This document shows, piece after piece, positions 1 to 64,000 of a DNA stretch of 64,000 bases. The first letter of the stretch is position 1. The number at the start of each line of letters is the position of its first letter. Made by a program: the position numbers and the translations under genes. Where the stretch lies: the sequence record NC_049850.1; one strand, given 5' to 3'. The notes below the pieces were generated by a model. The model worked only from the letters and a program-made list of their open reading frames with translations. It was not told the DNA's origin and searched no databases.

Positions 1-68
1 TATGGCGTTTCTCCCGCTGAACTGGAGGAACTGCTGTTTAAGGCACTGGGCGACTAACTGAGGGGTGT

Positions 69-257
69 ATGATGACCGTCAAGAAAAGCAAGCTTTGGAG
101 TTTGCGCCGCGACCCGAAAACGGGCGTGCTCGATTGGAAACTGGAACAGGCAGTGACCGACGACAGGGCGGCCGAGTGGCTGATTGAATACGCGATGCAC
201 GAACCGAAAATCGAGTTTCGCGTAAGCCCTAAGAAACCGGCCAAACCCGCCAAATGA
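69..257 (+). CDS. hypothetical protein (62 aa)
   Basis: ORF track; AGGGG RBS before ATG; no family recognised. Confidence 0.65.
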   Translation: MMTVKKSKLWSLRRDPKTGVLDWKLEQAVTDDRAAEWLIEYAMHEPKIEFRVSPKKPAKPAK

Positions 258-263
258 GGGGAC

Positions 264-497
264 GTGATGAAAACTACCTACATCGGACAGACTAAGGTAA
301 TCGTTCGCGGTGCGCGTTACTTCCGGTTGACGGACGCGAGCGCGGAAGCGGCAACCAGTGCGGAATGGGCGGACGGCGTTCTAGCGCGCCCCGCCGTCAT
401 CTACCCGAACGGCCGTAACTCGCACGAAGTAGCAGGGGAGATTCTGGAACGCGCAGAAGACACGCTAATCGATTACCTGCTAGTCGTAGGCCAGTAA
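264..497 (+). CDS. hypothetical protein (77 aa)
   Basis: GAGGGG RBS; directly follows previous gene. Confidence 0.7.
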   Translation: MMKTTYIGQTKVIVRGARYFRLTDASAEAATSAEWADGVLARPAVIYPNGRNSHEVAGEILERAEDTLIDYLLVVGQ

Positions 498-655
498 TTA
501 CACGCTTACACGTAGAAACGCACGAATCCACGCGATTTTGTGCGTTTTCTCGCATGTAATTGCGTTACACGCTCGCCCGTAAGGGGCTAACGTGTAATTA
601 ATTACGTGTAAGTGTGGCGCTGACACAACAGTCTGTAATTAATTACAGATTGTGC

Positions 656-684
656 TTGCGCTCGTCCGCGCAATCCTCTATAGT
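656..684 (+). promoter_or_regulatory. sigma70-type promoter TTGCGC-N17-TATAGT, preceded by palindrome TCTGTAATTAATTACAGA
   Basis: read directly from sequence; precedes gene at 727. Confidence 0.6.
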
Positions 685-726
685 TGAGTCACTGGATAAC
701 GCAACACAACTAAAGGAGTAAGGATC

Positions 727-882
727 ATGGCAAAGACGAACCAAACGGGCTGGCGCGTCGCACTCGAAACGCGCTTTGGTCGCGGTAACGTGCGGGTGTC
801 GGGCGAGTGGGTAGAGGTGAAGGGCGAGAGCCGGGGCGGTAACATCGTGTGGCACAAGGCGGGGCGCGTCGATGCACTCTAA
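727..882 (+). CDS. hypothetical protein (51 aa, MAKTNQTGW...; below ORF-track cutoff)
   Basis: AAGGAG/AAGGA RBS, ATG 727, TAA 880-882. Confidence 0.65.
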   Translation: MAKTNQTGWRVALETRFGRGNVRVSGEWVEVKGESRGGNIVWHKAGRVDAL

Positions 883-1001
883 ACCGCGTGTCCGACGAGC
901 CGACTACGGCTATGCAGTGTGTTTTGATGGTGTACAAATGACGTTCCGCACATGGGAACGCGCTGTTAGCTACGCGGGTCGATTGACACGCGCAGTAAAG
1001 T

Positions 1002-1024
1002 AAAGGGGCCGCAAGGCCCCTTTT
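1002..1024. terminator. bidirectional intrinsic terminator AAAGGGGCC-GCAA-GGCCCCTTTT
   Basis: GC hairpin flanked by A and T tracts between convergent genes. Confidence 0.8.
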
Positions 1025-1040
1025 GTCGTTCTGCTGTCGC

Positions 1041-1358
1041 TTACCAGTCGTGCAGTGTGGGCGCGTCCGGCCCGTCGATCTTCATCGGGGTTCCGGTCAG
1101 CTTCAACGCATGATCGAATTCAGCGAGTATCGCCATGACCGACGACAGCGGCGGATAGTCGTCATCCAGCAAGTTACCATTCTTGTCTGAGAACGAAGCA
1201 CTGCCCATACCCATGCAGAACGAAGCCGCACGGTTAGGGCCGCGCAGCACGCGCCGGGCTTCACGCTCTATCATGGTCAACGCGTGTTCCGTAGCCTGAG
1301 CTAACAGGCCGTCGATGACAGCCATACCAGACTTCACAACAGGGCTTGCCTTATACAT
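1041..1358 (-). CDS. hypothetical protein (105 aa, MYKASPVVKSG...)
   Basis: AAGGGGAA RBS; start moved from 1469 to 1358. Confidence 0.65.
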   Translation of the reverse strand: MYKASPVVKSGMAVIDGLLAQATEHALTMIEREARRVLRGPNRAASFCMGMGSASFSDKNGNLLDDDYPPLSSVMAILAEFDHALKLTGTPMKIDGPDAPTLHDW

Positions 1359-1500
1359 GGTGTTCCCCTTCGATGCCCGCGCGAACGCGGTATTTTTCAC
1401 GTGCACGGGCCGCGCGTGCGTCCTGTACCGTATTCCACAGGACGACGAGCGCGACGGCACCCGCGCCATAAACGATAAATGTCGCGACGATTTGCGCCAT
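1351..1500 (-). CDS. small membrane protein (49 aa, one predicted TM helix)
   Basis: MAQIVATFIVYGAGAVALVVLW hydrophobic stretch. Confidence 0.45.
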   Translation of the reverse strand: MAQIVATFIVYGAGAVALVVLWNTVQDARAARAREKYRVRAGIEGEHHV

Positions 1501-1517
1501 GTTAGACGATCCTGTAA

Positions 1518-1658
1518 TTAGATGCCGAGCACGGCACGGGCCGCCAATATGACGCGCAACGAGCCCGTTACGTGCCATCCTGCCGGGTCTTTCGCTTCAA
1601 CGCGCGACGCGTCCGCGTTCGTGCGGTACGTGTAGCCGTTCAATTCAAACTCCGTCAT
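1518..1658 (-). CDS. hypothetical protein (46 aa, MTEFELNGYTY...)
   Basis: AAGGGG RBS; translated by hand. Confidence 0.55.
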   Translation of the reverse strand: MTEFELNGYTYRTNADASRVEAKDPAGWHVTGSLRVILAARAVLGI

Positions 1659-1668
1659 TTGATGCCCC

Positions 1669-1851
1669 TTAGTCTGCGTTTTCATCGTCGCCCGTCACGT
1701 CGTCCAGCTTCTTTTGAAGGGCCGCGATTTGCTTCTGGATAGACGCCTTCAATCCCTTACCAGCCATGAGACCGGCCAGCCCGCCTATGTAGCTGCGCGG
1801 ATCGTTTTCCAGCTTCTCAATGGCATCAATCAGTTCGTTGATGGTCATCAC
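1669..1851 (-). CDS. hypothetical protein (60 aa)
   Basis: first gene after dyad promoter 1881-1935; AAGGGG RBS. Confidence 0.7.
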   Translation of the reverse strand: MMTINELIDAIEKLENDPRSYIGGLAGLMAGKGLKASIQKQIAALQKKLDDVTGDDENAD

Positions 1852-1880
1852 TGCCCCTTGCTTGTTGAATCGATGAGTGA

Positions 1881-1935
1881 ATCATACACGATAAATAAGC
1901 CCGTCAACAATACCCGACCTATACTCGGGGTTATT
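1881..1935. promoter_or_regulatory. 27-bp dyad (1909-1935) between a leftward TTGACG..TATGAT promoter (spacer only 15) and a probable rightward promoter (TATGAT 1958-1963)
   Basis: AATACCCGACCTATACTCGGGGTTATT; genes diverge from here. Confidence 0.6.
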
Positions 1936-1993
1936 ATGCATGCGGGCCCGCGTGTGCTATGATTCGTACATCAATCAACTAAGCGAGTCAGAC

Positions 1994-2206
1994 ATGATCC
2001 TTGCAATGGTCAACGCAGCACGTCGCCGGGGCGGTAACGCTCAGGCAGTAGTGGCGAACGCGTATGAACGCGCATGCGAGTGGGTTGCGGATTGTGGCGG
2101 CGACGTGCGGGAATGGTTCGTGTATGAGGTGCGATGCGTGACCGATTTCGACGGCGCGGATCGTGAGACGTGCGATTGGCTCGCGCAACAATTACAGGAA
2201 GTGTGA
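1994..2206 (+). CDS. hypothetical protein (70 aa)
   Basis: in-frame ATG 1994 downstream of rightward -10. Confidence 0.55.
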   Translation: MILAMVNAARRRGGNAQAVVANAYERACEWVADCGGDVREWFVYEVRCVTDFDGADRETCDWLAQQLQEV

Positions 2207-2313
2207 ATGATCGTCGTTAAGGTAGTGTTGTGTGCATGGGTCGGATACTGCGCCTGTGCGATGGCTCGCGATATCTGGCGTGAGTACATGCCGCGTCGCC
2301 CGGAGGTTTAATC

Positions 2314-2601
2314 ATGGCGCGATCAATGGTAGGAACAGCAGCGAAGGGCAAGGGCGAACCTGCACGCCCGGCCACGCCGACCGAATGGGAAGTGTTCTGT
2401 AAAGTCTGGCGCGATCACTTCGGGGATACGAGCCCGACGCGCGCCGCGTTCGACCTGTGGCAATTGTCGCGTAAGCGTGCACTCGGGCAGGCGGCGCGAC
2501 TCCATAGCCAATGGGCGGGAATGTGTCCGGCAGGATCGGGCCGCGCCTACAATCATTCGCTGTATGCGAGCGCGATTACCGACCTATACAAGGATGAATA
2601 G
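2314..2601 (+). CDS. hypothetical protein (95 aa)
   Basis: GGAGG RBS. Confidence 0.65.
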   Translation: MARSMVGTAAKGKGEPARPATPTEWEVFCKVWRDHFGDTSPTRAAFDLWQLSRKRALGQAARLHSQWAGMCPAGSGRAYNHSLYASAITDLYKDE

Positions 2602-2602
2602 C

Positions 2603-2779
2603 ATGCAGGTTAAGATACAGCCGACGACCGGGGGCCGCGTTCGTGTCGTCATCGCGAGCGGCTATCGTGCGGGCGCATTCGTGTGTCACGCCTCATCCGA
2701 TTTCCCTGTCGTCTGGCCCGACGTAGACGCGGCTAAGACATGGTGCGCGATGACGGGCTATGAGGTAGTGGCACCATGA
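2603..2779 (+). CDS. hypothetical protein (58 aa, MQVKIQ...)
   Basis: AAGGA RBS; ATGA overlap with next gene. Confidence 0.6.
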   Translation: MQVKIQPTTGGRVRVVIASGYRAGAFVCHASSDFPVVWPDVDAAKTWCAMTGYEVVAP

Positions 2780-3006
2780 CCGCGCGCCCGTCTAAGCCGG
2801 TCTCCGTCCGCGTGAAGCGGAATATCTGGGGCAATTGGAACGCGTATGAAGGCGTGCACCACGTGCGCGAGCTAGGCGTGTCCGAATTCATGGCCCGCGA
2901 ATGGCTGCACGAACGCATGTCACGCGGGGATTGCGTGCTGTCTCCATCGTCGGACGTGAACCAGACGGAGTTAGACGAGCATAGGCGGCGCGTGTACGGA
3001 TCATGA
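2776..3006 (+). CDS. hypothetical protein (76 aa), similar to N-terminus of 7290-7991
   Basis: GAGG RBS; KRNIWGNWNAYEG motif. Confidence 0.7.
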   Translation: MTARPSKPVSVRVKRNIWGNWNAYEGVHHVRELGVSEFMAREWLHERMSRGDCVLSPSSDVNQTELDEHRRRVYGS

Positions 3007-3007
3007 G

Positions 3008-3030
3008 AAAAGGGGGCCTAGGCCCCCTTT
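3008..3030. terminator. bidirectional intrinsic terminator AAAAGGGGGCC-TA-GGCCCCCTTT
   Basis: hairpin between convergent genes. Confidence 0.8.
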
Positions 3031-3048
3031 CGTTCGTCTACAAGCCCG

Positions 3049-3243
3049 CTACAGACCTATTGCGATAGCGTGTGCGGCCGCCCGCTTGTCATCGTCGCGT
3101 GTCCACACGTCCGGGCCCGTGTTGCGATAGATCGTGTTATAGGTGTCGAGCCCGAATTTATCGCCCATGTACCGGAATACGATCAATTCGCCCAGATCGC
3201 CCGCCCGTTCATACACGGGCTTTGCTTTCACCTTAGCTTGCAT
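3049..3243 (-). CDS. hypothetical protein (64 aa)
   Basis: AAGGGG RBS. Confidence 0.7.
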   Translation of the reverse strand: MQAKVKAKPVYERAGDLGELIVFRYMGDKFGLDTYNTIYRNTGPDVWTRDDDKRAAAHAIAIGL

Positions 3244-3252
3244 ATAGCCCCC

Positions 3253-3462
3253 TTATCGAGCCCATGCGGCACGGGCCCGGGCCATCACTTCCGCTTCGTC
3301 GTAACCCATGACCGGGGCAATCCCGACACGTGCGCATGCTGCACGCAACGCCTTGCGCTGTGCGCCCAGCGTGCTGCACATAGCGGGCACGACGTGCCCC
3401 GCGTTCGTGAGTGCGATGCGGGTTTGTGCAATGTTCAGCGTGTTCGTTTCGATGCGGGCCAT
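3253..3462 (-). CDS. hypothetical protein (69 aa)
   Basis: first gene after promoter 3497-3554; leader AACCCGAAGGGGAACGCC-ATG. Confidence 0.7.
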   Translation of the reverse strand: MARIETNTLNIAQTRIALTNAGHVVPAMCSTLGAQRKALRAACARVGIAPVMGYDEAEVMARARAAWAR

Positions 3463-3496
3463 GGCGTTCCCCTTCGGGTTTGTTGAACATGCCCAA

Positions 3497-3554
3497 ATGA
3501 TAAAGGCCCCGATTGGGGCCTGTCAACAATACCTTAGTGAAATGCTGGGGTTAT
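3497..3554 (-). promoter_or_regulatory. early promoter TTGACA-N18-TATCAT with palindromic spacer and upstream dyad
   Basis: spacer GGCCCCAATCGGGGCC. Confidence 0.8.
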
Positions 3555-3727
3555 ACGCGTTCGACGTATTGCCCCGAACGATAGGAGCGCGTAGAGGAAA
3601 CGCGCCCCTCGAATTCCAGATCGAACGTTACGATTCCGTTCGCGTCATAGACGAACAGGACAAGGCCCCGCGCACCGTCGATTTTCAGCGTATCGCCCGC
3701 TTGCACGTCCCGCGCTCTTACTTGCAT
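3551..3727 (-). CDS. hypothetical protein (58 aa, MQVRARDVQAGDTL..., possibly KOW/SH3-like)
   Basis: GAGGTG RBS; stop lies inside dyad; translated by hand. Confidence 0.6.
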   Translation of the reverse strand: MQVRARDVQAGDTLKIDGARGLVLFVYDANGIVTFDLEFEGRVSSTRSYRSGQYVERV

Positions 3728-3773
3728 GGTGTATCACCTCTAGGTGAATGCGGGGCCGGGCGGCCCCGCATGG

Positions 3774-4418
3774 TTAGATATACTGGCGTTGCTTGTAGCT
3801 CAGGGGGCTAGGATACTTCGGGGCCGGGTCGAGCAGCCAAGCGCGGATTTGATCGGCGCAAGACTTGCGGAACGCAGACCGGAAATTACGCGTGCGCAGC
3901 AGCGTAACGCATGCCGGGTATTGATCGCCCATCGCATCACGCAGAGCCGCCACACGTTCGACCGTGCACCCGATTTCGGCCGCAACCGCCGCATCGGCCG
4001 CCGCTTGCTCTGCTGCCTTGCGCGCTGCTTCCGATTCGCGCTGGGCTTGTGCTTCCGCCGCCCGCTTTGCTTTCCATGCTTCGTGCGCTGCGATCACATC
4101 GGGCGTTGCGTCCGGCTTCGATCCGTAGCACGGATATGACCAGCCCCGAGTCGTCGCAAAGAGAATGTCTTCGCGACAGCCCTTTTCAGGGTTCCAGACG
4201 GCCATATACCAATCGGAATCATCGTATCCGTTACGTTCGTAATCGAACAGGCAGAGACCTACATGCGACAGGCTAATGGTGCACGAACCATCCTCTTTCA
4301 GCGCGCCGCCATTGTACATATACGAGTGTGCTTCGGCCGCGTCCGGATACCACGGGGTATAGTCGCCGTCCGCGCTGTACACCTTCCCGCCCTTTGCCTC
4401 AAGATTGATGATTGCCAT
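3774..4418 (-). CDS. hypothetical protein (214 aa)
   Basis: first gene after promoter 4454-4510; GGGGAA RBS. Confidence 0.85.
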   Translation of the reverse strand: MAIINLEAKGGKVYSADGDYTPWYPDAAEAHSYMYNGGALKEDGSCTISLSHVGLCLFDYERNGYDDSDWYMAVWNPEKGCREDILFATTRGWSYPCYGSKPDATPDVIAAHEAWKAKRAAEAQAQRESEAARKAAEQAAADAAVAAEIGCTVERVAALRDAMGDQYPACVTLLRTRNFRSAFRKSCADQIRAWLLDPAPKYPSPLSYKQRQYI

Positions 4419-4453
4419 TTCGTTCCCCGTCTGGGTTTGTTGAGCATGTACAA

Positions 4454-4510
4454 ATGATAGCGGCCCCGATCGGGGCCGTCAACAATAACCCTTCACTTTA
4501 TGGGGTTATT
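4454..4510 (-). promoter_or_regulatory. early promoter TTGACG-N17-TATCAT with perfect palindrome GGCCCCGATCGGGGCC and 27-bp dyad 4484-4510
   Basis: read directly. Confidence 0.85.
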
Positions 4511-4713
4511 CAGTAGGCGAGCAGATCGCGCAGCGCGTCGCGGTTTTTCGACATATGGTCGATGATCGCGAGCCGTTCGCGTAACCCGATATTGCGGAAC
4601 GCGGGGCACCCGTCGAGCAGATCGCCCAGCAAACCGTCCCGATATTCGAGTGCCTTTTCCATGGTGTCGAATTGCTTGCCCCGCGTTACATAGACCCTCT
4701 TTTCTTCGATCAC
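4510..4713 (-). CDS. hypothetical protein (67 aa)
   Basis: GTG start with AGGGGA RBS. Confidence 0.6.
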   Translation of the reverse strand: MIEEKRVYVTRGKQFDTMEKALEYRDGLLGDLLDGCPAFRNIGLRERLAIIDHMSKNRDALRDLLAY

Positions 4714-4950
4714 GATAAATCCCCTGTGTTATGCGAGCCAGACAGCCAGCGATGCGACGCTGGAAAGCGTGGTGCGGGCCGAACGGTGCGCCTTGTGCCA
4801 CGCAGCGCGAGCCGTGCGCGCCGGGTGCGCCCAGTTAGCGCGATCCGCGTAGAGTGCGCACGCCAGCTTATAGCGTTCGTCGCGCAATTGTTCGATAGTG
4901 TGCATGATGGTGTTTCCGTGTGAAGGGGCGCACTGCGCCCCCTGTCTGGT

Positions 4951-5169
4951 TTAGCTGCGATCCATGATGAAGCGCGAGACAGCGCGGGGCGTGTTCAGAC
5001 GAACCGTTTCGTACTCCGTCCGGACAGCCGCGCCGTTATAGACGCGCACGGGGTCTTGCACTTCGATAGAACCGTCCTGCATGGATGCGACCGTGTAGCC
5101 GTCACGTTCCAGAATTGCCACGTAGGGCTTCATTGCGTGGAACAGTTCGATTGCGTTAGCTTGTGCCAT
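4951..5169 (-). CDS. hypothetical protein (72 aa)
   Basis: first gene after promoter 5206-5262. Confidence 0.75.
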   Translation of the reverse strand: MAQANAIELFHAMKPYVAILERDGYTVASMQDGSIEVQDPVRVYNGAAVRTEYETVRLNTPRAVSRFIMDRS

Positions 5170-5205
5170 GGTGCTGACTCCGTGCGCTGCGTTGAAAGTG
5201 ATTCC

Positions 5206-5262
5206 ATTATGGGGCGTGTTCGACGCCCCGTCAACAGTACCCGACTAAAACGCGGGGTCTTT
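5206..5262 (-). promoter_or_regulatory. early promoter TTGACG-N17-CATAAT with dyad
   Basis: spacer GGGCGT-CGAAC-ACGCCC; leader TCACTTTCAACGCA. Confidence 0.8.
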
Positions 5263-5425
5263 AAACCGCTACCAGTTCATCCGCCCGGAAGTGCCCGCGC
5301 ACGCCGTAGCGGTTTTCGCAGACGATGAATTCACCCTCGAAGCCGATCACGTGGATCGTTGCGGCATTGACGCCCGTAAGGATGCGAGCGCGAACAGCTT
5401 GGTTGAGTGCGAATGCGTGTTTCAT
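5261..5425 (-). CDS. hypothetical protein (54 aa, MKHAFALNQ...)
   Basis: own promoter TTGACG-N17-CATAAT at 5459-5487. Confidence 0.6.
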   Translation of the reverse strand: MKHAFALNQAVRARILTGVNAATIHVIGFEGEFIVCENRYGVRGHFRADELVAV

Positions 5426-5500
5426 TTCGTTGTCCTGATTGATTGAGGTATGGGCTAGATTATGACGGGGCTTTCTCACCCCGTCAACACCTATTTTTGA

Positions 5501-5779
5501 TTATTCTGCGTCCGTGTCCGCTTGTTTGACGAGGTAGCCCCAGCCTTTGTAATCCGGATCGGTTTCCGCACGATAGAACCCTTCCGCAGCCAGTGCCGAC
5601 AGGTGCCCGGCCCATTGGTTCGCGTTCATCACGTCGCGCACGCTGTCATACGCTGCATGCAGTTCGATTGCGCCGTTTTTGTGTTCGCGTGCTTCGATCA
5701 TGAGTGCCAGCTTTGCGCATAGTGCCAGATTGCCCGCGCGCTTTGCGATCTTGAGGCAGTGACGAGCGACTTTCGACAT
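5501..5779 (-). CDS. hypothetical protein (92 aa, MSKVARH...)
   Basis: GGAG RBS; promoter TTGCGC-N18-TACTAT with dyad at 5828-5882. Confidence 0.7.
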   Translation of the reverse strand: MSKVARHCLKIAKRAGNLALCAKLALMIEAREHKNGAIELHAAYDSVRDVMNANQWAGHLSALAAEGFYRAETDPDYKGWGYLVKQADTDAE

Positions 5780-5947
5780 GATGAACTCCGGTTTCTGGTT
5801 AGCGGTTCGTCGTGAACCAATGAACGTATAGTAACACGCGAAAAGGGGCGTGCGCAATACCCCTACAGAAAATAGGGTTATTGCGTCACGCCCCTTAAAC
5901 GGAGTCGTTATTCTGTGCCAGTCTAGGCCCGGCTCTTACCCGGAAAG

Positions 5948-6241
5948 TCAGCCATTTTTCGCCCCTTTCTCTACGTAATCGAGCCCTACCACGCAGCACG
6001 TCCGCGCGTCAACGATGCTATCGTCTTCGGCAAACGTGAATGCCGGGTGATCCGTATGCGGGTTGATCGTAACACCCGTAACCGTGTTGATGACTTCCCC
6101 GCCCCGGAATTTGTTGCCGCTGCGCTTGATGACGCGACGGCCGATAACTGCCGTGTAGTCGTCCGGATCGTCGCCCCATTCCGGGGTAATCTGGATTGCG
6201 CTGTACTTGCGCAGCAGCACACGTGTTTTCTTGTAGGCCAT
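5948..6241 (-). CDS. hypothetical protein (97 aa)
   Basis: AAGGGG RBS after stop of upstream gene. Confidence 0.7.
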   Translation of the reverse strand: MAYKKTRVLLRKYSAIQITPEWGDDPDDYTAVIGRRVIKRSGNKFRGGEVINTVTGVTINPHTDHPAFTFAEDDSIVDARTCCVVGLDYVEKGAKNG

Positions 6242-6250
6242 GCGCCGCCC

Positions 6251-6667
6251 TTACGCGTAGACGATGCGCCCGAGCGCCGCCGCCTGCATGATAACATCGG
6301 CCGTATCAGCATCGATGTGCGCCGTATCGCCTTCACGAATCGCGTGCAGGATCGCTGCCGCATAGTGCGGGGCCGCTTGCGCGTGGTCTGCCTTATCGGT
6401 CATGTCCCCGAGCAGCACCCGGCGCATGCCTTCCGCGATTTCGGCCGTCCCGATTTCGCACGTGCTCAGGGGTGTATCGCCGTCCCCGAACTCGTCCACG
6501 CGCACGCGATCCGGATACGTGATTTCGTGCTCGTCGGGTTCGGTGCGCTTCGTCACGTCGAATTCGCCCCAGTTCGGGGAGTAGCCCGTAATCGCCATGT
6601 CGATGACTTCACGGCAGAATTGCGCGCTCACGTCGAGCGTAAGCGGAATCAAGTGGCTTTTGGTCAT
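6251..6667 (-). CDS. hypothetical phage protein (138 aa) ending IDADTADVIMQAAALGRIVYA
   Basis: GGAG RBS; C-terminal motif recalls a widespread phage early-gene family (not verified). Confidence 0.75.
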   Translation of the reverse strand: MTKSHLIPLTLDVSAQFCREVIDMAITGYSPNWGEFDVTKRTEPDEHEITYPDRVRVDEFGDGDTPLSTCEIGTAEIAEGMRRVLLGDMTDKADHAQAAPHYAAAILHAIREGDTAHIDADTADVIMQAAALGRIVYA

Positions 6668-6701
6668 GGTGTACTCCGGTTCGTTGCGTGGTATATGGTT
6701 G

Positions 6702-6953
6702 TTACTGCGTGTCGCTGTCGTCGTGTTCCGTGCCGTCGTCGCCCGCGCTGTCGTCGTCGGCAAACTGCCCGAGCACGTAATCATTCGCGAGCCCGATAAT
6801 CCGGTCTTCCGCGTCTTCCGCATCCATGCCGTGCAGTTCGTCGGCCGTGAACAGGATAACCGCGTAGCCCCGCGCCTTCAGACCGCGCAGCATCGCGATT
6901 TCTTCGGGCGTCAGGTCGTTTTGTGCTGCGTTCGTGTTCGTTGCGTCGGTCAT
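6702..6953 (-). CDS. acidic hypothetical protein (83 aa, MTDATN...)
   Basis: GGAG RBS. Confidence 0.7.
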   Translation of the reverse strand: MTDATNTNAAQNDLTPEEIAMLRGLKARGYAVILFTADELHGMDAEDAEDRIIGLANDYVLGQFADDDSAGDDGTEHDDSDTQ

Positions 6954-7005
6954 GATGTACTCCGTTATGTAATCGATGGGGGCCGCGCTAGGCCCCTTGG
7001 TTTGG

Positions 7006-7203
7006 TTACTGTGCCGCTTTCTTCGCCTTGTCTGCGGCCCGTGCACGTCGGCAATGTTCGCATTGCTCGCCCGGCTGTGCCGCATCAAAGAACGGGCCCG
7101 ACACAAGGCCGTTAAGCGTGTCGCGCTTTTGATAGCCGCGCGCATAGCAAAGCGTCATCGTTGCGCCATTCTTGAATTTAGCTACCACGTGAAGCTTTGC
7201 CAT
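7006..7203 (-). CDS. hypothetical protein (65 aa, CEHC)
   Basis: first gene after promoter 7238-7294. Confidence 0.65.
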   Translation of the reverse strand: MAKLHVVAKFKNGATMTLCYARGYQKRDTLNGLVSGPFFDAAQPGEQCEHCRRARAADKAKKAAQ

Positions 7204-7237
7204 TTTGCGCCCCTGCGTTTCGTTGATCGATGGCTCT

Positions 7238-7294
7238 ATTCTGGGGCCCGCGTTTCGGGCTGTCAACAATACCCGACTAAAACGCGGGGTTATT
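7238..7294 (-). promoter_or_regulatory. early promoter TTGACA-N17-CAGAAT with dyad 7268-7294
   Basis: read directly. Confidence 0.8.
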
Positions 7295-7991
7295 TGGTCG
7301 GATGCCGGTCGATACAGGCTTGCGCTGCCTCGTCTACCGTGTCGAACAGGCCCGAATCCTCAACCCAGAATCGCGCGCTGTAACGATAGTTGTCGCCGAT
7401 AGGCTGAATCGCGAATCCCAGTTCACTGCACTGCGTAATCAGGCTCTGTGTATGCTGTTCGGCATCGCGCTTGCGTTGCACGTCGAAATGCGCGCGCATC
7501 AGTTCCCGAACGAGCCCGGTTCGCGCGCTGTCCATCGTCTGAAACGGGCCCGCGATGTTACGCTGTGCCGTTACGTCGAACACGTAGAAAGGCGCGTCGC
7601 GGCCGTCGCCCTGTAGCGTGCCATCGTCGGCCGTGCCGTCGATTACCAGACAGTTACCGTCGGCCGTGTAGCCGGTGCGCGCTTCGTCCAGTTCGCGAGC
7701 CTTTGCGCTCGCGCGCTTAACGGCCGCCCATGCGGTCGGGGCGGGGGCTGCTGCATCTTCCGTCTTCGCGACCGGTTCGGCATCCACGCGCGGCTGATGG
7801 TAGCGGCTGACAGCTTCCGCAACCTGTGCGGCGTCGATTTCCGACGCGGCGGACACCACGTGACCCTGTTCGATCAATTCGGCCATATAGCAGCAGACAG
7901 CCATTTCGCTATCGCCTTGCGGATGCGCGGTGCGGCCGATGTAGACGATCCAGTTACCGTGCATGTTCTTGCGTGCGCGAATCAGGGACAT
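7290..7991 (-). CDS. multi-domain hypothetical protein (233 aa)
   Basis: GGAG RBS; promoter TTGACG-N17-CAGAAT at 8027-8055. Confidence 0.8.
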   Translation of the reverse strand: MSLIRARKNMHGNWIVYIGRTAHPQGDSEMAVCCYMAELIEQGHVVSAASEIDAAQVAEAVSRYHQPRVDAEPVAKTEDAAAPAPTAWAAVKRASAKARELDEARTGYTADGNCLVIDGTADDGTLQGDGRDAPFYVFDVTAQRNIAGPFQTMDSARTGLVRELMRAHFDVQRKRDAEQHTQSLITQCSELGFAIQPIGDNYRYSARFWVEDSGLFDTVDEAAQACIDRHPTK

Positions 7992-8081
7992 GATGCTAAC
8001 TCCGTGTGTTGTGTGTCGATGTGTGTATTCTGGGGCCTATAGTCGGCCCCGTCAACTATTCCCGAGTAAATCACTCAGGTA

Positions 8082-8297
8082 TCACATAGTGCGTTGCCGT
8101 GTGTAGAGCACGCGGTTAATGTCGTCGCGGATGCACACACGATAGGGGCCGTCGCGTTCCACTATGTAGGCCCGCCACTTGTGAATTACGATCGTCCGCG
8201 CGCATCCATAGGTAATCATCTTGTGTTCACCTTCGTCCGCGATCATTTGCGCGTCCTCTTCCGCCAGCTTGGCGGGGCCGTCGTCGTTCGTGCTCAC
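8082..8297 (-). CDS. hypothetical protein (71 aa, GTG start)
   Basis: 3' part of ORF 8082-8576; GGGGG RBS. Confidence 0.5.
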   Translation of the reverse strand: MSTNDDGPAKLAEEDAQMIADEGEHKMITYGCARTIVIHKWRAYIVERDGPYRVCIRDDINRVLYTRQRTM

Positions 8298-8308
8298 GGT
8301 CGCCCCCG

Positions 8309-8746
8309 CTAGATGAGTGTCTGAGGATCGACGCCGTGCGCCGCGCCTATGCGCACGCGTGCGGCCCGGCTCGCCTCGTATTCCACGCGACAGAACTCGC
8401 TGAACTCGCGACCGACGAGGCGCGCGGCTATCGCCTCGTCCTGCCGTTCCTCGTATGCGGCGCGTTCGGGGCTTGCCGCATACTCTGCCTGAGCGGCGGC
8501 CCGTGCTTCTGTAGCGTGTTCGGCCTGCACGCGGTTCAATTCGATCCGTGCGCGTTCCGTGTTCAGCGTCAGGCACGAAAGCGCGTAGAACAGGCTTTCC
8601 CCGGTCTCCGTCACGTCAACGCGCCACGTGCTCAGGTAGCCCGTGCGCCCGCAACAATCGCACTTGGTGACTGTTCCGGTCGGGCCAATGATTCGAAACC
8701 CCGTTTCCGCGATGGTGCGTGCGCGTTCTGCCTTTTCGTCGTCCAT
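8309..8746 (-). CDS. hypothetical protein (145 aa) with CDCC...C putative metal site
   Basis: AAGGGGAA RBS. Confidence 0.75.
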   Translation of the reverse strand: MDDEKAERARTIAETGFRIIGPTGTVTKCDCCGRTGYLSTWRVDVTETGESLFYALSCLTLNTERARIELNRVQAEHATEARAAAQAEYAASPERAAYEERQDEAIAARLVGREFSEFCRVEYEASRAARVRIGAAHGVDPQTLI

Positions 8747-8832
8747 AGCAATTCCCCTTTCCTGTGATTGGTGAGTGTGTCAATCTCAGTATAGGATGCA
8801 CGCGCGAAAAGCAAAGGCGCACGTGATCCCGG

Positions 8833-9090
8833 CTAACCCTTATTCGTCATAACATGGAAATACAGGATTCCCCCAATGTCGGCACGCGGTGCGCGCGACT
8901 CGTAACGGCGTGTGAAGTGATTGTAATAAGTGCCTGAGACCACACGCGACTGATTGCTGTACATGCGAGCCAGACCAGCATCAACTAGGGCACGCGCCGC
9001 CTGTGCCTGACGTGCGCCCGTGACAGGCACGCTATCGGCGTCGCCACGCGCGTCTAACAGGGCTTGCATTGTCTTCGTGATCTTAACCAT
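8833..9090 (-). CDS. hypothetical protein (85 aa)
   Basis: AAGGA RBS. Confidence 0.65.
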   Translation of the reverse strand: MVKITKTMQALLDARGDADSVPVTGARQAQAARALVDAGLARMYSNQSRVVSGTYYNHFTRRYESRAPRADIGGILYFHVMTNKG

Positions 9091-9092
9091 GA

Positions 9093-9320
9093 TCAATCCT
9101 TGTCCTGTGGCGCAAGCGGGCTGATTACTCGCCCCTCTTTTCCTGCCCGATACCCGCGTTTCAACCCTTGCACAAATCCCGAAACACAGGCACGAATGAC
9201 GTGCATTCCAACATACACGGCGTTAGCACCTTCGCCCGCGATGCCCGCGCCGTTTGCGAGCATGCAGACGACGACAACTAGGGCGGCCCGACGCGCCCAC
9301 TTACCCACGCCCGGCTTCAC
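9093..9320 (-). CDS. putative membrane protein (75 aa, GTG start)
   Basis: GTGA overlap with upstream stop; hydrophobic AALVVVVCML. Confidence 0.5.
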   Translation of the reverse strand: MKPGVGKWARRAALVVVVCMLANGAGIAGEGANAVYVGMHVIRACVSGFVQGLKRGYRAGKEGRVISPLAPQDKD

Positions 9321-9496
9321 AGCGTGATATCCGGAAACACGCCCGGGCGCGCGGCCCGAACCTGCACAGCGGAACCGGGGAACATGACACGGCCAAGCCA
9401 TGCGCCTGCCTCGTCGCCCGAGGCACAGCGGACAAGGCGCGTGCGCACCACGTTAGAGCCGTCGCGAATCACACAAAACCAGATAGCCTTTTCCAT
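9317..9496 (-). CDS. hypothetical protein (59 aa, MEKAIWFCVIR...)
   Basis: AAGGGGAA RBS; translated by hand. Confidence 0.6.
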   Translation of the reverse strand: MEKAIWFCVIRDGSNVVRTRLVRCASGDEAGAWLGRVMFPGSAVQVRAARPGVFPDITL

Positions 9497-9520
9497 GGTG
9501 TTTCCCCTTACGCGTAGGTG

Positions 9521-9709
9521 TCAATCTGGCGTTGCGCGAATTCCAGCGCATCCGCCCATGTCGGGATAGACGAGAAAGACCACGTTTGCACGCGGATTCG
9601 ACGGCGCGGTAAAGGCGCACGACGTGCAAACGTGAATTTGCGGGCCCGGGCGTCGCGCGTCACTTTGCAGCCACTGGCCCTTTTCGCGAAGCACCTTATC
9701 CTTGTCCAT
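9521..9709 (-). CDS. hypothetical protein (62 aa, MDKDKV...)
   Basis: promoter TTGACG-N17-TAGGAT with dyad at 9745-9803; AGGG RBS. Confidence 0.5.
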   Translation of the reverse strand: MDKDKVLREKGQWLQSDARRPGPQIHVCTSCAFTAPSNPRANVVFLVYPDMGGCAGIRATPD

Positions 9710-10134
9710 TTCCCTACCCCTTACCATTCGTTGACAGTAACGATATCCTAGTCCACGCAATCCGCCACGTCAACAATAACCCCTCGTTTCAGTCGGGTTT
9801 ATTTCCGCACCGAAACCCACACAATCCGGGGTTATTCCCGTGCCCGGCTAACCACTCGCAGCACGCTACTTTCTCCATTAAAAACGCGCGCTACAGCCCC
9901 TTAAACGGGCCGCCTGTAGTTTCCCCTACCCATCAGTCAATCACGCGCACCGGGCCGCCTGAGCGCGTTCTCTGCGTCTATGCGTTCGTCAGGAATGCAG
10001 CGCAATGCGGGGCCCGGGCCCGGGCCATTGATCGGGAATCCTGACGATCCGGGCTCGCGCGATTAGATGATTCGCACTACCGACGAATGCGGTACTTGAC
10101 GCGCTGCCCCGTCTGTGCCGTGTGCGATGCCCCG

Positions 10135-10380
10135 CCCCATCCGGTTTTCGTTAGCACAACTAATCGCGCTCGTCAACTATACCCCCTCCCCCCATCCGGT
10201 TTTTAGCACCCCCTCCCCCTGCCTGTGCTAGTAAGGTATCCTCCCAAAACCCCGTTTTCGGGCCCGGGGTTTTTCGTGAAATAAACAGGGGTCTAATTCG
10301 CGTGCGTAAGGTATCCCCCGGATGCGGGGTGCGGGGCCCGGGGTTTGTGCTCGGGGAAACAGGGGGTCTAATTCGTGTGG
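10135..10380. repeat. non-coding tandem repeats (about 75-bp unit x2) and four C-tracts
   Basis: GTAAGGTATCC, GGCCCGGGGTTT and AACAGGGG(G)TCTAATTCG each occur twice about 75 bp apart; CCCCATCCGGTTTT x2. Confidence 0.75.
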
Positions 10381-10453
10381 GTGACGCGCGTATAAACGCA
10401 AAAAGGGGAACCCCTATCATGCAGGTTCCCCTATCTGGCGTGCGTGCTGCGTT

Positions 10454-10750
10454 CTAGTCTGCTGCGCCTGCGTCTACGTGGTGCGATTCCACAAGCGTAT
10501 GCCCGTGTTCTACTGCATAGGCGCGTACCCGCTCGATTACGTGTTCAACGATCCAGCGTTCGGGGCCCTGTATCGTGAGCGTAACCCGGTTAGCCCATTG
10601 CTTAGAACGGACGTGCGCACCGGCCGCCCGGGCTTCTGCATGTACGTGATTCACGAACTGTGCACGCGCGACCGCAAAATCGGATTCTACGGAACACGTG
10701 CGATAGTACATGGTTGCGCTGTATGTAGCACTTATCTTCACGTCGATCAT
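10454..10750 (-). CDS. hypothetical protein (98 aa)
   Basis: GAGG RBS; followed by hairpin near 10401-10432. Confidence 0.65.
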   Translation of the reverse strand: MIDVKISATYSATMYYRTCSVESDFAVARAQFVNHVHAEARAAGAHVRSKQWANRVTLTIQGPERWIVEHVIERVRAYAVEHGHTLVESHHVDAGAAD

Positions 10751-10765
10751 GTGGGCCTCTACCTG

Positions 10766-10957
10766 TTAGCGGGTGAGTGCGCCCAGCCCGTGCACGACGA
10801 ACAGCATAAACAGCGTGCCACACACGATAGAGCCCATAATCACGGTCACGGGGCTGGATTTGTGGGCTTGTTGCGAACGCGGGTGCGGGGCCTGCGTGTA
10901 TGCGTGCTTGTAGCCCTTACGGGCGCGTGTCCGGATCGTGTTGAGTTCGTCTTTCAT
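10766..10957 (-). CDS. putative membrane protein (63 aa, C-terminal TM)
   Basis: AGGA RBS; promoter TTGACG-N17-CATAAT with dyad at 10997-11053. Confidence 0.7.
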   Translation of the reverse strand: MKDELNTIRTRARKGYKHAYTQAPHPRSQQAHKSSPVTVIMGSIVCGTLFMLFVVHGLGALTR

Positions 10958-11035
10958 GGTGCGTCCTGTGGGGCTGGGTTGTTAGTTGATGTGGTGATTA
11001 TGGGGGCGGCCCGCGCCCCCGTCAACAATACCCCT

Positions 11036-12043
11036 TCAGTGCGCTGGGTTATTCGCGACGAACGCAAGGGCCTGTGCTTCTGCGGCCTGCACGCGTTTAT
11101 ACTCGGCTTCGCTGACAGCCCGGCCCCCGATCCGGATACGCGCCGGAAACTGGTTGAAAATCTCACCCCGAACACTCGTATTGATGATGATACGCTGGTT
11201 GATTACCACGCGTTGACCGGCGGGCGTGCGGCCCGTCAACAGGAATTCGTAACCCGTGATCGATTGGAAAGCCGGGTCTTTCAGGGCCCCGGCCTTAATC
11301 ATCACCTTGTGTTCTACGCTTTCTTGTACTTGCTTTGCGTACTTTTCCGCGTGCTCGCGCATCCACTCGGCATTAATCGAGCCGTCGCCGTTCGTGCAGT
11401 GGCGCAGCACCGTATCGTAAAAACGCGACCATTCCTTGTCGTGACGAATGCCCCTGAGCACATAGCCAAACTTGGCGACGGCAGCAGCGTGGCGGGCCTT
11501 CACATAATCTTCAAACTGTGCGACGAGCGCCGGGCCCTGTGCATCGAGTGCGGCGCGCACCACTTCCGACAGGACGGGGGCGGACATGGTGCGTTCCACG
11601 TGCGCGCGTTGTGCGGTTGCGGCCCGCGTCTCGCGCTTCGCGATACGAGCTTTTGCGGCCTTCAACGCGGCTTCAACCTCAATCCATTCCGCAAACAGGT
11701 GCACGGCCGTGCGTGCGACAGCGTGTCGGCCAGCGAGTGCGACAGCCGCCCGGTGCATGCGCTTCACGCTCGGCAGGTTCGACGCATCATAATACAGGTC
11801 TTGCAATTCGTCGGGGCGCGGGAACGCGAGCGCCAGATAGGGGGCGCGCACCGCCCATTCCATCATCGTTTCATAGACGGTCGTGAGTTCCGCGCGCATT
11901 TCCTTGTAATCGACGGCGCGCATGCTATCGGTGCCGCAAAGCTGGGCGATACGCGAGTCGAACGCGTTGATAGCACGTGCATTGTGCGGACGATCCGACA
12001 GCAGAATGCGGGCGAGCGTGGCACGCGTGTTTTGCAGTTCCAT
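11036..12043 (-). CDS. hypothetical protein (335 aa, MELQNTRA...)
   Basis: GGAAGGGGAA RBS; promoter TTGACG-N17-TACTAT with dyad at 12080-12136. Confidence 0.85.
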   Translation of the reverse strand: MELQNTRATLARILLSDRPHNARAINAFDSRIAQLCGTDSMRAVDYKEMRAELTTVYETMMEWAVRAPYLALAFPRPDELQDLYYDASNLPSVKRMHRAAVALAGRHAVARTAVHLFAEWIEVEAALKAAKARIAKRETRAATAQRAHVERTMSAPVLSEVVRAALDAQGPALVAQFEDYVKARHAAAVAKFGYVLRGIRHDKEWSRFYDTVLRHCTNGDGSINAEWMREHAEKYAKQVQESVEHKVMIKAGALKDPAFQSITGYEFLLTGRTPAGQRVVINQRIIINTSVRGEIFNQFPARIRIGGRAVSEAEYKRVQAAEAQALAFVANNPAH

Positions 12044-12131
12044 GGTCTTTCCCCTTCCGGGTTCGTTGAGCATGTACAAATAGTAACAGCCCCAATCGGG
12101 GCCGTCAACAATACTTGAGTGAAGCGCGGGG

Positions 12132-12488
12132 TTATTCGCCCCGCTCGTATTCCGCGCACGCTTCGGCGTGCTCTACCGGGTGCATGCGTTCCAGTGCTTC
12201 ATCGCGTTGACCGGCCGCCAGCAGGTTTTTAAATACCCGCTTGAGTGCCGCGCTTCGCGCCTCGTCCGGATCGACAGGGGGCAGCGTTGACGCCTGAGCG
12301 TCGAATTGTGCGCGCCGCCCCCATTCACGGGCTTGCATAAGCGCCATGTCGGCTGCGCGTACCGCGTTCGGGGCTTCGGCCGTATACGACATTGCGGCGT
12401 GGCTCACGTGCCAGACCCCGGCCCGGGGCCGGAACATGAAGCCCATGGCCCGGGCTACGCGGATCATTTCATTCTGTGCGTCGGTCAT
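12132..12488 (-). CDS. hypothetical protein (118 aa)
   Basis: GAGGAA RBS; stop inside dyad. Confidence 0.75.
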   Translation of the reverse strand: MTDAQNEMIRVARAMGFMFRPRAGVWHVSHAAMSYTAEAPNAVRAADMALMQAREWGRRAQFDAQASTLPPVDPDEARSAALKRVFKNLLAAGQRDEALERMHPVEHAEACAEYERGE

Positions 12489-12534
12489 GCTTTCCTCTAC
12501 CGTTCGTCAGGGGGCCGTCAGGCCCCCGTTCCCC

Positions 12535-13038
12535 TTACGCTGCGCGGGACAGCAGACCGGACAGCAGACCCGAGCGCGGGGCCGTGCGGCGGTTCTGGGT
12601 GCGCGCCAGCGCACGCTTGACCATGCGCCGGGCCGTGCGCGACAGTGCGGCCGGTTCCGGTTGCGTTTCCTGTGCGTCCTTCACTTCGACGGCCGGGGCT
12701 TCGTCGGCGTCGGCCTTCGTGCTCACGTCGTCGGCGTTGTCGGCCGCCACTTCGACGGACGGGGCCGGGGCCGGTGCCTGTTCCGCCTTCACTTCGACGG
12801 ACGGGGCTTCGTCGGACGCGAAGTTTTCCGGACGGCTCACGCTGAACGTGACGCCCGAGCCCGCGACCGTGAACGTGTGCGATTCGTCGTCGGTCACGGT
12901 CGAGGTTGCGGCTTCACGTGCGACGGCGCGCGACAGGCCCAGCGCCATCATTGCCTTGACAGCCGATTCCTTCGACGTGAACGCTTCGACGTTGCCGTTT
13001 GCAGCCGTGCGGATCGCGATGATGTTTGCCTTTGCCAT
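12535..13038 (-). CDS. hypothetical protein (167 aa) with acidic Ala/Pro linker and Arg-rich tail
   Basis: GGAG RBS; promoter TTGACG-N17-TACAAT at 13107-13163. Confidence 0.75.
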   Translation of the reverse strand: MAKANIIAIRTAANGNVEAFTSKESAVKAMMALGLSRAVAREAATSTVTDDESHTFTVAGSGVTFSVSRPENFASDEAPSVEVKAEQAPAPAPSVEVAADNADDVSTKADADEAPAVEVKDAQETQPEPAALSRTARRMVKRALARTQNRRTAPRSGLLSGLLSRAA

Positions 13039-13185
13039 TTTCAAATCTCCGGTTGGTGAGAGTGTGCTACGTGGTTAAGTGGGTGTTGCGTGATTCGTTA
13101 AGACAGATTGTAGGGGACTAAATTCGCTTCGTCAACTAATCCCCTTCAATTTGTGGGGTCTTTTTCGCAGACCCCAGCGCGTTCG

Positions 13186-13437
13186 TTATTGCCAGCAGCG
13201 CGACGGCGTGCCCGACACGTACATCGTGAGCGTGTTATCGCTGAACGCACGCGAAAACTTGTAGGCCACGTCACCCAGCAGGGCCGAACCGGTAGCCCGA
13301 ATGCTCAACATTTCGTTGAAGCCTTCAGCATCGGCCCCGATCATTTCGTGTGCCGACACGCAAACGAGCACGTTAATGCGGCCGTTTTCGTCAACGCTCG
13401 TAGCCGTCCCGTTCGGCAGGGTAATCAGTTCACGCAT
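13186..13437 (-). CDS. hypothetical protein (83 aa)
   Basis: AAGGA RBS; promoter TTGACG-N17-TACAAT with dyad at 13477-13533. Confidence 0.7.
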   Translation of the reverse strand: MRELITLPNGTATSVDENGRINVLVCVSAHEMIGADAEGFNEMLSIRATGSALLGDVAYKFSRAFSDNTLTMYVSGTPSRCWQ

Positions 13438-13560
13438 TTTCATTCCTTGTTTGTGACGCGTTAATCGATGAAACAGATTGTAGGGCAATCATTTTGCAGC
13501 GTCAACAATAACCCTACAATCTGCGGGGTCTTTATCGGCAGACCCCGGGGCCGGTGCGCC

Positions 13561-14160
13561 TTAGATAGCGCGGATGACTTGATAGCCCAGTTTCGACAGG
13601 CGATCGATGCCCCCGACCGCGTACAGGCTCGTATAGTGCCCGTCGCCGTTTTCCGCTCGTACCCAGTTCGCAAACTGCATGCCCAGCTTTTCCGCCTTGT
13701 CGCGCCACTCTGCATGGAATTTGCGCATGCGCTCGGCGTCCGCGCCCTGAGCCATCAGGGCCTTGTGAACCTTGAGGTAGGACGCGTGCATGCGTTCGGT
13801 GGACGTGGTGCGGCTGCTATGGTCGTACAAGGTAACGCCGTCGATAACCATACCGCGAATGCACGCCGTAAACTTGTCGTAGCCGCCCCCGCTTGCCCGG
13901 CCCTGTTGGCATTGCATCGCGTCAAACGAGCGGGCGTGTTCCGGCTTGCCGTACACGAACGTCTCGCCTTTCTTCAGGCCCCCGACCGCGCGCATGCTCC
14001 GGAACGTGGCATCGTCCGACGTGTGGAACGCGTCAACCGTAACGGTTCCGCTATCAGCGTAATGTGCATGGATGGTTGCCACGTGGACACCCCGACGATT
14101 GAGGATGACCCATGCGCTAACGCTGCGGCCTGCTGCGGTGTCTCGTACTTGCTTCGCCAT
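13561..14160 (-). CDS. hypothetical protein (199 aa, MAKQVRD...)
   Basis: GGAG RBS; promoter TTGACG-N17-CATAAT with dyad at 14210-14266. Confidence 0.8.
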   Translation of the reverse strand: MAKQVRDTAAGRSVSAWVILNRRGVHVATIHAHYADSGTVTVDAFHTSDDATFRSMRAVGGLKKGETFVYGKPEHARSFDAMQCQQGRASGGGYDKFTACIRGMVIDGVTLYDHSSRTTSTERMHASYLKVHKALMAQGADAERMRKFHAEWRDKAEKLGMQFANWVRAENGDGHYTSLYAVGGIDRLSKLGYQVIRAI

Positions 14161-14271
14161 GATCCTAACTCCGTTTGATTTGTGTTGCGTTGTGTGAATC
14201 GATGTATGAATTATGCCCGCGTCTTTTTGGCCCGTCAACAGTACCCGAGTATTTTAGTCGGGTATTGTGAC

Positions 14272-14295
14272 AAAAAGAAGGGGCCCATAGGCCCC
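14272..14295 (-). terminator. intrinsic terminator GGGGCC-TATG-GGCCCC-TTCTTTTT
   Basis: immediately upstream of next promoter dyad. Confidence 0.75.
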
Positions 14296-14301
14296 AGCGC
14301 A

Positions 14302-14832
14302 TCAGACGATTACACCCCGATCCGTGATCGCGTAGCATTCGCGCACGTCGTTACCCAGAAACCCGACGACGAACGTAACGCGGTCGGTATCCTGCCCCTC
14401 ACGTTCACAGTAAAGGGTGCACCGCATTTCCCGGCCGTCGCGCGTCCACGAACCGCACGACGCGACACGCCAGCCCCGCATATAGTAGGATTCGCGCGCC
14501 TCGTCCGCGCGTTCGGTGCGCGTATCCTCGTCATACTCGAATTCCGCGTCATACGTATCAGCGAGATATTCGCGGGCTTCTTTCTCCGTCGCGTGCACCG
14601 TCCAATCGGTACGGTCGAGATAGCCCGGGGCCGTCATCCGCGCCAGCCATCCGTCGCGCGGCTCGATTACCTCGTCGGCGTCATAGGGCTTCCCCTCCAG
14701 ATAGTTCGCGAACGCTTCGACGTGCGTTCCGACCGTGCGCCCGATAACGTCGGCCGGGACAATCTCCGTCCCGTGCTCGGTGTCGATGCTGAAATATTGG
14801 CCGAATTCGACATGCGGAATCATGTGTGACAT
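14302..14832 (-). CDS. hypothetical phage protein (176 aa) with GWLARMTAPGYLDRTDW motif
   Basis: GAGGGG RBS; promoter TTGACG-N17-TACAAT with dyad at 14875-14931. Confidence 0.8.
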   Translation of the reverse strand: MSHMIPHVEFGQYFSIDTEHGTEIVPADVIGRTVGTHVEAFANYLEGKPYDADEVIEPRDGWLARMTAPGYLDRTDWTVHATEKEAREYLADTYDAEFEYDEDTRTERADEARESYYMRGWRVASCGSWTRDGREMRCTLYCEREGQDTDRVTFVVGFLGNDVRECYAITDRGVIV

Positions 14833-14897
14833 GGTGCGCCCCTCTAGGCTTGGTGTTGCGTTGAAAGTGAGTCTATTGTATGCGGGCCCTGTCAGCA

Positions 14898-14963
14898 CGT
14901 CAACAGTACCCGAGTATTTTAGTCGGGTACTGATGCCAAAGAAAAGGGGCCTAGGCCCCTTCC
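14898..14963 (-). repeat. terminator+dyad+-35 cassette, near-identical to 17404-17470
   Basis: CGTCAACAGTACC(C/T)GAGTATTTTAGTCGGGTA..GCCAAAGAAAAGGGGCCTAGGCCCCTTCCC in both; dyad part also at 14233-14266. Confidence 0.85.
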
Positions 14964-14964
14964 C

Positions 14965-15771
14965 TCAATTAACGGCAGTCGGTCGCGTGATAACCGTCTG
15001 TTTCAGGTCGTTATAGAGTTTGTGCTCTTTGACTGCGGCCCGGACGTGCACGCGGTCGCCTTCCGCGCGGAACAGTCGGCAATTGCCCTTGTGAACAACC
15101 GTAGCCCCCGACACGTCGCGCATGATCGTAAGGTAGCAGGGGCCAAACGAACCGAACGCGGCCCCCGTGTCGAGTGTGATGATTTTTTGAATGGTCATTT
15201 CGAATTCACGACGTTCCCCGACGGTGCCAAGGTATGCCGCGTTTTGCACCTGCTCGGCGCGGGCGCGAAGGCGCAAGACGGATGCTTGCGCGGCTTCTGC
15301 CTGTGGCCCTGTCAGGTAACCCCATTGTTCAAGCTTGCCAGCAAGCGACGACAGAAACTCGTTGTCCGCGAATTCATCGAGCATTCCAGCGAGCCCCGGA
15401 TATTCGGCGTCGAATGCTGCGCGCTTGTCAGCCTTCGCGGCTTCGCGTTCGGCGTCGCGGGCCGCATGTTCGGCCGCGCGCTTTTCCTGTGCCTTGGCTT
15501 GGCGCTTGGTTGCGGACGCAACCAGCTTTGCGAGTCGTTCGCCCGTGTAGACTTTCGTCAGGGCCGGGGTGCCTTGACCCGAACCCCCGCACTCGTAACA
15601 CGTGTAACCCGTGTATGCCCATGCGTTCGAACGCCCGGCCCCGCCGCAACGATGGCACTTGCGGGGTTTGTAGAACGAGCCCGAGCCCTTAGCCGGGTCA
15701 TAGTTCGTCGGAATCAGGCCCGCGTATGCCGTGCCGTCGCGGTAGAAAAGAGCGGGCTTTGCTTGTTCCAT
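14965..15771 (-). CDS. DnaJ-type Cys-rich zinc finger plus probable C-terminal OB-fold protein (268 aa)
   Basis: CHRCGGAG and CYECGGSG repeats; C-terminal YLGTVGERREF...VKEHKLYNDLKQTVITRP pattern; promoter 15803-15859. Confidence 0.7.
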   Translation of the reverse strand: MEQAKPALFYRDGTAYAGLIPTNYDPAKGSGSFYKPRKCHRCGGAGRSNAWAYTGYTCYECGGSGQGTPALTKVYTGERLAKLVASATKRQAKAQEKRAAEHAARDAEREAAKADKRAAFDAEYPGLAGMLDEFADNEFLSSLAGKLEQWGYLTGPQAEAAQASVLRLRARAEQVQNAAYLGTVGERREFEMTIQKIITLDTGAAFGSFGPCYLTIMRDVSGATVVHKGNCRLFRAEGDRVHVRAAVKEHKLYNDLKQTVITRPTAVN

Positions 15772-15857
15772 CGTTGCACCTGTTTGGTTAGTCGATGGAC
15801 AAATAATAACGGGCCCCGAAAGGCCCGTCAACAATACCCGACTAAATCGCGTGGTCT

Positions 15858-16547
15858 TTACAGCACATCCTTAAATTCGTCGTTCAGTCGCTTACGCTGG
15901 GCGCGCAGTTTCTCAATATGGTTACGCGTTTCTTCGCGCCAGATACCGGGGGCATTGCGCACGATCCAAAGGTCGCGCACACGCTGTTCCGTTTCTTCGA
16001 TATCGGATTCGAGCCGTCGGGCCGCTTGCCATTTCGCGTCGTATTCCCGTTCGTCTTCCGCGTAGACGCACGCATGCGAATCGGCGTCCGCTGCGGCAGC
16101 GCGGTCACTGTCATAGACAGTCGTGAACACGACGTGTCCATCGTTGTCTGACGTGGTGTAACCCGCGAGATAACGGCCGTGCGTCAGGCGCACAAAGAAC
16201 GGACGCGCTACCTCCGTCCCGTCTTCGTCCGTGAACCATCCTTTGTGGCTGGCGTAATTGCGTCCCGAGCGCGGGTTTTCCGTTTCGTCCAGATAACACA
16301 CGCGGCCGGGCAGCGCGTCATCGTCAAACGTCGAATAGATATCGATATTGCGGCCGTATTCCGTGTTGTAGCCCGCGCTCAGGCCCGAGTCGTTCGACAG
16401 GAAATTTCCGAACCGGGCCGAACGCCAATCGATGAGTCGGCCGCCCTTCCCCGCGTTCACCTTGGCATTGTGGGATTCCACGTAGTCGCGAAGGTATGCG
16501 AGCCGCTTCGGTGCGCCAATGCGAAGGTTGCGATAGGTCGTGTTCAT
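15858..16547 (-). CDS. hypothetical protein (229 aa) with C-terminal coiled coil
   Basis: promoter TTGACG-N16-TACAAT with dyad at 16593-16648. Confidence 0.8.
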   Translation of the reverse strand: MNTTYRNLRIGAPKRLAYLRDYVESHNAKVNAGKGGRLIDWRSARFGNFLSNDSGLSAGYNTEYGRNIDIYSTFDDDALPGRVCYLDETENPRSGRNYASHKGWFTDEDGTEVARPFFVRLTHGRYLAGYTTSDNDGHVVFTTVYDSDRAAAADADSHACVYAEDEREYDAKWQAARRLESDIEETEQRVRDLWIVRNAPGIWREETRNHIEKLRAQRKRLNDEFKDVL

Positions 16548-16681
16548 AATCGAATCCGTTTAGTTAATCCCGCGTCGCGCGGTATGAAAAGGATTGTACG
16601 CGTCTTATTCCCTGCGTCAACAATAACCCCGCGCAATGAGGGGTTATTGTTGAAGCACTCCGTAGAGTGCGGGCCACGCCC

Positions 16682-16879
16682 TTAGCTCAGGCGGTACGGT
16701 TGCGGACGCAAAATCAGGTGCGCGCCGAACGCCATAGCCAGATAGCCCGGGCCATACAGCAGAGCCTTAGCGGCCCCGAAAACGAGCGGCTGGGCCTGCA
16801 CAAAGCACGTCGAGTAAACCGCGAACCCGACGACGATCAACAGCAGATTGAGCATGTTCTCACGAATCCAGTATTTCAT
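16682..16879 (-). CDS. small membrane protein (65 aa, two TM segments)
   Basis: AAGGGGAA RBS; two hydrophobic stretches. Confidence 0.7.
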   Translation of the reverse strand: MKYWIRENMLNLLLIVVGFAVYSTCFVQAQPLVFGAAKALLYGPGYLAMAFGAHLILRPQPYRLS

Positions 16880-16889
16880 TTCGTTCCCC

Positions 16890-17348
16890 TTAGTTGAAGT
16901 AATCGCGGGCTTGCGCCTTCGCGAAGCGTTCAAGCGATGCATTACCGCGCAGCTTAATTGTTACGTCACTATCGCGCATGCACTCATGTGCGAGCGTGTC
17001 CCGCTTGCCGATCCGTACAACGTCGGATTGTTCAGTGTCGTATTGACCGTAAGCGACGCACGCATCGATGAGAGTGGCCCAATATTCATCAGTTTCGTAT
17101 TCCGGGGCGTCGTCTTCGCGACCGATTACCGACAACACGTCGTGTTCGCGCGGCGTCCCGTGATCGGGGAACGTGACAGACAGCCGCTCAATCCAAAACT
17201 CGTTGTCCGCTAACCCGGCTTCAGAACACGGGGTAATGCGCAGCACGTTTGCATAACCCCAGCCCCGCCGCGCCCTGTCGAGTTCGTAGAAGTAGCCGCC
17301 ATATTCGATGTTGATATCGCCGTGATAAAGAACCTGCGTGCGTTTCAT
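16890..17348 (-). CDS. hypothetical protein (152 aa)
   Basis: promoter TTGACG-N17-CATACT with dyad at 17381-17437. Confidence 0.8.
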   Translation of the reverse strand: MKRTQVLYHGDINIEYGGYFYELDRARRGWGYANVLRITPCSEAGLADNEFWIERLSVTFPDHGTPREHDVLSVIGREDDAPEYETDEYWATLIDACVAYGQYDTEQSDVVRIGKRDTLAHECMRDSDVTIKLRGNASLERFAKAQARDYFN

Positions 17349-17443
17349 GATGTGCCCCGTTAGGCGTTGTCGATGTGTGAAGTATGCCCGGGCCCGTGAG
17401 GCGCGTCAACAGTACCTGAGTATTTTAGTCGGGTATTGGTGCC

Positions 17444-17518
17444 AAAGAAAAGGGGCCTAGGCCCCTTCCCTGTCACTTCCTGCCCGTACCGCTTGCGCGG
17501 GGCGGTCTCACGCCATAC
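17444..17518 (-). ncRNA. candidate small RNA (~75 nt)
   Basis: TTGACA-N17-TACAAT promoter (17525-17553), then CCGC-GCAA-GCGG hairpin and a terminator; only ORF is Met-Ala-stop. Confidence 0.5.
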
Positions 17519-17563
17519 ACTCCCATTGTAGCATAGGCCGCCGCCCCTGTCAAGCCCCGTCCC

Positions 17564-17737
17564 TCAGTCGTCAACCAGACTGAACGCGGGCCGGGTTCGT
17601 ATGTGTGCGGGGGCTTGCTGTGCCGCGTATGCTTCGGCCGCCCGCATGTCGTCTATCGCAGTTTGCAGGTGTTGCTTTTGGGTCTCCAGACTACAAACTT
17701 CCCGCCAGAATTTATAGTTATGCATGTCAATTACCAT
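17564..17737 (-). CDS. hypothetical protein (57 aa, MVIDMHNYKF...)
   Basis: translated by hand; 10-bp inverted repeat TCGTCGGATG/CATCCGACGA upstream. Confidence 0.5.
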   Translation of the reverse strand: MVIDMHNYKFWREVCSLETQKQHLQTAIDDMRAAEAYAAQQAPAHIRTRPAFSLVDD

Positions 17738-17801
17738 ACGCGCTCACTCGTCGGATGAAGGGCCCCCAGTATCCTACATCCGACGAATGCGCGCAAGGGG
17801 G

Positions 17802-18419
17802 TCAGGCCGCTTTTTTCTCGCGCTCCGGGGCCGCCGCTTCGGCCGCCCCCGCCGCCTGCGCTTGTGCCTGCGCCTGCACGTTTCGCGCGTTCACGATCTC
17901 CTGTGCAAGGGACATGAGTTTCCCCGCGATCTCCAGCAATTCCTCCGGGGCGGCCGACGGGGGAACAGTGACGTGCATGTGCGCCGTGTCGAACCGGATG
18001 CCGGGCTTACGGCCGCCGCCCGGCGCGCGTTCGCGCGAGCCCTTGCAGACCGTAACCAGTTCGTTCAGCGTCTTCAGCTTCAGCGGCTCGATTTTCTTGA
18101 TGAGTGCGTCGACGAGCGCTTGCTTTTGCAGATCGCCCGCCCAGCTTCGCACGTCTTCCTCCCCGAGAAAATCGAAAAGCATGATCGCCCCGGCAATGCG
18201 GCGGTTCACGGTTTTCCAGTCGATCCCGGCCGGGGTGTCGCACTTGTAGCCCGCGTCAAAGAAAATCTTTTGAAGCTGGGCGCGGGCCAGACGGCGCGAC
18301 GGGTAGGAATCCAGAATGACCGCGAACCCCACAGCGATTTCGCACTGGAGCGCAACCTGACGGTTGAGCGCCGACTTTGCGATGATTTGCGAGTATGCAC
18401 GAATGTTCGTCTTGTTCAT
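17802..18419 (-). CDS. hypothetical helical protein (205 aa)
   Basis: AGGGGG RBS; terminator 18581-18614 upstream. Confidence 0.8.
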   Translation of the reverse strand: MNKTNIRAYSQIIAKSALNRQVALQCEIAVGFAVILDSYPSRRLARAQLQKIFFDAGYKCDTPAGIDWKTVNRRIAGAIMLFDFLGEEDVRSWAGDLQKQALVDALIKKIEPLKLKTLNELVTVCKGSRERAPGGGRKPGIRFDTAHMHVTVPPSAAPEELLEIAGKLMSLAQEIVNARNVQAQAQAQAAGAAEAAAPEREKKAA

Positions 18420-18625
18420 AAATCCCCCTATCGGTTAAGGGCCTACACATGAGGGGCAGGCTTGCCCCGCACTTTCATGGTAGGACACCCCACAAGAAAA
18501 TCAAGCATATAAGGGTTTTTCTTACTTCTCATATGGTTACAAGTCTGTAAGACCGTATAGGGTCAGGCCCCAATCAGCACAAAAGAAAAGGGGCCCCATA
18601 GGGGGCCCCTTTTTGTACCGGACAG

Positions 18626-18913
18626 TTAAGCCGGTTCGTAATCCATCGAAAACCCGATGATATCGGACGCGAGCAGGACGCGCCGCGTGTTCACGCGATC
18701 CGTGATCGTGTTCCGCTGTCGCGGGTCGGGATTGCTGACGACGACGTTACGGCATTCGTAGAGGATAAACAGCCCGTCTGCGGCATCCGCTTCCGTAGTG
18801 TCGTCGGTGCCTGTCAGGCTGTGTCCGGACGACAGGTGAACGGTTACAACGGCCCCCTCCGGGATACGTGCGATAACCGGATTCGGAATCGTTTCAAGGG
18901 TGATAGCGGTCAT
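18626..18913 (-). CDS. hypothetical protein (95 aa, MTAITLE...)
   Basis: GGAGGA RBS. Confidence 0.7.
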   Translation of the reverse strand: MTAITLETIPNPVIARIPEGAVVTVHLSSGHSLTGTDDTTEADAADGLFILYECRNVVVSNPDPRQRNTITDRVNTRRVLLASDIIGFSMDYEPA

Positions 18914-19318
18914 GGTCTGTTCCTCCCCATTACGCGAGTTTGCCGCGTGCGTCGTGCTTCTCACGGCGTGCCTTGCGTCGCGCCTGTTCACGCGTGCGCA
19001 CCGCGTCGGCATCGCGTGCCGGGGCTTTGCGCGAGATACGTTCGAAATGTGCGTTGCCTTGCATTTGCATGATGGTTCCCTTAGAGAAGGTTTGTTAAGT
19101 AAGTGTGTGTATCATACCGGGTTTAATTTCGTCCGTCAATTAAACCCGTACTAAAATTAGGCTTTTATGCTGCCTGCATGCCGCGCACTTGCCGGATTGC
19201 ATCGCGCACTTGCTCACGTGCGAACGGGAACCGGCGCAGGTTGCGCAGACCGTAATTGATGCCGATAAATTCGATTGCCGTTTCGATATCGCGGAAGGTC
19301 TTCATAGTGAACTCCAAA

Positions 19319-19762
19319 TTAAAAGAAAATGACGGTGCGCGCTTCCTCGTCAAAATCGACGCACATATTCCAATCACGGCCGCGCGACGTGACCATATCG
19401 CATGCGTCAGTCAGCCGCGCGCCCAGACCCCCGGCTTTCAGTTCCGCGCGATCCCAGAAACCCGTGCCGTGACCCTGACTCGTCAAATACAGGTCATGCC
19501 CGAAAGACGCGAAGGGCCATTCGTGCGCACGCGCGCCCCCGAAGTCTTGCGCGCAGCGGTCGCCATAACCGGGGCGCGTAACCGCATCGATGCAATCCGC
19601 ATGATACGCGAGCAGGAACGCACGAACGCCCTTTTCCACGTGTGCGCGCCCTTCCGGAGTCGCTTCGTAGTCGCTCGATTCGTCGGGGCTGTCGGCCCAG
19701 ATAGCCGCGATGATGTAATGCCGAACGATGATATCGATTTGCGCGTCGCTGAAGTGTTGCAT
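19319..19762 (-). CDS. hypothetical phage protein (147 aa) with GHDLYLTSQGHGTGFWDR motif
   Basis: GAGG RBS; promoter TTGACG-N18-TACAAT with dyad at 19804-19861; motif recalls a widespread phage family (not verified). Confidence 0.85.
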   Translation of the reverse strand: MQHFSDAQIDIIVRHYIIAAIWADSPDESSDYEATPEGRAHVEKGVRAFLLAYHADCIDAVTRPGYGDRCAQDFGGARAHEWPFASFGHDLYLTSQGHGTGFWDRAELKAGGLGARLTDACDMVTSRGRDWNMCVDFDEEARTVIFF

Positions 19763-19856
19763 GGTTGCCTCTAGGCGGTTAGTGCTGCGTTGAAAGTGAT
19801 GCTATTGTATGCGGCCCGTTCTAGAGCCGTCAACAATAACCCACTAATTCGAGGGG

Positions 19857-20138
19857 TTATTCTTCGACCCACAAGCTAGGATCGCACGACGTTTCAATCC
19901 GGAAGTGCGACGCATCGCGATAACGGCGCACAAACAGGCGGCCGTGCTGCGCGTAGGTCATGCCTTCAGTCAGCCATGAAACATGGTGCAAATCGCCCGG
20001 CATCGGGGATTTGAGCGGCCCTGCGTGCGTGACACGAACGGGCGTGAATTCGTCAGGGAACAGCCGCGCATCGTAGCGCGTGCGCCGATAGTAGAGGGTC
20101 TTACCATCCACGTAATCCTGAAAGCATGCGGGTTTCAT
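19857..20138 (-). CDS. hypothetical protein (93 aa)
   Basis: AAGGGG RBS; stop inside dyad. Confidence 0.7.
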   Translation of the reverse strand: MKPACFQDYVDGKTLYYRRTRYDARLFPDEFTPVRVTHAGPLKSPMPGDLHHVSWLTEGMTYAQHGRLFVRRYRDASHFRIETSCDPSLWVEE

Positions 20139-20148
20139 GGTCGGCCCC

Positions 20149-20298
20149 TTACTCGGCATCGTACAGTGCGCACGCGTCGGCATAGCTAACGCCTTCGCAT
20201 TCCATGATCGTTTCGATCATGCGTTCGCGCTCGTCGGCTGCTGCCTCGTCGCGCATGTCGTCCATACCGTTCCGCCCCATCATTCCTACTTGTGCCAT
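20149..20298 (-). CDS. small acidic protein (49 aa)
   Basis: leader AACGAACCCGAAGGGGAACGAA-ATG; promoter 20335-20392. Confidence 0.7.
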   Translation of the reverse strand: MAQVGMMGRNGMDDMRDEAAADERERMIETIMECEGVSYADACALYDAE

Positions 20299-20334
20299 TT
20301 CGTTCCCCTTCGGGTTCGTTGAATCGATGGACAA

Positions 20335-20392
20335 ATAGTAACAGCCCCTTAGAGGGGCCGTCAACAATAACCACAAATAATTTGTGGTTATT
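20335..20392 (-). promoter_or_regulatory. early promoter TTGACG-N18-TACTAT with near-perfect 27-bp dyad AATAACCACAAA-TAA-TTTGTGGTTATT
   Basis: read directly. Confidence 0.85.
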
Positions 20393-20636
20393 CGGTGCGG
20401 AACAGGTGCGCGGGCGCGTCGTGCTCGTACCAGTAACGGGCATCGCGTAGCGTGTCATGACTGCCGACCGCGCGGCCGTCGATGCTGACGAGCCATCGAT
20501 TACGCGTAAGCGTCACCATACGCGCATGGGGCGGCCCGTCCGGGCTGTAGTTATCGCGTACCTGTACCAGTGCGCCGGACGGCGTGCAGGCCGCATACAG
20601 CCCGGCCTCTACACGTTTCAGGGGCGGCCGGTTCAT
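20388..20636 (-). CDS. hypothetical protein (82 aa)
   Basis: ATGA overlap with upstream stop; stop inside dyad. Confidence 0.65.
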   Translation of the reverse strand: MNRPPLKRVEAGLYAACTPSGALVQVRDNYSPDGPPHARMVTLTRNRWLVSIDGRAVGSHDTLRDARYWYEHDAPAHLFRTE

Positions 20637-21127
20637 TCCGGTTTCCACGTCGAATAGGCGGCGGTGCGCGCAACGAATTGCGCGATAGCCGCGTCGATCC
20701 GGGCGCACAGCTTCGCGTGGTGCGTTTCGTTGAGGGTCTGCCGACGCTTGCCCCCGGCTATCATGCGCACCCCAGCATGCACCACATACATGGCACCGGC
20801 CGGGCTTTCGACACGCCAGCTAGGCACGTTTCCGACGGTTGCCGTCTGTTCCACTTTCCAGCCCGCAACGTCGGGCCGGGCGGCGGCCGTAGCCGGGTCT
20901 GCGGCCCGCGCGCTCGCGATGGCCGGGGCCGTGCCCTTGTTCACGCGTGCCGACAGGTGCGCGACGTATGCGCGGAACGCATCGCCAATCGTGAACCCTG
21001 CGGGCAGTTCCGGAATCTCGCGCAGCAACGAATCGAACCCCCGCGCCCCTTTCTCGTAATCGAACCCGAGCACGGCCGCGAGCGCATCGCGGGCCGTCGG
21101 CGTCATTTGGTCATAAAGCTTTTTCAT
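20633..21127 (-). CDS. hypothetical protein (164 aa)
   Basis: AAGGGA RBS. Confidence 0.75.
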   Translation of the reverse strand: MKKLYDQMTPTARDALAAVLGFDYEKGARGFDSLLREIPELPAGFTIGDAFRAYVAHLSARVNKGTAPAIASARAADPATAAARPDVAGWKVEQTATVGNVPSWRVESPAGAMYVVHAGVRMIAGGKRRQTLNETHHAKLCARIDAAIAQFVARTAAYSTWKPE

Positions 21128-21140
21128 GGTGTCAAATCCC

Positions 21141-21335
21141 TTAACGGATCATGCGATGTTGGACGGTCACGAATGCTTGCCGGATCGCCCCGGCTTCGGT
21201 TTCCCACTCGTTAGCGGGCATCGGAAAACACGGATGCGACGCGAGCCACAGACCGGACGGCATGCACACGATATCGAACCCGAACGCGGCTACCACTTCC
21301 GCCTGAGACATGGTGTTAAGATCGCGTTGCATCAC
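21141..21335 (-). CDS. hypothetical protein (64 aa)
   Basis: overlapping stop/start. Confidence 0.6.
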   Translation of the reverse strand: MMQRDLNTMSQAEVVAAFGFDIVCMPSGLWLASHPCFPMPANEWETEAGAIRQAFVTVQHRMIR

Positions 21336-21832
21336 GCCCCCTTGGCTTTGCGCGGTGCCCGGCCTGCGAGCATATACACGGTTTCGCGGTACTTGGCGCG
21401 GGCCTTTTTCAGTTCGTTCAGTGCGAACGATTCGGACAAAAGCGGCTCGCCTTCGTCTGCGTTCACTGCCGACAGGATAAGCGCGCCTGCACGGTGTTCA
21501 AGCCTTACGCGAACGCCCGCGCGTTCCACCTGTTCCACGTAGCCGCACGTCAGCGCGTACAGCGTAAGCGAGCCGTCCGCGTTTTTAAGCAATACGTCGG
21601 GGCGCACGCGTTGCACGCGTTGTTTGCCATGACGGCGCGCGAGCCACACGCGATAATGCCCCTCGTCGGTGCGGCCGTCGATATAGCGACGCGCGGCGTC
21701 GAGCGTCATAAACTCCCCATGCGTGACGCCTACAACAGTTCGCGCGTCGCCGTGCATGACGACAAAACCCTCGCGCGTGCTGCCGGTCAAAACGTCGTCA
21801 ACGATAAAGAAACAGTTATGGATTTCGATCAT
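21332..21832 (-). CDS. hypothetical protein (166 aa)
   Basis: AAGGG RBS; promoter TTGACA-N17-TAGAAT with dyad at 21878-21934. Confidence 0.75.
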   Translation of the reverse strand: MIEIHNCFFIVDDVLTGSTREGFVVMHGDARTVVGVTHGEFMTLDAARRYIDGRTDEGHYRVWLARRHGKQRVQRVRPDVLLKNADGSLTLYALTCGYVEQVERAGVRVRLEHRAGALILSAVNADEGEPLLSESFALNELKKARAKYRETVYMLAGRAPRKAKGA

Positions 21833-21929
21833 GGTCAGCCCCTTTAGGCCGGTCTTTACTGCGTTGAAAGTGATTCTATTCTATGGGGCCTGCTGCCCCG
21901 TGTCAACAATAACCCCAGACTTTACTGGG

Positions 21930-22286
21930 TTATTCGTTGTCCATCATCCCGAGCCGGGCCCGGATCATTGACAGGCGTTCCGATACGGGCACGGCACGGC
22001 CGCCGCCCAGACGAACCCATCCCGCGCCAGACGGGCACGCGTCAATGTCATGCACCCCGGAATAAGCGGCGCAAATGTCGGCCGCACTGTTAGCCTGTAG
22101 CAGCGTATAACCGGCCGTGCGCGCGTGCTGCGCAGCATCCCGGCCTGACTCCCACACGCGAGCATGCGCCCGGCCCGTCTTCTGTTCACCCTCCCCTACA
22201 AACTGCGCGGGGCCCTGCGCGACGACACGCAGACGATAGCGCGTCGCGCCTTCGTGTTTCTGACGCATCACATACACTTGTTGCAT
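21930..22286 (-). CDS. hypothetical protein (118 aa)
   Basis: promoter TTGACG-N17-CATACT at 22322-22378; terminator 22384-22412 upstream. Confidence 0.7.
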   Translation of the reverse strand: MQQVYVMRQKHEGATRYRLRVVAQGPAQFVGEGEQKTGRAHARVWESGRDAAQHARTAGYTLLQANSAADICAAYSGVHDIDACPSGAGWVRLGGGRAVPVSERLSMIRARLGMMDNE

Positions 22287-22428
22287 ACCCTTAAAACTCC
22301 CGTTCGTGAATCGATGAGTGCAGTATGTGCGCGTGTGCCCGTACCGTCAACAGTACCAGACTAATTAACTCAGGTATTAGGGCAAAAGAAAAGGGCCCCT
22401 AGGGGCCCTTTTGCGAGTGCGCGACGGA

Positions 22429-22836
22429 TCAACGATAGAGGTATTCCGTCCCCTCAATATCGATGGTCGAATAATCGACGCTCAGATTTTTGGCGGTCGC
22501 GTCCCAATCGATGACGAGATAGGACGGGATTTCGCGCGGCATGTCCCCGATATCGGACACCAATTGTTCACAATACTCCGTGAAGTGGCTGTCACGAATC
22601 AGGCAGCCCGGATACCAATTACCCTCATATTGATGGTCGCCGCCTTCCCCGTTCAGTTCGGTCAGGATTTTTTCAAGCTGCTCCAGTTCGACCGCTTCGT
22701 CCGGGTTTTCGTCCGCCCAATCTGCGGCCCGGTCGTCGTCGCTGTCGTGCGTGTCGCGCTCGTCTTTCAGTTCGTCGTAACGGTCGCAAATGTCTGACAC
22801 GTTGATGATATCGGCGCTCAGGTCAAGATCGGACAT
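22429..22836 (-). CDS. highly acidic, ArdA-like putative antirestriction/DNA-mimic protein (135 aa)
   Basis: about 38 D/E vs 9 K/R by hand count; C-terminal YLVIDWDATAKNLSVDY resembles ArdA YFDYEAFARDL motif; promoter 22871-22927. Confidence 0.6.
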   Translation of the reverse strand: MSDLDLSADIINVSDICDRYDELKDERDTHDSDDDRAADWADENPDEAVELEQLEKILTELNGEGGDHQYEGNWYPGCLIRDSHFTEYCEQLVSDIGDMPREIPSYLVIDWDATAKNLSVDYSTIDIEGTEYLYR

Positions 22837-22956
22837 GGTGTTTACTCTGCTGTTTGGTTAAGGTGTTACCAGTATAGAGGGGAGAATTCCCCGCGTCAAG
22901 AATAACCCCATATAGTATAGGGCTATTTTTGACGGGGCCCGAAAGGGCCCGGGCCG

Positions 22957-23346
22957 TTATTCGGCGTCGTCTTCCTCGTCGGCCGTTTCGGCCGCGTGTT
23001 CCGCGTCGGGCACTTCCGACGTGCGCCCGAGCGATTCAGCCAGTTCGCGGAACCATACGGCGTCGCACCCATCCATGTCCGCATATTCGGCCGCCAGTTC
23101 CGCAAACGTGCCTTCACGCCCAGCGTAAGGCGACGTGTAGAACGATTCCAGCGCACCATCGCGCAAGATCGCCGCTTGAAAATCGGCGTTCGTCAGGAAT
23201 ACGAGCCCGCTATGCGTGTTGAACGCCGCTTGTACCTCTTCGGTGCTGAATTCTTCGGGCAGGCCGCCATCGTTCCATGCTTGCAGGATCGCGATGAGTT
23301 CGTCCCGCTCGCGACGCCCCATGTTTGCCATGTTGGTAAGCGACAT
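22957..23346 (-). CDS. acidic hypothetical protein (129 aa)
   Basis: AAGGA RBS; promoter TTGACA-N17-CACAAT at 23380-23436. Confidence 0.8.
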   Translation of the reverse strand: MSLTNMANMGRRERDELIAILQAWNDGGLPEEFSTEEVQAAFNTHSGLVFLTNADFQAAILRDGALESFYTSPYAGREGTFAELAAEYADMDGCDAVWFRELAESLGRTSEVPDAEHAAETADEEDDAE

Positions 23347-23433
23347 TCGTTTGATTCCTTATTCGTTCAGAGAGATTACATTGTGCCGGGTAGTGTTCTC
23401 TCTGTCAACAATACCCGAGTGCGGCGCGGGGTC

Positions 23434-23808
23434 TTACTTCGTCAACGCGCCCGACAGGCTTTTGACGCATGCGCCGTAAGCGGGCTCGCGTGCATCGTCG
23501 GGGCTCGCGCCCTTGAATGCGGGGCTGCTGTAAATCAGGGCCGCGTTACCCTTCATCAGATCGACAAGCGGACGCGCGACGCCCGCAAACGTGCGTTCGA
23601 TATCGGCCTGCGTTTCCGCGAGCGTCACCCCGCTATCACGTGCGCGAACCGACAAAACCGCAACGTCAGCAACGCCGTTACACGTCTGCGAAATGTTCGC
23701 CTTTTCTTCCGCCGTGAGCGGCGCAGCCTGCGCCGGAACCCCAGCCCCGCACGATGCGGCAGTCGCGAGCGCAGCGAACGCGACTGCGGAAACGGTACGT
23801 TTGAACAT
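23434..23808 (-). CDS. exported protein with Sec-type signal peptide (124 aa)
   Basis: MFKR + hydrophobic core + A-x-A; GGAG RBS; promoter 23848-23905. Confidence 0.7.
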   Translation of the reverse strand: MFKRTVSAVAFAALATAASCGAGVPAQAAPLTAEEKANISQTCNGVADVAVLSVRARDSGVTLAETQADIERTFAGVARPLVDLMKGNAALIYSSPAFKGASPDDAREPAYGACVKSLSGALTK

Positions 23809-23889
23809 GCTTGATTCTCCGGTTATGCGTCTGTTGAAAGTGAGTCTATTGTATGCGGGCCCGTGTAGGCCCGTCAACAATAAACCCCT

Positions 23890-24246
23890 TTACCGTAGGG
23901 TCTTCGCGATCCGACGCGCCCAGCGTCGAGCATAGCCCGCGCGTCGGCATCCGTGCGGATGAGTCGGCCCCGTGCCCTGCCCAAGACAATACAGATAGGC
24001 GCGAAGGGCTGCATTGATGCTTTCCGGGGTTGCACCCAGTTCACGCGCAAGGTTTTTGCGCCTCAGCCTGAGCAACGCCATAAGGCTGTCTGCCTCATAC
24101 GTGTAACGTTCGTGTTTCAGGCCCGCATGCGCCATGATGCACGAATCGATTGAGACACGGGAGCGCGGTTGCATGGCGGCGGCCCAGCCCGGAACCGGGG
24201 CCTTTCTTTGTCGCCAATATTCGGCGTGTTCACCTGTCACGATCAT
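23890..24246 (-). CDS. hypothetical protein (118 aa)
   Basis: ATGA overlap with upstream stop. Confidence 0.6.
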   Translation of the reverse strand: MIVTGEHAEYWRQRKAPVPGWAAAMQPRSRVSIDSCIMAHAGLKHERYTYEADSLMALLRLRRKNLARELGATPESINAALRAYLYCLGQGTGPTHPHGCRRAGYARRWARRIAKTLR

Positions 24247-24539
24247 GACTTGAGTCCCCGCACCAAACGGCAGACACCCATGTACTGACGGCGACAATCG
24301 GCCAGCCACGCGGCCCATGCTTCGGGGTATTCCCGGCCCCAGCCGATATAGAACCCGATCAAATCCTGATCGCGCCTTTGATTGCAGGACAGGGCGTCCG
24401 ACAACGCGAATTTATCCACGTCGAGCCGTTCCAGTTGATCGCGGATCGAATCGACCAACATGCACCCCGAGCCACGCACCCATGCATAAAACTCGAATTC
24501 GTTGATCGTGTCATCAGCAAACTTCACTTCGTTTTCCAT
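24243..24539 (-). CDS. hypothetical protein (98 aa)
   Basis: leader AACGAACCCGAAGGGGAACGAAG-ATG; promoter 24575-24631. Confidence 0.7.
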   Translation of the reverse strand: MENEVKFADDTINEFEFYAWVRGSGCMLVDSIRDQLERLDVDKFALSDALSCNQRRDQDLIGFYIGWGREYPEAWAAWLADCRRQYMGVCRLVRGLKS

Positions 24540-24626
24540 CTTCGTTCCCCTTCGGGTTCGTTGAGCGTGAAACCAGTATAGACGGGCACGCGGCACACGT
24601 CAACAATAACCCCGTGCTCTATAGGG

Positions 24627-25049
24627 TTAAATCAAAATCATTTCCGTGTAACCCAGCGTCCGGGCAATTGCCAGCAGCGCATCATTCCCCGCGCCCTGTT
24701 CGCACGACTCAAACGCGATTGGTGCGCCCGCGTCGTCGCGAATCTCGATACCTGCCGACACTAGGGCCCGGTCGAACGCGAGCCCGAACGATTCACGTCC
24801 CGCGCTTGTCTTCGCCACGCCGTAACCCGACGTGGTAGCGGCCCCGCAACGAACCCACAGCGACGCGTAGAGGTTCGTTGCGGACGTGCTGCGCGATGCC
24901 CAGTAACGCAATTCGCACACGTGTTCAAGCTTACCCGTTACCGGGTTAAGGGCAACGAGGGAAACGGTGCGGATGCGTTCCTTCGTCCCGTCGTGCTGCT
25001 GCGCGTTATCCTGTTCACCCTTAAACGTTACTTGCATACGTTGCCTCAT
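24627..25049 (-). CDS. hypothetical protein (140 aa)
   Basis: ATGA overlap. Confidence 0.7.
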   Translation of the reverse strand: MRQRMQVTFKGEQDNAQQHDGTKERIRTVSLVALNPVTGKLEHVCELRYWASRSTSATNLYASLWVRCGAATTSGYGVAKTSAGRESFGLAFDRALVSAGIEIRDDAGAPIAFESCEQGAGNDALLAIARTLGYTEMILI

Positions 25050-25549
25050 TCCGCCGCATTCTTGCCAAGGTGTTCCGCGAGCGGTTCACCATTTTTCATC
25101 AGCGTAACCGACTCCCCGGCCGTGCGCCCCGTACCCTCGTCGGACGTGATGACCCATGCATCATAGGCTGCATACGCGGCCGTCCGGTCGTCGCCTTCGT
25201 ACACAGTGCCGACGTTACCGACGATGACGAGATAGCCCGTGTTCGTCGGGTTCGCGATGCCTTCAATGACTTCGATAGCTTGCTCGCGCGTGCTGTAGCG
25301 GTGGAACTCGCCCAGCGTTTCCACGTTGCCGGTTTCCCCGTCGATCTTGCGCACCGAAAATTTCGTGATCCCCGACGGGTTCGTTTCTTGCGAAACGAAA
25401 TAGTACGAGCCGAAAATCAGCCAGCCCCGGGCCGGAAGTCGGGTCTTGAAAAACTTCATTGCATCAGCATCGAACCAGTGCCCGTTAGGATTCTTTTCGG
25501 CGTAGTGCGCGCGAATCGTGGACATGGTGACGGTCTTAGCGTTTTTCAT
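25046..25549 (-). CDS. hypothetical phage protein (167 aa) with GHWFDADAMKFFKTR motif
   Basis: AAGGGG RBS; promoter TTGACA-N17-CATAAT with dyad at 25586-25642. Confidence 0.8.
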   Translation of the reverse strand: MKNAKTVTMSTIRAHYAEKNPNGHWFDADAMKFFKTRLPARGWLIFGSYYFVSQETNPSGITKFSVRKIDGETGNVETLGEFHRYSTREQAIEVIEGIANPTNTGYLVIVGNVGTVYEGDDRTAAYAAYDAWVITSDEGTGRTAGESVTLMKNGEPLAEHLGKNAAE

Positions 25550-25819
25550 TTGGTGCCCCTTTAGGCGTCGTGATTGGATGACTGAATTATGCGCGGGCCC
25601 GTCTGGCGTGTCAACAATAACCCCAAAATTTTTATGGGTATTCAGGCAAAGAAAAAGCCCCGGCTGGGGCTTATAGGATGCGGGCCGCCTGTATGGCCGC
25701 CGCTCGCGTTCTGGCCGTCCCGTGAGACTGGCCCCGCACGTCGAAAATTTCCCATAGGCGACGGTCGCCTACGCGCTGAACATAGCCGCGCAGCGTTCCC
25801 CGCTCGTCATAAACGGGAG

Positions 25820-26497
25820 TCACGACCCGCGCTCGTCTAGCACTTCCGCCGCTTGCGTAATCGACAGGTTCGGCACGCCGTCAACCGTCCACGCTTCGAC
25901 TGTCTGCCCGGCAACGCGCGACAGTCTTACGGTTACTTCGATGCCGCGCAACCGGCCCGAGCGCGATGCCCCGGCCGCCGCCGCTACGTCGGCCTTTTCC
26001 GCGAAGCGATCGACCAGCGATTCTGCAAAATCGACCAGTTCACGGGCCGCCGCGAGCGGGATAGCCTTATGCGGTTGCGGGGCCGCGACGCGCGCAACCT
26101 CGTTTTCGGCGTCGCGTTGATGGATGAACGCGCCCCGACCGTCAACATACCAGTTACAGACAATCCAATCACGGGCCCGCGAATAGATCGCGCAGCACGT
26201 GACAGGCACGCCCCCGATATCTGCGGTTTCCGCGTGGTCGTCCTTCGACGTGCGGGCAATCTCGCGCGCGTCTTCCGCGAGTTTCGACACTTCGGCCGAA
26301 ATTTGATCGATGGTCATTACTTGTCCGTTCAACATGGTTTCGAATTCCATTTCATTTTCGAGAAAATACAGTTCGGGGGTGCCCGCGATAAGATGCCGGG
26401 CCGCCCGCGCTTGCTCGGCAGGCCATTCCGGATTATCGGGGAATGCGCGCCGGGCCCGGGCTAGTTCGATCCGCAAGTGTAGCGCGAGCGGTGACAT
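25820..26497 (-). CDS. multi-domain hypothetical protein (225 aa)
   Basis: TAATG overlap with upstream stop. Confidence 0.65.
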   Translation of the reverse strand: MSPLALHLRIELARARRAFPDNPEWPAEQARAARHLIAGTPELYFLENEMEFETMLNGQVMTIDQISAEVSKLAEDAREIARTSKDDHAETADIGGVPVTCCAIYSRARDWIVCNWYVDGRGAFIHQRDAENEVARVAAPQPHKAIPLAAARELVDFAESLVDRFAEKADVAAAAGASRSGRLRGIEVTVRLSRVAGQTVEAWTVDGVPNLSITQAAEVLDERGS

Positions 26498-26982
26498 TAT
26501 GCGACGAGCCGCTTAACGGGTTCAACGCTGCGCGGGTGATAAACCCGGCGCAGTTCAGCCAGCAAGGGCGCGTATTCTTCCGGGGTTGCCAGCTTCAAAT
26601 CGCGGCCCAGACTGCGCGACACTTCCCCATGCTGCCCCGTGTGCATGTAGGACATCACGTTACCCGGGTTGCAGTCTTTCGCGCTGTTACAGAAAAACGC
26701 GATTACGTAACCCTCGCGAAACTTGCGGAACACGACACGCAACGCGGGCGGCGCAAACTTCGCGGCCCCGTAGCGCTGCGCGTCTTCGGACAGGGCGCGC
26801 ACTCCCGAGGGGTCATGTGCATCCCGCGAGCCGTGAACGTCGACCAGATCGCCGCTGCGCTTATCGAATTGAAACGTGATCGGAACGCGGGGGCCAAACC
26901 CGGGCCATTTGCGCGCGAACGCTTCAACGTCTGCGGTCGTGCACTGCACGGTAAAGAATGCCCCATTATCGTATGCTCGCAT
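26497..26982 (-). CDS. two-domain hypothetical protein (161 aa) with SYMHTGQH...ATPEEYAPLLAEL motif
   Basis: GAGG RBS; promoter 27024-27080. Confidence 0.8.
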   Translation of the reverse strand: MRAYDNGAFFTVQCTTADVEAFARKWPGFGPRVPITFQFDKRSGDLVDVHGSRDAHDPSGVRALSEDAQRYGAAKFAPPALRVVFRKFREGYVIAFFCNSAKDCNPGNVMSYMHTGQHGEVSRSLGRDLKLATPEEYAPLLAELRRVYHPRSVEPVKRLVA

Positions 26983-27078
26983 GGTTGCCTCTAGGCTGTT
27001 AGTGCTGCGTTGAAAGTGAAACCAGTATAGGACTGGGCCGCCGCCCCGTCAACAATACCCGACTAAATCGCGGGGTCT

Positions 27079-27450
27079 TTATTCCGTGCCACGCAAGCGA
27101 CGCACAATTTCCGCGTGCGAAAGACCCGACATAAGGCGGTCAATTTCCGCTTGCTCGTCTGCCTGCCGTCGCTCGTCTTCTGCTGCCTGCCTAGCGAGTT
27201 CTGCGCGCCACTCTTTCAGGGCCCGCGCGCCCTTTTCCGTAGTGCGCGGATCAACCGACAGATAGAGCGTGACTTCGCGCCCCTCCCGGTCAACGAAAAC
27301 GGGCGTGCCGCTATTTTTCACCACTACCGTGAAATGCGACTGAACCAGACGGTTTACGGTGTCGGCATCGATAGCACCGCCAAACGATCCGCCCACAACC
27401 TTACGCGTGTTGTCGCTGTAGAGACGCGTGTGATAGCTGATATTGCGCAT
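27079..27450 (-). CDS. hypothetical protein (123 aa)
   Basis: promoter TTGACG-N17-CATACT with dyad at 27484-27540. Confidence 0.75.
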   Translation of the reverse strand: MRNISYHTRLYSDNTRKVVGGSFGGAIDADTVNRLVQSHFTVVVKNSGTPVFVDREGREVTLYLSVDPRTTEKGARALKEWRAELARQAAEDERRQADEQAEIDRLMSGLSHAEIVRRLRGTE

Positions 27451-27527
27451 GTCAAACCCTGTAGGTGCGTTGAAAGTGATACCAGTATGGGGGCGGGCCG
27501 CCGCCCCGTCAACAATACCCGAGTAAA

Positions 27528-27872
27528 TTAATCGGGTTTGTCGTCCTGCACTTGTGCGCCCGGCCGCGCCAGCTTTTCCAGCTTGGCAAGCAACGAAACC
27601 GCGTCCTTAACGTAGCAGGTGCACGCGGGCCGCTTCGCCTCATACTCGGCCACTGCCTGAGCATGCGCCGCCCGGTCTCCGTCCTTCACACGGCCGCCCG
27701 GCCCGCGCTTAGGGCCGCCCCCGAAAATCTGTTGAGCGTGTCGGTTGTGAACGGCAACCGCGCAGCTATAGGCGTGCATCGGATGCCGGATAACCGGGCC
27801 AAAGATCGCGAGCACGTCCCGCGCTAAATCGGCTTGCCCGTCGTCGTATGCTTGATTGTATGCGTCTTGCAT
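27528..27872 (-). CDS. hypothetical protein (114 aa)
   Basis: AAGGGG RBS. Confidence 0.65.
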   Translation of the reverse strand: MQDAYNQAYDDGQADLARDVLAIFGPVIRHPMHAYSCAVAVHNRHAQQIFGGGPKRGPGGRVKDGDRAAHAQAVAEYEAKRPACTCYVKDAVSLLAKLEKLARPGAQVQDDKPD

Positions 27873-27881
27873 GATGCCCCC

Positions 27882-28202
27882 TTATGCGCGGTATATGGAA
27901 ACGAAACCGGGCGTGCGGTCGCGGTCGTCGGCCGCGATGCCGATATGGTAGGCCCCGCGCGCCCCCTCTTTCATACCCTCGCCCACAGCAGCGGACACGG
28001 CGCGACGCGTGATACCGTTATCGATGCGTGCATGCGTGCAACCGTGCGCGACTACCGCGTATTGTACGGCGCGGGCCGCCAGCCAAGCGGCCGGGTGATT
28101 GCCGCTAATCTCGTACAGCAGACGGCCCCGGTACGTGACGCGTGCGGCACGGCCCCCGCGTGTGCCGTGCATTTCGTAGGTTTCAATGGTTGCGGTTTTC
28201 AT
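27882..28202 (-). CDS. hypothetical protein (106 aa), first gene of the leftward early arm
   Basis: AGGGG RBS; TTGTGC-N18-TATAAT promoter 28238-28267. Confidence 0.7.
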   Translation of the reverse strand: MKTATIETYEMHGTRGGRAARVTYRGRLLYEISGNHPAAWLAARAVQYAVVAHGCTHARIDNGITRRAVSAAVGEGMKEGARGAYHIGIAADDRDRTPGFVSIYRA

Positions 28203-28293
28203 GATGCGCCCCTATCGGTTTTGGTTTGGATGCACGCATTATATACAGGCGACGGGTGCGCGCACAATACCCCTAAAAAGTTTTTGGTTTTTG

Positions 28294-28699
28294 TTGACGC
28301 GGGCCCGGAACCGTGTAGAATGGGAACCGGTGAGCAACACGGGCAAACGCAGCCGCGACGCGGTGGGGAACCCGGAGCCCGGCCCCTGCCCGGTCGCGCA
28401 AACGTTTGCGCACGATGCACGGAATACCCGACAAAAACGCTAGGGTACTATTGACGCGACCGCGAATAGGGCGCACAATTCGATTCATGGTGAACGCGAC
28501 GCGGACACCGAACCCGGCCGATTCGGCCAATGTCGAAAAAAGTGAAAAAACTTGTTGACATGCTGCAAATCCGGGTTCATAATGCTTTCCATGGTGACGC
28601 GACAGCGACGCCCCAGCCCCGGACACGGGGTCATCCCGGGGCCCGCGACAGCGACACCCGCGAAAATCGCTTGACGTGCAGGGCCGGGGCCGCTATAGT
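28294..28699 (+). promoter_or_regulatory. four tandem rightward sigma70-type promoters
   Basis: TTGACG-16-TAGAAT (28294-28321), TTGACG-17-CACAAT (28451-28479, dyad 28423-28449), TTGACA-17-CATAAT (28555-28583), TTGACG-17-TATAGT (28671-28699). Confidence 0.75.
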
Positions 28700-28860
28700 G
28701 GCGTCACTGGGCCGAAACGGCTCAGGGCAGGGCGGGGGCCTATCCCGTCTGACGCACTGGAGCCCGTATTGACGATCAAGCACACGACCGCGCACAGCAG
28801 CACCAGCACGACCGTAGCACCCAGCGTCACCCGCGCTCGCGTCTTCTAACGCGACACATA

Positions 28861-28899
28861 GCCTCCCCACGCCCTGAATAAGGGATAGGGAGGCTTTTC
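28861..28899 (+). terminator. probable terminator GCCTCCC...GGGAGGC-TTTT
   Basis: 7-bp outer stem with T tract; long loop. Confidence 0.5.
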
Positions 28900-29001
28900 T
28901 TCGTCCATTTCCCCTTGACATCAAGTTGCTCAATTTTTAGGCAGTCCGAAAATCCCGGCAGGGCAGGGGAGGGCGCTTGCCCAGAAAACCGCCCTTCCCC
29001 A

Positions 29002-29393
29002 CAAAAACTTTTGAGGATTCCGAAATTCTTTCGAAGCACCCTTCCACAAGTTTTTCCTCGGGCAAAAAGTTTCGAAGCCAGTCAAAAACTTTGACCTCTA
29101 AAGCAAAAATAAAAAAGTTTGGACGCATTCAAAGGTTTTGTCAAAAGATTTTGGCGAAATAAAAAGATTTTAGAGAAGCCCATCTAAAAAGTTTCAAACT
29201 ACCAAAATCTTTTGAGTTGCCTCAAAACTTTAAATTTCCCACCTAAAGATTTTCAGTCCGCATCAAAAACTTTTGACGGATTTCAAAAACTTCAATACGC
29301 AGTCAAAATCTTTGGAACGCACCAAAAACTTTTGACGAGTTCAAAAACTTTTGACCGCACCGGTAAGTTTTACCTGTCTCAAAAAGTTTTTGG
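29002..29393. repeat. AT-rich array of about 18-20 near-palindromic units (consensus TCAAAAACTTTTGA), ~20-bp period
   Basis: units start at e.g. 29263, 29283, 29303, 29322, 29341; non-coding. Confidence 0.85.
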
Positions 29394-29497
29394 TGGCGGC
29401 GAAATAATTCGCAACACACTGTTACAATATTTTCGTTGGTACAAATATTTTTCCATGCTATAGTACGCGCACACCAACGGAAATAGGCGTACGAATC

Positions 29498-30469
29498 ATG
29501 AGCGGTATATACAAGATAAGCTTCAACGGCAACAACAAGCGCGACTGCTACATAGGGCAGGCGCAGGATTTCACTGCGCGTATGTACAACCACAGGCACC
29601 ATCTACGCCGGGGGACTCACTTTGCACCCAAGCTACAGCGGGCTTACGACGAGAACGGGCACGAGAACATGCGCGTCGAGATTCTTGAGTTGTGCGAAGT
29701 AGAAGTACTCACCCAGCGCGAGCAGCATTATCTTGATACCATTAAGCCGCGCTACAACCCCACGCTGATTGCATCAGAACCTCCCATGCGCGGAAAAGCG
29801 CATAGCGACGACGCTAAGCAAAGAATCAGCGACGCGGTGCGGAAGTTCAGCCACAAGCAAGAACTGGCGATTGTCAGCAGTCACATAGGGCTTGGATTCA
29901 GCACTACAACCATCGCACTTCAGTTCGGCTGCTCAGAGCCTACAATACGCACAATCCTGCGCAAGCACGGAATCGATACGGGGGCGTCTCGCAGGCCCAA
30001 AGGTAGAGCTAAGAAGGCAGGCCGTAAGGTCAAATTTGACGCGGCTCAGGAGCAGGCCATCGCGCGCAGCTACCAGTCGGGTAAAAGCACTGCTGAGGTG
30101 GCTCAAGAATTTGGCTGCTCCCAACCTACGGTGGTGAAGATGCTGGATAAACTAGGCATTGAGCGCAGGCGTGGCCAGTTCAACGAAACCGAACAACAGG
30201 ACATCGTTCGCCAGTACAAGAATGGCAAGACCACAGAGGACATTGCCGCACAGTATGGATGCAATCACTCCACCATCGGGGACGAGTTGCGCCGGGCTGG
30301 CGTCGAGTTGCGAGGCCGAGGCCGCAAGCGTTTGCTCACGGATAAGCAAGAACGTCAAGCCCTTGCGCTTCGTGACAAAGGCAGGTCAGTCAGTGAAGTG
30401 GCGGCCAAGTTTGGATGCAGTCCGCAGGCAATGCGCAACATTCTCAACAAACACCGGGAGTCCGCATGA
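29498..30469 (+). CDS. free-standing GIY-YIG endonuclease with NUMOD3-like motif and four HTH repeats (323 aa)
   Basis: SGIYKI...CYIGQAQDFTARMYNH...REQHYL...RYN; RGKAHSDDAKQRIS; four FGCS/YGCN HTH units. Confidence 0.9.
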   Translation: MSGIYKISFNGNNKRDCYIGQAQDFTARMYNHRHHLRRGTHFAPKLQRAYDENGHENMRVEILELCEVEVLTQREQHYLDTIKPRYNPTLIASEPPMRGKAHSDDAKQRISDAVRKFSHKQELAIVSSHIGLGFSTTTIALQFGCSEPTIRTILRKHGIDTGASRRPKGRAKKAGRKVKFDAAQEQAIARSYQSGKSTAEVAQEFGCSQPTVVKMLDKLGIERRRGQFNETEQQDIVRQYKNGKTTEDIAAQYGCNHSTIGDELRRAGVELRGRGRKRLLTDKQERQALALRDKGRSVSEVAAKFGCSPQAMRNILNKHRESA

Positions 30470-30765
30470 ACGTTATCATCCACGATCAAGATTTTCTTGA
30501 CTACCCGATCATGGTAGTCGACACCGAGCTTCTGGAGAACACGCTGGACCCTGAGACCACGGCGTTCGAGCGCGCGCAGGAGGCGCTGGCGCGCAAGGAG
30601 GTGGTGCTACTCGTCAAGCCCGAGCACATAGGACGCGTGTTGTCCAAAGTCCACAAACATGTGACAGCCGTCCATAACACGGTACAGCTTGAAGGGGACA
30701 CGGAAGCCCGGCTCCAGCGCGCGCTGGCCTCGGTTGGTCTCGATCTCCATAGCTCCACCTACTGA
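30466..30765 (+). CDS. hypothetical protein (99 aa, MNVIIHDQ...)
   Basis: ATGA overlap with endonuclease stop. Confidence 0.7.
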   Translation: MNVIIHDQDFLDYPIMVVDTELLENTLDPETTAFERAQEALARKEVVLLVKPEHIGRVLSKVHKHVTAVHNTVQLEGDTEARLQRALASVGLDLHSSTY

Positions 30766-30781
30766 CCACGACACCAAAAGA

Positions 30782-30818
30782 AAACCCCACATACCGAAAG
30801 GTATGTGGGGTTTATTTT
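30782..30818. terminator. bidirectional terminator AAACCCCACATACC-GAAA-GGTATGTGGGGTTT
   Basis: 14-bp perfect stem between convergent genes. Confidence 0.85.
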
Positions 30819-30957
30819 CGTCCGCGCAAAACAAAAAACCGAGCGCCGGGCCCGGTTCTTGATCAGTGCATGGACACCCATCTGATGACCATGACCGCGA
30901 CTACTGCGCACGCTACTGCTACTACTGCCAGAATGTCGTCGACGCGAGGCGGCATGT

Positions 30958-31287
30958 TCAGTGCCGGTCGAAGAACACGGGGTCCGTACAACCCTCTTCC
31001 AGCTTCTGTGCCACGTAGGCTTTGCCACGCCGCGTTGCCCCCACCACCTCCATGTTCTTGACTGCACCCTCCTGCACCAATTCGCGTGCGATGCGGGCCA
31101 CGGAACCCACGTCTCCGGCTGTCGCCACCACCATGCGCACTTGAAGCGGCACGGGCCGGAAGGGCGACGAGTATGGCAGATCGACGTTTCCGACGATCAG
31201 ATAGTTGACGATGTGGTCGCGGTAGTTCGTGCCCTTATAGACCGTGCCATCGCGGCCCACTCCGTCAAAACGATTGCTGATCAACAT
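30958..31287 (-). CDS. hypothetical protein (109 aa)
   Basis: AAGGAG RBS; GTAGTAAATA-class promoter upstream. Confidence 0.75.
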   Translation of the reverse strand: MLISNRFDGVGRDGTVYKGTNYRDHIVNYLIVGNVDLPYSSPFRPVPLQVRMVVATAGDVGSVARIARELVQEGAVKNMEVVGATRRGKAYVAQKLEEGCTDPVFFDRH

Positions 31288-31746
31288 GCTGCTCTCCTTC
31301 TCTATTCTCAGGTGAATGGTAGCCAGAATACTAACGTATTTACTACATCACGTCAACGCCAAAATAAAACCCCGGGAAGCCGAAGCCGCCCGGGGTTCTT
31401 ATCTACTTCTCGTCTCGATCAACCGCGCGGACGAATGTCCTGCGGTGACAAGCTGCGTCCGTGAACAGGTCGACGGTCGCTACGGACAATGCCCGCTTTC
31501 ATACGTTCTCCAAGAGGTGCACAGAGTTCAGTTTGAAGAGAGCCCCACGCTCGTTCAGGAGTCGGAACAATCGGTTAAACGCCGATGTTCGTGAGCGCGC
31601 GTCCACGCTCTCCCGCGTTTCAGTGCCGTCAATGACGACCATGAACTCGAACAGCTTATGCATCATGATGGGGCCTCCGTGGTGTTTACATTCTGTACTC
31701 TTTGAGTGGTTGAGGGGAGCTACTAACGAGTTGCAGTGTTACGCGC

Positions 31747-32487
31747 TCAGGCCGTCGCGTCTTCGTTGACCTGATCGATAACCATGCGCAGGTACGCAGG
31801 GTCATACGAGTACAGTTGCTTCCAGTACTCGATGGCTTGCTGCTTGTCGGCGCGGCTGATGCCAGCCTGCACCATCTTGTCGGCAAACGACTTGGGGATC
31901 GGGGCACGCACGATGGATGCGACCATCTTGTTGTCGACGACGACCGCGTTGTCCGATGCGTGGCTCACGACCTGCACCTTCTCCGCGTTGGCGGCGATGG
32001 CAAAGCCGTAGTCCATGTCGCCCGACTGGCTGACGTAGGCCACGAACTCGCCCGGCACAGCCGAGGCCGTCGTGATGTGGCGCAGACCCGGAACGTCGGT
32101 GCGCCGCTTCGTGCTCGCGTGGATCAGTTCGCTCAGGTCTTCGTTGCCGTGGCGTGCCAGATACGTGCCGCCCTTGCCGGTCTTCACTTCCCAGAGGCTG
32201 TCGTCAGCGTCCGAGGTCATGATGTTCGAGGAACCGACAACGCGGTAGCTGGCGCGCAGTTCTTGCGGGTCGACGACGCGGACTTCACGGTTCGCGCGCA
32301 TGAAGCCGACAGCAACGCCTGCGCGGACTTCACGGAACGAGTCTTCGACCGGGGCGGCCTTCGCCTCGAACTTCTCGGTCAGCGACGCACGCAGCGTCTC
32401 TTTGTTGAATTTGCCGGTGAACGCGATGACGACACGCGCCAGCTTCGGGCTCACGAGATCGTAGTCAGTAATCGAAACGGTTTGCAT
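31747..32487 (-). CDS. putative virion structural protein (246 aa)
   Basis: AAGGA RBS; AATTTAA motif upstream; position at end of morphogenesis module. Confidence 0.7.
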   Translation of the reverse strand: MQTVSITDYDLVSPKLARVVIAFTGKFNKETLRASLTEKFEAKAAPVEDSFREVRAGVAVGFMRANREVRVVDPQELRASYRVVGSSNIMTSDADDSLWEVKTGKGGTYLARHGNEDLSELIHASTKRRTDVPGLRHITTASAVPGEFVAYVSQSGDMDYGFAIAANAEKVQVVSHASDNAVVVDNKMVASIVRAPIPKSFADKMVQAGISRADKQQAIEYWKQLYSYDPAYLRMVIDQVNEDATA

Positions 32488-32565
32488 GATGCTATCCTTC
32501 TTGTGAAAGTATGGTGAGATTTTGCGAACCTCTTTGGAGTCCCGAAGAACTCACTGGGTATGCAA

Positions 32566-34296
32566 TTAAATTGCCTCTGGTGCCTTTTGTTTGGCTTCGT
32601 CCTGCTTGGCCACGGCTTCGATTGCTGCGTCCCACGCCTCTGCCGGAATGTCTCCGGAAGCCGCGTAGTCAGCCAGCGCTTCGATCAGGGAGTTGAGCGC
32701 TTCGACGTTCGACTCGGTGCCCGCACTCTTGTTCGTCAGCCCCTGACCGCTTTGGCCCGGGATGTCTATGTCGATCAGGCGAAGCGCGGCGGTCACGGTA
32801 GCGGACTGGCGTGCACCATCGACCCCGAGTTCGTCGATTTCACGCTTCAGCAGTTCGTGCCACTCTTGCTGTGACACCGGAACCCATTCGCACTTGAAGT
32901 ACCCCATGCCGGACTCTGCTTCGTCGAGACCCGCAAGTGCCGAGTGCGCTATTGTCCACAGCCGTTCCGGGCCCAGATATTGTAGGGCCATGAAGAGCAG
33001 GGCACCAACAGGACCCAGCTTCTCGATAGCTTCACGCATCGACGAGGATTGAAGCAGTTCGGCCATGATACGGGCGGCTGCGTCCTGACCACCTGATTGC
33101 TCGACTGCGGCTCGACGCAGTGCCGCGATCTTGCCGTTTGCGTCCGGCATATCGTGCATGATGGCCTTGGCCAGATTGCCTGAGTGAGCGCGAAGATGAC
33201 CTGCGGCGTTTACACGGTCCTCGGAGCCGGGGGCCGTGCCGCCATTGGCGATGAAGGCTTGTGCTTCTCGCGCGAGTCTCGTCATTGCGACGCCTGCGCG
33301 ATCACCACGTGGTGAATACGGTGCGGAAGCCGGGCCCGGCCCGTGAGTTGGGGTCGAGCCAGCAGGACGCGAAGGAGCGATGGTGGGTGCGGGTGTAGCA
33401 GGACGCGGATTCTCACGCTCGCGTTTCGTCTCTTTATCCTGAACGCCCACTCCGTGACCCTGACCGTACTCTTGCGCGTACTTGCTCTTCGGGTGCTCCT
33501 TGACATACCGCTGTCGCATTTCCGGGGTCATGAATTCCCACCACTCGTCCTTCGGATCGTAGGTGTCCGAATGCTGGGAGTTCGGGTGTGTCTCCGTGTA
33601 CTTCTGACGTTGCTCCGGCGTCATGTTCCCCCACCAGTCCTCACCTTTGGCCGTGACCAGAAGGCGTGCTACCGCTTGCATATTCGTACTCCCATTTTCG
33701 TCGTCGGTCTCCAGCCCGGAGCGAACACGCGAGCGCTTTACGGGTTTACGCTTTGGCACACGCGGCTTGTAGTCTGTCTTGGTGGTCTCAGCCAGCGCAA
33801 AGTCGCTGCCGTAGGCGCGCTTGCGGTCTTCGGCAGAGCGCCGCTGCTCCGGAGTCAACGATTTCCATTCCTTCTCCGGCATGTACACATAGGTGCTCTT
33901 GTCCTTCCAGTAGCCGTACGGTGAGAACTGCTGCTTCGAGTTCAACATAGCCTGCGTGTACTTGAACTTCACCTTTCGCTTGGAGCCATCCGTCAACTTG
34001 AACTCGGCACCACTGGGCAATCCATTCTTGTTGTAGAAGACTCGCTTAGGAGTACCGCCCAAAGCCTCGACAAACCAGCCCCGTATCTTGGAGCTAAGCG
34101 TCTCCACGGCCACGGGATCGTGTTCGTCGGACTCCAGTTCAACGTCGCGCTCGTCAGGTTTAGCCCCGGGATGAAATCCCTGCGCGTACTTGGAATGTGG
34201 GTGCTCCTTGAGATATTCGCGCTTCTGAAAATCAGAGAGCGAATCGAACCACGTGGCAGACTCTACCAGACGATGTTTCGCTGTGATAGTCGTCAT
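32566..34296 (-). CDS. hypothetical protein (576 aa) with three W-x5-(Q/M)-x3-Y-x3-HP-x-S repeats; possible internal head protein
   Basis: repeats and three AAxRL-like motifs visible in translation. Confidence 0.75.
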   Translation of the reverse strand: MTTITAKHRLVESATWFDSLSDFQKREYLKEHPHSKYAQGFHPGAKPDERDVELESDEHDPVAVETLSSKIRGWFVEALGGTPKRVFYNKNGLPSGAEFKLTDGSKRKVKFKYTQAMLNSKQQFSPYGYWKDKSTYVYMPEKEWKSLTPEQRRSAEDRKRAYGSDFALAETTKTDYKPRVPKRKPVKRSRVRSGLETDDENGSTNMQAVARLLVTAKGEDWWGNMTPEQRQKYTETHPNSQHSDTYDPKDEWWEFMTPEMRQRYVKEHPKSKYAQEYGQGHGVGVQDKETKRERENPRPATPAPTIAPSRPAGSTPTHGPGPASAPYSPRGDRAGVAMTRLAREAQAFIANGGTAPGSEDRVNAAGHLRAHSGNLAKAIMHDMPDANGKIAALRRAAVEQSGGQDAAARIMAELLQSSSMREAIEKLGPVGALLFMALQYLGPERLWTIAHSALAGLDEAESGMGYFKCEWVPVSQQEWHELLKREIDELGVDGARQSATVTAALRLIDIDIPGQSGQGLTNKSAGTESNVEALNSLIEALADYAASGDIPAEAWDAAIEAVAKQDEAKQKAPEAI

Positions 34297-34353
34297 TGTC
34301 TAATCCTTATGAAAAACAGGGCAACCTAATGCCCCGCTCCTTATTTACGAGGA

Positions 34354-34857
34354 TCAGTCGATTAGGTAATCGAATGCCCACGTGATGTTGAGAGTCACGA
34401 GGTTCGAGGCTGAGCCGTCGAGTTCTACGTCCGCAACCGAAGCGGGCCACAGGCCGACGACGGTGATGGTACGGCTCACTTCCGGCAGATCGTTGTACAC
34501 CACAAGCTGAGCCGTGCACTTGTAGGCGCTTGCAAACGAGCCGCTGTTGTTGAGCCACGAGCGCGTCATTTCGGACCACGCGTAGAACTGCGCACGCGTG
34601 TTCCAGTCGCTCGACTCCATGAACGTGGTGTTGAACGTGTGTTCGAAGGTCTTGCGGCCCGCGTACACGAGTTCGACGCCGTGCAGCGGGACGGTCACGC
34701 GGTCCATCGAGAAGCCGGGGAGCGCGGTGCTCATGCACTTCCACGTGAGGGCGCGCGTGTCGCTCGAACCCGGGATCGCAGGCAGGAACAGGTCAAAGTT
34801 CCACGACTGTGCCGGGTCAGCCACGGCCTGAACGTCATACAGGCTAGAACGTGCCAT
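34354..34857 (-). CDS. tail tube protein (T4 gp19-like, 167 aa)
   Basis: DPAQSWNFDL...YAGRKTF...LWPASVADVELD...LNITWAFDY pattern; downstream of sheath. Confidence 0.8.
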   Translation of the reverse strand: MARSSLYDVQAVADPAQSWNFDLFLPAIPGSSDTRALTWKCMSTALPGFSMDRVTVPLHGVELVYAGRKTFEHTFNTTFMESSDWNTRAQFYAWSEMTRSWLNNSGSFASAYKCTAQLVVYNDLPEVSRTITVVGLWPASVADVELDGSASNLVTLNITWAFDYLID

Positions 34858-34899
34858 AATTGTACTCCATGTTGAATTGGTTAGGTCTGCACGATAAAA

Positions 34900-35253
34900 T
34901 TAACCGCCAGAACCTACGGGCTGCACCGGACGATTCCACAGCGGATCGGGATCAAAACCACCAGACTGCCCAACGGGCAGCGGGGTATCGTCCACGGCAT
35001 CGTCGAACCCGGGGTTCGGTTTCATGTCGTGCTTGATCTGCGTGTTGTTGTACATGCTGTGGTTCAGGTCTTCGGCCACCAGTCGATGCGCTGCCTTTGT
35101 GGGCGCGCGTTTCTCTGGGGCCTCGTCGCTGGCATCGGTTTGCCTTTCGTTGAGATCGTTTTGGTTCTCCGGCCCGTACGAGCGCCCGGGAGCGATTGTG
35201 TCTCCCGGGATCGTAGATGTGGCCAGCAACCGGGCGGCTGCTTCGAGTTTCAT
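34900..35253 (-). CDS. hypothetical protein (117 aa) with two AAxRL motifs
   Basis: between sheath and tube; MKLEAAARLLATS. Confidence 0.7.
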   Translation of the reverse strand: MKLEAAARLLATSTIPGDTIAPGRSYGPENQNDLNERQTDASDEAPEKRAPTKAAHRLVAEDLNHSMYNNTQIKHDMKPNPGFDDAVDDTPLPVGQSGGFDPDPLWNRPVQPVGSGG

Positions 35254-35295
35254 TCGGTGTCCTATTCAAAAACGGGGGCCAAGTGCCCCCGTTGC

Positions 35296-37293
35296 TTAGC
35301 GACCAGCCACCGACGACAGCGCTTCCGTGAACGACACACCCTGCTTGCTGATAACGACCTGCAAGTTGATGATGTGGATCGGGATCACCGGGATGATGAT
35401 GACCGTCACGTTCCGGATACCGCTGTTGAAGTCCTGCGCTGTGTTGTTCGAAGCATCCGACACCACCTTGAAGTCCGAGATACCACGGGCATTCTTGATG
35501 GTTTGCAGATAGTCCGAGCACGACTGCACGATCTGACGACCCGTGAAGTCGTCGTTGGGCTCTTGCAGCGAATACAGCAGGAACTGGTAGAGCGCAACCT
35601 TGATCACGTTCACGATCCGGCGCACCGACAGCCACGACAGCGCGCTCATCTGCGCAGCCAGTGTCTGTTGTTCCCACAGCGCAGTGCCCTGACCCACGAA
35701 CGTCTGCGTGTAGTTGACTTGCGCTTGGAACAGGGCGTCCATCTGGCCTTGGTCGTACGTGTAGCGCGTACCCAGAACGTTGACGATGCCTCGGTTGAGA
35801 CCGGCAATCGAGAACGACGGGTTGGCCACGCGGTCGGTACGGGCGCACAGCGCAGCCGCCCAACCCGAGAACGGCACGTACTGCTGCTTGCCGTTGATCG
35901 TGTCGGCCTCCAAGACATCCGGGCAGAACAGAGCCGAGTACGTCGAGTTCAGGTTCAGTCGCAGGTTGCGATAGTTGATCGCTTGCTGGAACTGTTGCGA
36001 GTTCGACGGAACGTCAAGCAGTGCTACGCAATCGCCACGCTGCTGTGCAAGCGTATCCATTGCCAACTGAACGTCCGGGCTGCTGTGGCCCGAGTTGAGC
36101 AGGATGTTCACCTTGTACAGTTGCTTGTTCGCGAACACGTTCCACGCACCTGCCACTGCGGTCGACAGCGGAGCGGACCCCGAGTTACCACCAGCCATTG
36201 CCTGCGGGCCGGTGCTCGTGATCACGGGCAGGGGCTGCGCCGGGTCCATCAGCGGCACGTACGAGGTGACGCGGATGTACTGCGAGAACGGGTTGATGGC
36301 CTGTTCGAGTTCTGTTTCCAGCCCCGTGCTGTCCGTGTAATCGGTCAGCGAGCACGTGAATTGCTCAACCGGGTACTGGTCGCTGCGACTCTGCAAGAAG
36401 ACCGAGACACCGAATGTCGGGGGCGCGGCTGCTGCCTTCGACGGGTCGGTGATCGGCGGCTGCGTCGTGTCCGGAACAATCGAACCGTCGTCCGTGAACG
36501 TGATGTAGCTGTCGCCAGACTGCCCGACAGTGATCATGTAGCCCATGTTGTTGGCACCTTGCGTGCGGCCGTACACCTTGTAGCCTTGCGCGCCAGCAAC
36601 GGGTTTCCAGTTCAGCACCACCTTGTTGGTGTTGGTGCCACCGGTCGCGATGACGATGGTCTGCGCCGACGACGCGACAGTTTCACCGTTGGGGCCGATG
36701 GTCGACACCTGATACTGGTACGTTCCAGCGGGCAAAATGCCGCCCGTGGTAGCCGACGAGATCGGTAGCGTCGGGTCCGGAGCAACCGGCCATGCCGGAG
36801 CGGCCAATGCGCTGCTGCGGATCGCTACCATGTAGTCGTTCGCGTACGAACCCTGACCTTGACCCGGATAGAACAGGGCGATAGGGCGACGTGCTGTCGG
36901 TGCGTACGTGCTCTTCAGCACGTCCCAACTCGGGATCGTCGGGTCCACGATACCGCCCGTGATCGACACGAGCTTCGTGCTGCCGTCTTGGTCCTCGTAG
37001 GCCATGACTGCCGAATACAGAGCACCCGTGCCCACGACGCGAAGCGCCCAAAGCTGGTTGCCCTCTTTGAAGTAGTCGAGGCCACAGTACACGTCGAACG
37101 AGATACGCGCGTTCGGGTTGCCGTAGGCTGCGAGGTAGTCTTGTGCGTTCGTGTAGAGGACCGGCTTCGTCGTATCACCCTTGTTCGACACGATGATCTG
37201 GGCGGCAACCGAAGTCGACGCCGCAGTGATCACCTGCGACAAGTTGATTTCTTGGACGATGACCTTGGAACCTTGATTTGCGGAAATCGGCAT
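35296..37293 (-). CDS. contractile tail sheath protein (665 aa) with an FN3/Ig-like insertion
   Basis: N-terminal VIVQEINLS, AYGNP, YFKEGNQLWALRV; C-terminal SIAGLNRG, LSVRRIVNVIK, YSLQEPND motifs. Confidence 0.92.
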   Translation of the reverse strand: MPISANQGSKVIVQEINLSQVITAASTSVAAQIIVSNKGDTTKPVLYTNAQDYLAAYGNPNARISFDVYCGLDYFKEGNQLWALRVVGTGALYSAVMAYEDQDGSTKLVSITGGIVDPTIPSWDVLKSTYAPTARRPIALFYPGQGQGSYANDYMVAIRSSALAAPAWPVAPDPTLPISSATTGGILPAGTYQYQVSTIGPNGETVASSAQTIVIATGGTNTNKVVLNWKPVAGAQGYKVYGRTQGANNMGYMITVGQSGDSYITFTDDGSIVPDTTQPPITDPSKAAAAPPTFGVSVFLQSRSDQYPVEQFTCSLTDYTDSTGLETELEQAINPFSQYIRVTSYVPLMDPAQPLPVITSTGPQAMAGGNSGSAPLSTAVAGAWNVFANKQLYKVNILLNSGHSSPDVQLAMDTLAQQRGDCVALLDVPSNSQQFQQAINYRNLRLNLNSTYSALFCPDVLEADTINGKQQYVPFSGWAAALCARTDRVANPSFSIAGLNRGIVNVLGTRYTYDQGQMDALFQAQVNYTQTFVGQGTALWEQQTLAAQMSALSWLSVRRIVNVIKVALYQFLLYSLQEPNDDFTGRQIVQSCSDYLQTIKNARGISDFKVVSDASNNTAQDFNSGIRNVTVIIIPVIPIHIINLQVVISKQGVSFTEALSSVAGR

Positions 37294-37295
37294 GA

Positions 37296-37541
37296 TTACT
37301 CCTTGGTCAGTTGCGGAGCCGCTTTATCAGCGGGCTTCGCGATTTCGATTGCCGGTTCCGGGACCGACACCTGAACGCAACCCGGGTTCAGGGCGCACCA
37401 ACGCGCACACACCGTGTAGCCGTCCGGCAGATCAACATAGCGGCGGGCCATGATGCGCACGGAGCCTGCTGCTTTGCCTGCCGTGTCCACCAAATCCACC
37501 TGCTGCGGAATCCGGCTGATGTTATTCACTTTCGTAGCCAT
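37296..37541 (-). CDS. hypothetical protein (81 aa), probably structural
   Basis: AAGGAG RBS; co-transcribed with sheath. Confidence 0.7.
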   Translation of the reverse strand: MATKVNNISRIPQQVDLVDTAGKAAGSVRIMARRYVDLPDGYTVCARWCALNPGCVQVSVPEPAIEIAKPADKAAPQLTKE

Positions 37542-37572
37542 AAGGGCTCCTTAACTTTTAGCTTGTTCTTCA

Positions 37573-38274
37573 CTAACTGCGATCTGGGAACGCGAGAAAC
37601 TGCGTGCCGCCAAGGCGCTCACCAGCTTGCAACTTCGGCTCGTGCACGACGGGAATGCCGTCGTCGTTCAGCACGTTGATGGTGTTGATGACGCCTATCT
37701 CGCCCAGCACAGGTTCACTCGAATAGCCGTGGATAGTGGCGCTTACCACAACACCAAATGCAGTTTCGGTTTCCGTCACGTTCCCTAGCGATGGCGTAGT
37801 GATGCTCGAATCCAGAGTGACGCCAACACCGAACTTCAGGCGTCCGTATTGAACGCTTGACTTCAGATAGCCACCACGCCGGGCCAGCAACCAACGCCGT
37901 GCGAACGCCATAACCGAGCCTTGTTCTACCGATTGGAACTGGTTCGTGACATACGTGATCTCGATCTCGAAATCCGTGGGGATCACGCGGACCGTTTGTA
38001 CGGTCGACCCCGAGTTCACGTTCACGAACATGCCACGGCGCATCAGGTTGTGCGGGTTGTAGGACTCCGTATTTTCCGAGACCTTCTTGACCTCGAAGAA
38101 AGCATACGGATAACTGAAGTTCTTGTTGCCCTTACCGAACAGGCGTTCCATCACCACTGCCTTGTCATTCGAGTTCACGAACGCGGTCTTGGCGCAGTCG
38201 AACGTCTGCTGGAAGCGCTGCTGGAACCCTGCGAACACGAGGTAGTCGATGGGTTCTATTGTTGTTGATGCCAT
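37573..38274 (-). CDS. putative tail completion/terminator-type protein (233 aa)
   Basis: GGAGG RBS; between capsid and sheath; beta-rich; function inferred from synteny. Confidence 0.5.
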   Translation of the reverse strand: MASTTIEPIDYLVFAGFQQRFQQTFDCAKTAFVNSNDKAVVMERLFGKGNKNFSYPYAFFEVKKVSENTESYNPHNLMRRGMFVNVNSGSTVQTVRVIPTDFEIEITYVTNQFQSVEQGSVMAFARRWLLARRGGYLKSSVQYGRLKFGVGVTLDSSITTPSLGNVTETETAFGVVVSATIHGYSSEPVLGEIGVINTINVLNDDGIPVVHEPKLQAGERLGGTQFLAFPDRS

Positions 38275-38330
38275 GCTGGCCTCCAGATACGACAAAAGCC
38301 CGACGGCTTGAAGACCGACGGGCTTTTGGG

Positions 38331-38684
38331 TTACTTCTGCACCAGAGCGGCCAGAGTCGCTTGGAATTCAGCGGCGTCCGCGTCGGTGGCCGAAGCTTCC
38401 ACGCGGCCTGCCTCGTCGTCCAGACCGAGTTCTGCGCGGTCAGCGCCGAGCGCTGCGAGCACGCGGTTTTCCGGGTTCGCGGCAGCTTCTGCCTTCACAC
38501 GCTCCCGTTCTGCCTGCGCCGTTGCGTAGGCGTGGCCGTTCGAAGCTTCGATGATTGCCAGAGCGCGGGGTGCGTCCGGAGCCGTGCACGCGTCTTGGAA
38601 GAACTTTGCAGCGGTCTTGATGCGACCCTTCTGCATGTTGTCCATAGCCAGTGCAACGAAATCGAGCGAGCGATTGTAGTTCAT
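38331..38684 (-). CDS. hypothetical structural protein (117 aa)
   Basis: AGGAG RBS; directly after capsid gene; terminator-like hairpin 38297-38328. Confidence 0.7.
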   Translation of the reverse strand: MNYNRSLDFVALAMDNMQKGRIKTAAKFFQDACTAPDAPRALAIIEASNGHAYATAQAERERVKAEAAANPENRVLAALGADRAELGLDDEAGRVEASATDADAAEFQATLAALVQK

Positions 38685-38746
38685 TGCGTTCTCCTGAATG
38701 TTGTCCGATGTCTAAGTCAGAACCCGGGCGAACCCGGGCTCAGCGT

Positions 38747-39835
38747 TTAGACGCGCAGGCCAGCAGCCACCGAACGCGAGTTCGCGACCGAGATAGCCAG
38801 CGACTCGAACATCACCCAGCCACGACCCGGCACCTTCTCGATGCTGATGTCGATCGGCTGCGATTGCAGGCCGCCGCGATCCGAGTACGCACCGTGGTTC
38901 AGCGCGTCCGAGATCACGAAGAATTCGCCTTGATCCAGCACCTTGTGCTCGCGGTGACGGTACGCGTCCGACGTGATCGCGCAGCCGTACAGCGTGCCGA
39001 GTTCACCGGTCAGCAGGAGTTCGTGACGCGCAACCGGGTCGATTGCCGTGAAGAAGTCCGAGTTGCCGATGATGTCCTGATACAGGTCCGACGCCATCAG
39101 AACGTGCGGTGCCTTCAGGCCCCAGCGCGTGACGTTCGTCATCACTTGCGCGAACGTGTACGGCGTGAGTTGGCCGCTGATGATCGAGAGCGGGTTGTCC
39201 ACACCGATCAGTGCCTTGACCTGCGAATACCACAGGCGGTCTTCACCGACCATGATTGCTTCGGTCGCTTCGACGTACTTCTCTTGCAGCACGTCACCGG
39301 CCGACTGGTTGAGTTCGTTCTGCGGAATGAACGGTCGCGTGACCAGTTGCAGTTCCGGCGGCGTGAACCACTTGTCGCGCGTGATCTGCGCCTGAATCTT
39401 CGTCGGGCTCGTCGAGTAGACGGCCGTCACGTTCTTCGTGCGCAGCGGGAAGCGAACGATTGCGCCTTGCTCCACGTCGATACGCGTCAGGTACTTCCGT
39501 GCGAAGCCCTGACGGTTACACGTGATGTACAGCGAGTCGGCCATACGCTCGCCCAGCACGCGGTGCGCTTCGCTGTCGTTGAACGCAGCCTGCACCAGTT
39601 CCTTGCTGATCTTCGCGCCTTGCTCTGCCGACGCGAACACTGCGTCGCTGGCGGTTTCACCGCGCGAGCTTGCTGCCAGAAACTCCATCTGGCGGTTCAT
39701 GAGTTCGCGCTTGCTGCCCGCGTTCAGTTCACCGTTGTGGCCGACAGCGCGCTCGTTCGAGCCTTCGAAACGAAATTCGGAAGCTGCGACCATGGGCTTC
39801 TTCGTCGCAGTCACTTGGATTTTGTTGGTACGCAT
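38747..39835 (-). CDS. major capsid protein (HK97-fold expected, 362 aa)
   Basis: size, strongly biased codons, position after protease/scaffold/decoration and before tail genes. Confidence 0.8.
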   Translation of the reverse strand: MRTNKIQVTATKKPMVAASEFRFEGSNERAVGHNGELNAGSKRELMNRQMEFLAASSRGETASDAVFASAEQGAKISKELVQAAFNDSEAHRVLGERMADSLYITCNRQGFARKYLTRIDVEQGAIVRFPLRTKNVTAVYSTSPTKIQAQITRDKWFTPPELQLVTRPFIPQNELNQSAGDVLQEKYVEATEAIMVGEDRLWYSQVKALIGVDNPLSIISGQLTPYTFAQVMTNVTRWGLKAPHVLMASDLYQDIIGNSDFFTAIDPVARHELLLTGELGTLYGCAITSDAYRHREHKVLDQGEFFVISDALNHGAYSDRGGLQSQPIDISIEKVPGRGWVMFESLAISVANSRSVAAGLRV

Positions 39836-39930
39836 ATGTTACTCCGTGTTGGTTGGGAGTCCCCGGCTTCGAGGACTCCTGAATTCATGTCGTTAGGACT
39901 GAATTAAAATTACCGATTGTGCGTCGCTGC

Positions 39931-40641
39931 TTAGTGAGCGTCGAACGACAGGCCGAGGAACGGAATGTCCGAACCCGGAACCGACAGGACGTATGCGCCC
40001 GGAATCGGCGTGCCTGCGGGAGTCGCAGCAGCCGGGTCACCCATCGTGACTTGGCCGCCTGCGCCCATCAGGATCGTGTGTGCGGCGTCGCTGCCAGCGG
40101 CCTGCCAGTTCTGCGAAGCGTCGAACTGCGAGGTGAACACCGTACCGCGCGTGATCACGCCGATCTGGCCGATGTAGTCACCGATGTAGCCGCCCGGCTG
40201 CACGTCACCGAACAGCACGCGACGCTGCACTGCGGTCAGCGCGTACTTGTAGGTGACAGTCACCGTGTTGCCCGGCGTCAGGCCCGTGATCGAATCGACA
40301 GCCAGCGTCGTGCCGGTTGCGGGTGCGTTTGCCGTCACGTCGAACGCGAAGTACTCCGTGTTGCTGATCGGTGCGAGCGACAGTTTGACCTTGCCGGTTG
40401 CCGGGACCAAGAAGGTCTCGACCTTGTTGTACGTCGGTTCCGGGAACGGTGCAGCCGACGTGCCTGCGAATGCGAAGCCACAGAACAGGTCCGTTGCTTG
40501 GCCGGTCGACGGGAACACGCCGTTGGCGGTATTGCCCTTGGCGCGTGCGACCACTTGGCCTTCAGCCGTGAACACCGATTGCGGCGCGACGTTCATTTCC
40601 GTGCTTTGCTCGATCTTGGTAGCGGGCAGGTAAAAAGACAT
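39931..40641 (-). CDS. putative head decoration/cement protein (236 aa)
   Basis: Gly/Ala/Thr-rich beta protein immediately upstream of capsid gene. Confidence 0.55.
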   Translation of the reverse strand: MSFYLPATKIEQSTEMNVAPQSVFTAEGQVVARAKGNTANGVFPSTGQATDLFCGFAFAGTSAAPFPEPTYNKVETFLVPATGKVKLSLAPISNTEYFAFDVTANAPATGTTLAVDSITGLTPGNTVTVTYKYALTAVQRRVLFGDVQPGGYIGDYIGQIGVITRGTVFTSQFDASQNWQAAGSDAAHTILMGAGGQVTMGDPAAATPAGTPIPGAYVLSVPGSDIPFLGLSFDAH

Positions 40642-40732
40642 GTGTTTTCTCCAGTTGAGATTTAGGCAGTAGAACTGACTTTTTCCTTTAGTCGTCAGTT
40701 CTACTGTTCCCTTTTAAATTAGGGAAGGTGGA

Positions 40733-42439
40733 TTACATACCGAACGGCAGTGCAGCTTCACCCGAGAGGATTGCTGCTGCGGTGACCGACATGCCGCCAC
40801 GACGCGAAGCCGTCGTTGCTTGGCGGCGGGGCGATGCGTAGCCCGGGCGTGCCGAGAACAGTGCAGCCTTCACCGAGGTCGGTGCGCGCGAATCTTCTTC
40901 GAACTGGTCAACGAATTCCGGACCGGTGTCGCATGCTGCCGCGTCGGTTTCGTGATCGTCTTCCTCTTCGTCCATGCCTTCGTCATCGCCCAGCATGTTC
41001 AGTGCCGTGACGTGCGAATTGCGGACTTCGACCGGCAGTTCACGCAGTTGCGAGGCAATCGTCAGGATCGCCTTCGCGTAGTCGACGCCTGCGCTTGCGA
41101 ACACGCGACGGATCAGCTTCTCGGCACCGCGCACGCCCGCAGCCGAGAACTCGGCTTCCAGCGATGCACGCAGTTCGTTGCGAACGTCCTTGAAGTAGCC
41201 AGCGCGGTTGATACCGACAGCCGCGATTGCCATACACTGGTCCATCGCCTCGTCTTGCGCTTGCGCTTCGGCACGGAGACCCGCCGTCAGCTTCAGGGCC
41301 TTGGCCTCGACGCGCTTGTTCAGCACGTCAGCCTTGCCCAGATTCACGGTTGCGAGAACGAAGCCCATGCCCTTCAGACCGGCACGCAGACCGTGCTTTT
41401 CCATTTCGCTGGCCGTGACCGATGCGAAGTTGTCCGAAAGATACATCTTGTCGACACCGGCCTTGACTGCTTGGCGCTGCGACAGGTTTGCGATCACGCG
41501 CGGGCCCTTGAGGACGCGCACGTCGGTGCCCACGTTTGCGAACACCACGTCTTCCACGTCGTCGTCCGGCACACCGTCGATGTCGACGATAGGCATTTCT
41601 TCTTCGGCCGGTGCGTTCTGGAGGATTTCGTCGTCCGTCACCGTGTCCAGTGCCGGAGTCGTCACACCCGGTTCGTCTTCAGCGTCTTCGAACGTGTCGA
41701 CATCGGCAACCGCGCCCGGTTCGAGCATCAGCGATTGTTCGGTAGCGCCTGCACCCGGTTCGAGTTCCGCACCCGAATCGGCGTTCGGGAGCACCGGAGC
41801 GGTGCCCGGTTCTGCGCCGTCGGTCGGGGTTTCGCCCGTCGTGATGTAGCCGTCTGCCGGATCGATGTCGTTCGGCATCGTCTGCGTCGACTGCTGGCCG
41901 ACTTCACCGGTCTCGTGGGCACGACGCGAAGCCAAGCCATCGCCTGCGGCCTCGACGCCCGAATCCGTGCTCGTGTCTTCCGACGCGTCCGGATCGTTGT
42001 GGATCGCGGGGCCTGCGGGGGCCTCGTCGTTGCGCAGTTCGTCAGCGATGTTCGGGCTCTGGTCTTCGAAACCGGCCTCGGTCGGAACCTTGGGCTTCGA
42101 TTGCGGTGCCAGCTTGACTTCGCCCGGATGCTTCTTCGGCTTGTCGAGCGCCTTGCCCGGTTCGACCTTCGGGCCGCCTTCGTCAGCAGCAGCCGTGGTC
42201 TTGCCGCCGTTCATGCGGTTTGTCTTTTCCGAGAACTTCGTGTCGTTGTTGAAGTGCGTCGAACCGCCCGGCTCTTCGCCCGGCTCGTGCAGCATTTCAG
42301 CCTTCGTCGAACCGTGACGCAGTTTCACTTCCGAGGTCTCGGCCGCTTTCGTCGTTTCGTTCGGGAAGTGGAGCGAGGTGGAAGCCGCGTTTTCACGAGC
42401 AGCCACGACTTGTTCCTTTTCTTTCGTCAGGATTGCCAT
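40733..42439 (-). CDS. putative prohead scaffold/core protein (568 aa)
   Basis: acidic low-complexity N-half, helical C-half; between protease and capsid genes. Confidence 0.55.
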   Translation of the reverse strand: MAILTKEKEQVVAARENAASTSLHFPNETTKAAETSEVKLRHGSTKAEMLHEPGEEPGGSTHFNNDTKFSEKTNRMNGGKTTAAADEGGPKVEPGKALDKPKKHPGEVKLAPQSKPKVPTEAGFEDQSPNIADELRNDEAPAGPAIHNDPDASEDTSTDSGVEAAGDGLASRRAHETGEVGQQSTQTMPNDIDPADGYITTGETPTDGAEPGTAPVLPNADSGAELEPGAGATEQSLMLEPGAVADVDTFEDAEDEPGVTTPALDTVTDDEILQNAPAEEEMPIVDIDGVPDDDVEDVVFANVGTDVRVLKGPRVIANLSQRQAVKAGVDKMYLSDNFASVTASEMEKHGLRAGLKGMGFVLATVNLGKADVLNKRVEAKALKLTAGLRAEAQAQDEAMDQCMAIAAVGINRAGYFKDVRNELRASLEAEFSAAGVRGAEKLIRRVFASAGVDYAKAILTIASQLRELPVEVRNSHVTALNMLGDDEGMDEEEDDHETDAAACDTGPEFVDQFEEDSRAPTSVKAALFSARPGYASPRRQATTASRRGGMSVTAAAILSGEAALPFGM

Positions 42440-42569
42440 AAAGGTCCTCTGTTATCTAGGTGGGAGTACGATAAAAATGCCGAATGTGCGAAATTCGGTA
42501 AGCATCGTCCTACCCACTCGCACACGGTTACACGGCAGTCGGGAGTGCGAAAAATCCGACTGCGCGGTG

Positions 42570-43463
42570 TTACGTTAAAATTGAGTTCTGCGAATTGTTA
42601 CGCGCCACAGAACCAAAATCCACCACATTGTCCGAGAGTGCGGGTGCCCACGCCGGGTCCTTCACAATCGAACACTCAATCGGCTGAATTCCGTGAGCAT
42701 TCAGGAATGCCAAATGAGTAGAGCCGTCGAAATCGCGATATTTCTTCCAGTTCACGTTTTTCGTGCCCGTGATGTGGCCGCACGTGTGTCGCGTAGAGCA
42801 CGAGGCCCCGCAGTAACCGCACGTGAAATACTCGACAAGAGCACCCATCGAGTAGGTGTTGATTTCCTTCGTCAGCACTTTCTGTGCAACATCCGGATAC
42901 TTGTTCTTATCGATGGCCAGCAACCCCATCACCTTCCAAAGCTTCCCGTCACCGTAGCCGTCGACTTTGTGGAACGACGCATCGAGGATGATGCCGTACG
43001 CACGTTCGTGGACTTCGTTGTCATGTTCTAGGTGGACTGGGCAACCCTTCCACGCCTTATACGACATGCGGTTCGTCGGGGGCGGCAGGAAACGCGCGAG
43101 TTCATCGCGCGGAAACGCGATACCGTTTCGGTTCGGGATATCGGACGGACACACCAGCGTGTTGACGATGATGTAATCCTCGATGCGCGGGCTGATCTTG
43201 TAGGTTTGTGCTGCGAACGGAAGCCACGTTTCGTAGTCCAGACGAGATACCAGTGTCTGGTCCTTCTCTGCGTCCATCGTTTCCTGTGCCACACCAACGT
43301 TGTCACCACGCCCCGTGCGCATCGCCTCGTGTTGCGCTTCACCCTGATCGATCTCGGGCGCGCGTTGCGGATTCAAGTTCTCGATTTCGTGGGGAGTCGT
43401 AGTGGAGTCCGAACGAATCTGTTGGGGCTTCTTGCCCCATGCGCTTGGCATCATTGGTTTCAT
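42570..43463 (-). CDS. prohead (maturation) protease with C-terminal Cys/His zinc-finger-like motif (297 aa)
   Basis: PNRNGIAF, PVHLEH (His), YSMGA (Ser), then CGYCGASCSTRHTCGH; synteny. Confidence 0.8.
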   Translation of the reverse strand: MKPMMPSAWGKKPQQIRSDSTTTPHEIENLNPQRAPEIDQGEAQHEAMRTGRGDNVGVAQETMDAEKDQTLVSRLDYETWLPFAAQTYKISPRIEDYIIVNTLVCPSDIPNRNGIAFPRDELARFLPPPTNRMSYKAWKGCPVHLEHDNEVHERAYGIILDASFHKVDGYGDGKLWKVMGLLAIDKNKYPDVAQKVLTKEINTYSMGALVEYFTCGYCGASCSTRHTCGHITGTKNVNWKKYRDFDGSTHLAFLNAHGIQPIECSIVKDPAWAPALSDNVVDFGSVARNNSQNSILT

Positions 43464-43472
43464 ACAGCCTCC

Positions 43473-43883
43473 TTACTTAGCGGCTGCGTAGAACTCGGTG
43501 CCCGCAGTTGCAAACGTGAGGCGCAGCGCCGAAAACACCGGAATCGTAGCCATCGTGATCGCGCCTGTTCCCGGAACCGTCAACTCACCTGCCGTATCCC
43601 AGACAACAGATTCCTGTACAGCGGGGTCCGGGTCGGTTGCGAGACCGGCGTTCGAGAGTGTGAACGCCACCTTCACCGAACCGCCCTTGGCCTGAAACGC
43701 GAACCCCAGTTGGGGCAATCGCGAATTCGAGGCTAGTTCGGACACCGAAACGTAGGCAACGTCACCGTCTGCTTGCGACGTGGCACCGAACCAACCGATA
43801 ACACCGTCTGGAACCGAAGCCGCGCCAATACCGCTCACACCGTTTCGATACGGTGCGTGATTACCATGCAGTTTGACCGCCAT
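43473..43883 (-). CDS. hypothetical structural protein (136 aa)
   Basis: AAGGAG RBS. Confidence 0.7.
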   Translation of the reverse strand: MAVKLHGNHAPYRNGVSGIGAASVPDGVIGWFGATSQADGDVAYVSVSELASNSRLPQLGFAFQAKGGSVKVAFTLSNAGLATDPDPAVQESVVWDTAGELTVPGTGAITMATIPVFSALRLTFATAGTEFYAAAK

Positions 43884-43893
43884 GATTCACTCC

Positions 43894-44418
43894 TTATGCT
43901 GCGTTGTGCTCGTCGCCTTCAGCAGTGTGTTCGTCAGCCGCTTCGTGCTGTTCTTGTGCCTGCTCGGTGCCTTCCGTGCTCACGTCGTGGGCCGTTTCTG
44001 CCGGGGGTGCGTCAGCAGCTTCGGTTTGTTCCGGAGCGTGCGTTTCTTCCGTCGCGTCTGCGCCAGCGCCCGCGTTCGCAGCCGGGTCCGCGTCTACAGC
44101 TTCGGGAGCCACGGCGTCAGCAGCCGGAGGCGCTTCGACAGGTGCCGGTGCCTCGACGGGGGCGGCCACTGGTGCCGGTGCTTCAGCCTCGATGGAGACC
44201 GGCTCGGCGTCTGCGGCGGCCGGGTGACCCGGGAACGTGGTGGGCATGCGGCTCGGATACGCGAGACCGCCACCGACTTCGTGCGGCTGCATGCCGAAGT
44301 ACTTCAGCGCGAACATGTGGAGGTGATGGAAGTCCTCGGACAGCATGTGGACGCCTTCGGAAACCGCGAAACCTGCGTCGCGCAGGGCTTGTTTGATCTT
44401 TGCGTAGTCAAAGCTCAT
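43894..44418 (-). CDS. hypothetical protein (174 aa) with Ala/Glu/Pro low-complexity tail
   Basis: AAGGGG RBS. Confidence 0.7.
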   Translation of the reverse strand: MSFDYAKIKQALRDAGFAVSEGVHMLSEDFHHLHMFALKYFGMQPHEVGGGLAYPSRMPTTFPGHPAAADAEPVSIEAEAPAPVAAPVEAPAPVEAPPAADAVAPEAVDADPAANAGAGADATEETHAPEQTEAADAPPAETAHDVSTEGTEQAQEQHEAADEHTAEGDEHNAA

Positions 44419-44495
44419 GGGCTTTTCCCCTTAGAAAATGAAAAAACGGCAGACAAGTTTCCCTGTCTGCCGTCATGAAATTGCTGATTGTGTGG

Positions 44496-47400
44496 TCAGC
44501 TTAGCACTCGAACTTTCAATGCTTTCATCTTCTTGAACTGCCCGTTGAGGGTGGCCGCATTTTGCACCGTAACCCCCATTTCCTTCAATTTTCGTGCAGT
44601 TTCGCGTATTTCTGCGATTGTGCCGAACCGGATCAGGCGTGCTGGGTGTACCTTCCACTCAGCCTTTTGCTTCGTTTTCCTCACCGCATTTTTCGTTCCC
44701 GGCTGACCCGAGCCGCGCGGCAACATCAGGTACGCCTTTCCGTTTTCGAACACCGGGTACGGAGTGATCTGCGTGTCGTCGGCGCTGGCCACGTGCTGCG
44801 TCACGTAGAAGTTCGGAAGCTTGGCCGAAGCCGCTGCCTTGATCCGATCCTGCGTGTCCGATTTCGCAACCAACTCATCGTGGAATCCACCGAACCAGCG
44901 TTGGGCCCCAGCCTTCATGAACTTTTTCGGGTGCCCGATACCAGCGTCAGCCCATGCGTTCAGGATCGAGACGAAATGCTTAGGTCCCTTGAGCGCGGCA
45001 CGCGTCGACGCAGGAGCGGCCCGGAAGCCAGCAGCCTGCAACGTCTGGACCACCGTCATGTTTTCCATGTCGCCGTCGTACATCAACCCAGCGTACCCGT
45101 TGTGGTCGACGAGACTCAGCTTCATGGTCAGAGCCTTCTTGCGCTCGCGGTCACGAGTGCGCTGCTCACGTGCCTGTCTACGCAGTTCCTTGACCTTCTG
45201 GGCCTTCGACTGCGCGCGGCTCAGCGTGTATCCAGCAGCCTGTACGTCACCCACGTTCACGAGGCGGAAACCCTTGACCTCGGCCATGCGCTCACGGATC
45301 GTCCTGCCTTCCACCACTTCCTCAACCAAGAACGTGCTGGCTTTGCGCACACGAACCGAGAATCCAGAGTTCAGACGAACCGTCAAATGTTTGGCACGAG
45401 CGCCACACCTGACGATTTCACCTTCCCCGAATTCGGTGTGCACTGCGCGTCCCTTCAATCCGGACAGCGCGGCGTCCACTGCATCATCCAGCGACTCGGC
45501 CCCGTCGTCGGCTGTAGCGTAGTCGTCCTCCACCTGATTCAGGTGATCGTCGATTCGCACCAGCCCAAGTTCGGCCATGGCCACCACGTTCGAACCCGGT
45601 GAGTACGGAACCAGTGACATGAAGCCCACATCCTTCGGTGCCGGTGCCACTGGAATTCGACGCATAGACGGCGCGGTCCCATACTTCTTGACGTACGCCT
45701 GTCGATACTGCTCGTAGTCCTCATCGCGCACACGCTCAAAAGCCGAAAGCGCCTTTGCGTACTCCATCAGGCCCGGCCGATCTTCGCTGACGAACTCCCA
45801 CGTGTTGAACGATAGAATCGAGTCAAGCGACATCTTGATCACCGGCACAGTCGGAAGTTCGGAGTACAGCGGATTGTCCGCGTTCTCGAACTGAGCAACG
45901 CTGATCACCTTCGAGATCAGGCGCGCGGCCTTCGTCACGTCGATGGTCTTGTTGACGGTGAACGAATCGAAGAACACGAACTCCCGACGATCCTCCGACT
46001 TCAGTTCCGGTCGGTTGGCCCGGCTGTTACCCTGTTCGAGAGTACCCGGACTCCACACAACTTCGGATCGGCAGATGCGCGAGACGAACTGGAAGTTGAG
46101 ACCTTCGTTCATCGAGACCTCGACACCCACCATCCAACGGATGCGTGCCATCTTCTCGAAGCGTCGGCCGTGCTCCATCTTGTTCTCGGCCTTATAGAGC
46201 ATCCCGCATTCGCGTAGCTCCGGAGGCGCAAGACGCCAGACTTCCTCAGCCGATATCACGTTGTTCGTGAACACCAGTACCTTGCCGTCAAACGGGCCGT
46301 ACGGTGCCTTCTTTCCGGTCTCCGGATCGATGGCCTCACCACCAAACAGGTGAGCGGCCACACGCTTCAGAATCATCTTGACCTTCGGGCTGTCGCGATC
46401 CGCGCCGTGGAGAAGTTGGGAACCCAAAGGATCGTGACCCGGTGCCATCAGGAACTGCTCAAGCCGGGCCAGATACGGGCGCAGGAGCGACGCCAAGTCG
46501 TTGCCTGCATCTTCGTCGTGCTCGTCGTCGCCTTCCTCTTGCTCTTCTACGTCGGCGCGCATGGCCTTGCGATCATGGCGGCCTAGGAATCGCGACAGTT
46601 CGGAGTTCTCACGAGCCGCCTCTTCGATCTTCTGGATCGTTTCCTCCAGAATCGAGTCGTACACAGCCTGTTGGTTCGGGGTCAATTCGCAGCCCCCGAT
46701 CCATTCGCGCTTCGTCGGTAGGAACGCAGCCCACTCTTTCCGCATCGCGCCCGCAACAACCACACGCTGCTTGATCTTGCGCATGATCTGCTCTTGTGCT
46801 CCGGGCTTCCAGAGCTTGACGCGGCCACCACTCACCTCTTCACCGTACTTGGCGTTGAACTCGTCACGAGTCCCGAACAGTGTGGGGTCCATCGACGCCA
46901 CCTGCATTGCCATGTCGCTCGGGCTATCGTGTGCCATTGTCCCGGATGCCAGCCGAATCTTCGGGATATCGGTGATCAGGCACATGGACGCAAACGTCCG
47001 AGCCGTGTCGTTCTTCACGCGGTGACTCTCGTCGAGACCCGCATAGCAGAAACGGAACTGACGCAGAAAGTCGATGATCGGGTACACGACAACCGGCGTC
47101 GTCCCGTAGCACACGTTGTACTGACGGTAGCGCAGCGCATCGTAGTCACACACGACCACGGTGTTGCGAGGTGCGCTCTCCAGCATCTTCTGCAAGCGCT
47201 CCAGTCCATGCACCCGAATGTTCTCCATCGAGATCGGGATCACATTCATCTGGCCGCCCGTGAAGTACAGCATTTCGTTCACGTAGTTGGCCAGCAGGTG
47301 ACCCGGGCACAGCACAACATACGGCGCGAACCGGTTGTGCAGAATCTCGATCAGGATGTCAGTGATCAGCAACAGCGATTTGCCACCGCCCGCCTGAACC

Positions 47401-49100
47401 GGAAGCAGTGCGAACAACGGGGATTCACGCAGGATGTTCCGAATTTTGAACTGGTGAGGCAACAGCCCAACCTTTCGCAATTCGTCGAGAAGCGGGATCG
47501 CCTCGATCTGCCACTCCGGGTCTTCCCCCTGAGTGATCGCGGCGTTGCGCAGGCGCACGTCCTCAGCGCGCAGTTCCGCCAAGCGCGGCCCGTACTCGGC
47601 TACCATGATCAGCCACGGCATCAACTCGCTCACCGTCTTCACCGAATACTCGGTGTACACGGCTTCGAGGTTCTTGCTGATGGCCGCACGAATGGCCTTG
47701 AAGTAACGGGCGAGCGGACGGAACGCAGAGAACCCGGTCTCCAGAATATGCGCCCAATACACGTCGTCGACGAACTGCGGATCGTATTCGAACGCATCTG
47801 CCGCATACTGGAACCACTCGACCGGATTCGTCATGGTCTTGAGCGTGCCACGCAGCACGGCGTTCTTCACGTCTGCCAGATCGGATTCGGCAGGATTGAA
47901 GGCTTGGGCCGAAGTGACCCCAACCTTTTCTCCCATGGCCACCAGCAACTCAATCTGGCGCACCTGAACACGGCGCTCTTCCATGAGCACGCGGATGTGC
48001 GGAATCTCGGCGGCCCGGTGACGGGTTAGATCGGTGACCTGAAGATGGCCCAGCGATCCTGTGTACGCGTACTTGTTGTTCACCCAGTCGACGAGCACAG
48101 GCACGTTCTTCGGGAGCTTGGCTTTCGGCTCGTGCCCGGCACGATGGGCCTCGGCACCCTCCGTCAGATCGATCAGGGCGTATGCACCATCGGCGCGTGT
48201 GCCCGCCTGCTTGTACCGTTCCTCATAGTCGATGACCTGCGCCAGCGGTATGGATTTCGGGATGAAGTAGGGCTTGCCGTTCGGGCCGATGGACAGCAGG
48301 TGCTCGTTGACGCGTGCGCTCTCTACGTGCGAGGCAGGAAGCGTGTGCGCAATCTTCGAGATCGGGAACGCAGCCACAGGCGTCGTTCCGCGTTCCCCGA
48401 AAGCGTCACCTACCCACTGATGAAGCATCGGGTAGATGTCGATCTCACGCAGCGACGCCCATTCGGTAGTCGTCATCTGCTGAGCCTCGGCTTTCGTGAT
48501 CCGGAAGTCGAGGAATACGACTGCGAGACTGCCCTTCGTGGAGATTCGAAGCCGGTACAGGCATTGACGAATTTGGGCAGCTATAGGCTCCGGAACGTGG
48601 TGAGCCTCGCGCAGCACGCGGTCGACGGGCCACACAAGATCGGGCTGCTCGGGCGTCCGCGCCTCCAACATGGCGCGCAAACGCTCGATGTCAGCCGTGT
48701 GTGCGGTGGTCGCGCGCGGAGGCTCCCCATCACGCGAACGACGAATGAAGTTCTCGAAGAGGAACCGGAAGCCAGACTCAGGAGCCGATACCGGAAACGC
48801 GTAGACTGGCACCGCACACTCGACGTAGCCGAGTTCACGTTGCACCTTGACGCGCAGGTAGTTTGCGTTGACTGCACGTCCCGGAATCTCAACGAGGTGC
48901 ATCTTGCGCTTGCCCTTCCCGAATTCAGGGTCGCGGGCAACGCTAGGAAACAGGGTGTTGGCCCAGAGCTTGGTGACGAACACCGTGGGCGAGCCGGTGT
49001 ACCGCTTCGTGTACATGCACATGAAACGGGACTTCAGAGCCTTGCGATCCAGCGCCAAGTGCTCGGGTACAACGAGGTTGGTTGTTGGTCTGAGTGCCAT
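44496..49100 (-). CDS. large SF2 (SNF2/Swi2-like) helicase-family protein (1534 aa)
   Basis: LLPHQ, QAGGGKS (I), LDESH (II), ASGT (III), MNEGLNFQ (V), EQGNSRANR (VI). Confidence 0.85.
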   Translation of the reverse strand: MALRPTTNLVVPEHLALDRKALKSRFMCMYTKRYTGSPTVFVTKLWANTLFPSVARDPEFGKGKRKMHLVEIPGRAVNANYLRVKVQRELGYVECAVPVYAFPVSAPESGFRFLFENFIRRSRDGEPPRATTAHTADIERLRAMLEARTPEQPDLVWPVDRVLREAHHVPEPIAAQIRQCLYRLRISTKGSLAVVFLDFRITKAEAQQMTTTEWASLREIDIYPMLHQWVGDAFGERGTTPVAAFPISKIAHTLPASHVESARVNEHLLSIGPNGKPYFIPKSIPLAQVIDYEERYKQAGTRADGAYALIDLTEGAEAHRAGHEPKAKLPKNVPVLVDWVNNKYAYTGSLGHLQVTDLTRHRAAEIPHIRVLMEERRVQVRQIELLVAMGEKVGVTSAQAFNPAESDLADVKNAVLRGTLKTMTNPVEWFQYAADAFEYDPQFVDDVYWAHILETGFSAFRPLARYFKAIRAAISKNLEAVYTEYSVKTVSELMPWLIMVAEYGPRLAELRAEDVRLRNAAITQGEDPEWQIEAIPLLDELRKVGLLPHQFKIRNILRESPLFALLPVQAGGGKSLLLITDILIEILHNRFAPYVVLCPGHLLANYVNEMLYFTGGQMNVIPISMENIRVHGLERLQKMLESAPRNTVVVCDYDALRYRQYNVCYGTTPVVVYPIIDFLRQFRFCYAGLDESHRVKNDTARTFASMCLITDIPKIRLASGTMAHDSPSDMAMQVASMDPTLFGTRDEFNAKYGEEVSGGRVKLWKPGAQEQIMRKIKQRVVVAGAMRKEWAAFLPTKREWIGGCELTPNQQAVYDSILEETIQKIEEAARENSELSRFLGRHDRKAMRADVEEQEEGDDEHDEDAGNDLASLLRPYLARLEQFLMAPGHDPLGSQLLHGADRDSPKVKMILKRVAAHLFGGEAIDPETGKKAPYGPFDGKVLVFTNNVISAEEVWRLAPPELRECGMLYKAENKMEHGRRFEKMARIRWMVGVEVSMNEGLNFQFVSRICRSEVVWSPGTLEQGNSRANRPELKSEDRREFVFFDSFTVNKTIDVTKAARLISKVISVAQFENADNPLYSELPTVPVIKMSLDSILSFNTWEFVSEDRPGLMEYAKALSAFERVRDEDYEQYRQAYVKKYGTAPSMRRIPVAPAPKDVGFMSLVPYSPGSNVVAMAELGLVRIDDHLNQVEDDYATADDGAESLDDAVDAALSGLKGRAVHTEFGEGEIVRCGARAKHLTVRLNSGFSVRVRKASTFLVEEVVEGRTIRERMAEVKGFRLVNVGDVQAAGYTLSRAQSKAQKVKELRRQAREQRTRDRERKKALTMKLSLVDHNGYAGLMYDGDMENMTVVQTLQAAGFRAAPASTRAALKGPKHFVSILNAWADAGIGHPKKFMKAGAQRWFGGFHDELVAKSDTQDRIKAAASAKLPNFYVTQHVASADDTQITPYPVFENGKAYLMLPRGSGQPGTKNAVRKTKQKAEWKVHPARLIRFGTIAEIRETARKLKEMGVTVQNAATLNGQFKKMKALKVRVLS

Positions 49101-49192
49101 TCGAGTCCTATCTAAAACGAGAAAGGCCCCGATAACCTTCGCTATCGGGGCTATTCCTGCAAGTCTACCACAGGTCTGATCTATTTACTACA

Positions 49193-49900
49193 TCAGACTG
49201 GGTGCTTTGTTGCGGCCTTGAATCGAATGGCCTTGAAGTGTGGCGTCCACAACACACGCTTTACGAAATCTTCGAGTTCGGCGCGGCTCGGCATGTGGTT
49301 GGTCGGAAGATCAGGGAACGAGTGCACCACGATCTCGTAGCCGATATGCCACGAACGCGGTCCCTTATCGGGCGCTGCCTGCACGTAGACCATGAGCCCC
49401 TGACCTAGATCGCGAACGTGTTTCTGGCCACGCCCAGCCGGGCTAAAACGCGGGTCCGGAGCCTGCCGAATCCACTGGTCGAACGATGGATCGCTGACCT
49501 CGACCAGTGCGTCGACGCAGAGAATGAAGCCGTCGTCCGTCATGTGGACTTCGGTCGTCACCTTCTTTGTCAGCACGTCGTCGAAAAGTCCGACACGATC
49601 CACAAACCTTGCGAGTTCGAGACGACGTTGACGCAATTCGTTTGAGATCGAATCGTTACGCGCCTGATGCACGTTCTGGAACGGATAGACACCACGGTCA
49701 GCGCACATCGTGACGTAGCGCGAGATACATTGCGCCCAGTCCTGTCGTGTGCTGCCCATGGGCTTCAGCTTCTCGACGGCCGCGATCCACACGCTCTTGT
49801 TGTTCGGATTGAGCGAACGCGGGAACACTGTGGGGCTAGGTTCCCGCACCTGCTCTTTCGGGTCAATACCCAAGTGTGAGAGAAACGGGTAGTCCTTCAT
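49193..49900 (-). CDS. hypothetical protein (235 aa, MKDYPFLSH...)
   Basis: ATG one base after upstream TGA; start moved from 50137. Confidence 0.7.
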   Translation of the reverse strand: MKDYPFLSHLGIDPKEQVREPSPTVFPRSLNPNNKSVWIAAVEKLKPMGSTRQDWAQCISRYVTMCADRGVYPFQNVHQARNDSISNELRQRRLELARFVDRVGLFDDVLTKKVTTEVHMTDDGFILCVDALVEVSDPSFDQWIRQAPDPRFSPAGRGQKHVRDLGQGLMVYVQAAPDKGPRSWHIGYEIVVHSFPDLPTNHMPSRAELEDFVKRVLWTPHFKAIRFKAATKHPV

Positions 49901-49901
49901 A

Positions 49902-50354
49902 TCACTGGCCCATGAGGCGACGTGCCGCCGAGATCGCGATGCTGTTGTCCTCGACGGCTGCGGTAACGGAAGCCAGTTGCACGTCATCGCGTTCGAGTTG
50001 CTGTTCGTGGCTCGGTGTGTCGAAGCCGCCGTCATCGTACAGGTCTGCCTGATCGCGCGCGTCACCTGCCCCCATGTTCGGCGCGCTATCGTTGAGGGCA
50101 ACCCGATCCGGGCTCGTGGTGCCGGGATCGTAGTCATCGACCAGCACCTCTTGGTCCTTCGACAGCGGAGCCGCTTGCTGCTCCAGCGGCTGGCCGTTCT
50201 CTTGCTGCCCGAGCATGCGGTAGCTGATGGCTTCCAGCGTCTCGTGGTCGACGCCCACCGATTCAGCCAGCATGTGGAACTGCTGGTCGCTCGGCTGGGG
50301 GTTGATCTGGAGGAAGAGTTCGATCAGCGCTTCCAGAATTTGCGGGTTCTTCAT
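49902..50354 (-). CDS. acidic hypothetical protein (150 aa) with C-terminal ISAARRLM motif
   Basis: AAGGA RBS. Confidence 0.75.
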   Translation of the reverse strand: MKNPQILEALIELFLQINPQPSDQQFHMLAESVGVDHETLEAISYRMLGQQENGQPLEQQAAPLSKDQEVLVDDYDPGTTSPDRVALNDSAPNMGAGDARDQADLYDDGGFDTPSHEQQLERDDVQLASVTAAVEDNSIAISAARRLMGQ

Positions 50355-50363
50355 GTGTAGTCC

Positions 50364-50681
50364 TTAACCGCGACGTGCGCGGTGCAAGTGGTTATGTCGC
50401 TTGTCGTGGCAACCTTGGCAAAGGCTGATGAGATTGGCCGGGGAGTTCGTGCCTCCCGACGACAGGGGCACCAGATGGTGCACCTCGTTTGCCGGTTTCT
50501 TGCACTGCTTTCCTCCGATAAGGGCACGGCACAGACCACCGTCTCTCGCGATGATCTTGGCCCTGATCTCCCACCAACCAGCCTTCGTCTGCATTCCGTT
50601 GACGGTGTTGTAGTTCTCGCGTCGGATTGACCCGACACCAGAACTGCCACGACGTGCGCTCCTGATTCGGCGTGCGAACAT
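50364..50681 (-). CDS. HNH endonuclease (105 aa)
   Basis: RDGGLC...C...EVHHLVPLSSGGTNSPANLISLCQGCHDKRH; TAATG overlap. Confidence 0.9.
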   Translation of the reverse strand: MFARRIRSARRGSSGVGSIRRENYNTVNGMQTKAGWWEIRAKIIARDGGLCRALIGGKQCKKPANEVHHLVPLSSGGTNSPANLISLCQGCHDKRHNHLHRARRG

Positions 50682-51076
50682 TATGCGCTGAAGAAGATGC
50701 GCAGGTCTTTGCCGATGCGCTGGATCACGATGCGGTGCTGGCCCTTGCACGAGAAGTTCGGGCGCGAGAGAACGCCCTTGTGCACCATCATCTTGTACCC
50801 CATCTTGTTCAGGATGTTGATGGTGGCCTGCGCTTCGTCCTCGATTTCGAGCGGATTGCTCTTGTGGAAAAGATGGTTCTTGCCCATCGAGTAGCGCAAG
50901 CGATTGCTGCCGAGAGTGGTGCGCACGTGTTCGAGTTCGTGATCGCGCGCCGTGTCAAACTTACCATCGACCTCGACATCGGCTGCGACAGGAGTTTCGT
51001 GGCCCGGTGCCAAATGCTCGGCGCGAGGTTCGGGTGCTGTCGCGAGCAATCGCTTTGCTGCTTCTACTGCAAACAT
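50681..51076 (-). CDS. hypothetical protein (131 aa) with N-terminal VEAAKRLLATA motif
   Basis: AGGAG RBS. Confidence 0.75.
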   Translation of the reverse strand: MFAVEAAKRLLATAPEPRAEHLAPGHETPVAADVEVDGKFDTARDHELEHVRTTLGSNRLRYSMGKNHLFHKSNPLEIEDEAQATINILNKMGYKMMVHKGVLSRPNFSCKGQHRIVIQRIGKDLRIFFSA

Positions 51077-51138
51077 ATTATCTCCTGAGATTAATGCAGT
51101 TTGGGGGCACTAGGCCCCCGGTACTACTTAAATTGCGG

Positions 51139-52692
51139 TCAGTAGCTGTTGGCCACCACAGCACCACGGGCCACGCCGTAGGCCGGTGAGAATCGACCCC
51201 ACGCGGAAGCCGGGGTGATGGTCACGCCTACTGCGCCGATAGCGCCCTGCGCCAATCGAGTCGGGTCCTGCGAACCGTCACCGCTAGTCTGCCCCTTGAT
51301 GATGAGGTTGATCTTGATGTCACGCAACTCGTTGTCAAGGCGCTGCTGGATGATGCGTTGAGCCTCGTCCAGATAGCGCGTACGGTCAACGTTCAACGAG
51401 ATCGCAGCACCTTGGAACTCGAATGCCTTCTCGCCCTCAGCCAGAAACTGCGATTGGAGCGCCGCCATTTCAGCTTCCAGCAACCAGAACTCACGAATCA
51501 CACCACGAGCATTCGTCATCGTGAAGTTCGTGAACTTGCCGTACGCACCGTTGAACGCGTCCATGCCGCGCCGCAGCCACGTCAGGATCGTGGGGTGCGG
51601 ATACAGCAGGTCAGGCGTCCCATAGAGCGTCGTGCGTGCCTTGTTGATCTTGGCCTTTACGTCCGTGATCGCGGTCATGATGCTGGGGTTGATGATCCAT
51701 AGGTCTGCCGACTCCTGAACCACGTTCGCTGCGTTGTTGCTTGCCCAGTATTTCCAGACCACGGTGTACGGGATCAGGGTGACTGCGAAGTCTGAAGTCG
51801 ACACCACGCCCGAGAACACGTAGCCGTTTGCCGTTCGTTCGTAGTCGGTGATCGGGGTCTGGGCCGCGACTTGATTGCCGTCGATCCAGATTTCCAGAGT
51901 CACGTTGTCGTACGGCTTGTCGACGCAGATGCTGAGTGTCGCAGGCACACCCTTCAACTCGACCTGCGGCTGCGTGCCCAGCGGCACCGTGTTGAGCCCG
52001 ACGACACGCACGTTCTCGAACTGATAGAACCGATTCTGGCCCGGCGTGCCGGTCAGTGGATCAGCGCCTATGCCGATGTCCTGCGGAAGTTCCAGCGTGT
52101 AGCGAAGCTGATACTTCTGGCCTTCCAGCGACGGGGGAACCGTTGTCGGAATCGAGACCACGGACTGGGCGACCACCATGTGCGACAGGCCGTCGCTCTG
52201 GACCGTGTACGAGAACGCGTTGCCTGCGGCGTATACGGTGCCGTCTGCGGCCAGCAGTTCCCAGACGACAAAGCCGCCAGTAGGATCGGTCTCGGCAGGG
52301 AACGTATAGACGGAGGTTGCGATAGCCGCGTTCCCGGCCTCGATGGTGTCCACGAGGTCGGTGAATGCTTCAGGATTCTCCGTCGTGTACGGAACGAACG
52401 ACGGGTCTTTGGCAGTGATCGCGCACACCACAACGAACGTGCGTGCCTGTGTCGTGACCGTGAGGTTGACACCGTAGCTAACACCGTCTCGGCCACCCTG
52501 CGTCAGCAGCACAACCTTCGGGTTAGTCGGGTCCGACGTTAGCGTGGCGGTCAGTGCCGGGTTCGTGCCCGGTTCCGGTGTGCCGACCAACACGTTGGTC
52601 AACGTCTCGCCCGGGTCCAGCAGGGACGAAATGTCGACGTTGATCGACGTGTCGGTTTCGGGCACCTTGAAGAATACAAAGCGCCCGTCCAT
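51139..52692 (-). CDS. putative neck/head-tail adaptor with N-terminal Ig-like domains (517 aa)
   Basis: beta-rich N-part, helical C-terminal adaptor-like part; function inferred. Confidence 0.5.
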   Translation of the reverse strand: MDGRFVFFKVPETDTSINVDISSLLDPGETLTNVLVGTPEPGTNPALTATLTSDPTNPKVVLLTQGGRDGVSYGVNLTVTTQARTFVVVCAITAKDPSFVPYTTENPEAFTDLVDTIEAGNAAIATSVYTFPAETDPTGGFVVWELLAADGTVYAAGNAFSYTVQSDGLSHMVVAQSVVSIPTTVPPSLEGQKYQLRYTLELPQDIGIGADPLTGTPGQNRFYQFENVRVVGLNTVPLGTQPQVELKGVPATLSICVDKPYDNVTLEIWIDGNQVAAQTPITDYERTANGYVFSGVVSTSDFAVTLIPYTVVWKYWASNNAANVVQESADLWIINPSIMTAITDVKAKINKARTTLYGTPDLLYPHPTILTWLRRGMDAFNGAYGKFTNFTMTNARGVIREFWLLEAEMAALQSQFLAEGEKAFEFQGAAISLNVDRTRYLDEAQRIIQQRLDNELRDIKINLIIKGQTSGDGSQDPTRLAQGAIGAVGVTITPASAWGRFSPAYGVARGAVVANSY

Positions 52693-53067
52693 TTAAGCAC
52701 CTGTCGCGAGACGTTGTGCTGCCGTGATGGTGGGGGCCGAGTACAGGTTCGGGCCCGCGCCCGTGTCTTCATCCGGGTCCTGCACTTCTTCGACGTTCGT
52801 GTCGATCTTCGGCGGTGCATCGGCCGTATCGATTTCGTGCTCCGGCTTCGCGGCCTCGGCGTCGTCACCGTGGAGCGATGATGCGTAGAGGCGGTTAGCC
52901 GCGTTGAGTTCGATGGTTGCAGTTGCGTTCGTCATGATTTGCTTCTCCGTTTTGCAGGCTGTGCACCAGCCGTTGGGACCACCGCATTTAGTGCGTAGGC
53001 CATCCGGACGCGGGCGCACGTGCCCATGACCCGAGTTCGGGTTGTTGATGTCAAAATCGAAACTCAT
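52693..53067 (-). CDS. hypothetical protein (124 aa) with two AAxRL motifs
   Basis: IELNAANRLYAS and ITAAQRLATGA. Confidence 0.7.
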   Translation of the reverse strand: MSFDFDINNPNSGHGHVRPRPDGLRTKCGGPNGWCTACKTEKQIMTNATATIELNAANRLYASSLHGDDAEAAKPEHEIDTADAPPKIDTNVEEVQDPDEDTGAGPNLYSAPTITAAQRLATGA

Positions 53068-53073
53068 TTTCGA

Positions 53074-53910
53074 TTACTTCAGTGCGGGCGGCAGGTCGCT
53101 ACCCAAGGGTGAATCGAACCCTTCGTCAGCCAGCATCGAGGCTGCGGCTTCGCAAACCTGCTGAACGTCCTGAAGGGGCGTGGTGCGTTCGAGGCTGTCA
53201 GGCGCACAGAACTCTTGGTTGATCTGCACGAAGTAGCCGGAGCCCAGAACCCATTGCAGCGACACGTACAGTGTTGGTACACGTCGGCCGTCATCGGCCT
53301 GCGCGCCGCTCAGCATCGTATACGACGTGAATACGAGGGAGCCAGAAGCATCCACGTTCACGTACAGGAACTGTTCGGTCCCGGCACACCGCACGTGGTT
53401 CTCCAGTTCTTGGGCCAGCGCCTGACGCACGTGATCGAAGGCTTCTGGCACATGCTGATGCGCAACGGCCGACAGGAATTCGAGCACCCGACGAATCTGG
53501 TCTTTGCCCTTGGCCTTCAGTTCGGCCAGCACCTGCTGCACACGAGCCGCCACCTCACCGCGTCGATCCGGGAACTGGAGCGCCACCTGAGCTTCAACGG
53601 CTTCGAGCGCTCGATACTGGTCGTAGATTTCCTCGGCAGTACCGTACTGCGCATCCAGCTTCTTGACGTGCGGGACGACCACGCGCTTGATAGTCGCGTC
53701 GACCGAGGCTCCGCGCAGACTGGCTGTTACGTTCTCCTTCGGTTTCGTGAGGTAGGCCACTGCCTGTTGCTGGACTCGAATCAGGTTCTCGGACTCGGAC
53801 ACGTCGTCCCGAAGCTTGTCCAGATAACGCGACACGTCATCCAGATAGCGAAACTTCGGTAGCTCCAGCGTGCACGCGCGCGGCTCCTGATAGGTCTTTG
53901 GCTTTGCCAA
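53074..53910 (-). CDS. hypothetical protein (278 aa)
   Basis: abuts upstream stop; AGGAG RBS. Confidence 0.7.
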   Translation of the reverse strand: MAKPKTYQEPRACTLELPKFRYLDDVSRYLDKLRDDVSESENLIRVQQQAVAYLTKPKENVTASLRGASVDATIKRVVVPHVKKLDAQYGTAEEIYDQYRALEAVEAQVALQFPDRRGEVAARVQQVLAELKAKGKDQIRRVLEFLSAVAHQHVPEAFDHVRQALAQELENHVRCAGTEQFLYVNVDASGSLVFTSYTMLSGAQADDGRRVPTLYVSLQWVLGSGYFVQINQEFCAPDSLERTTPLQDVQQVCEAAASMLADEGFDSPLGSDLPPALK

Positions 53911-55146
53911 TTACGTTCTCCTGATACCTGTTACGTTGTCCCGTGCCATCAGCGTGGTCGGAGGCTTGGTCTGGGTGCGGGCACGGCGTGGTAGCAACCG
54001 GAAAATTTCCTGTGGCTGCGTTACCCGCACCATGGCCTCCCACCCCAAGATGTTGCGCTCACGCGTGTTCCACGGGTTGGTGTTCTGCACTATCAGGGCC
54101 TTACCGAACTGGCGCTCGACGATGATGTCCTCGGTGTCGGCACGCGGGCAGTTCGGGCTCATGATGATGTTGAATGGCTCGTCTTTCTCCAGAAGTGCCG
54201 TGTTATTGCCAGACGGTCGCTTCGGAAATTCAAAGTACACCGATTCTGCGCTAAGCCCGAACTGTAGTTCAAGGTGTGTGAATCGTGTAAAGCCAGAGGC
54301 CCCCAGAATGTGTTGACGCCCATCACAGAACTGCATGAAGTGCTGGGCGCTACGGATCGGCACGCTGTCGACCGTGAAGCGAGCCGGTGTCGGCTCCGTA
54401 TCGTTCCAGACGCGCAGCGCGTCAACGAGTATGGCACCGCGCGGCAGCACTACCCTCACGTCAAAGCCAGTTGCGTCGACCGCCAGCGGCCGTGCCAGCG
54501 TGTCCATAACGCCGCCGTCACGCACCTGCACGTCGGTACACGTCAACACCTGCCGGTGACCACGGAACGGGGTGTACCCGCCAATGTAGCCAGAGCCAAA
54601 GCAGATCGGGCACGAGTTGTCGGAATGCCCCATCATACCGGCGTCGAGATCACCGATGGCTTCTTCGACAGTCTCAGCCTGCACCGGCCCGTTGTCACCA
54701 AACCCGTTTCCGTTGATCAGGTCTGCGAACGGTATGTCGTCAAGATTCTCTGCGTTGTCCGGATGCACTGCAACGTCAAAGACGCCTTGGTATTTGTTGT
54801 CCGGCGCGTTCGGGCTTGACTGACCCTCCGGGACCTTGCGGTTCTGGTTGTAGGCAGTGACGTTGAATTCCAGCGCGCCACTGATCATCTGGTTGATGGC
54901 ACCGATACTGGCCTTGCCCTCTTCGTTGAGCAGGCCGTTGATGCGTTTGCGCCGGGCCTGACACGTGCACGGGCGACCATTCGTGAGTTTCGTGTACAGG
55001 ATAGACTCGATACCCTGCGGCCGGAATGCGTTATAGTAACGCTGTTGCATGACCGGCAGGATTTCTTGAATCGCCTTTTCCGCCACGTCGGCTGCGCGAG
55101 AGTTCGCGGCCAAGATGCGGTTGTTGTTTGATTCGCGTACGGGCAT
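53911..55146 (-). CDS. putative neck/head-closure protein (T4 gp14-like, 411 aa) with PCTC and CPICFGSG motifs
   Basis: AGGAGG RBS; AATTTTAT motif upstream; function inferred from pattern and synteny. Confidence 0.55.
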   Translation of the reverse strand: MPVRESNNNRILAANSRAADVAEKAIQEILPVMQQRYYNAFRPQGIESILYTKLTNGRPCTCQARRKRINGLLNEEGKASIGAINQMISGALEFNVTAYNQNRKVPEGQSSPNAPDNKYQGVFDVAVHPDNAENLDDIPFADLINGNGFGDNGPVQAETVEEAIGDLDAGMMGHSDNSCPICFGSGYIGGYTPFRGHRQVLTCTDVQVRDGGVMDTLARPLAVDATGFDVRVVLPRGAILVDALRVWNDTEPTPARFTVDSVPIRSAQHFMQFCDGRQHILGASGFTRFTHLELQFGLSAESVYFEFPKRPSGNNTALLEKDEPFNIIMSPNCPRADTEDIIVERQFGKALIVQNTNPWNTRERNILGWEAMVRVTQPQEIFRLLPRRARTQTKPPTTLMARDNVTGIRRT

Positions 55147-55221
55147 AAGCCCTCCTAAACTATCACTACTGCATAAAATTGCGAGATCAAAACGGCAATA
55201 AGGGGCGCAAGGCCCCAAGTT

Positions 55222-55584
55222 TTACAGCTTGTACATGAGTGACGACGCACAATGCACGCCGTACCGCAAATCCGGCATCACGGTCTTCGTGCTATGCACC
55301 TTCACGTTCTTCGGATCGAGCATCCGGTCGACGGTGATGAACCCGTCCATGTTGATGGTGATTCGGTGCCCACGGCGTCGATGGTTGAAGTCGACGGACC
55401 GTGCGTACCAGCGCGTCTCCCACAATTCTTTGTGTTCTTCAGCCGTCTTCTTGAGTGCGTCTACGCAAAGCTCCCAGTTGCGGTTGCGCTTGGCATGTCG
55501 CGTATCAGGTTCTGCGTGATGTTCCCAGAAGAAGTGGGGCTTCGAGCCTTCGTGGACGGTGTGCGAGCGGGCCGGACGCGTCAT
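55222..55584 (-). CDS. hypothetical protein (120 aa)
   Basis: ATGA overlap with deaminase stop. Confidence 0.6.
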   Translation of the reverse strand: MTRPARSHTVHEGSKPHFFWEHHAEPDTRHAKRNRNWELCVDALKKTAEEHKELWETRWYARSVDFNHRRRGHRITINMDGFITVDRMLDPKNVKVHSTKTVMPDLRYGVHCASSLMYKL

Positions 55585-56030
55585 TCGCCCACCTTCCGGA
55601 CGATAACGCCCGATGCTTGCAGGAGAGGAAGGCCGTTCGACCGCTCGTATACATGCTGGTACACGACCTCTCGAATCTTGGCCCGGATCGTGTGGAGTGC
55701 GCACGGAATGCACGGCCCGTGCGTCGTGTACATGCGAGCGCCTTCCGCGCTTGCGGTCGATCCCGAGAACTTGGACAGTGCGTTGAACTCAGCGTGCATC
55801 ACCGTCGGCTTCGTCACCATTTCGAGGCGAGCCACACCGTGTGCACACTCGGTGACTGCGTGAAACCGCGTATCGTTGTCGTGGCCCGGAGGTGTTCCGT
55901 TCCAACCCAGCGTGATCATGTCGTCCGGCGTCACAATCGCGCAACCGACTCCGTGTTTCGGGTCCACCGACATGGATGCCGCCGAACTCGCGATCTCCAT
56001 GTAAAGCATGTCTTCGTTCTCTCGTCGCAT
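55581..56030 (-). CDS. dCMP deaminase (149 aa)
   Basis: VGCAIV...GWNGTPPG, HAEFNAL and PCIPC zinc motifs. Confidence 0.9.
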   Translation of the reverse strand: MRRENEDMLYMEIASSAASMSVDPKHGVGCAIVTPDDMITLGWNGTPPGHDNDTRFHAVTECAHGVARLEMVTKPTVMHAEFNALSKFSGSTASAEGARMYTTHGPCIPCALHTIRAKIREVVYQHVYERSNGLPLLQASGVIVRKVGE

Positions 56031-56079
56031 CTAAATCCTCTGTAAGTGATGTAGCTAAACATTCTACATCACCTGCAAA

Positions 56080-56295
56080 TTATTTACTACCGTTTTCTTT
56101 CGAATCCAGTAGCCGCTCGGCCGCGTGCAGTTCCACACCCCCAGTCATCTTGTGGTAGATGTAGTTCTGCAATGCGTATTTGTTGTCGGGGTGGGATTTC
56201 TTGGCAGCGTCCCCTGCCTTGTCCCACTTCTTCTCCAGCGACTCCTTGCTGCCCTTCCCTTCCTTAACGTCGTGTTTGATCATGTTGTTCGGCAT
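56080..56295 (-). CDS. small basic protein (71 aa) with C-terminal VELHAAERLLDS motif
   Basis: GGAG RBS. Confidence 0.7.
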   Translation of the reverse strand: MPNNMIKHDVKEGKGSKESLEKKWDKAGDAAKKSHPDNKYALQNYIYHKMTGGVELHAAERLLDSKENGSK

Positions 56296-56313
56296 TTCAG
56301 TCTCCGCGTTGAA

Positions 56314-56871
56314 TTACACCTGCGAGTGTTGTTCGGTGTTTTGCTGATCTTGTTCGATTTCGTGCGAATTGTAGCGAGGCGTGAGATTTCGGAAGAAGTT
56401 GATCGTCTTCATCGAAGGATCGTCGTTGAGCAATGCCTTGACGCCAACGTGCAAAGGCTGCACATCGCTTACCTCGTCGACCCAAACTGCCTGCGCCGTT
56501 TCCCAGTTCAGCGCAGGCTCGAATTCGTGCGGCACGATTGCCAGAAAGTTCTGGTAGCTCATGCCGGGGCCCCGGAATACGAGAAGCGGCATCAACTTGA
56601 CGGGGCCTCGATACCCTGCTTCTTCCTGCACCTCGCGGCGCACTGCCTGTGACACGTTCTCACCGTGGTCGACAGCGCCTCCCCATGTACCCCAGCAGTT
56701 CGGGTCGGACACGCCCTCGGAACGCAAAGGCATCAGGAATCGCCCGGTGTCAGCCGCCATGATCAGGCACCCGGCACACACCTTACCCCAGTAGTTTGGA
56801 TCGCTGGTCACGAGCGGCGGCAACCACTCGGTATCGCGGATATCGGTCAACAATCTGTACGCTGCTTCCAT
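56314..56871 (-). CDS. Nudix hydrolase (185 aa)
   Basis: Nudix box GGAVDHGENVSQAVRREVQEEAG; N-terminal MEAAYRLL. Confidence 0.9.
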   Translation of the reverse strand: MEAAYRLLTDIRDTEWLPPLVTSDPNYWGKVCAGCLIMAADTGRFLMPLRSEGVSDPNCWGTWGGAVDHGENVSQAVRREVQEEAGYRGPVKLMPLLVFRGPGMSYQNFLAIVPHEFEPALNWETAQAVWVDEVSDVQPLHVGVKALLNDDPSMKTINFFRNLTPRYNSHEIEQDQQNTEQHSQV

Positions 56872-56946
56872 TCTGATCTCCTTGTCTATGGCATGAAATT
56901 AGCCTCCGGGTATAACAAAAAGGCCCGCACTAGGCGAGCCTTCTAC

Positions 56947-57906
56947 TTACTTGAACACGTCGCTGCTGCTGTAGTGTTCGGGCACTTCCACGTCGTCATC
57001 GGGGATCACCACCTGCGTGTGCGCATGCAGTTGGTCCCGTGCCTCGGCTGCCGCAGCGTGCGCTTCCGGATCGCGCGCCGTCTCGAACACGCGTTGTTGC
57101 GCGGCTTCGGCCTCGGCCTCGAACAGTGTCTCGGTCGGGGACAGGAGAACCGGGGCCGTGAGCGCCGACAGGGCTTCCAGACGGTCGTGCAGTTCGATGT
57201 ACTCGTCTTGCAGTTCCTTGCGCCCGAACAGCGTGGCACGGATGTGCTCTTCCGGTGCTCGGAAGTTCGGGCCCTTGAGGACCTTGCCATGCTCGTTCTT
57301 CGTGACCGTGCCGTCCGGGTTCAGCTTCGTGAAGTTCGAGCCCATGATGCAGTGCAGAACCTCTTCCAGCGGAATGCCAAACTTCAGGGCCTCGCTTCGG
57401 TTGTACACGTTCATGTCCCCGAGCCAGTCCGCGATCATGACGAGTGCTTCCTCGTCGATGTTCTGCATCACGTTCTCGTGGAACAGGCGTTCCGGGTCTT
57501 CGTACACGGTGTTGGCGTCGAGCGCGATGGTGGGCTGCATCGCCTTCTGCATCAGGGCCACGAGATTCGAGATTCGAGCACCCGGAACACCAACCTTCTC
57601 GGACAGCGCGACCAGTTGCTCGTGCGTCGGCTTCTGCTTTTTCTTCACCCACTCGCGGAACACCAAGAACGCGAGAATTTCGCGGCCTTCGTGCATTTCC
57701 TCTTCCAGCGTCTTCAGGAACCCGGTGATGCGCTCGACCGGCGATTCGCCCAGTCCGTTCAGCGTGGGCTCCCGGTTGACCGGCAGGCCGTACATGCGGT
57801 TCATCTTCAGAACAGCCCACGGGAAGAAGTGGCCGATCTCAAGACCGGAGGCCGCGAAGTCACGCGCGGCCGAGCCGACAACGTGGTTGTATTCCTTCAA
57901 ATCCAA
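56947..57906 (-). CDS. all-alpha NTP pyrophosphohydrolase (MazG/PRA-PH-like, possible dUTPase, 319 aa)
   Basis: LEEEMHE...ADWLGDM...IMGSNFTKL..DG...NEHGKVLKGPNF signature; TTG start with AAGGAG. Confidence 0.8.
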   Translation of the reverse strand: MDLKEYNHVVGSAARDFAASGLEIGHFFPWAVLKMNRMYGLPVNREPTLNGLGESPVERITGFLKTLEEEMHEGREILAFLVFREWVKKKQKPTHEQLVALSEKVGVPGARISNLVALMQKAMQPTIALDANTVYEDPERLFHENVMQNIDEEALVMIADWLGDMNVYNRSEALKFGIPLEEVLHCIMGSNFTKLNPDGTVTKNEHGKVLKGPNFRAPEEHIRATLFGRKELQDEYIELHDRLEALSALTAPVLLSPTETLFEAEAEAAQQRVFETARDPEAHAAAAEARDQLHAHTQVVIPDDDVEVPEHYSSSDVFK

Positions 57907-57921
57907 AACAACTCTCCTTGG

Positions 57922-58716
57922 TTAGCGCGTATGCGAACGATACGGATACGGCGCGATCTTGTTGATGATGTCTGCTGCGCGCTCGCCGAAACGGTAATTG
58001 GCAGCGGCTTGTGGGCTCGCGAACTCGATACCGTCGACAACGGTTTCGGGATCACGTGCGTCTTCGAGTTCAGGCTCCGGAGCCTGACCGGCACCGTCAT
58101 TGTTGTCCGGCACGCTGATCCCCGTGAGAACCGGACCATTGCCCGCACCATCGCGCAGGTACACGTCGACGTTCGGGTTCAGGCCGCCAAGCTGGCCGAG
58201 GTAGGTGGCCTTGCCTTCCGGTGCTTCAGGGACGCCCGGAGCCGAGATCGTGAGGACGCCGCCCGCGTCGGTGACATTGATGTTCGAGCCGATGGTCGGT
58301 GCCGATGTGCCGTGTTGCAGCGTGTGCTTCGGGAACGTGATCGGGCCATACGAGGCACCCGGGTCGACGCGCGGCCTGCGGTTGCGTTCCTCCATAGCAT
58401 CGCGCTCGATATCGGCAAGCACGCCGTCGAGATCGATACCCATGGCCTTAGCAGCTTCCGGCAGTTTCATGCCAGCGACGACGGATGCCGGTGCTTCAGG
58501 CAGCAACGAATCGATGTCGCCCCCTGTAATCGCGTTCAGCACGTCGTTGATATTGTCGGCCTCGATGGCCATAGCGCGGATCGCGCGCGACAGGTGAAGG
58601 GCGGCACGCAGTCCGTGAACGTACTCGACGGGGGCACCCTTCTTGGCGGCCTCCAGCGAGTCGATGACGCGATCCAACGTCGGAACATCGCACCCCTTCT
58701 GATAAACGTCAGTCAC
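57922..58716 (-). CDS. hypothetical protein (264 aa)
   Basis: GTG start overlapping end of upstream gene. Confidence 0.65.
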   Translation of the reverse strand: MTDVYQKGCDVPTLDRVIDSLEAAKKGAPVEYVHGLRAALHLSRAIRAMAIEADNINDVLNAITGGDIDSLLPEAPASVVAGMKLPEAAKAMGIDLDGVLADIERDAMEERNRRPRVDPGASYGPITFPKHTLQHGTSAPTIGSNINVTDAGGVLTISAPGVPEAPEGKATYLGQLGGLNPNVDVYLRDGAGNGPVLTGISVPDNNDGAGQAPEPELEDARDPETVVDGIEFASPQAAANYRFGERAADIINKIAPYPYRSHTR

Positions 58717-58993
58717 TCTTCTTCTCCTTCTTGGATTTGGGCTCGGATACGATTACCTCGAATTCGAGTTCACCGGCCTCCGAGCGTTGGGCCAGCAACT
58801 CCAGATGTGCCGCGAGCTTGCGCAGGGCCTTCGCGCTCGAAGGCAGGCTGATGCCCTGAAAGCCCATCTTCCAGACATCCGGCTCCTTAGCCGTCGTGTA
58901 CTGCTGGCGCACCGAGATCAGCTTCTGCCCCTCATACTCGATGGGGTTGATGTAGATCGCCTTGTTCTCACGTACCTTGAACCGCTTACCCAT
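58709..58993 (-). CDS. PC4/p15-like ssDNA-binding protein (94 aa)
   Basis: YEGQKLISVRQQY...WKMGFQGISL matches PC4 pattern. Confidence 0.65.
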   Translation of the reverse strand: MGKRFKVRENKAIYINPIEYEGQKLISVRQQYTTAKEPDVWKMGFQGISLPSSAKALRKLAAHLELLAQRSEAGELEFEVIVSEPKSKKEKKSD

Positions 58994-59417
58994 GCACAAC
59001 CGCCGTCATGAAAAGGCGATGGCGCGCGAGTTCGTCGGCACCGAGTTGCTTGAGCGCGTTGACCATGGGTTCGCGCTGCTCCGGGTACACGTCATCGCAC
59101 AGGATGGTCCATGCGGCACCGTCGAACCAGCTAAGGTAGAACGGATCGTCTGGACTCTTGAGGTGATCCTCCACGCGTGCCTTGAGCGTGTGCACGTCGA
59201 TGACCGCGATGTACCGCGTAGTCTTGTTCCCAGAGGCGATGCGCCATTCACGATAGCGACGCCACGCATGCTTCCACTGGCGGTGGACTGACGCGGGCGC
59301 GATGATCATGATCGGGCCGTCCGTGTTTCGCGGATGGTGGTTCTCGATGGCGTGGATGACCTGTGCGATGCGGTCGATACGATCGTTGCTCAGGTCCAAC
59401 ATTACTTCTTTACTCAA
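58986..59417 (-). CDS. hypothetical protein (143 aa)
   Basis: TTG start with GGAG. Confidence 0.65.
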   Translation of the reverse strand: MSKEVMLDLSNDRIDRIAQVIHAIENHHPRNTDGPIMIIAPASVHRQWKHAWRRYREWRIASGNKTTRYIAVIDVHTLKARVEDHLKSPDDPFYLSWFDGAAWTILCDDVYPEQREPMVNALKQLGADELARHRLFMTAVVHG

Positions 59418-59426
59418 AACGCTCTC

Positions 59427-59645
59427 CTAGTCCAGAAACCGGTGGGTCGGGCCATTGTCGTCGATGAACGTCAGGCCATGTTGATCTGCGAGATCATACG
59501 CGTATGCCTTGGCCGCGTCAAGGTCTTCGTATTCCCACGCGTTCCGTGAGGCACGCCGGTAATCGTCGAACTCGTAGCTCCACGCGAGCACCAGATACAG
59601 AATCTTGGGGTCCTTGCGGCTGTAAATCAGAATCCACTGTTGCAT
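59427..59645 (-). CDS. hypothetical protein (72 aa)
   Basis: AAGGAGG RBS. Confidence 0.7.
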   Translation of the reverse strand: MQQWILIYSRKDPKILYLVLAWSYEFDDYRRASRNAWEYEDLDAAKAYAYDLADQHGLTFIDDNGPTHRFLD

Positions 59646-59654
59646 GTGGCCTCC

Positions 59655-60197
59655 TTACTTCTTGGGGCGCGGACGCGCCGGGGTCTTGGTGTAGACGATG
59701 CGCGTGCGTTCGGGCTTGCGTCCGTTAGCGGTGTCACTGGCCTTCGAATACATCTTGCGGGGCACGTCAATCCAGCCGTTCTCGGAAGTGCTGGACGCCT
59801 CAACCTGATAGATTGTGGTGAACGAGGGCGCGAAGTTCTCGTGCCAGTAGCGCGTGAGCATGTTCGCGATAATGTGGCCCACGCGATCCTGAAGCTTTTC
59901 ACCGTCCTTCTCATACTGGATGCGGCCCCAGCCACGCAGGCGCAGCATGCCTTCCTCGGATGCCGGATCGTCTGCCACCATGTTCCCGTCTGCGTCCATG
60001 ATGAAGCCACAGTTGTAGACGAACGGCGGTCGGTATAGATCGAGCGCGCGGCTCGTCAACTCACCGACTTGCGGCTCGGTGTGTTCGGCTGAACGCCGCA
60101 GGCCCTCAGCAACAGCAGCGTCCCAGATTTCCTGTTCGTCGGGGGCACGGCCATTGAGGGCGATGAAACCACCACGGAAGCTTGCGAGTGTCGGCAT
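59655..60197 (-). CDS. hypothetical protein (180 aa, MPTLASF...)
   Basis: AAGGAG RBS; start moved from 60311. Confidence 0.7.
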   Translation of the reverse strand: MPTLASFRGGFIALNGRAPDEQEIWDAAVAEGLRRSAEHTEPQVGELTSRALDLYRPPFVYNCGFIMDADGNMVADDPASEEGMLRLRGWGRIQYEKDGEKLQDRVGHIIANMLTRYWHENFAPSFTTIYQVEASSTSENGWIDVPRKMYSKASDTANGRKPERTRIVYTKTPARPRPKK

Positions 60198-60208
60198 GGG
60201 TTGCTCCT

Positions 60209-60373
60209 TTAAGCGAGAAGTGCGAGAAGTGCGACGGGGATCATGATCAGCGTGGTCACGATCTCGATGGGCGTTGATTTGTCGGCCCAGTTCGCACGTG
60301 CCATCTTGCACAGATGGATACGCGTGTTCAGCGCCATGAACGTGATCGCAGCAACCTTGAGCGTGTAAAGCAT
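60209..60373 (-). CDS. small two-TM membrane protein (54 aa)
   Basis: translated by hand: MLYTLKVAAITFMAL...IVTTLIMIPVALLALLA. Confidence 0.45.
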   Translation of the reverse strand: MLYTLKVAAITFMALNTRIHLCKMARANWADKSTPIEIVTTLIMIPVALLALLA

Positions 60374-60461
60374 TTCATCCCCTATACGTTAATCGATAAC
60401 AGGAGTATCGCACGCATCGTTTCCGCTGTCAAACGAAAAACGGACCCGAAGGTCCGTTTTC

Positions 60462-60764
60462 TTAATCTCGGATGTTGAAGTCGAGCGCGCGGTCGTACAC
60501 GAGGGTGCTGTACGGCAAGCCGATGACCACGCCGTTTACAATGCGTACGCAAAACAGGTCAGCCGTACCCTCACCATCGATGTAGCCGTTGCCGTCGACC
60601 AGCATGTACAGGTCTTCCGGGCTGTTGTCCAGCCGCGTCGAGAACACAGTTCCGTAGCCCTTCTGCGAAAGGGCCTCGGGCTCGCGCGGGGCCTTTGTGA
60701 ACTTGATGTTTTCTTGATTGACACCAGCGAATTTGCGGGCCTGTGCTTTCTTTCCACCGCTCAT
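60462..60764 (-). CDS. hypothetical protein (100 aa)
   Basis: ATGA overlap; GGAGG RBS. Confidence 0.7.
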   Translation of the reverse strand: MSGGKKAQARKFAGVNQENIKFTKAPREPEALSQKGYGTVFSTRLDNSPEDLYMLVDGNGYIDGEGTADLFCVRIVNGVVIGLPYSTLVYDRALDFNIRD

Positions 60765-61414
60765 TGCTTTTCCTCCAGTTGTTTGAACTCCAGACGCGGA
60801 AGCGCGTCACGCACCGCACTCTTTTCGTTCGTGATCGTGGCGATCAGTGTTTCACGCATGCCGGGCGTCGACGCCAGTTGGTGCACGCGCTCCATGTGCG
60901 GCATGATCTCGGTCTTGAATGCAGGGTGCAAGCGCATGGTCTCGAAGTGATCATGCGGAATCATACCCTGCGTCATGATGTAGTTCTCGGCGCGACGCAT
61001 GAGCGTGAACTTCCACTCGTCTGCCTGTGCAGCCTGAAATGCCTCGGCGTCCGGCAGGTGCGCATATTTGCGCAGCGGCGTGATGCGCTTAATGCACTCG
61101 TGAATGAACGCGATCTCAGCCTCGCAGGCTGCGACGTTGGCATCGTTGATCTCGGACATTGCCGTGATCTCTTCAAGATCGGCGCGGGCTTCCAAACGCT
61201 CCCACTCGTGCTCGGCGTTGTTGATCTGCGCTTGCGCCTTCAACTGCTTTGCGAGCGTGCGCTTGGCCCCGGCCTTGGACATAGCGAGAGCGGCCTCACG
61301 GTCCTGTCGAAGATCGTGAAGTAGCGCGTACGCAGCATCTGCTGTGTGGCAGGCACCGACCATGAAATACGCGATCTGAAAATCATGGTTTTGTCGATTA
61401 GTTTTGTATTGCAT
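60761..61414 (-). CDS. coiled-coil hypothetical protein (217 aa, MQYKTNRQ...)
   Basis: AGGA RBS; divergent from propeller gene. Confidence 0.7.
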   Translation of the reverse strand: MQYKTNRQNHDFQIAYFMVGACHTADAAYALLHDLRQDREAALAMSKAGAKRTLAKQLKAQAQINNAEHEWERLEARADLEEITAMSEINDANVAACEAEIAFIHECIKRITPLRKYAHLPDAEAFQAAQADEWKFTLMRRAENYIMTQGMIPHDHFETMRLHPAFKTEIMPHMERVHQLASTPGMRETLIATITNEKSAVRDALPRLEFKQLEEKQ

Positions 61415-61453
61415 AAGTCCTAATTTTAGAGTATCACACAACAGGAGAAAAAC

Positions 61454-62395
61454 ATGCTGCTCTTCAACCCACTCTGGAACAACATAAACAAACCGTGGGG
61501 CGTTGGGCGTGCCGTGTTCGGTGGTGGTTCAAGTTCTGCATTCAACGGCACGAACGTCATCCGCCAGTACACGTTTGCGACCAACACGTGGGCATCGTCC
61601 ACGACCCTGACATTCGCCCCATACTACGTGGCCGCAGGCGGCAACGAGACTGAAGCGATCTTCGGCGGCGGTCAGGTCACAACTCCGTCGCCGGGCCCAA
61701 CCAACACCACCAACAAGTACAACTACAACGCAAACGTCTGTGCAGTTGGAACTAACTTGGCCCGAACGCGGTCGAACGCGGCGGGTACAGCAGACGCCAA
61801 CAACGCTTACTTCTTGGGCGGGGCTGGTGTCACGATCACCGAACTGTACAACTTCTCGTCGGACACCGTTAGCGATGGCGGCGCTATCAACAACCCTCCC
61901 TACAAGCAAGGGGCCGCAGCCGGTAATGACACGCAAGCTGCTATTCTTGGGGCCGACAGCGGAGCGGGTGCCAACAACGTTACAATCTACAACTACGCTG
62001 CTGGCTCTACGAGCCCGGGCCCCAGCCTCGCAAACGGCTTGCAGAGCAGCAGCGCCTGCGGGCTCCCAAGCATGGGCCTGTACGGCGGGGGTTACGATAA
62101 CACGGCCGCTGCGCGTACTGCTGCCACGTGGAAGTACACGTACGGTGCGGGCACCCTAGTTTCTGGGACCGCTCTTAGCGTACCGCGTAACCTGCTGGCC
62201 GCCACTAACTCCGACAAGACCGGAGTGTTCGGCGGTGGTATCGGTGATGCCAACGGATCGTATTACTCCACGGTCGACCTGTACGCGTTTGCCACAGACA
62301 CGGTAACAGCAGGCGCGAGTCTTGGGACCCCCACAAACGACTTGGCTGCGGCCTCGTCTCCTAACGGTGGACTCACGCCCCCGACAACGCCTTAA
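61454..62395 (+). CDS. Kelch-like six-bladed beta-propeller protein (313 aa)
   Basis: six ~45-aa repeats with hydrophobic-GG, Y-x-(F/Y) and G-x-x-L; AGGAG RBS. Confidence 0.75.
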   Translation: MLLFNPLWNNINKPWGVGRAVFGGGSSSAFNGTNVIRQYTFATNTWASSTTLTFAPYYVAAGGNETEAIFGGGQVTTPSPGPTNTTNKYNYNANVCAVGTNLARTRSNAAGTADANNAYFLGGAGVTITELYNFSSDTVSDGGAINNPPYKQGAAAGNDTQAAILGADSGAGANNVTIYNYAAGSTSPGPSLANGLQSSSACGLPSMGLYGGGYDNTAAARTAATWKYTYGAGTLVSGTALSVPRNLLAATNSDKTGVFGGGIGDANGSYYSTVDLYAFATDTVTAGASLGTPTNDLAAASSPNGGLTPPTTP

Positions 62396-62646
62396 TGCCT
62401 GTTGCTATAGAGGTAGGGGAATGCGATGGACTTCCACGCACCCCTTTCCAGCGGAGACGAGAACTCAAACTCCGGATCACCCACGGCTCCGCGCACGGCC
62501 GCCAGAATGATGTCACCACACTGGGAGCCGGAAGCACGCAGCATCAGCAGGTTGCTGATAAACGGGCCCCACAGTTCCGCAGGCGCGTGCGAATAGCCCG
62601 GCTTGAGCGGTGCTTCGCTTTCCGTGAATACCTGATCTGCAATCAT
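62392..62646 (-). CDS. hypothetical protein (84 aa)
   Basis: GGGAG RBS; terminator 62667-62692 upstream. Confidence 0.55.
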   Translation of the reverse strand: MIADQVFTESEAPLKPGYSHAPAELWGPFISNLLMLRASGSQCGDIILAAVRGAVGDPEFEFSSPLERGAWKSIAFPYLYSNRH

Positions 62647-62708
62647 GTCGACTCCCATAAACAAAGAACCCCCAGTCTAGCTGGGGGTTTTTCATTTGTC
62701 AACCGCTT

Positions 62709-63452
62709 TTACAGCGACGCGTCGAGATAGCCGTACTCGTACCCGATCCCCGCCAAAGTGAGCGAGAACCCCATCGAGAAACGAAATGCCACGTATTTGG
62801 CGGTTCGTTCAATGTCGGGATAGCGGTCTTCCTTCAGCGGGGCCGGAGGCCCCTTATAGACACGCGTACGGTGGAAGTCACCGATGCTGATGGCGCTCAC
62901 GGTCAGGGCTTCGGTCGGGTCAAGAACCTCGTTCTCTAGCGTCTCGTTGAGGGTGATGCGCTGAATGCCGCAGTCGAAGTTGGAAATCAGATCGAGAAGA
63001 TCGTCATTCTGTGCCACGACCGCATAGGTGTTTGGGGTCGTGAGACGCGACGCCAGATCACGCGAAGTCGCTTCGACGATTGGGGTGCGCCCCTGACGGA
63101 TCAGGTTCATGGCCATGCGCTCGACGCCAATGCGTAACGAATTGACCAAACCCGTGATCCTTTCGCGGGTCTTGGTCTCGTCGTCACTGTACAGAAACGC
63201 CGGACACACGCTGATGTGAACAGTCTTGGTTTCGCTGGTTTCAGCGACCTGCTCGACCTGCGTCGGGCTTAGGGCACGATACGCGCCGGGCGTTGCGATC
63301 ACGGGTGCTCCGGATGGACGGAACAGCGAAAGAATCTTCGACGACGCTACGTTAGCAGCGATCTCGTCACAGAGGATTTCCGCAACGTGTTCATACTTCT
63401 GCTTGTGTAGTAGTTCAACTACTTGGTCTACGGTACTGGGACTCAATGTCAC
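62709..63452 (-). CDS. hypothetical protein (about 247 aa)
   Basis: AGGAG RBS; start GTG 63452 or TTG 63446. Confidence 0.7.
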   Translation of the reverse strand: MTLSPSTVDQVVELLHKQKYEHVAEILCDEIAANVASSKILSLFRPSGAPVIATPGAYRALSPTQVEQVAETSETKTVHISVCPAFLYSDDETKTRERITGLVNSLRIGVERMAMNLIRQGRTPIVEATSRDLASRLTTPNTYAVVAQNDDLLDLISNFDCGIQRITLNETLENEVLDPTEALTVSAISIGDFHRTRVYKGPPAPLKEDRYPDIERTAKYVAFRFSMGFSLTLAGIGYEYGYLDASL

Positions 63453-63496
63453 TCCTGATGTAGAAAGGGGCCCGGTTTCCCGAGCCCCGTTACGTT

Positions 63497-64000
63497 TTAC
63501 AGCACGATCAGGTCAGTGTTGTGCGCATAAGGCTGCGCAAACCGCTTTGCCAGTTCGGCCCCGGCTTCGGCCGCCGCACGCACCTCACTGAACGTCTGCT
63601 CGTTGAACAGCTTGCCGTCTTCGTAGACGGTGCGCAGGATGTTTTCCCGGGCCCCGAGTTCCGACGACTGAATGACTTCGAGGATGCCGCTCTCGTTGCG
63701 GACCACCGCTAGGTGCCCCTTGAGCGACTTCTTCGACGACGCAGTGATCGGGTCCTTCATAATCCCGGTCCATGCCTCGCGGCCATTCGTGACAGCACTT
63801 GCCTTCTGGGCGTGACCCAGTACGTCCCGGTTGGTAGCTTGAAGCAGTGCGCCACCCATGCCGAATGCTACGTTCTCGGCGCTGAATCCGTGGAGTTCGA
63901 GGGCCCGCAGGATCGCGATGATCGAATCACGGTTCACACCGTCACCCTGAATCACACGCACGCTCGGGTGGAGCACCTTGAAGCCCTTGCTGTTGACGTT
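63497..64000 (-). CDS. nadV: nicotinamide phosphoribosyltransferase (NAMPT), C-terminal part; gene runs off window
   Basis: LHPSVRVIQGDGVN...ENVAFGMGGALLQ..NRD...KDPIT..SKKS.KG signature. Confidence 0.9.
   Translation of the reverse strand, partial: NVNSKGFKVLHPSVRVIQGDGVNRDSIIAILRALELHGFSAENVAFGMGGALLQATNRDVLGHAQKASAVTNGREAWTGIMKDPITASSKKSLKGHLAVVRNESGILEVIQSSELGARENILRTVYEDGKLFNEQTFSEVRAAAEAGAELAKRFAQPYAHNTDLIVL

Follow-up and report, generated by a model that had tools for sequence, protein, structure and literature searches.

An unannotated array of about 20 phased near-palindromes at the early/late border of the jumbo phage BcepSaruman genome, a candidate origin-type set of protein-binding sites

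Among the closest described systems are replication origins built from repeated sites: the lambda ori holds four phased, dyad-symmetric O-protein sites on curved DNA, and the gamma ori of R6K has seven tandem 22-bp iterons. In several lytic phages the origin is found where early and late transcription units meet; the primary origin of phage T7 consists of tandem promoters followed by an AT-rich stretch, and the ori of the lactococcal phage c2, situated at the early/late border, is a non-coding region of repeats and depends on an early transcript. Phased sites are also a feature of type II and type III centromeres, in which arrays of 10-20 dimer-binding sites are wrapped into a superhelix, and of some packaging (pac) sites, such as that of SPP1, where the repeats are wrapped by an oligomer. 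At the inner border of the terminal gene block that host polymerase transcribes, phage T5 has its injection-stop signal (iss) region, a large, untranslated stretch that is rich in repeats and contains paired DnaA boxes within long inverted repeats; in some T5 relatives a homing endonuclease gene splits this region (10.1101/866236).

BcepSaruman, a jumbo myovirus that infects Burkholderia cenocepacia, is kin to Ralstonia phage RSL1 and forms no phage nucleus; its record starts in what is an end segment of the related phage Matilda, and linear genomes of the Matilda type have ends that can invert (10.64898/2026.10.21.760668). The 2026 preprint on Matilda leaves open how replication starts, how the DNA enters the cell and how genomes with invertible ends are packaged (10.64898/2026.10.21.760668), and for the jumbo phages of the RSL1/Saruman/Matilda group no replication origin has been mapped so far. 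The window analysed here is a stretch of 64,000 nucleotides, bases 1-64000 of the BcepSaruman record (MK552140.1, 263,735 bp), to which 27000-32000 aligned by megablast at 100 % identity and equal coordinates, and the remaining ~200 kb of the genome was scanned as well. The array we describe sits in a 1.3-kb gene-free gap with a block of presumably early genes on its left and late structural genes on its right, and the record has no annotated feature from 28203 to 29497. The features of this region are listed by coordinates, strand and nature, with the evidence for each in brackets.

27882..28202, minus strand: gene _069, first gene of the leftward, presumably early block (record annotation)
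28272..28288, no strand: isolated high-scoring copy of the array motif, CTAAAAAGTTTTTGGT (matrix and mismatch scans)
28294..28699, plus strand: four tandem sigma-70-like promoters, at 28294, 28451, 28555 and 28671 (promoter scan)
28860..28901, plus strand: interrupted hairpin followed by TTTTCTT, terminator-like (sequence reading and alignment with the relative L021)
28915..28975, plus strand: conserved sequence block that directly precedes the first unit (sequence reading, repeat D9, conserved in L021)
29000..29393, no strand: the array proper, 19-20 near-palindromic units (direct sequence reading, matrix, period fit and GC content)
29396..29464, plus strand: AT-rich tail with three weak motif-like units (matrix and promoter scans)
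29498..30469, plus strand: gene for a free-standing GIY-YIG homing endonuclease (domain searches and annotation)
30466..30765, plus strand: gene _071, 99 aa (conserved neighbour of the array)
30782-30813, both strands: strong bidirectional terminator hairpin (terminator scan)
30834-30860, minus strand: second terminator (terminator scan)

The units of the array have the consensus tCAAAAAcTTTTGAc; their AAA(A)-N2-TTT core hardly varies, the C, G and A that flank it are conserved in part, and variable, GC-rich spacers of 5-8 bp separate one unit from the next. When CAAAAACTTTTG was searched for with up to two mismatches, 20 matches were found in the window, compared with 3.2 ± 1.9 in shuffled sequences; none of 100 shuffles reached this number, and 18 of the 20 real matches fell inside 29002-29392. 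A position matrix derived from the units found 19 strong units at 29000-29393 plus three weaker, AT-rich units up to 29455 and, as a variant unit, GGTAAGTTTTACC, at ~29362 fills the sole 38-bp gap, the total comes to ~20. The units are near-palindromes (three to six of seven pairs symmetric) with a median dyad-to-dyad distance of 19.25 bp and a best-fit period of 19.95-20.0 bp (Rayleigh R = 0.76), although the spacing is imperfect, intervals of 12.5, 24.5 and 28.5 bp occurring too. Tandem Repeats Finder detects the best-preserved part alone (29259-29355, period 19). With a GC content of 34.5 %, the 400-bp window from 29051 is the lowest in the entire 263.7-kb genome, where the next lowest has 47.0 % and 400-bp windows mostly average 55-63 %. 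As each A/T core of 9-10 bp is flanked by the GC-rich spacers, a separate, uninterrupted AT-rich segment is absent. The original prediction, made from the letters of the window, of an abrupt AT-rich block and of ~20 near-palindromes phased at ~20 bp was thus borne out by the genome-wide GC comparison and by the matrix scan and period fit, respectively. It was also correct in stating that there are no unique spacers and that this is not CRISPR: the short spacers, the degenerate units and the lack of cas genes nearby rule out a CRISPR array.

Elsewhere in the genome the motif occurs at chance level (one to three matches per 50 kb, equal to shuffles), and a whole-genome scan showed that it marks no other promoter. 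The array is the sole non-coding tandem array of the 263.7-kb genome, every other tandem repeat being intragenic, with a period divisible by three. We found no credible reading frame across it, no tRNAs and no match to an Rfam family, which rules out its being a protein-coding or RNA gene.

In order to place the array among its relatives we compared it with cultured phages and metagenomes. BcepSauron is 97.9 % identical over 27000-32000 (megablast), with a single difference in 28425-30430 and arrays that are 100 % identical, flanked by hyper-divergent sequence. A near-identical tract of ~2 kb around the endonuclease gene fits recent gene conversion driven by that endonuclease; because the tract looks like a product of gene conversion, the identity of the Saruman and Sauron arrays is no evidence of constraint, and we rejected it as a sign of selection. 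A more informative relative came from homologues of the structural gene _074, which are common in metagenomes. One of them, 78 % identical, lies on contigs found in hundreds of samples (L021 and L026) that belong to an uncultured phage whose genes _060-_075 follow the Saruman order, with proteins 35-78 % identical; of the relatives compared, it alone shares this set. At the equivalent place L021 has a gene-free gap of 1.2 kb, the left part of which is ~70 % identical to the Saruman promoter region, and conservation there extends to the promoter hexamers, a palindrome (GCGCAAACGTTTGCGC) and the hairpin. At the same site as in Saruman, 19 units spaced by 20-22 bp form an array. Every unit reads AAAAAsTTCACC where Saruman has AAAAAcTTTTGA, with three direct copies first and units of alternating orientation thereafter. 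As the site, the length (~400 bp), the number of units, the period and the A-tract/T-tract core have been kept, whilst one half-site has changed everywhere, the array is apparently functional and read as DNA, and this between-lineage pattern is the strongest evidence for such a role. The half-site change would most simply be caused by a binding protein whose specificity has drifted, a concerted change in all units being expected if the sites co-evolve with the protein that binds them. Further afield, the gene content after the _074 homologue is different in RSL1, BCSR5 and five distant metagenomic loci, and none of these loci has an array or AT-rich tract there; the element is thus confined to the Saruman lineage.

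The concerted change could also be read in another way, namely as the mark of an expansion-prone, AT-rich minisatellite without sequence-specific function, which would serve as a spacer or as meltable DNA and be homogenised by unequal recombination. Consistent with this, units that change together between lineages are satellite-like, and copy number differs within the relative, a variant contig of the L021-type phage being shorter by exactly 80 bp (four units), an internal duplication that also explains why metagenome contigs break at the array. Moreover, A5-N-T4 arrays with a 20-23 bp period occur in unrelated cellular contigs, where they are intergenic and have no common neighbour. Phage genomes are compact, however, and the retention of site, ~400-bp length, unit count and period at 35-78 % protein identity, together with a nearly invariant core between freely varying spacers, argues against such drift, so that we consider a minisatellite rather improbable. 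The cellular arrays came from a metagenome scan in which two adjacent Saruman-type units were the query and which returned mostly single matches or coding repeats of 18 bp, plus three unrelated contig families with 16-18 units at 20-23 bp and TCAAAAGTTTTG-like or CAAAAACTTTT-like cores. One of these arrays lies between the genes for leucyl-tRNA synthetase and deoxyhypusine synthase on what is apparently an archaeal chromosome, and another, from a bacterium, has genes for glutamine synthetase and a STAND-TPR protein beside it. The search selected for this core, so these arrays are no evidence of homology, although the recurrence of the architecture is notable; if they were related, they would constitute a widespread and undescribed class of chromosomal element. 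In a pattern scan of IMG/VR viral contigs a comparable array was found in BcepSauron only, the one other contig with multiple hits (L011) having proved to carry a coding repeat with an 18-bp period. A genome scan gave no match in Burkholderia or other betaproteobacteria, and there is thus no sign of the phage copying a host site. Taken together, the array is a real cis element that is statistically overwhelming, unique in its genome, evolutionarily maintained and unannotated in the record.

The neighbouring genes offer few candidates for a protein that reads the array. The endonuclease has about four tandem helix-turn-helix (HTH) modules; Saruman and Sauron carry its gene between the array and _071, and the L021/L026 relative lacks it. 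From this comparison it is seen as a later insertion beside the array, and as the relative has an array without it, it was ruled out as the partner of the array. The AT-rich tail at 29396..29464, which contains a sigma-70-like promoter for the endonuclease gene (TTGGTA-17-TATAGT, 29436-29464), is likewise missing in L021/L026, whose array directly borders the promoter of the _071 homologue; the tail probably belongs to the inserted endonuclease cassette rather than to the array. Gene _071 accompanies the array in both lineages, the L021 homologue (110 aa, 57 % identical) directly abutting it. Its product has no homologues outside these phages (5.8 billion clustered proteins and a full HMMER scan) and is acidic, with a net charge of -7; an AlphaFold2 model shows a small alpha/beta domain (pLDDT 82) for which structure searches gave no significant match. 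As an acidic orphan with a predicted alpha/beta fold that does not resemble DNA-binding folds, it is unlikely to bind the array. Among the remaining neighbours of the array no recognizable domain of any kind was found, and hence none for replication or DNA binding.

We next consider the transcriptional setting. To the left, ~65 small genes without an assigned function in the record occupy 1-28.2 kb and all point leftward. Between 8.5 and 28.4 kb we found 28 sigma-70-like promoters, compared with 7.4 ± 3.0 expected, 25 of them on the sense strand and almost every one of the form TTGACG-17-TAnAAT. To the right, a two-gene plus-strand island is followed by tail tube, sheath and other structural genes, again leftward, and the structural block (31-50.9 kb) has three such promoters against 4.5 expected, i.e. 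no enrichment. As promoters are enriched on the left and not on the right, the array is placed exactly at the early/late junction; the 1-28 kb block would be transcribed by host polymerase and is presumably early. The terminators at 30782..30860 close both the late structural operon and the plus-strand island. Around the array itself the promoter scan returned six sites (1.8 ± 1.4 expected), including the four tandem promoters, all of which face the array and share the TTGACG-17-TAnAAT form of the early block. In L021 this region is ~70 % identical with indels that are not multiples of three, yet the promoter hexamers are conserved; since no reading frame is conserved after them, short non-coding transcripts are the probable product of the four promoters. 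The conserved hairpin lies downstream of this cluster and ahead of the array, and its inner stem is CCCT/AGGG in Saruman and CCCC/GGGG in L021, a compensatory change; its loop exceeds the limit of the automatic terminator scan, which therefore missed it. The conserved block that follows consists of a TTGACAT box without a convincing -10 hexamer, which the promoter scan did not call as a promoter, and a G-rich run, GGCAGGGCAGGGGAGGGCG (28957-28975); a second, similar G-rich element is found at 28723-28746.

With early-type promoters upstream on the same strand, it could be asked whether the array acts as RNA, either as a leader or as a non-coding RNA with 20 A-rich/U-rich hairpin repeats that would titrate an RNA-binding protein such as Hfq or control _071. 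Folding of the plus strand was indeed better than that of shuffled sequences (z = -4.0), but such a score is expected from any palindromic repeat, and the terminator-like hairpin separates the promoters from the array. In addition, the paired units of the relative usually share their central base on one strand, which would place a G-G mismatch in the RNA and indicates that there has been no selection for pairing. With no Rfam match either, a role as an RNA element seems very unlikely.

Another reading is a function in regulating transcription or in organizing the DNA. Here, a phage or host protein would coat the 400 bp of the array with no origin involved, the array serving as an insulator between early and late genes, as a large operator or sink for the early promoters and _071, or, through its many UP-element-like A/T tracts, as a site of RNA polymerase recruitment. 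It lies at the early/late border between the dense early promoters and the promoter of _071 (or that of the endonuclease gene), it is linked to _071 in both lineages, and the isolated motif copy, CTAAAAAGTTTTTGGT, is found just upstream of the first tandem promoter. This copy, however, is not kept as a motif in the relative, so that we rejected it as a conserved operator; the L021 motif has no copy outside its own array within 20 kb, and the Saruman copy may be due to chance. Furthermore, no regulator gene is adjacent, the motif is found at no other promoter genome-wide, and twenty operators for one or two promoters are without close precedent. We view a purely regulatory or architectural array as unlikely.

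The best single guess, which we hold tentatively and by analogy with iteron-type systems, is that the array is an origin-type set of protein-binding sites, a replication origin having been one of the two options in the original prediction. According to this reading, the ~20 units would be binding sites for one sequence-specific protein encoded by the phage, probably a dimer given the dyad symmetry of the units, and would be spaced by exactly two turns of the helix, in the part of the genome that melts most readily. Cooperative binding would build one long nucleoprotein filament or superhelix, which could open or mark the DNA for loading of the replisome, as in an origin composed of iterons and an unwinding element, and the adjacent strong early promoters may activate it. 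Both the binding of protein and the start of replication at the array are inferences. In favour of an origin, the sole non-coding tandem array of the genome coincides with its lowest-GC 400 bp, with the motif at chance level elsewhere, and two-turn phasing with a near-invariant core, semi-conserved flanks and free spacers is the pattern of a repeated protein site, not of coding sequence or RNA. The architecture is conserved in L021/L026 with a concertedly changed sequence, the array is at the early/late junction with four conserved early-type promoters facing it, and no other region of the genome is origin-like. Set against this are the absence of an initiator or recognizable DNA-binding gene next to the array (the endonuclease being inserted and _071 an acidic orphan), the location of the replication genes 100-180 kb away, a number of sites several-fold above that of characterized phage origins, and the lineage-specificity of an element that is absent from RSL1, BCSR5 and the five metagenomic loci. 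The hairpin between promoters and array, together with the TTGACAT box and its poor -10, also means that transcription into the array is unproven.

Two further signals often sought at origins are not seen here. There is no DnaA box (TTATCCACA with up to one mismatch) within 4 kb of the array, the total in the window being below chance, and the cumulative GC skew of the whole genome has no switch or inflection at 29 kb. The skew turns instead at ~105-113 kb and ~234 kb, which are strand switches; as it tracks gene orientation, it is uninformative for the location of an origin. Its lowest point is at the divergent strand switch at 112.5-113.1 kb, which we considered as a rival origin and set aside, no repeats being present there.

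Bent A-tract DNA and binding on one helical face had also been proposed for the array. In a wedge model, a bending test of moderate strength, the end-to-end/contour ratio of the array was 0.94-0.96 over 150 bp; over 400 bp it was 0.916, against a median of 0.913 for the window, and an idealized array was nearly straight (0.95-0.99). The controls behaved as expected (A5N5 0.59, A4T4 0.45, T4A4 0.996), and strong intrinsic curvature was rejected; the model thus lends no support to bent DNA. The claim of a single helical face holds only if the helix has ~10.0 bp per turn, a value at which the phase coherence of the units is R = 0.65, as compared with R = 0.25 at 10.5.

Phased sites of this kind could also form a centromere-like site, or segrosome, for positioning or partitioning phage DNA, comparable to parC, tubC or sopC. 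The anatomy of an array of phased dimer sites agrees with this, and the two-turn period matches the repeat length of the pSK41 parC, but no ParA-, ParM- or TubZ-like gene or adaptor gene is adjacent to the array or annotated in the genome, and BcepSaruman is lytic. We attach a very low probability to a centromere. The original prediction had also offered a pac or terminus recognition array, for which the wrapping of phased repeats by an oligomer in SPP1 is a precedent. This is disfavoured by the distance of 116 kb between the array and the terminase gene (145344-147602) and by the position of the array 29 kb inside a record whose start matches a terminal segment of Matilda, which together make such a role unlikely; nothing was found that links the array to the small terminase subunit (TerS). 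Matilda itself has defined ends inside terminal inverted repeats, and not at the position matching the array (10.64898/2026.10.21.760668). Contig breaks at the array, which might have been taken for termini, are accounted for by the 80-bp duplication. A packaging signal or terminus read by the small terminase subunit is accordingly the least likely of all the readings.

The position of the array relative to the end of the genome suggests a different analogy, that of a DNA-entry checkpoint like the T5 iss. DNA transfer into the cell would halt at the array after the first 29 kb, which hold the early genes, and would resume once early proteins had been made; the pause could be brought about by a membrane-near or virion protein on the array or, alternatively, the inward-facing tandem promoters could pull the DNA in, in a T7-like manner. 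The layout matches that of T5, with the array 11 % into the record as compared with 8 % in T5, and the density of promoters marks the 1-28 kb block as early. In addition, the record start is terminal in Matilda, whose terminal genes are the earliest expressed (10.64898/2026.10.21.760668). On the other hand, the Saruman array has no paired DnaA boxes or long inverted repeats, and two-step transfer is unreported for this phage group, so that an entry checkpoint strikes us as quite unlikely.

Whichever reading applies, the array is the outstanding non-coding feature of a 264-kb genome, and it provides a target that can be deleted or cloned, as well as a bait for the protein that reads it. Additionally, the Saruman-type and L021-type arrays amount to a natural specificity swap with which candidate binders can be compared. 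At its most far-reaching, and with correspondingly little likelihood, the array would be a landmark of linear jumbo phages with invertible ends, either the master origin of the Saruman/Matilda group or an entry checkpoint that sets a first-entering early segment of 29 kb apart from the rest, served by a reader of shifted specificity (TTTTGA to TTCACC).

Compared with known systems, the likeness to the T5 iss lies in an untranslated, palindrome-rich region at the inner edge of a host-transcribed block that is conserved while neighbouring genes are not and is interrupted by an endonuclease gene in some members; the T5 region, however, is a mosaic assembled from various long repeats and lies within a terminal repeat of 10 kb, whereas Saruman has one simple 20-bp array. 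The centromeres parC (R1 and pSK41), tubC (pBtoxis) and sopC (F) resemble it in having ten to twenty phased sites, with a 20-bp repeat in pSK41 parC, and they are bound by a small, dimeric, polymerizing protein, but plasmid centromeres lie directly upstream of the partition operon, and the Saruman array has no partition genes. With the origins of T7 and c2 the array shares a non-coding, AT-rich border region that has strong tandem promoters directly upstream and facing it; the AT-rich regions of those phages are short and do not consist of 20 phased palindromes, and in Saruman the terminator-like hairpin intervenes. Relative to the lambda ori and the R6K gamma ori, the array has more units (19-20 as opposed to four to seven), no separate unwinding element and no adjoining initiator gene and, unlike the curved lambda ori, it has no predicted intrinsic bend. 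What it has in common with both is a series of repeated sites about two turns apart in AT-rich DNA at a single locus per genome, each site being dyad-symmetric as in lambda. The array is thus kin to known iteron-like arrays, and is a good experimental handle on an unusual group of phages.

The near-palindromic array of BcepSaruman (29000–29393) lies in a gene-free gap, and the following features were identified on either side of it.

28290–28905, four tandem sigma-70-like promoters, spaced about 100–160 bp apart, together with their closing hairpin
28396–28411, conserved palindrome GCGCAAACGTTTGCGC, inside the promoter/hairpin region
28723–28746 and 28959–28982, two copies of a G-rich element
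29498–30469, plus strand, GIY-YIG endonuclease gene
30782–30813, perfect hairpin with a 14-bp stem and T-runs on both strands

Comparison of BcepSaruman with BcepSauron (L002) revealed 1 base difference across a 2-kb tract (28425–30430), which stops where the GIY-YIG gene has its 3′ end. Immediately to the left of this tract, in genes _068 and _069 of the leftward early block, the same two phages were found to have 108–175 differences per 500 bp. The endonuclease itself carries, C-terminal to its GIY-YIG catalytic domain, ~50-aa helix-turn-helix modules of the HTH_23/HTH_7 type, about four in tandem, and its stop codon and the start of the conserved neighbour gene _071 share a 4-bp overlap. 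As the gene is absent from the L021-type relative, an uncultured Saruman-like relative with its own array at the equivalent site, its empty site is known. The near-identity of the two phages across the 2-kb tract has the appearance of a recent gene conversion, with the homing endonuclease as its driver.

Downstream of the four tandem promoters we detected no conserved reading frame. A conserved hairpin, in which the relative has a compensatory change, closes the region, and the whole resembles a small locus for early non-coding RNA. Within the leftward block (8500–28400), almost all small genes or gene pairs have a TTGACG-17-TAnAAT promoter to themselves (25 on the sense strand), several of which sit within TGACGGCCCC...GGGGCTGTTA hairpins that are also predicted terminators for the upstream gene. 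On the other side of the array, the perfect hairpin is a predicted bidirectional terminator where the late structural operon ends, separating this operon from the plus-strand island formed by the GIY-YIG gene and _071.

The Saruman-like relative (L021, L026, L027 and L028; JGI 3300076526 and 3300076431, Logan SRR30941120 and SRR32344499) was present in >700 contigs. These come from many samples, and some of the records bear the label Escherichia coli or Salmonella enterica; the phage is either very widespread or else a recurrent contaminant. A large number of its contigs end at or near its array, which holds an internal 80-bp duplication.

Elsewhere in the Saruman genome, the only sizeable tandem repeats are the long acidic repeats of _174 (L003, genome 100.4–101.3 kb) and _241 (L004, genome 142.4–143.1 kb), which have GAC/GAA-rich units with periods of 9 to 123 bp. 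Scans for the array motif give false positives in hexapeptide-type coding repeats of 18-bp period, and five such matches (L011, L067, L093, L112 and L150) were rejected as DNA arrays, being repeats of this type encoded on the opposite strand. Unrelated metagenomic contigs contain intergenic arrays of 16–18 units with a period of 20–23 bp and TCAAAAGTTTTG-like or CAAAAACTTTT-like cores, the core having been selected by the search pattern.

L099, 9659–10010, unrelated array (the same array is in L062 and L106)
L084, 3958–4400, unrelated array
L072, 760–1130, unrelated array

Their host contigs comprise an archaeal-type chromosome (46 % GC), a bacterial contig (36 % GC) and one of 26 % GC with few reading frames.

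Follow-up and report, generated by a model that had tools for sequence, protein, structure and literature searches.

In bacteriophage T4, the internal proteins have only an N-terminal leader in common, which targets them for packaging inside the capsid; the literature confirms this precedent, to which the initial annotation of the DNA studied here had appealed. The T4 capsid-targeting sequences (CTS) are propeptides of 10-19 residues that target proteins to the scaffolding core. In IPIII the first 10 residues are enough, and they also allow foreign proteins to be packaged. In the jumbo phages phiKZ and SPN3US, N-terminal regions of head and ejection proteins located inside the head are thought to direct incorporation, and the N-termini of paralogues can stay identical while the remainder diverges. 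Those propeptides exceed 100 residues, share no short motif and terminate at A/S/G-x-E sites. A short C-terminal segment of the HK97 maturation protease suffices for uptake into the HK97-fold prohead. Encapsulins, bacterial compartments that have no DNA, no tail and no maturation protease, use cargo-loading peptides that are short, position-flexible, N- or C-terminal and carried on a flexible linker. These peptides dock cargo, enzymes included, inside the HK97-fold shell, and the cargo genes adjoin the shell gene.

The window analysed here, a stretch of DNA comprising bases 1-64000, comes from BcepSaruman, a Burkholderia jumbo phage with a 264 kb genome. Its peptide tag resembles the T4 CTS (IPI, IPII, IPIII, Alt) as a short, mostly extreme N-terminal leader common to otherwise unrelated proteins, with a cargo of small proteins and an enzyme that is hypervariable, non-conserved and drawn from polymorphic loci. 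It differs in that its sequence is unrelated to the T4 leaders as read from the T4 records, that ~20% of tags are internal or C-terminal and several proteins hold 2-3 copies, that no conserved Glu cleavage site lies behind it, and that it is described from sequence and predicted structure. The phage also belongs to a different clade, with a protease that is HK97/XkdF-like by predicted fold. As in phiKZ and SPN3US, jumbo-phage proteins carry an N-terminal region as the presumed incorporation signal, but in the Saruman clade this signal is a ~10-residue consensus common to 71 families. By predicted fold the Saruman protease is nearest to the HK97 protease class; whereas the HK97 signal sits on a single protein, the Saruman tag sits on many cargo proteins and is missing from the protease itself. 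Like encapsulin peptides, the phage tag is short, position-flexible, on a flexible arm and N- or C-terminal, but its consensus is different, and binding to the capsid protein would be one of several candidate modes.

Results

The tag-bearing genes are annotated minus-strand CDS, and two coordinates were re-translated as a check. All 11 peptides listed in the initial annotation were found in the genes named. The motif proposed there, [ILV]xAAxRL[LVY], captured a shared peptide but was too narrow, fitting 4 of the 11, whose true common core is hydrophobic-x-A-[A/K/V]-x-R-L. The consensus spans ~9-13 residues, hydrophobic(-2)-x-A(0)-A/K(1)-x-R(3)-L(4)-x-A(6), with M-K/E-L/I-N/Q/E-A-A/K-x-R-L-x-A-T/S/A as the typical N-terminal form. 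We found no published account of a hydrophobic-x-A-A/K-x-R-L-x-A tag in the literature, and its description as undescribed appears correct. The seven window proteins show no significant mutual similarity once the tags are masked. As to position, four copies are at the N-terminus and three in the last 16 residues; the other four are internal.

Enrichment was measured on the 112 window CDS (18,236 aa) against within-protein shuffles (n=2000). AAxRL was observed 10 times against 1.39 expected, and A[AKV]xRL[LVIMYA] 11 times against 0.98; for each, 0 of the 2000 shuffles reached as high a count. Permuted motifs occurred 0-6 times each, the most frequent being AARxL (6), which overlaps true tags. 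About one chance regex match is expected in the window, and chance may account for one or two of the weaker copies. At the invariant A, R and L all synonymous codons were used at approximately genome frequencies, and this freedom to vary points to selection on the peptide. A 13-column profile trained on other genomes alone was then run on 388 Saruman proteins; it ranked gp077, gp251, gp094 and gp092 as the top four (E <= 0.06) and gave 11 matches of at least 10.8 bits against 1.46 expected. Together, these sequence comparisons support the peptide as a real, selected and shared signal.

All window copies described below lie on the minus strand. The best profile match in the whole Saruman proteome (28.0 bits, E=0.00) is the N-terminal copy of gp077 (34900-35253), LEAAARLLA, at residues 3-11 (35221..35247). 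This protein starts MKLEAAARLLATS, its ATG is preceded 5′ by a Shine-Dalgarno-like sequence, and its gene is flanked by the sheath and tube genes. The copy is kept in Sauron and in phiRSL1 ORF141. A second, internal copy, TKAAHRLVA at residues 52-60 (35074..35100), scores weakly (6.8 bits) and is retained in Sauron and, as CTAAVQRLAKD, in phiRSL1 ORF141. Three copies were located in gp075 (32566-34296), which starts MTTITAKHRLVESATWF. The N-terminal one, ITAKHRLVE (residues 4-12, 34261..34287, 13.2 bits), is followed by a W(F/W)...EHPxSKYA module, and the internal MQAVARLLV (residues 206-214, 33655..33681, 10.8 bits) by a WW...HPxS module, so that a unit of tag plus module is repeated inside the protein. 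In 10 relatives a canonical tag opens the gp075 orthologues, for example MKLEAAKRLLLADGEWF or MRLQAATRLVVAEAEWW. The third and weakest tag-like copy, the internal VTAALRLID (residues 501-509, 32770..32796), is absent among the profile matches listed, down to 3.5 bits, and may be a chance match.

The N-terminal tag of gp092 (50681-51076; protein start MFAVEAAKRLLATA), VEAAKRLLA at residues 4-12 (51041..51067), scored 17.2 bits (E=0.06) and is retained in phiRSL1 ORF120 (MLKNAVHRLRAT) and the orthologous BCSR5 protein (MIKVHAAKRLAQS). In gp094 (52693-53067), an internal copy, LNAANRLYA (residues 54-62, 52882..52908), lies 9 residues past Met45 and scored 21.6 bits (E=0.00); a C-terminal copy, ITAAQRLAT, occupies residues 114-122 of 124 (52702..52728). 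This copy and the C-terminal tag of gp090 (49902-50354), ISAARRLMG at residues 141-149 of 150 (49908..49934), lie so near the C-terminus that the 13-column profile cannot score them. In the orthologue of gp090, phiRSL1 ORF125, the tag occurs twice and internally, as VQATARLRLTAAE and as ESAALRLTAGE. The tag of gp099 (56080-56295), LHAAERLLD, is near-C-terminal (residues 56-64 of 71, 56104..56130; 15.0 bits), and phiRSL1 ORF112 has NVTAAVQRLAATE at the equivalent position. Motura encodes the gp099 family, the tag and a NUDIX domain as one fused protein.

The NUDIX hydrolase gp100 (56314-56871) carries the N-terminal MEAAYRLLT at residues 1-9 (56845..56871). Its nearest homologues retain a tag (MDAAYRLLTT, MQAAFRLLGT, VTLNAASRLLTT, MTKLKAASRLLTA), and MKINSAFRLLVTS was found for comparison in phiRSL1 ORF109. 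In the AlphaFold2 model of gp100, residues 1-29 have a pLDDT of 46-54 versus above 94 in the NUDIX core; by this prediction, the tag sits on a flexible extension that is not part of the NUDIX fold. Remoter homologues of the family have a different leader. At one locus (L066) this NUDIX leader is common to the neighbouring genes (MKAKEFITE, MRIHELIVE, MKIDDIIVE and others), and its format is that seen for the IPII/IPIII leader in the T4 record. As judged from these sequences, the NUDIX family shows a natural leader swap.

The carriers listed in the initial annotation stand, and the tag also occurs well outside the window, in gp251 and gp275 of the BcepSaruman genome and in the whole phiRSL1-like clade. 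Using the major capsid protein (MCP) gp082 to collect relatives, we identified the same tag in phiRSL1, BCSR5, Motura and ~50 metagenomic relatives. Among 1091 unique proteins of the clade, 106 were tagged, falling into 71 families that are unrelated by BLAST after tag masking. Of 110 tags, 76 lay in the first ~10 residues and 13 behind an internal Met; the extreme N-terminus holds ~80% and the remaining ~20% are internal or C-terminal, with 2-3 copies in several proteins. A NUDIX hydrolase and a DEDD exonuclease are the identified cargo enzymes. When the complete Motura genome was searched with a profile built leaving Motura out, 20 matches of at least 13.1 bits were obtained against 0.5 expected, and 19 of them fell within the virion-gene region at 108-178 kb or next to it. 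Searching all of IMG/VR with a degenerate DNA pattern for M[KE]LNAAxRLxA gave 22 matches, of which 19 were in contigs of the phiRSL1/BcepSaruman clade; the other three were singletons, approximately the number estimated for chance. The peptide is retained, next to unrelated protein sequence, down to ~60-65% MCP identity, and the carriers are hypervariable while the tag is conserved clade-wide. It tracks the phage clade rather than host genus (Burkholderia, Ralstonia and Achromobacter phages), and the remoter relative PaBG (MCP 36% identical) is without it.

All nine tagged Saruman proteins are encoded in two structural gene blocks (67 of 445 CDS; p = 2.5e-8), and none in the ~200 kb of early/replication genes of BcepSaruman. 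Within the window, the tag was present in 0 of 73 early versus 7 of 39 late-arm proteins (Fisher p = 4e-4). Tagged genes are all co-oriented within late virion operons, and none was found among the ~300 early/replication genes of Saruman or Motura. They occupy variable slots of a conserved virion-gene backbone, helicase-gp087-gp086-protease-[slot]-scaffold-gp083-MCP-gp081-gp080-gp079-sheath-[slot]-tube-[slot]-gp074-[array]. Some slots are runs of ~9 small genes; at one locus (L026), ~9 small genes in a row start MELNA(A/S)xRL. Elsewhere, the gp251 gene comes after the portal gene, gp275 sits amid fibre genes, and a Motura tagged gene at 177 kb is near a fibre gene.

The head maturation protease gp085 (42570..43463, minus strand; PHROG 18299, E=1e-87) may be the enzyme that processes the tags and contains no tag copy. 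Its AlphaFold2 model matched predicted structures named prohead serine protease, XkdF or COG3740 and had 0 matches in the PDB. In relatives, a variable slot of tagged genes lies between the protease gene and that of the scaffold-like acidic protein, in Saruman gp084 (40733..42439, minus strand). In three of ~30 gp084 orthologues, the disordered N-terminal half contains a tag-like segment. Both gp084 and the major capsid protein gp082 (38747..39835, minus strand) are candidate tag receptors.

Discussion

We consider it probable that the peptide serves as a portable tag for virion loading, the functional counterpart of the T4 CTS in the phiRSL1/BcepSaruman clade. By analogy with the T4 leader, it most likely loads its carriers into the virus particle. 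The docking and loading role first proposed is plausible and partly supported, by the shared and selected signal, its confinement to virion-gene blocks, its conservation across the clade on hypervariable carriers and the flexible arm on enzymes. The strict motif was too narrow, and the tag reaches well beyond the window. The virion destination, the receptor, any cleavage and injection are inferences. The tag would fold into a short amphipathic helix, carried on a flexible arm, and, during particle assembly, dock onto a conserved assembly component, for which gp084 (scaffold-like), the capsid protein's inner face and another core protein are candidates. Any carrier of the tag would thus be co-assembled into the particle, and the loaded cargo would probably be released into the cell with the DNA.

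Some tagged genes are near tail genes (gp077, gp275), so another destination in the particle is possible, and the tag might dock in the tail lumen, neck or baseplate, or bind a phage assembly chaperone that handles these late proteins but does not bring them into the head. The neighbourhoods of gp077 and its orthologues, the slots behind the tube gene, gp275 and the Motura gene at 177 kb fit this, and the internal and C-terminal copies imply that a free N-terminus is not needed. Yet further slots are placed right between the genes of the prohead protease and the scaffold-like protein, gp251 comes after the portal gene, the position of a gene says little about place in the particle, and hypervariable small cargo and enzymes suit head-internal or ejected proteins better than tail parts. 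We regard such docking as conceivable but unlikely. It is distinctly unlikely that the tag is a recognition or cleavage element of the head maturation protease, or an inactivating propeptide, rather than the cause of incorporation. The tag is mostly terminal and on a flexible arm, the T4 targeting leader doubles as a cleaved propeptide, and A/S-x-E is found behind the tag at about twice the rate of control windows, with phiRSL1 as the clearest case (RLKATE, RLASTE, RLAATE). However, the tags are not followed by a uniform protease site (34% have [ASG]xE within 14 residues, versus 18% of control windows), and two-thirds of tags are without a nearby A/S-x-E site. If a tag is just 4-5 residues away from the N-terminus, or 7 residues short of the C-terminus, a cut in its conserved core would free a trivially small piece. 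By predicted fold the protease looks like the HK97/XkdF type and not like T4 gp21, which makes a cut after Glu an unsafe assumption; the specificity of such proteases is not known to be Glu-directed. A role of this kind would also be compatible with virion loading.

The tag might instead be a short linear motif for a host or phage hub in the infected cell, such as a partner in localisation or regulation, and be unrelated to the particle. Peptides that bind hubs are typically short, position-independent and on disordered arms, and the particle location of the tagged proteins rests on inference. We hold this very unlikely, because the tagged genes are all in late virion operons, with none among the early/replication genes where host-takeover factors are normally encoded, and because the tag follows the phage clade over Burkholderia, Ralstonia and Achromobacter hosts. 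We give next to no credence to the absence of any signal, whether the motif were to follow from a high-GC proteome rich in Ala, Arg and Leu or from a DNA/RNA element (promoter-leader, recombination module) at gene starts. The genome has ~59% G+C with A, R and L as frequent residues, and tags are located at gene boundaries, but the observed counts exceed every composition-preserving shuffle, permuted motifs are not enriched, and the peptide persists to ~60-65% MCP identity amid unrelated flanks. A nucleic-acid element is likewise at odds with synonymous codons that track genome usage and with internal and C-terminal copies. The shuffle, permutation, codon, position and conservation tests thus contradict it.

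With virion loading as the preferred explanation, the cargo genes in the variable slots of the late structural operons would comprise enzymes and many small orphan proteins. These genes may turn over freely because the tag alone needs conservation, and the small orphan cargo proteins are plausibly counter-defence factors.

A short peptide recurs on unrelated proteins of the structural arm

The window matches bases 1-64000 of the Burkholderia phage BcepSaruman (NC_049850.1) exactly. BcepSaruman is a jumbo myophage with a genome of 263,735 bp, and its nearest relatives are BcepSauron (97% nucleotide identity), the Ralstonia phage phiRSL1 and the Burkholderia phage BCSR5. The RefSeq annotation of the window contains 112 complete CDS. 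Small genes with no assigned function, mainly on the minus strand, occupy 1-29 kb, and from 31.7 kb a minus-strand block encodes the tail tube, the sheath, the major capsid protein (MCP), the head maturation protease, a 1534-aa helicase, a head-tail connector protein and many hypothetical proteins. On the other strand, some 1.3 kb away from where this structural arm starts, gp070 (29498-30469) encodes a GIY-YIG homing endonuclease.

The initial annotation quoted 11 similar peptides from this arm, and translation placed all 11 in annotated genes, with coordinates spot-checked. The claim of a shared motif was borne out, but the definition offered, (I/L/V)-x-A-A-x-R-L-(L/V/Y), fits only four of the 11 copies; their actual common core is hydrophobic-x-A-[A/K/V]-x-R-L. 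We found that AAxRL occurred 10 times against 1.39 expected in 18,236 residues, with none of 2000 shuffles as high, while a looser regular expression gave 11 copies against 0.98 expected from within-protein shuffles, a count again reached by 0 of 2000. About one match to this expression is expected by chance in the window, the weakest member of the set being the third gp075 copy. The carriers are gp075, gp077, gp090, gp092, gp094, gp099 and the NUDIX hydrolase gp100, which show no significant mutual similarity once the tags are masked, in line with their description as unrelated proteins. Comparison with the early arm, as had been proposed, showed the tag in 0 of 73 early-arm versus 7 of 39 late-arm proteins (p = 4e-4). 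Four copies are N-terminal, three C-terminal and four internal. In genes with an N-terminal tag, the annotated ATG has a Shine-Dalgarno-like sequence in front of it, indicating that these tags stand at true N-termini.

The tag in the whole BcepSaruman proteome

The scan was then extended to the remaining genome (388 called proteins, 76,308 aa). In the whole proteome the regular expression matched 14 copies in nine proteins, namely the seven of the window together with gp251 (152686-152955), which starts MEINAATRLVATE and directly follows the portal gene, and gp275 (177615-178100), which carries one copy at each end and lies among tail-fibre genes. All nine fall within two structural blocks that hold 67 of the 445 CDS (p = 2.5e-8). 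The only other AAxRL pair was found in gp126, as part of a different internal repeat (AAxRLGI). A 13-column profile trained solely on non-Saruman sequences recovered gp077, gp251, gp094 and gp092 as the four best matches in the Saruman proteome (E <= 0.06), and yielded 11 matches at or above 10.8 bits versus 1.46 expected.

The tag is shared by phiRSL1-like phages

In the syntenic block of phiRSL1, the tag was identified in ORF141 (twice), ORF133, ORF127, ORF125 (twice), ORF124, ORF123, ORF120, ORF117 and ORF112, and the Saruman/phiRSL1 orthologue pairs include gp092/ORF120, gp099/ORF112, gp090/ORF125 and gp077/ORF141. It is plainer still in Motura and BCSR5, where it opens many proteins, for example MEIQAAYRLLAL, MEIQARARLAAA, MKIEAAARLKAATE and MKIMAASRLRAT. 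With a profile built without Motura sequences, the complete Motura genome gave 20 matches at or above 13.1 bits versus 0.5 expected; 19 of these map to the virion-gene region (108-178 kb) or next to it, including an array of small tagged genes that flanks the connector gene on both sides, and the replication and early regions gave no matches above chance.

Metagenomic relatives were sampled from IMG/VR as 55 loci around relatives of the MCP (52-100% identity), comprising 705 unique proteins. Among the A..RL matches in these loci, 42% fall within residues 1-13, a stretch that accounts for 4.7% of positions. The consensus of 81 N-terminal instances, numbered from the first invariant Ala, is K/E(-3) L/I(-2) N/Q/E(-1) A(0) A/K(1) x R(3) L(4) x A(6) T/A/S(7). 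Encoded as a degenerate DNA pattern (about 36 bits), M[KE]LNAAxRLxA was also searched for in all 2.9 million IMG/VR contigs, with 22 matches, 19 of them on contigs with Saruman-like structural genes or tag arrays; the other three are singletons lacking both, roughly the number that we estimate for chance. The structural block of phage PaBG, whose MCP is 36% identical, contains no tag, and the tag therefore appears limited to the phiRSL1-like clade. Our literature searches on BcepSauron, RSL1 proteomics, the capsid-targeting sequence and jumbo-phage propeptides returned no description of it, and the original GenBank record of phiRSL1 holds no virion notes.

Several other origins of the recurrence were weighed. 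A compositional artefact was ruled out by the shuffles and by permuted versions of the motif, which showed no enrichment in the window proteins. A repeat or leader acting at the DNA level was rejected because synonymous codons vary freely: the window copies differ at synonymous sites, and at the invariant A, R and L positions all synonymous codons are used at roughly genome frequencies. Hidden paralogy does apply to gp251 and gp275, which are mutually related (E = 5e-7), but every other pair scored E > 0.05 with tags masked, so that this explanation was rejected for most of the carriers. A Sec, Tat or lipoprotein export signal is at odds with the invariant Arg in mid-consensus, its small or polar surroundings and the absence of a Cys or an RR pair. 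Taken together, the comparative evidence makes a very strong case for a real, functional tag.

Tagged genes fill variable slots in a conserved backbone

At a cut-off of 12 bits or more, 106 of the 1091 unique proteins from the clade loci and the Saruman proteome carry the tag. They have a median length of 132 aa and, with the tag masked, form 71 families unrelated by BLAST. Sorted by position, the 110 tags comprise 76 within the first ~10 residues, 13 behind an internal Met (probably mis-set starts), six at the C-terminus and 15 at internal sites.

Gene maps showed a conserved backbone composed of the helicase, gp087, gp086, the protease, the scaffold-like acidic protein gp084, gp083, the MCP, gp081, gp080, gp079, sheath, tube and gp074. 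Four variable slots interrupt or follow it, at protease/scaffold, sheath/tube, tube/gp074 and after gp074, and these are filled nearly only by tagged genes, most of which have no Saruman homologue. One metagenomic locus (L026) carries about nine consecutive small genes starting MELNA(A/S)xRL. Few cargo domains are recognisable: Pfam and PHROGs searches of the tagged proteins returned nothing beyond the NUDIX domain of gp100 and related proteins and, in a single metagenomic relative, an RNase_T/DEDD exonuclease.

Other features of these loci were recorded. The helicase-like protein gp088 (44496-49100; 1534 aa) is fixed in the head-gene backbone of every relative, always adjoining gp087-gp086-protease; it carries no tag, and its placement leaves the possibility that it is a virion-packaged enzyme. 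An HNH endonuclease gene, gp091 (50364-50681), sits between the tagged genes gp090 and gp092, in the same place as ORF122 of phiRSL1. A second module of about 30 residues, W(W/F)xxL(S/T)xxxQxxY(I/L/V)(E/K)EHPxSKYA, matches no Pfam family and occurs in gp075 (32566-34296, three copies), in gp099 (56080-56295) and at the Motura locus L008 and 11 further loci (L013, L020, L025, L026, L028, L034, L035, L056, L059, L060 and L062); in the gp075 family it often comes straight after the tag, and it is found in unrelated clade proteins too. In addition, gp094 (52693-53067, residues ~12-40) and a 405-aa Motura protein (L008 2611-3828) have in common an N-terminal GHGHV...C-GG...C-x-x-C segment, which looks like a small zinc-binding module and lies upstream of a tag in both.

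The NUDIX hydrolase gp100 and its leaders

The closest homologues of gp100 keep a tag, and so does ORF109 of phiRSL1 (MKINSAFRLLVTS). In an AlphaFold2 model of gp100 built with 43 homologues, residues 30-165 have pLDDT above 94, while residues 1-29, which include the tag, are at pLDDT 46-54 and contain one short helix (residues 2-8). On this contrast in the model, the tag of gp100 is an appendage outside the predicted enzyme fold.

The gp099 family and the NUDIX hydrolase are separate tagged genes in Saruman and phiRSL1 and are joined in one protein in Motura. This 270-aa protein (L008 32231-33043; record 108240-109052) combines the gp099 family, a tag-like NAEHRLNAAAF and a NUDIX domain; its RefSeq name, A/G-specific adenine glycosylase, is not supported by the Pfam result.

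More distant NUDIX members of the gp100 family begin with a different conserved leader. On an ENA contig of 152 kb (k141_4292011; L066 906-12298), a NUDIX homologue and at least six co-oriented neighbours begin with one such leader: MKAKEFITE, MKAKEFLIE, MRIHELIVE, MKIDDIIVE (the NUDIX), MLLFELFDN, MRLVEFAEG and MRIREIMET. Its format is that of the IPII/IPIII leader of T4 (NC_000866), and an uncultivated phage clade may here combine a T4-style packaging leader with the same cargo enzyme. The comparison is suggestive of one cargo enzyme wearing clade-specific leaders.

The tag as a candidate virion-loading signal

The initial annotation compared the motif with the short capsid-targeting sequence of T4 internal proteins, a statement that agrees with the literature, and proposed a prohead-targeting or docking signal. 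The T4 sequence, an N-terminal propeptide of 10-19 residues, confers on the internal proteins and on Alt an affinity for the scaffolding core. In otherwise diverse injected anti-restriction proteins it is the sole conserved part, and it suffices for packaging foreign proteins. The likenesses are that one short leader stands on unrelated proteins (here 71 families, tag masked) and that the cargo genes are non-conserved and occupy polymorphic loci (here the variable slots in the virion-gene backbone). In position the comparison is mixed, with 76 of 110 tags in the first ~10 residues and 13 behind an internal Met, beside 6 C-terminal and 15 internal ones. Because one short leader on many unrelated, fast-turnover proteins of the late virion block recalls the T4 case, we consider the tag to be, with somewhat better than even probability, a virion-loading signal. 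In sequence the two differ: the IPII/IPIII and IPI leaders of T4 share nothing with hydrophobic-x-A-A/K-x-R-L-x-A, so the tag is not a homologue and only a possible functional analogue. The arrangement of a conserved leader with free cargo was already known from T4; the novelty lies in the tag's sequence, its clade, its freedom of position and a range of at least 71 cargo families.

Encapsulin cargo-loading peptides are short peptides that dock cargo to a shell. The tag resembles them in being a short terminal peptide found at either cargo terminus, in lying on a flexible arm (the gp100 model), and in that its genes are within ~20 kb of the gene for an HK97-fold shell, the MCP. The occurrence of several copies in gp075, gp077, gp094 and gp275, together with the C-terminal copies, indicates a docking peptide that would not need a free N-terminus, in this respect more encapsulin-like than T4-leader-like. 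On a helical wheel, the hydrophobic residue at -2, A0, A1, L4 and a frequent L5 fall on one face, and N/Q(-1), T/S(2) and R3 on the opposite one. We infer that the tag would form a short amphipathic helix packing against a partner, which fits the weak helix in the gp100 model.

As to destination, the evidence is circumstantial: the protease-scaffold slot and the position of gp251 beside the portal gene favour the head interior; however, several tagged genes are located among tail genes, counter to this. The MCP gp082 has, in its N-terminal arm (residues 35-45; window 39701-39733), the segment GELNAGSKREL, conserved in the clade as GE(L/I)NA(S/G)xK(R/K)(D/E)L. Its first half equals that of the tag (ELNA[AGS]), and the R-L register differs; the likeness may be coincidental, or it may point to mimicry of a capsid-protein segment by the tag. 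For the scaffold-like gp084, considered as a self-tagged receptor, the comparison was uninformative, with a tag-like segment in just three of ~30 orthologues.

A Glu-type protease site after the tag was not used as an argument, since [ASG]xE follows 34% of tags versus 18% of control windows, an enrichment of only about 2-fold, and is absent from two thirds of tags. The head maturation protease gp085 had no PDB match by sequence or by the fold of its AlphaFold2 model (pLDDT 66, moderate), and the model resembles BFVD predicted structures named prohead serine protease, XkdF or COG3740 rather than T4 gp21, so Glu-specific processing cannot be assumed. The BCSR5 gene at the protease position (L009 15996-16988; record 139231-140223) is named 'endolysin' in GenBank, probably a mis-annotation judging from its synteny with Saruman gp085.

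Implications for phiRSL1-like jumbo phages

If the tag loads proteins, it would give, from sequence only, a list of packaged and probably injected proteins for a whole jumbo-phage clade: about nine proteins for BcepSaruman, 17 or more for Motura and, over the relatives, 71 families. Almost all of them are orphans and would be prime candidates for new counter-defence factors. The tag would also be a second, independently evolved instance of T4's conserved leader with free cargo, suggesting a general solution for large phages, and a handle of ~10 residues for packaging foreign proteins in the large capsids of Burkholderia, Ralstonia and Achromobacter phages. For annotation, it confirms start codons and flags cargo genes.

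A fuller reading, which we offer tentatively and regard as rather unlikely, is that the tag is a position-independent loading peptide. It would dock inside the particle, on capsid or scaffold, work at the N-terminus, at the C-terminus or in disordered regions, and define for phiRSL1-like jumbo phages an 'injectome' that is large, evolves fast and numbers at least 70 families. Were this fuller reading true, the injectome would include enzymes that degrade nucleotides, a NUDIX hydrolase and a DEDD exonuclease, which would enter with the DNA and disarm host defences, and the same NUDIX family with a T4-style leader in another, uncultivated clade would represent natural leader swapping between packaging systems.
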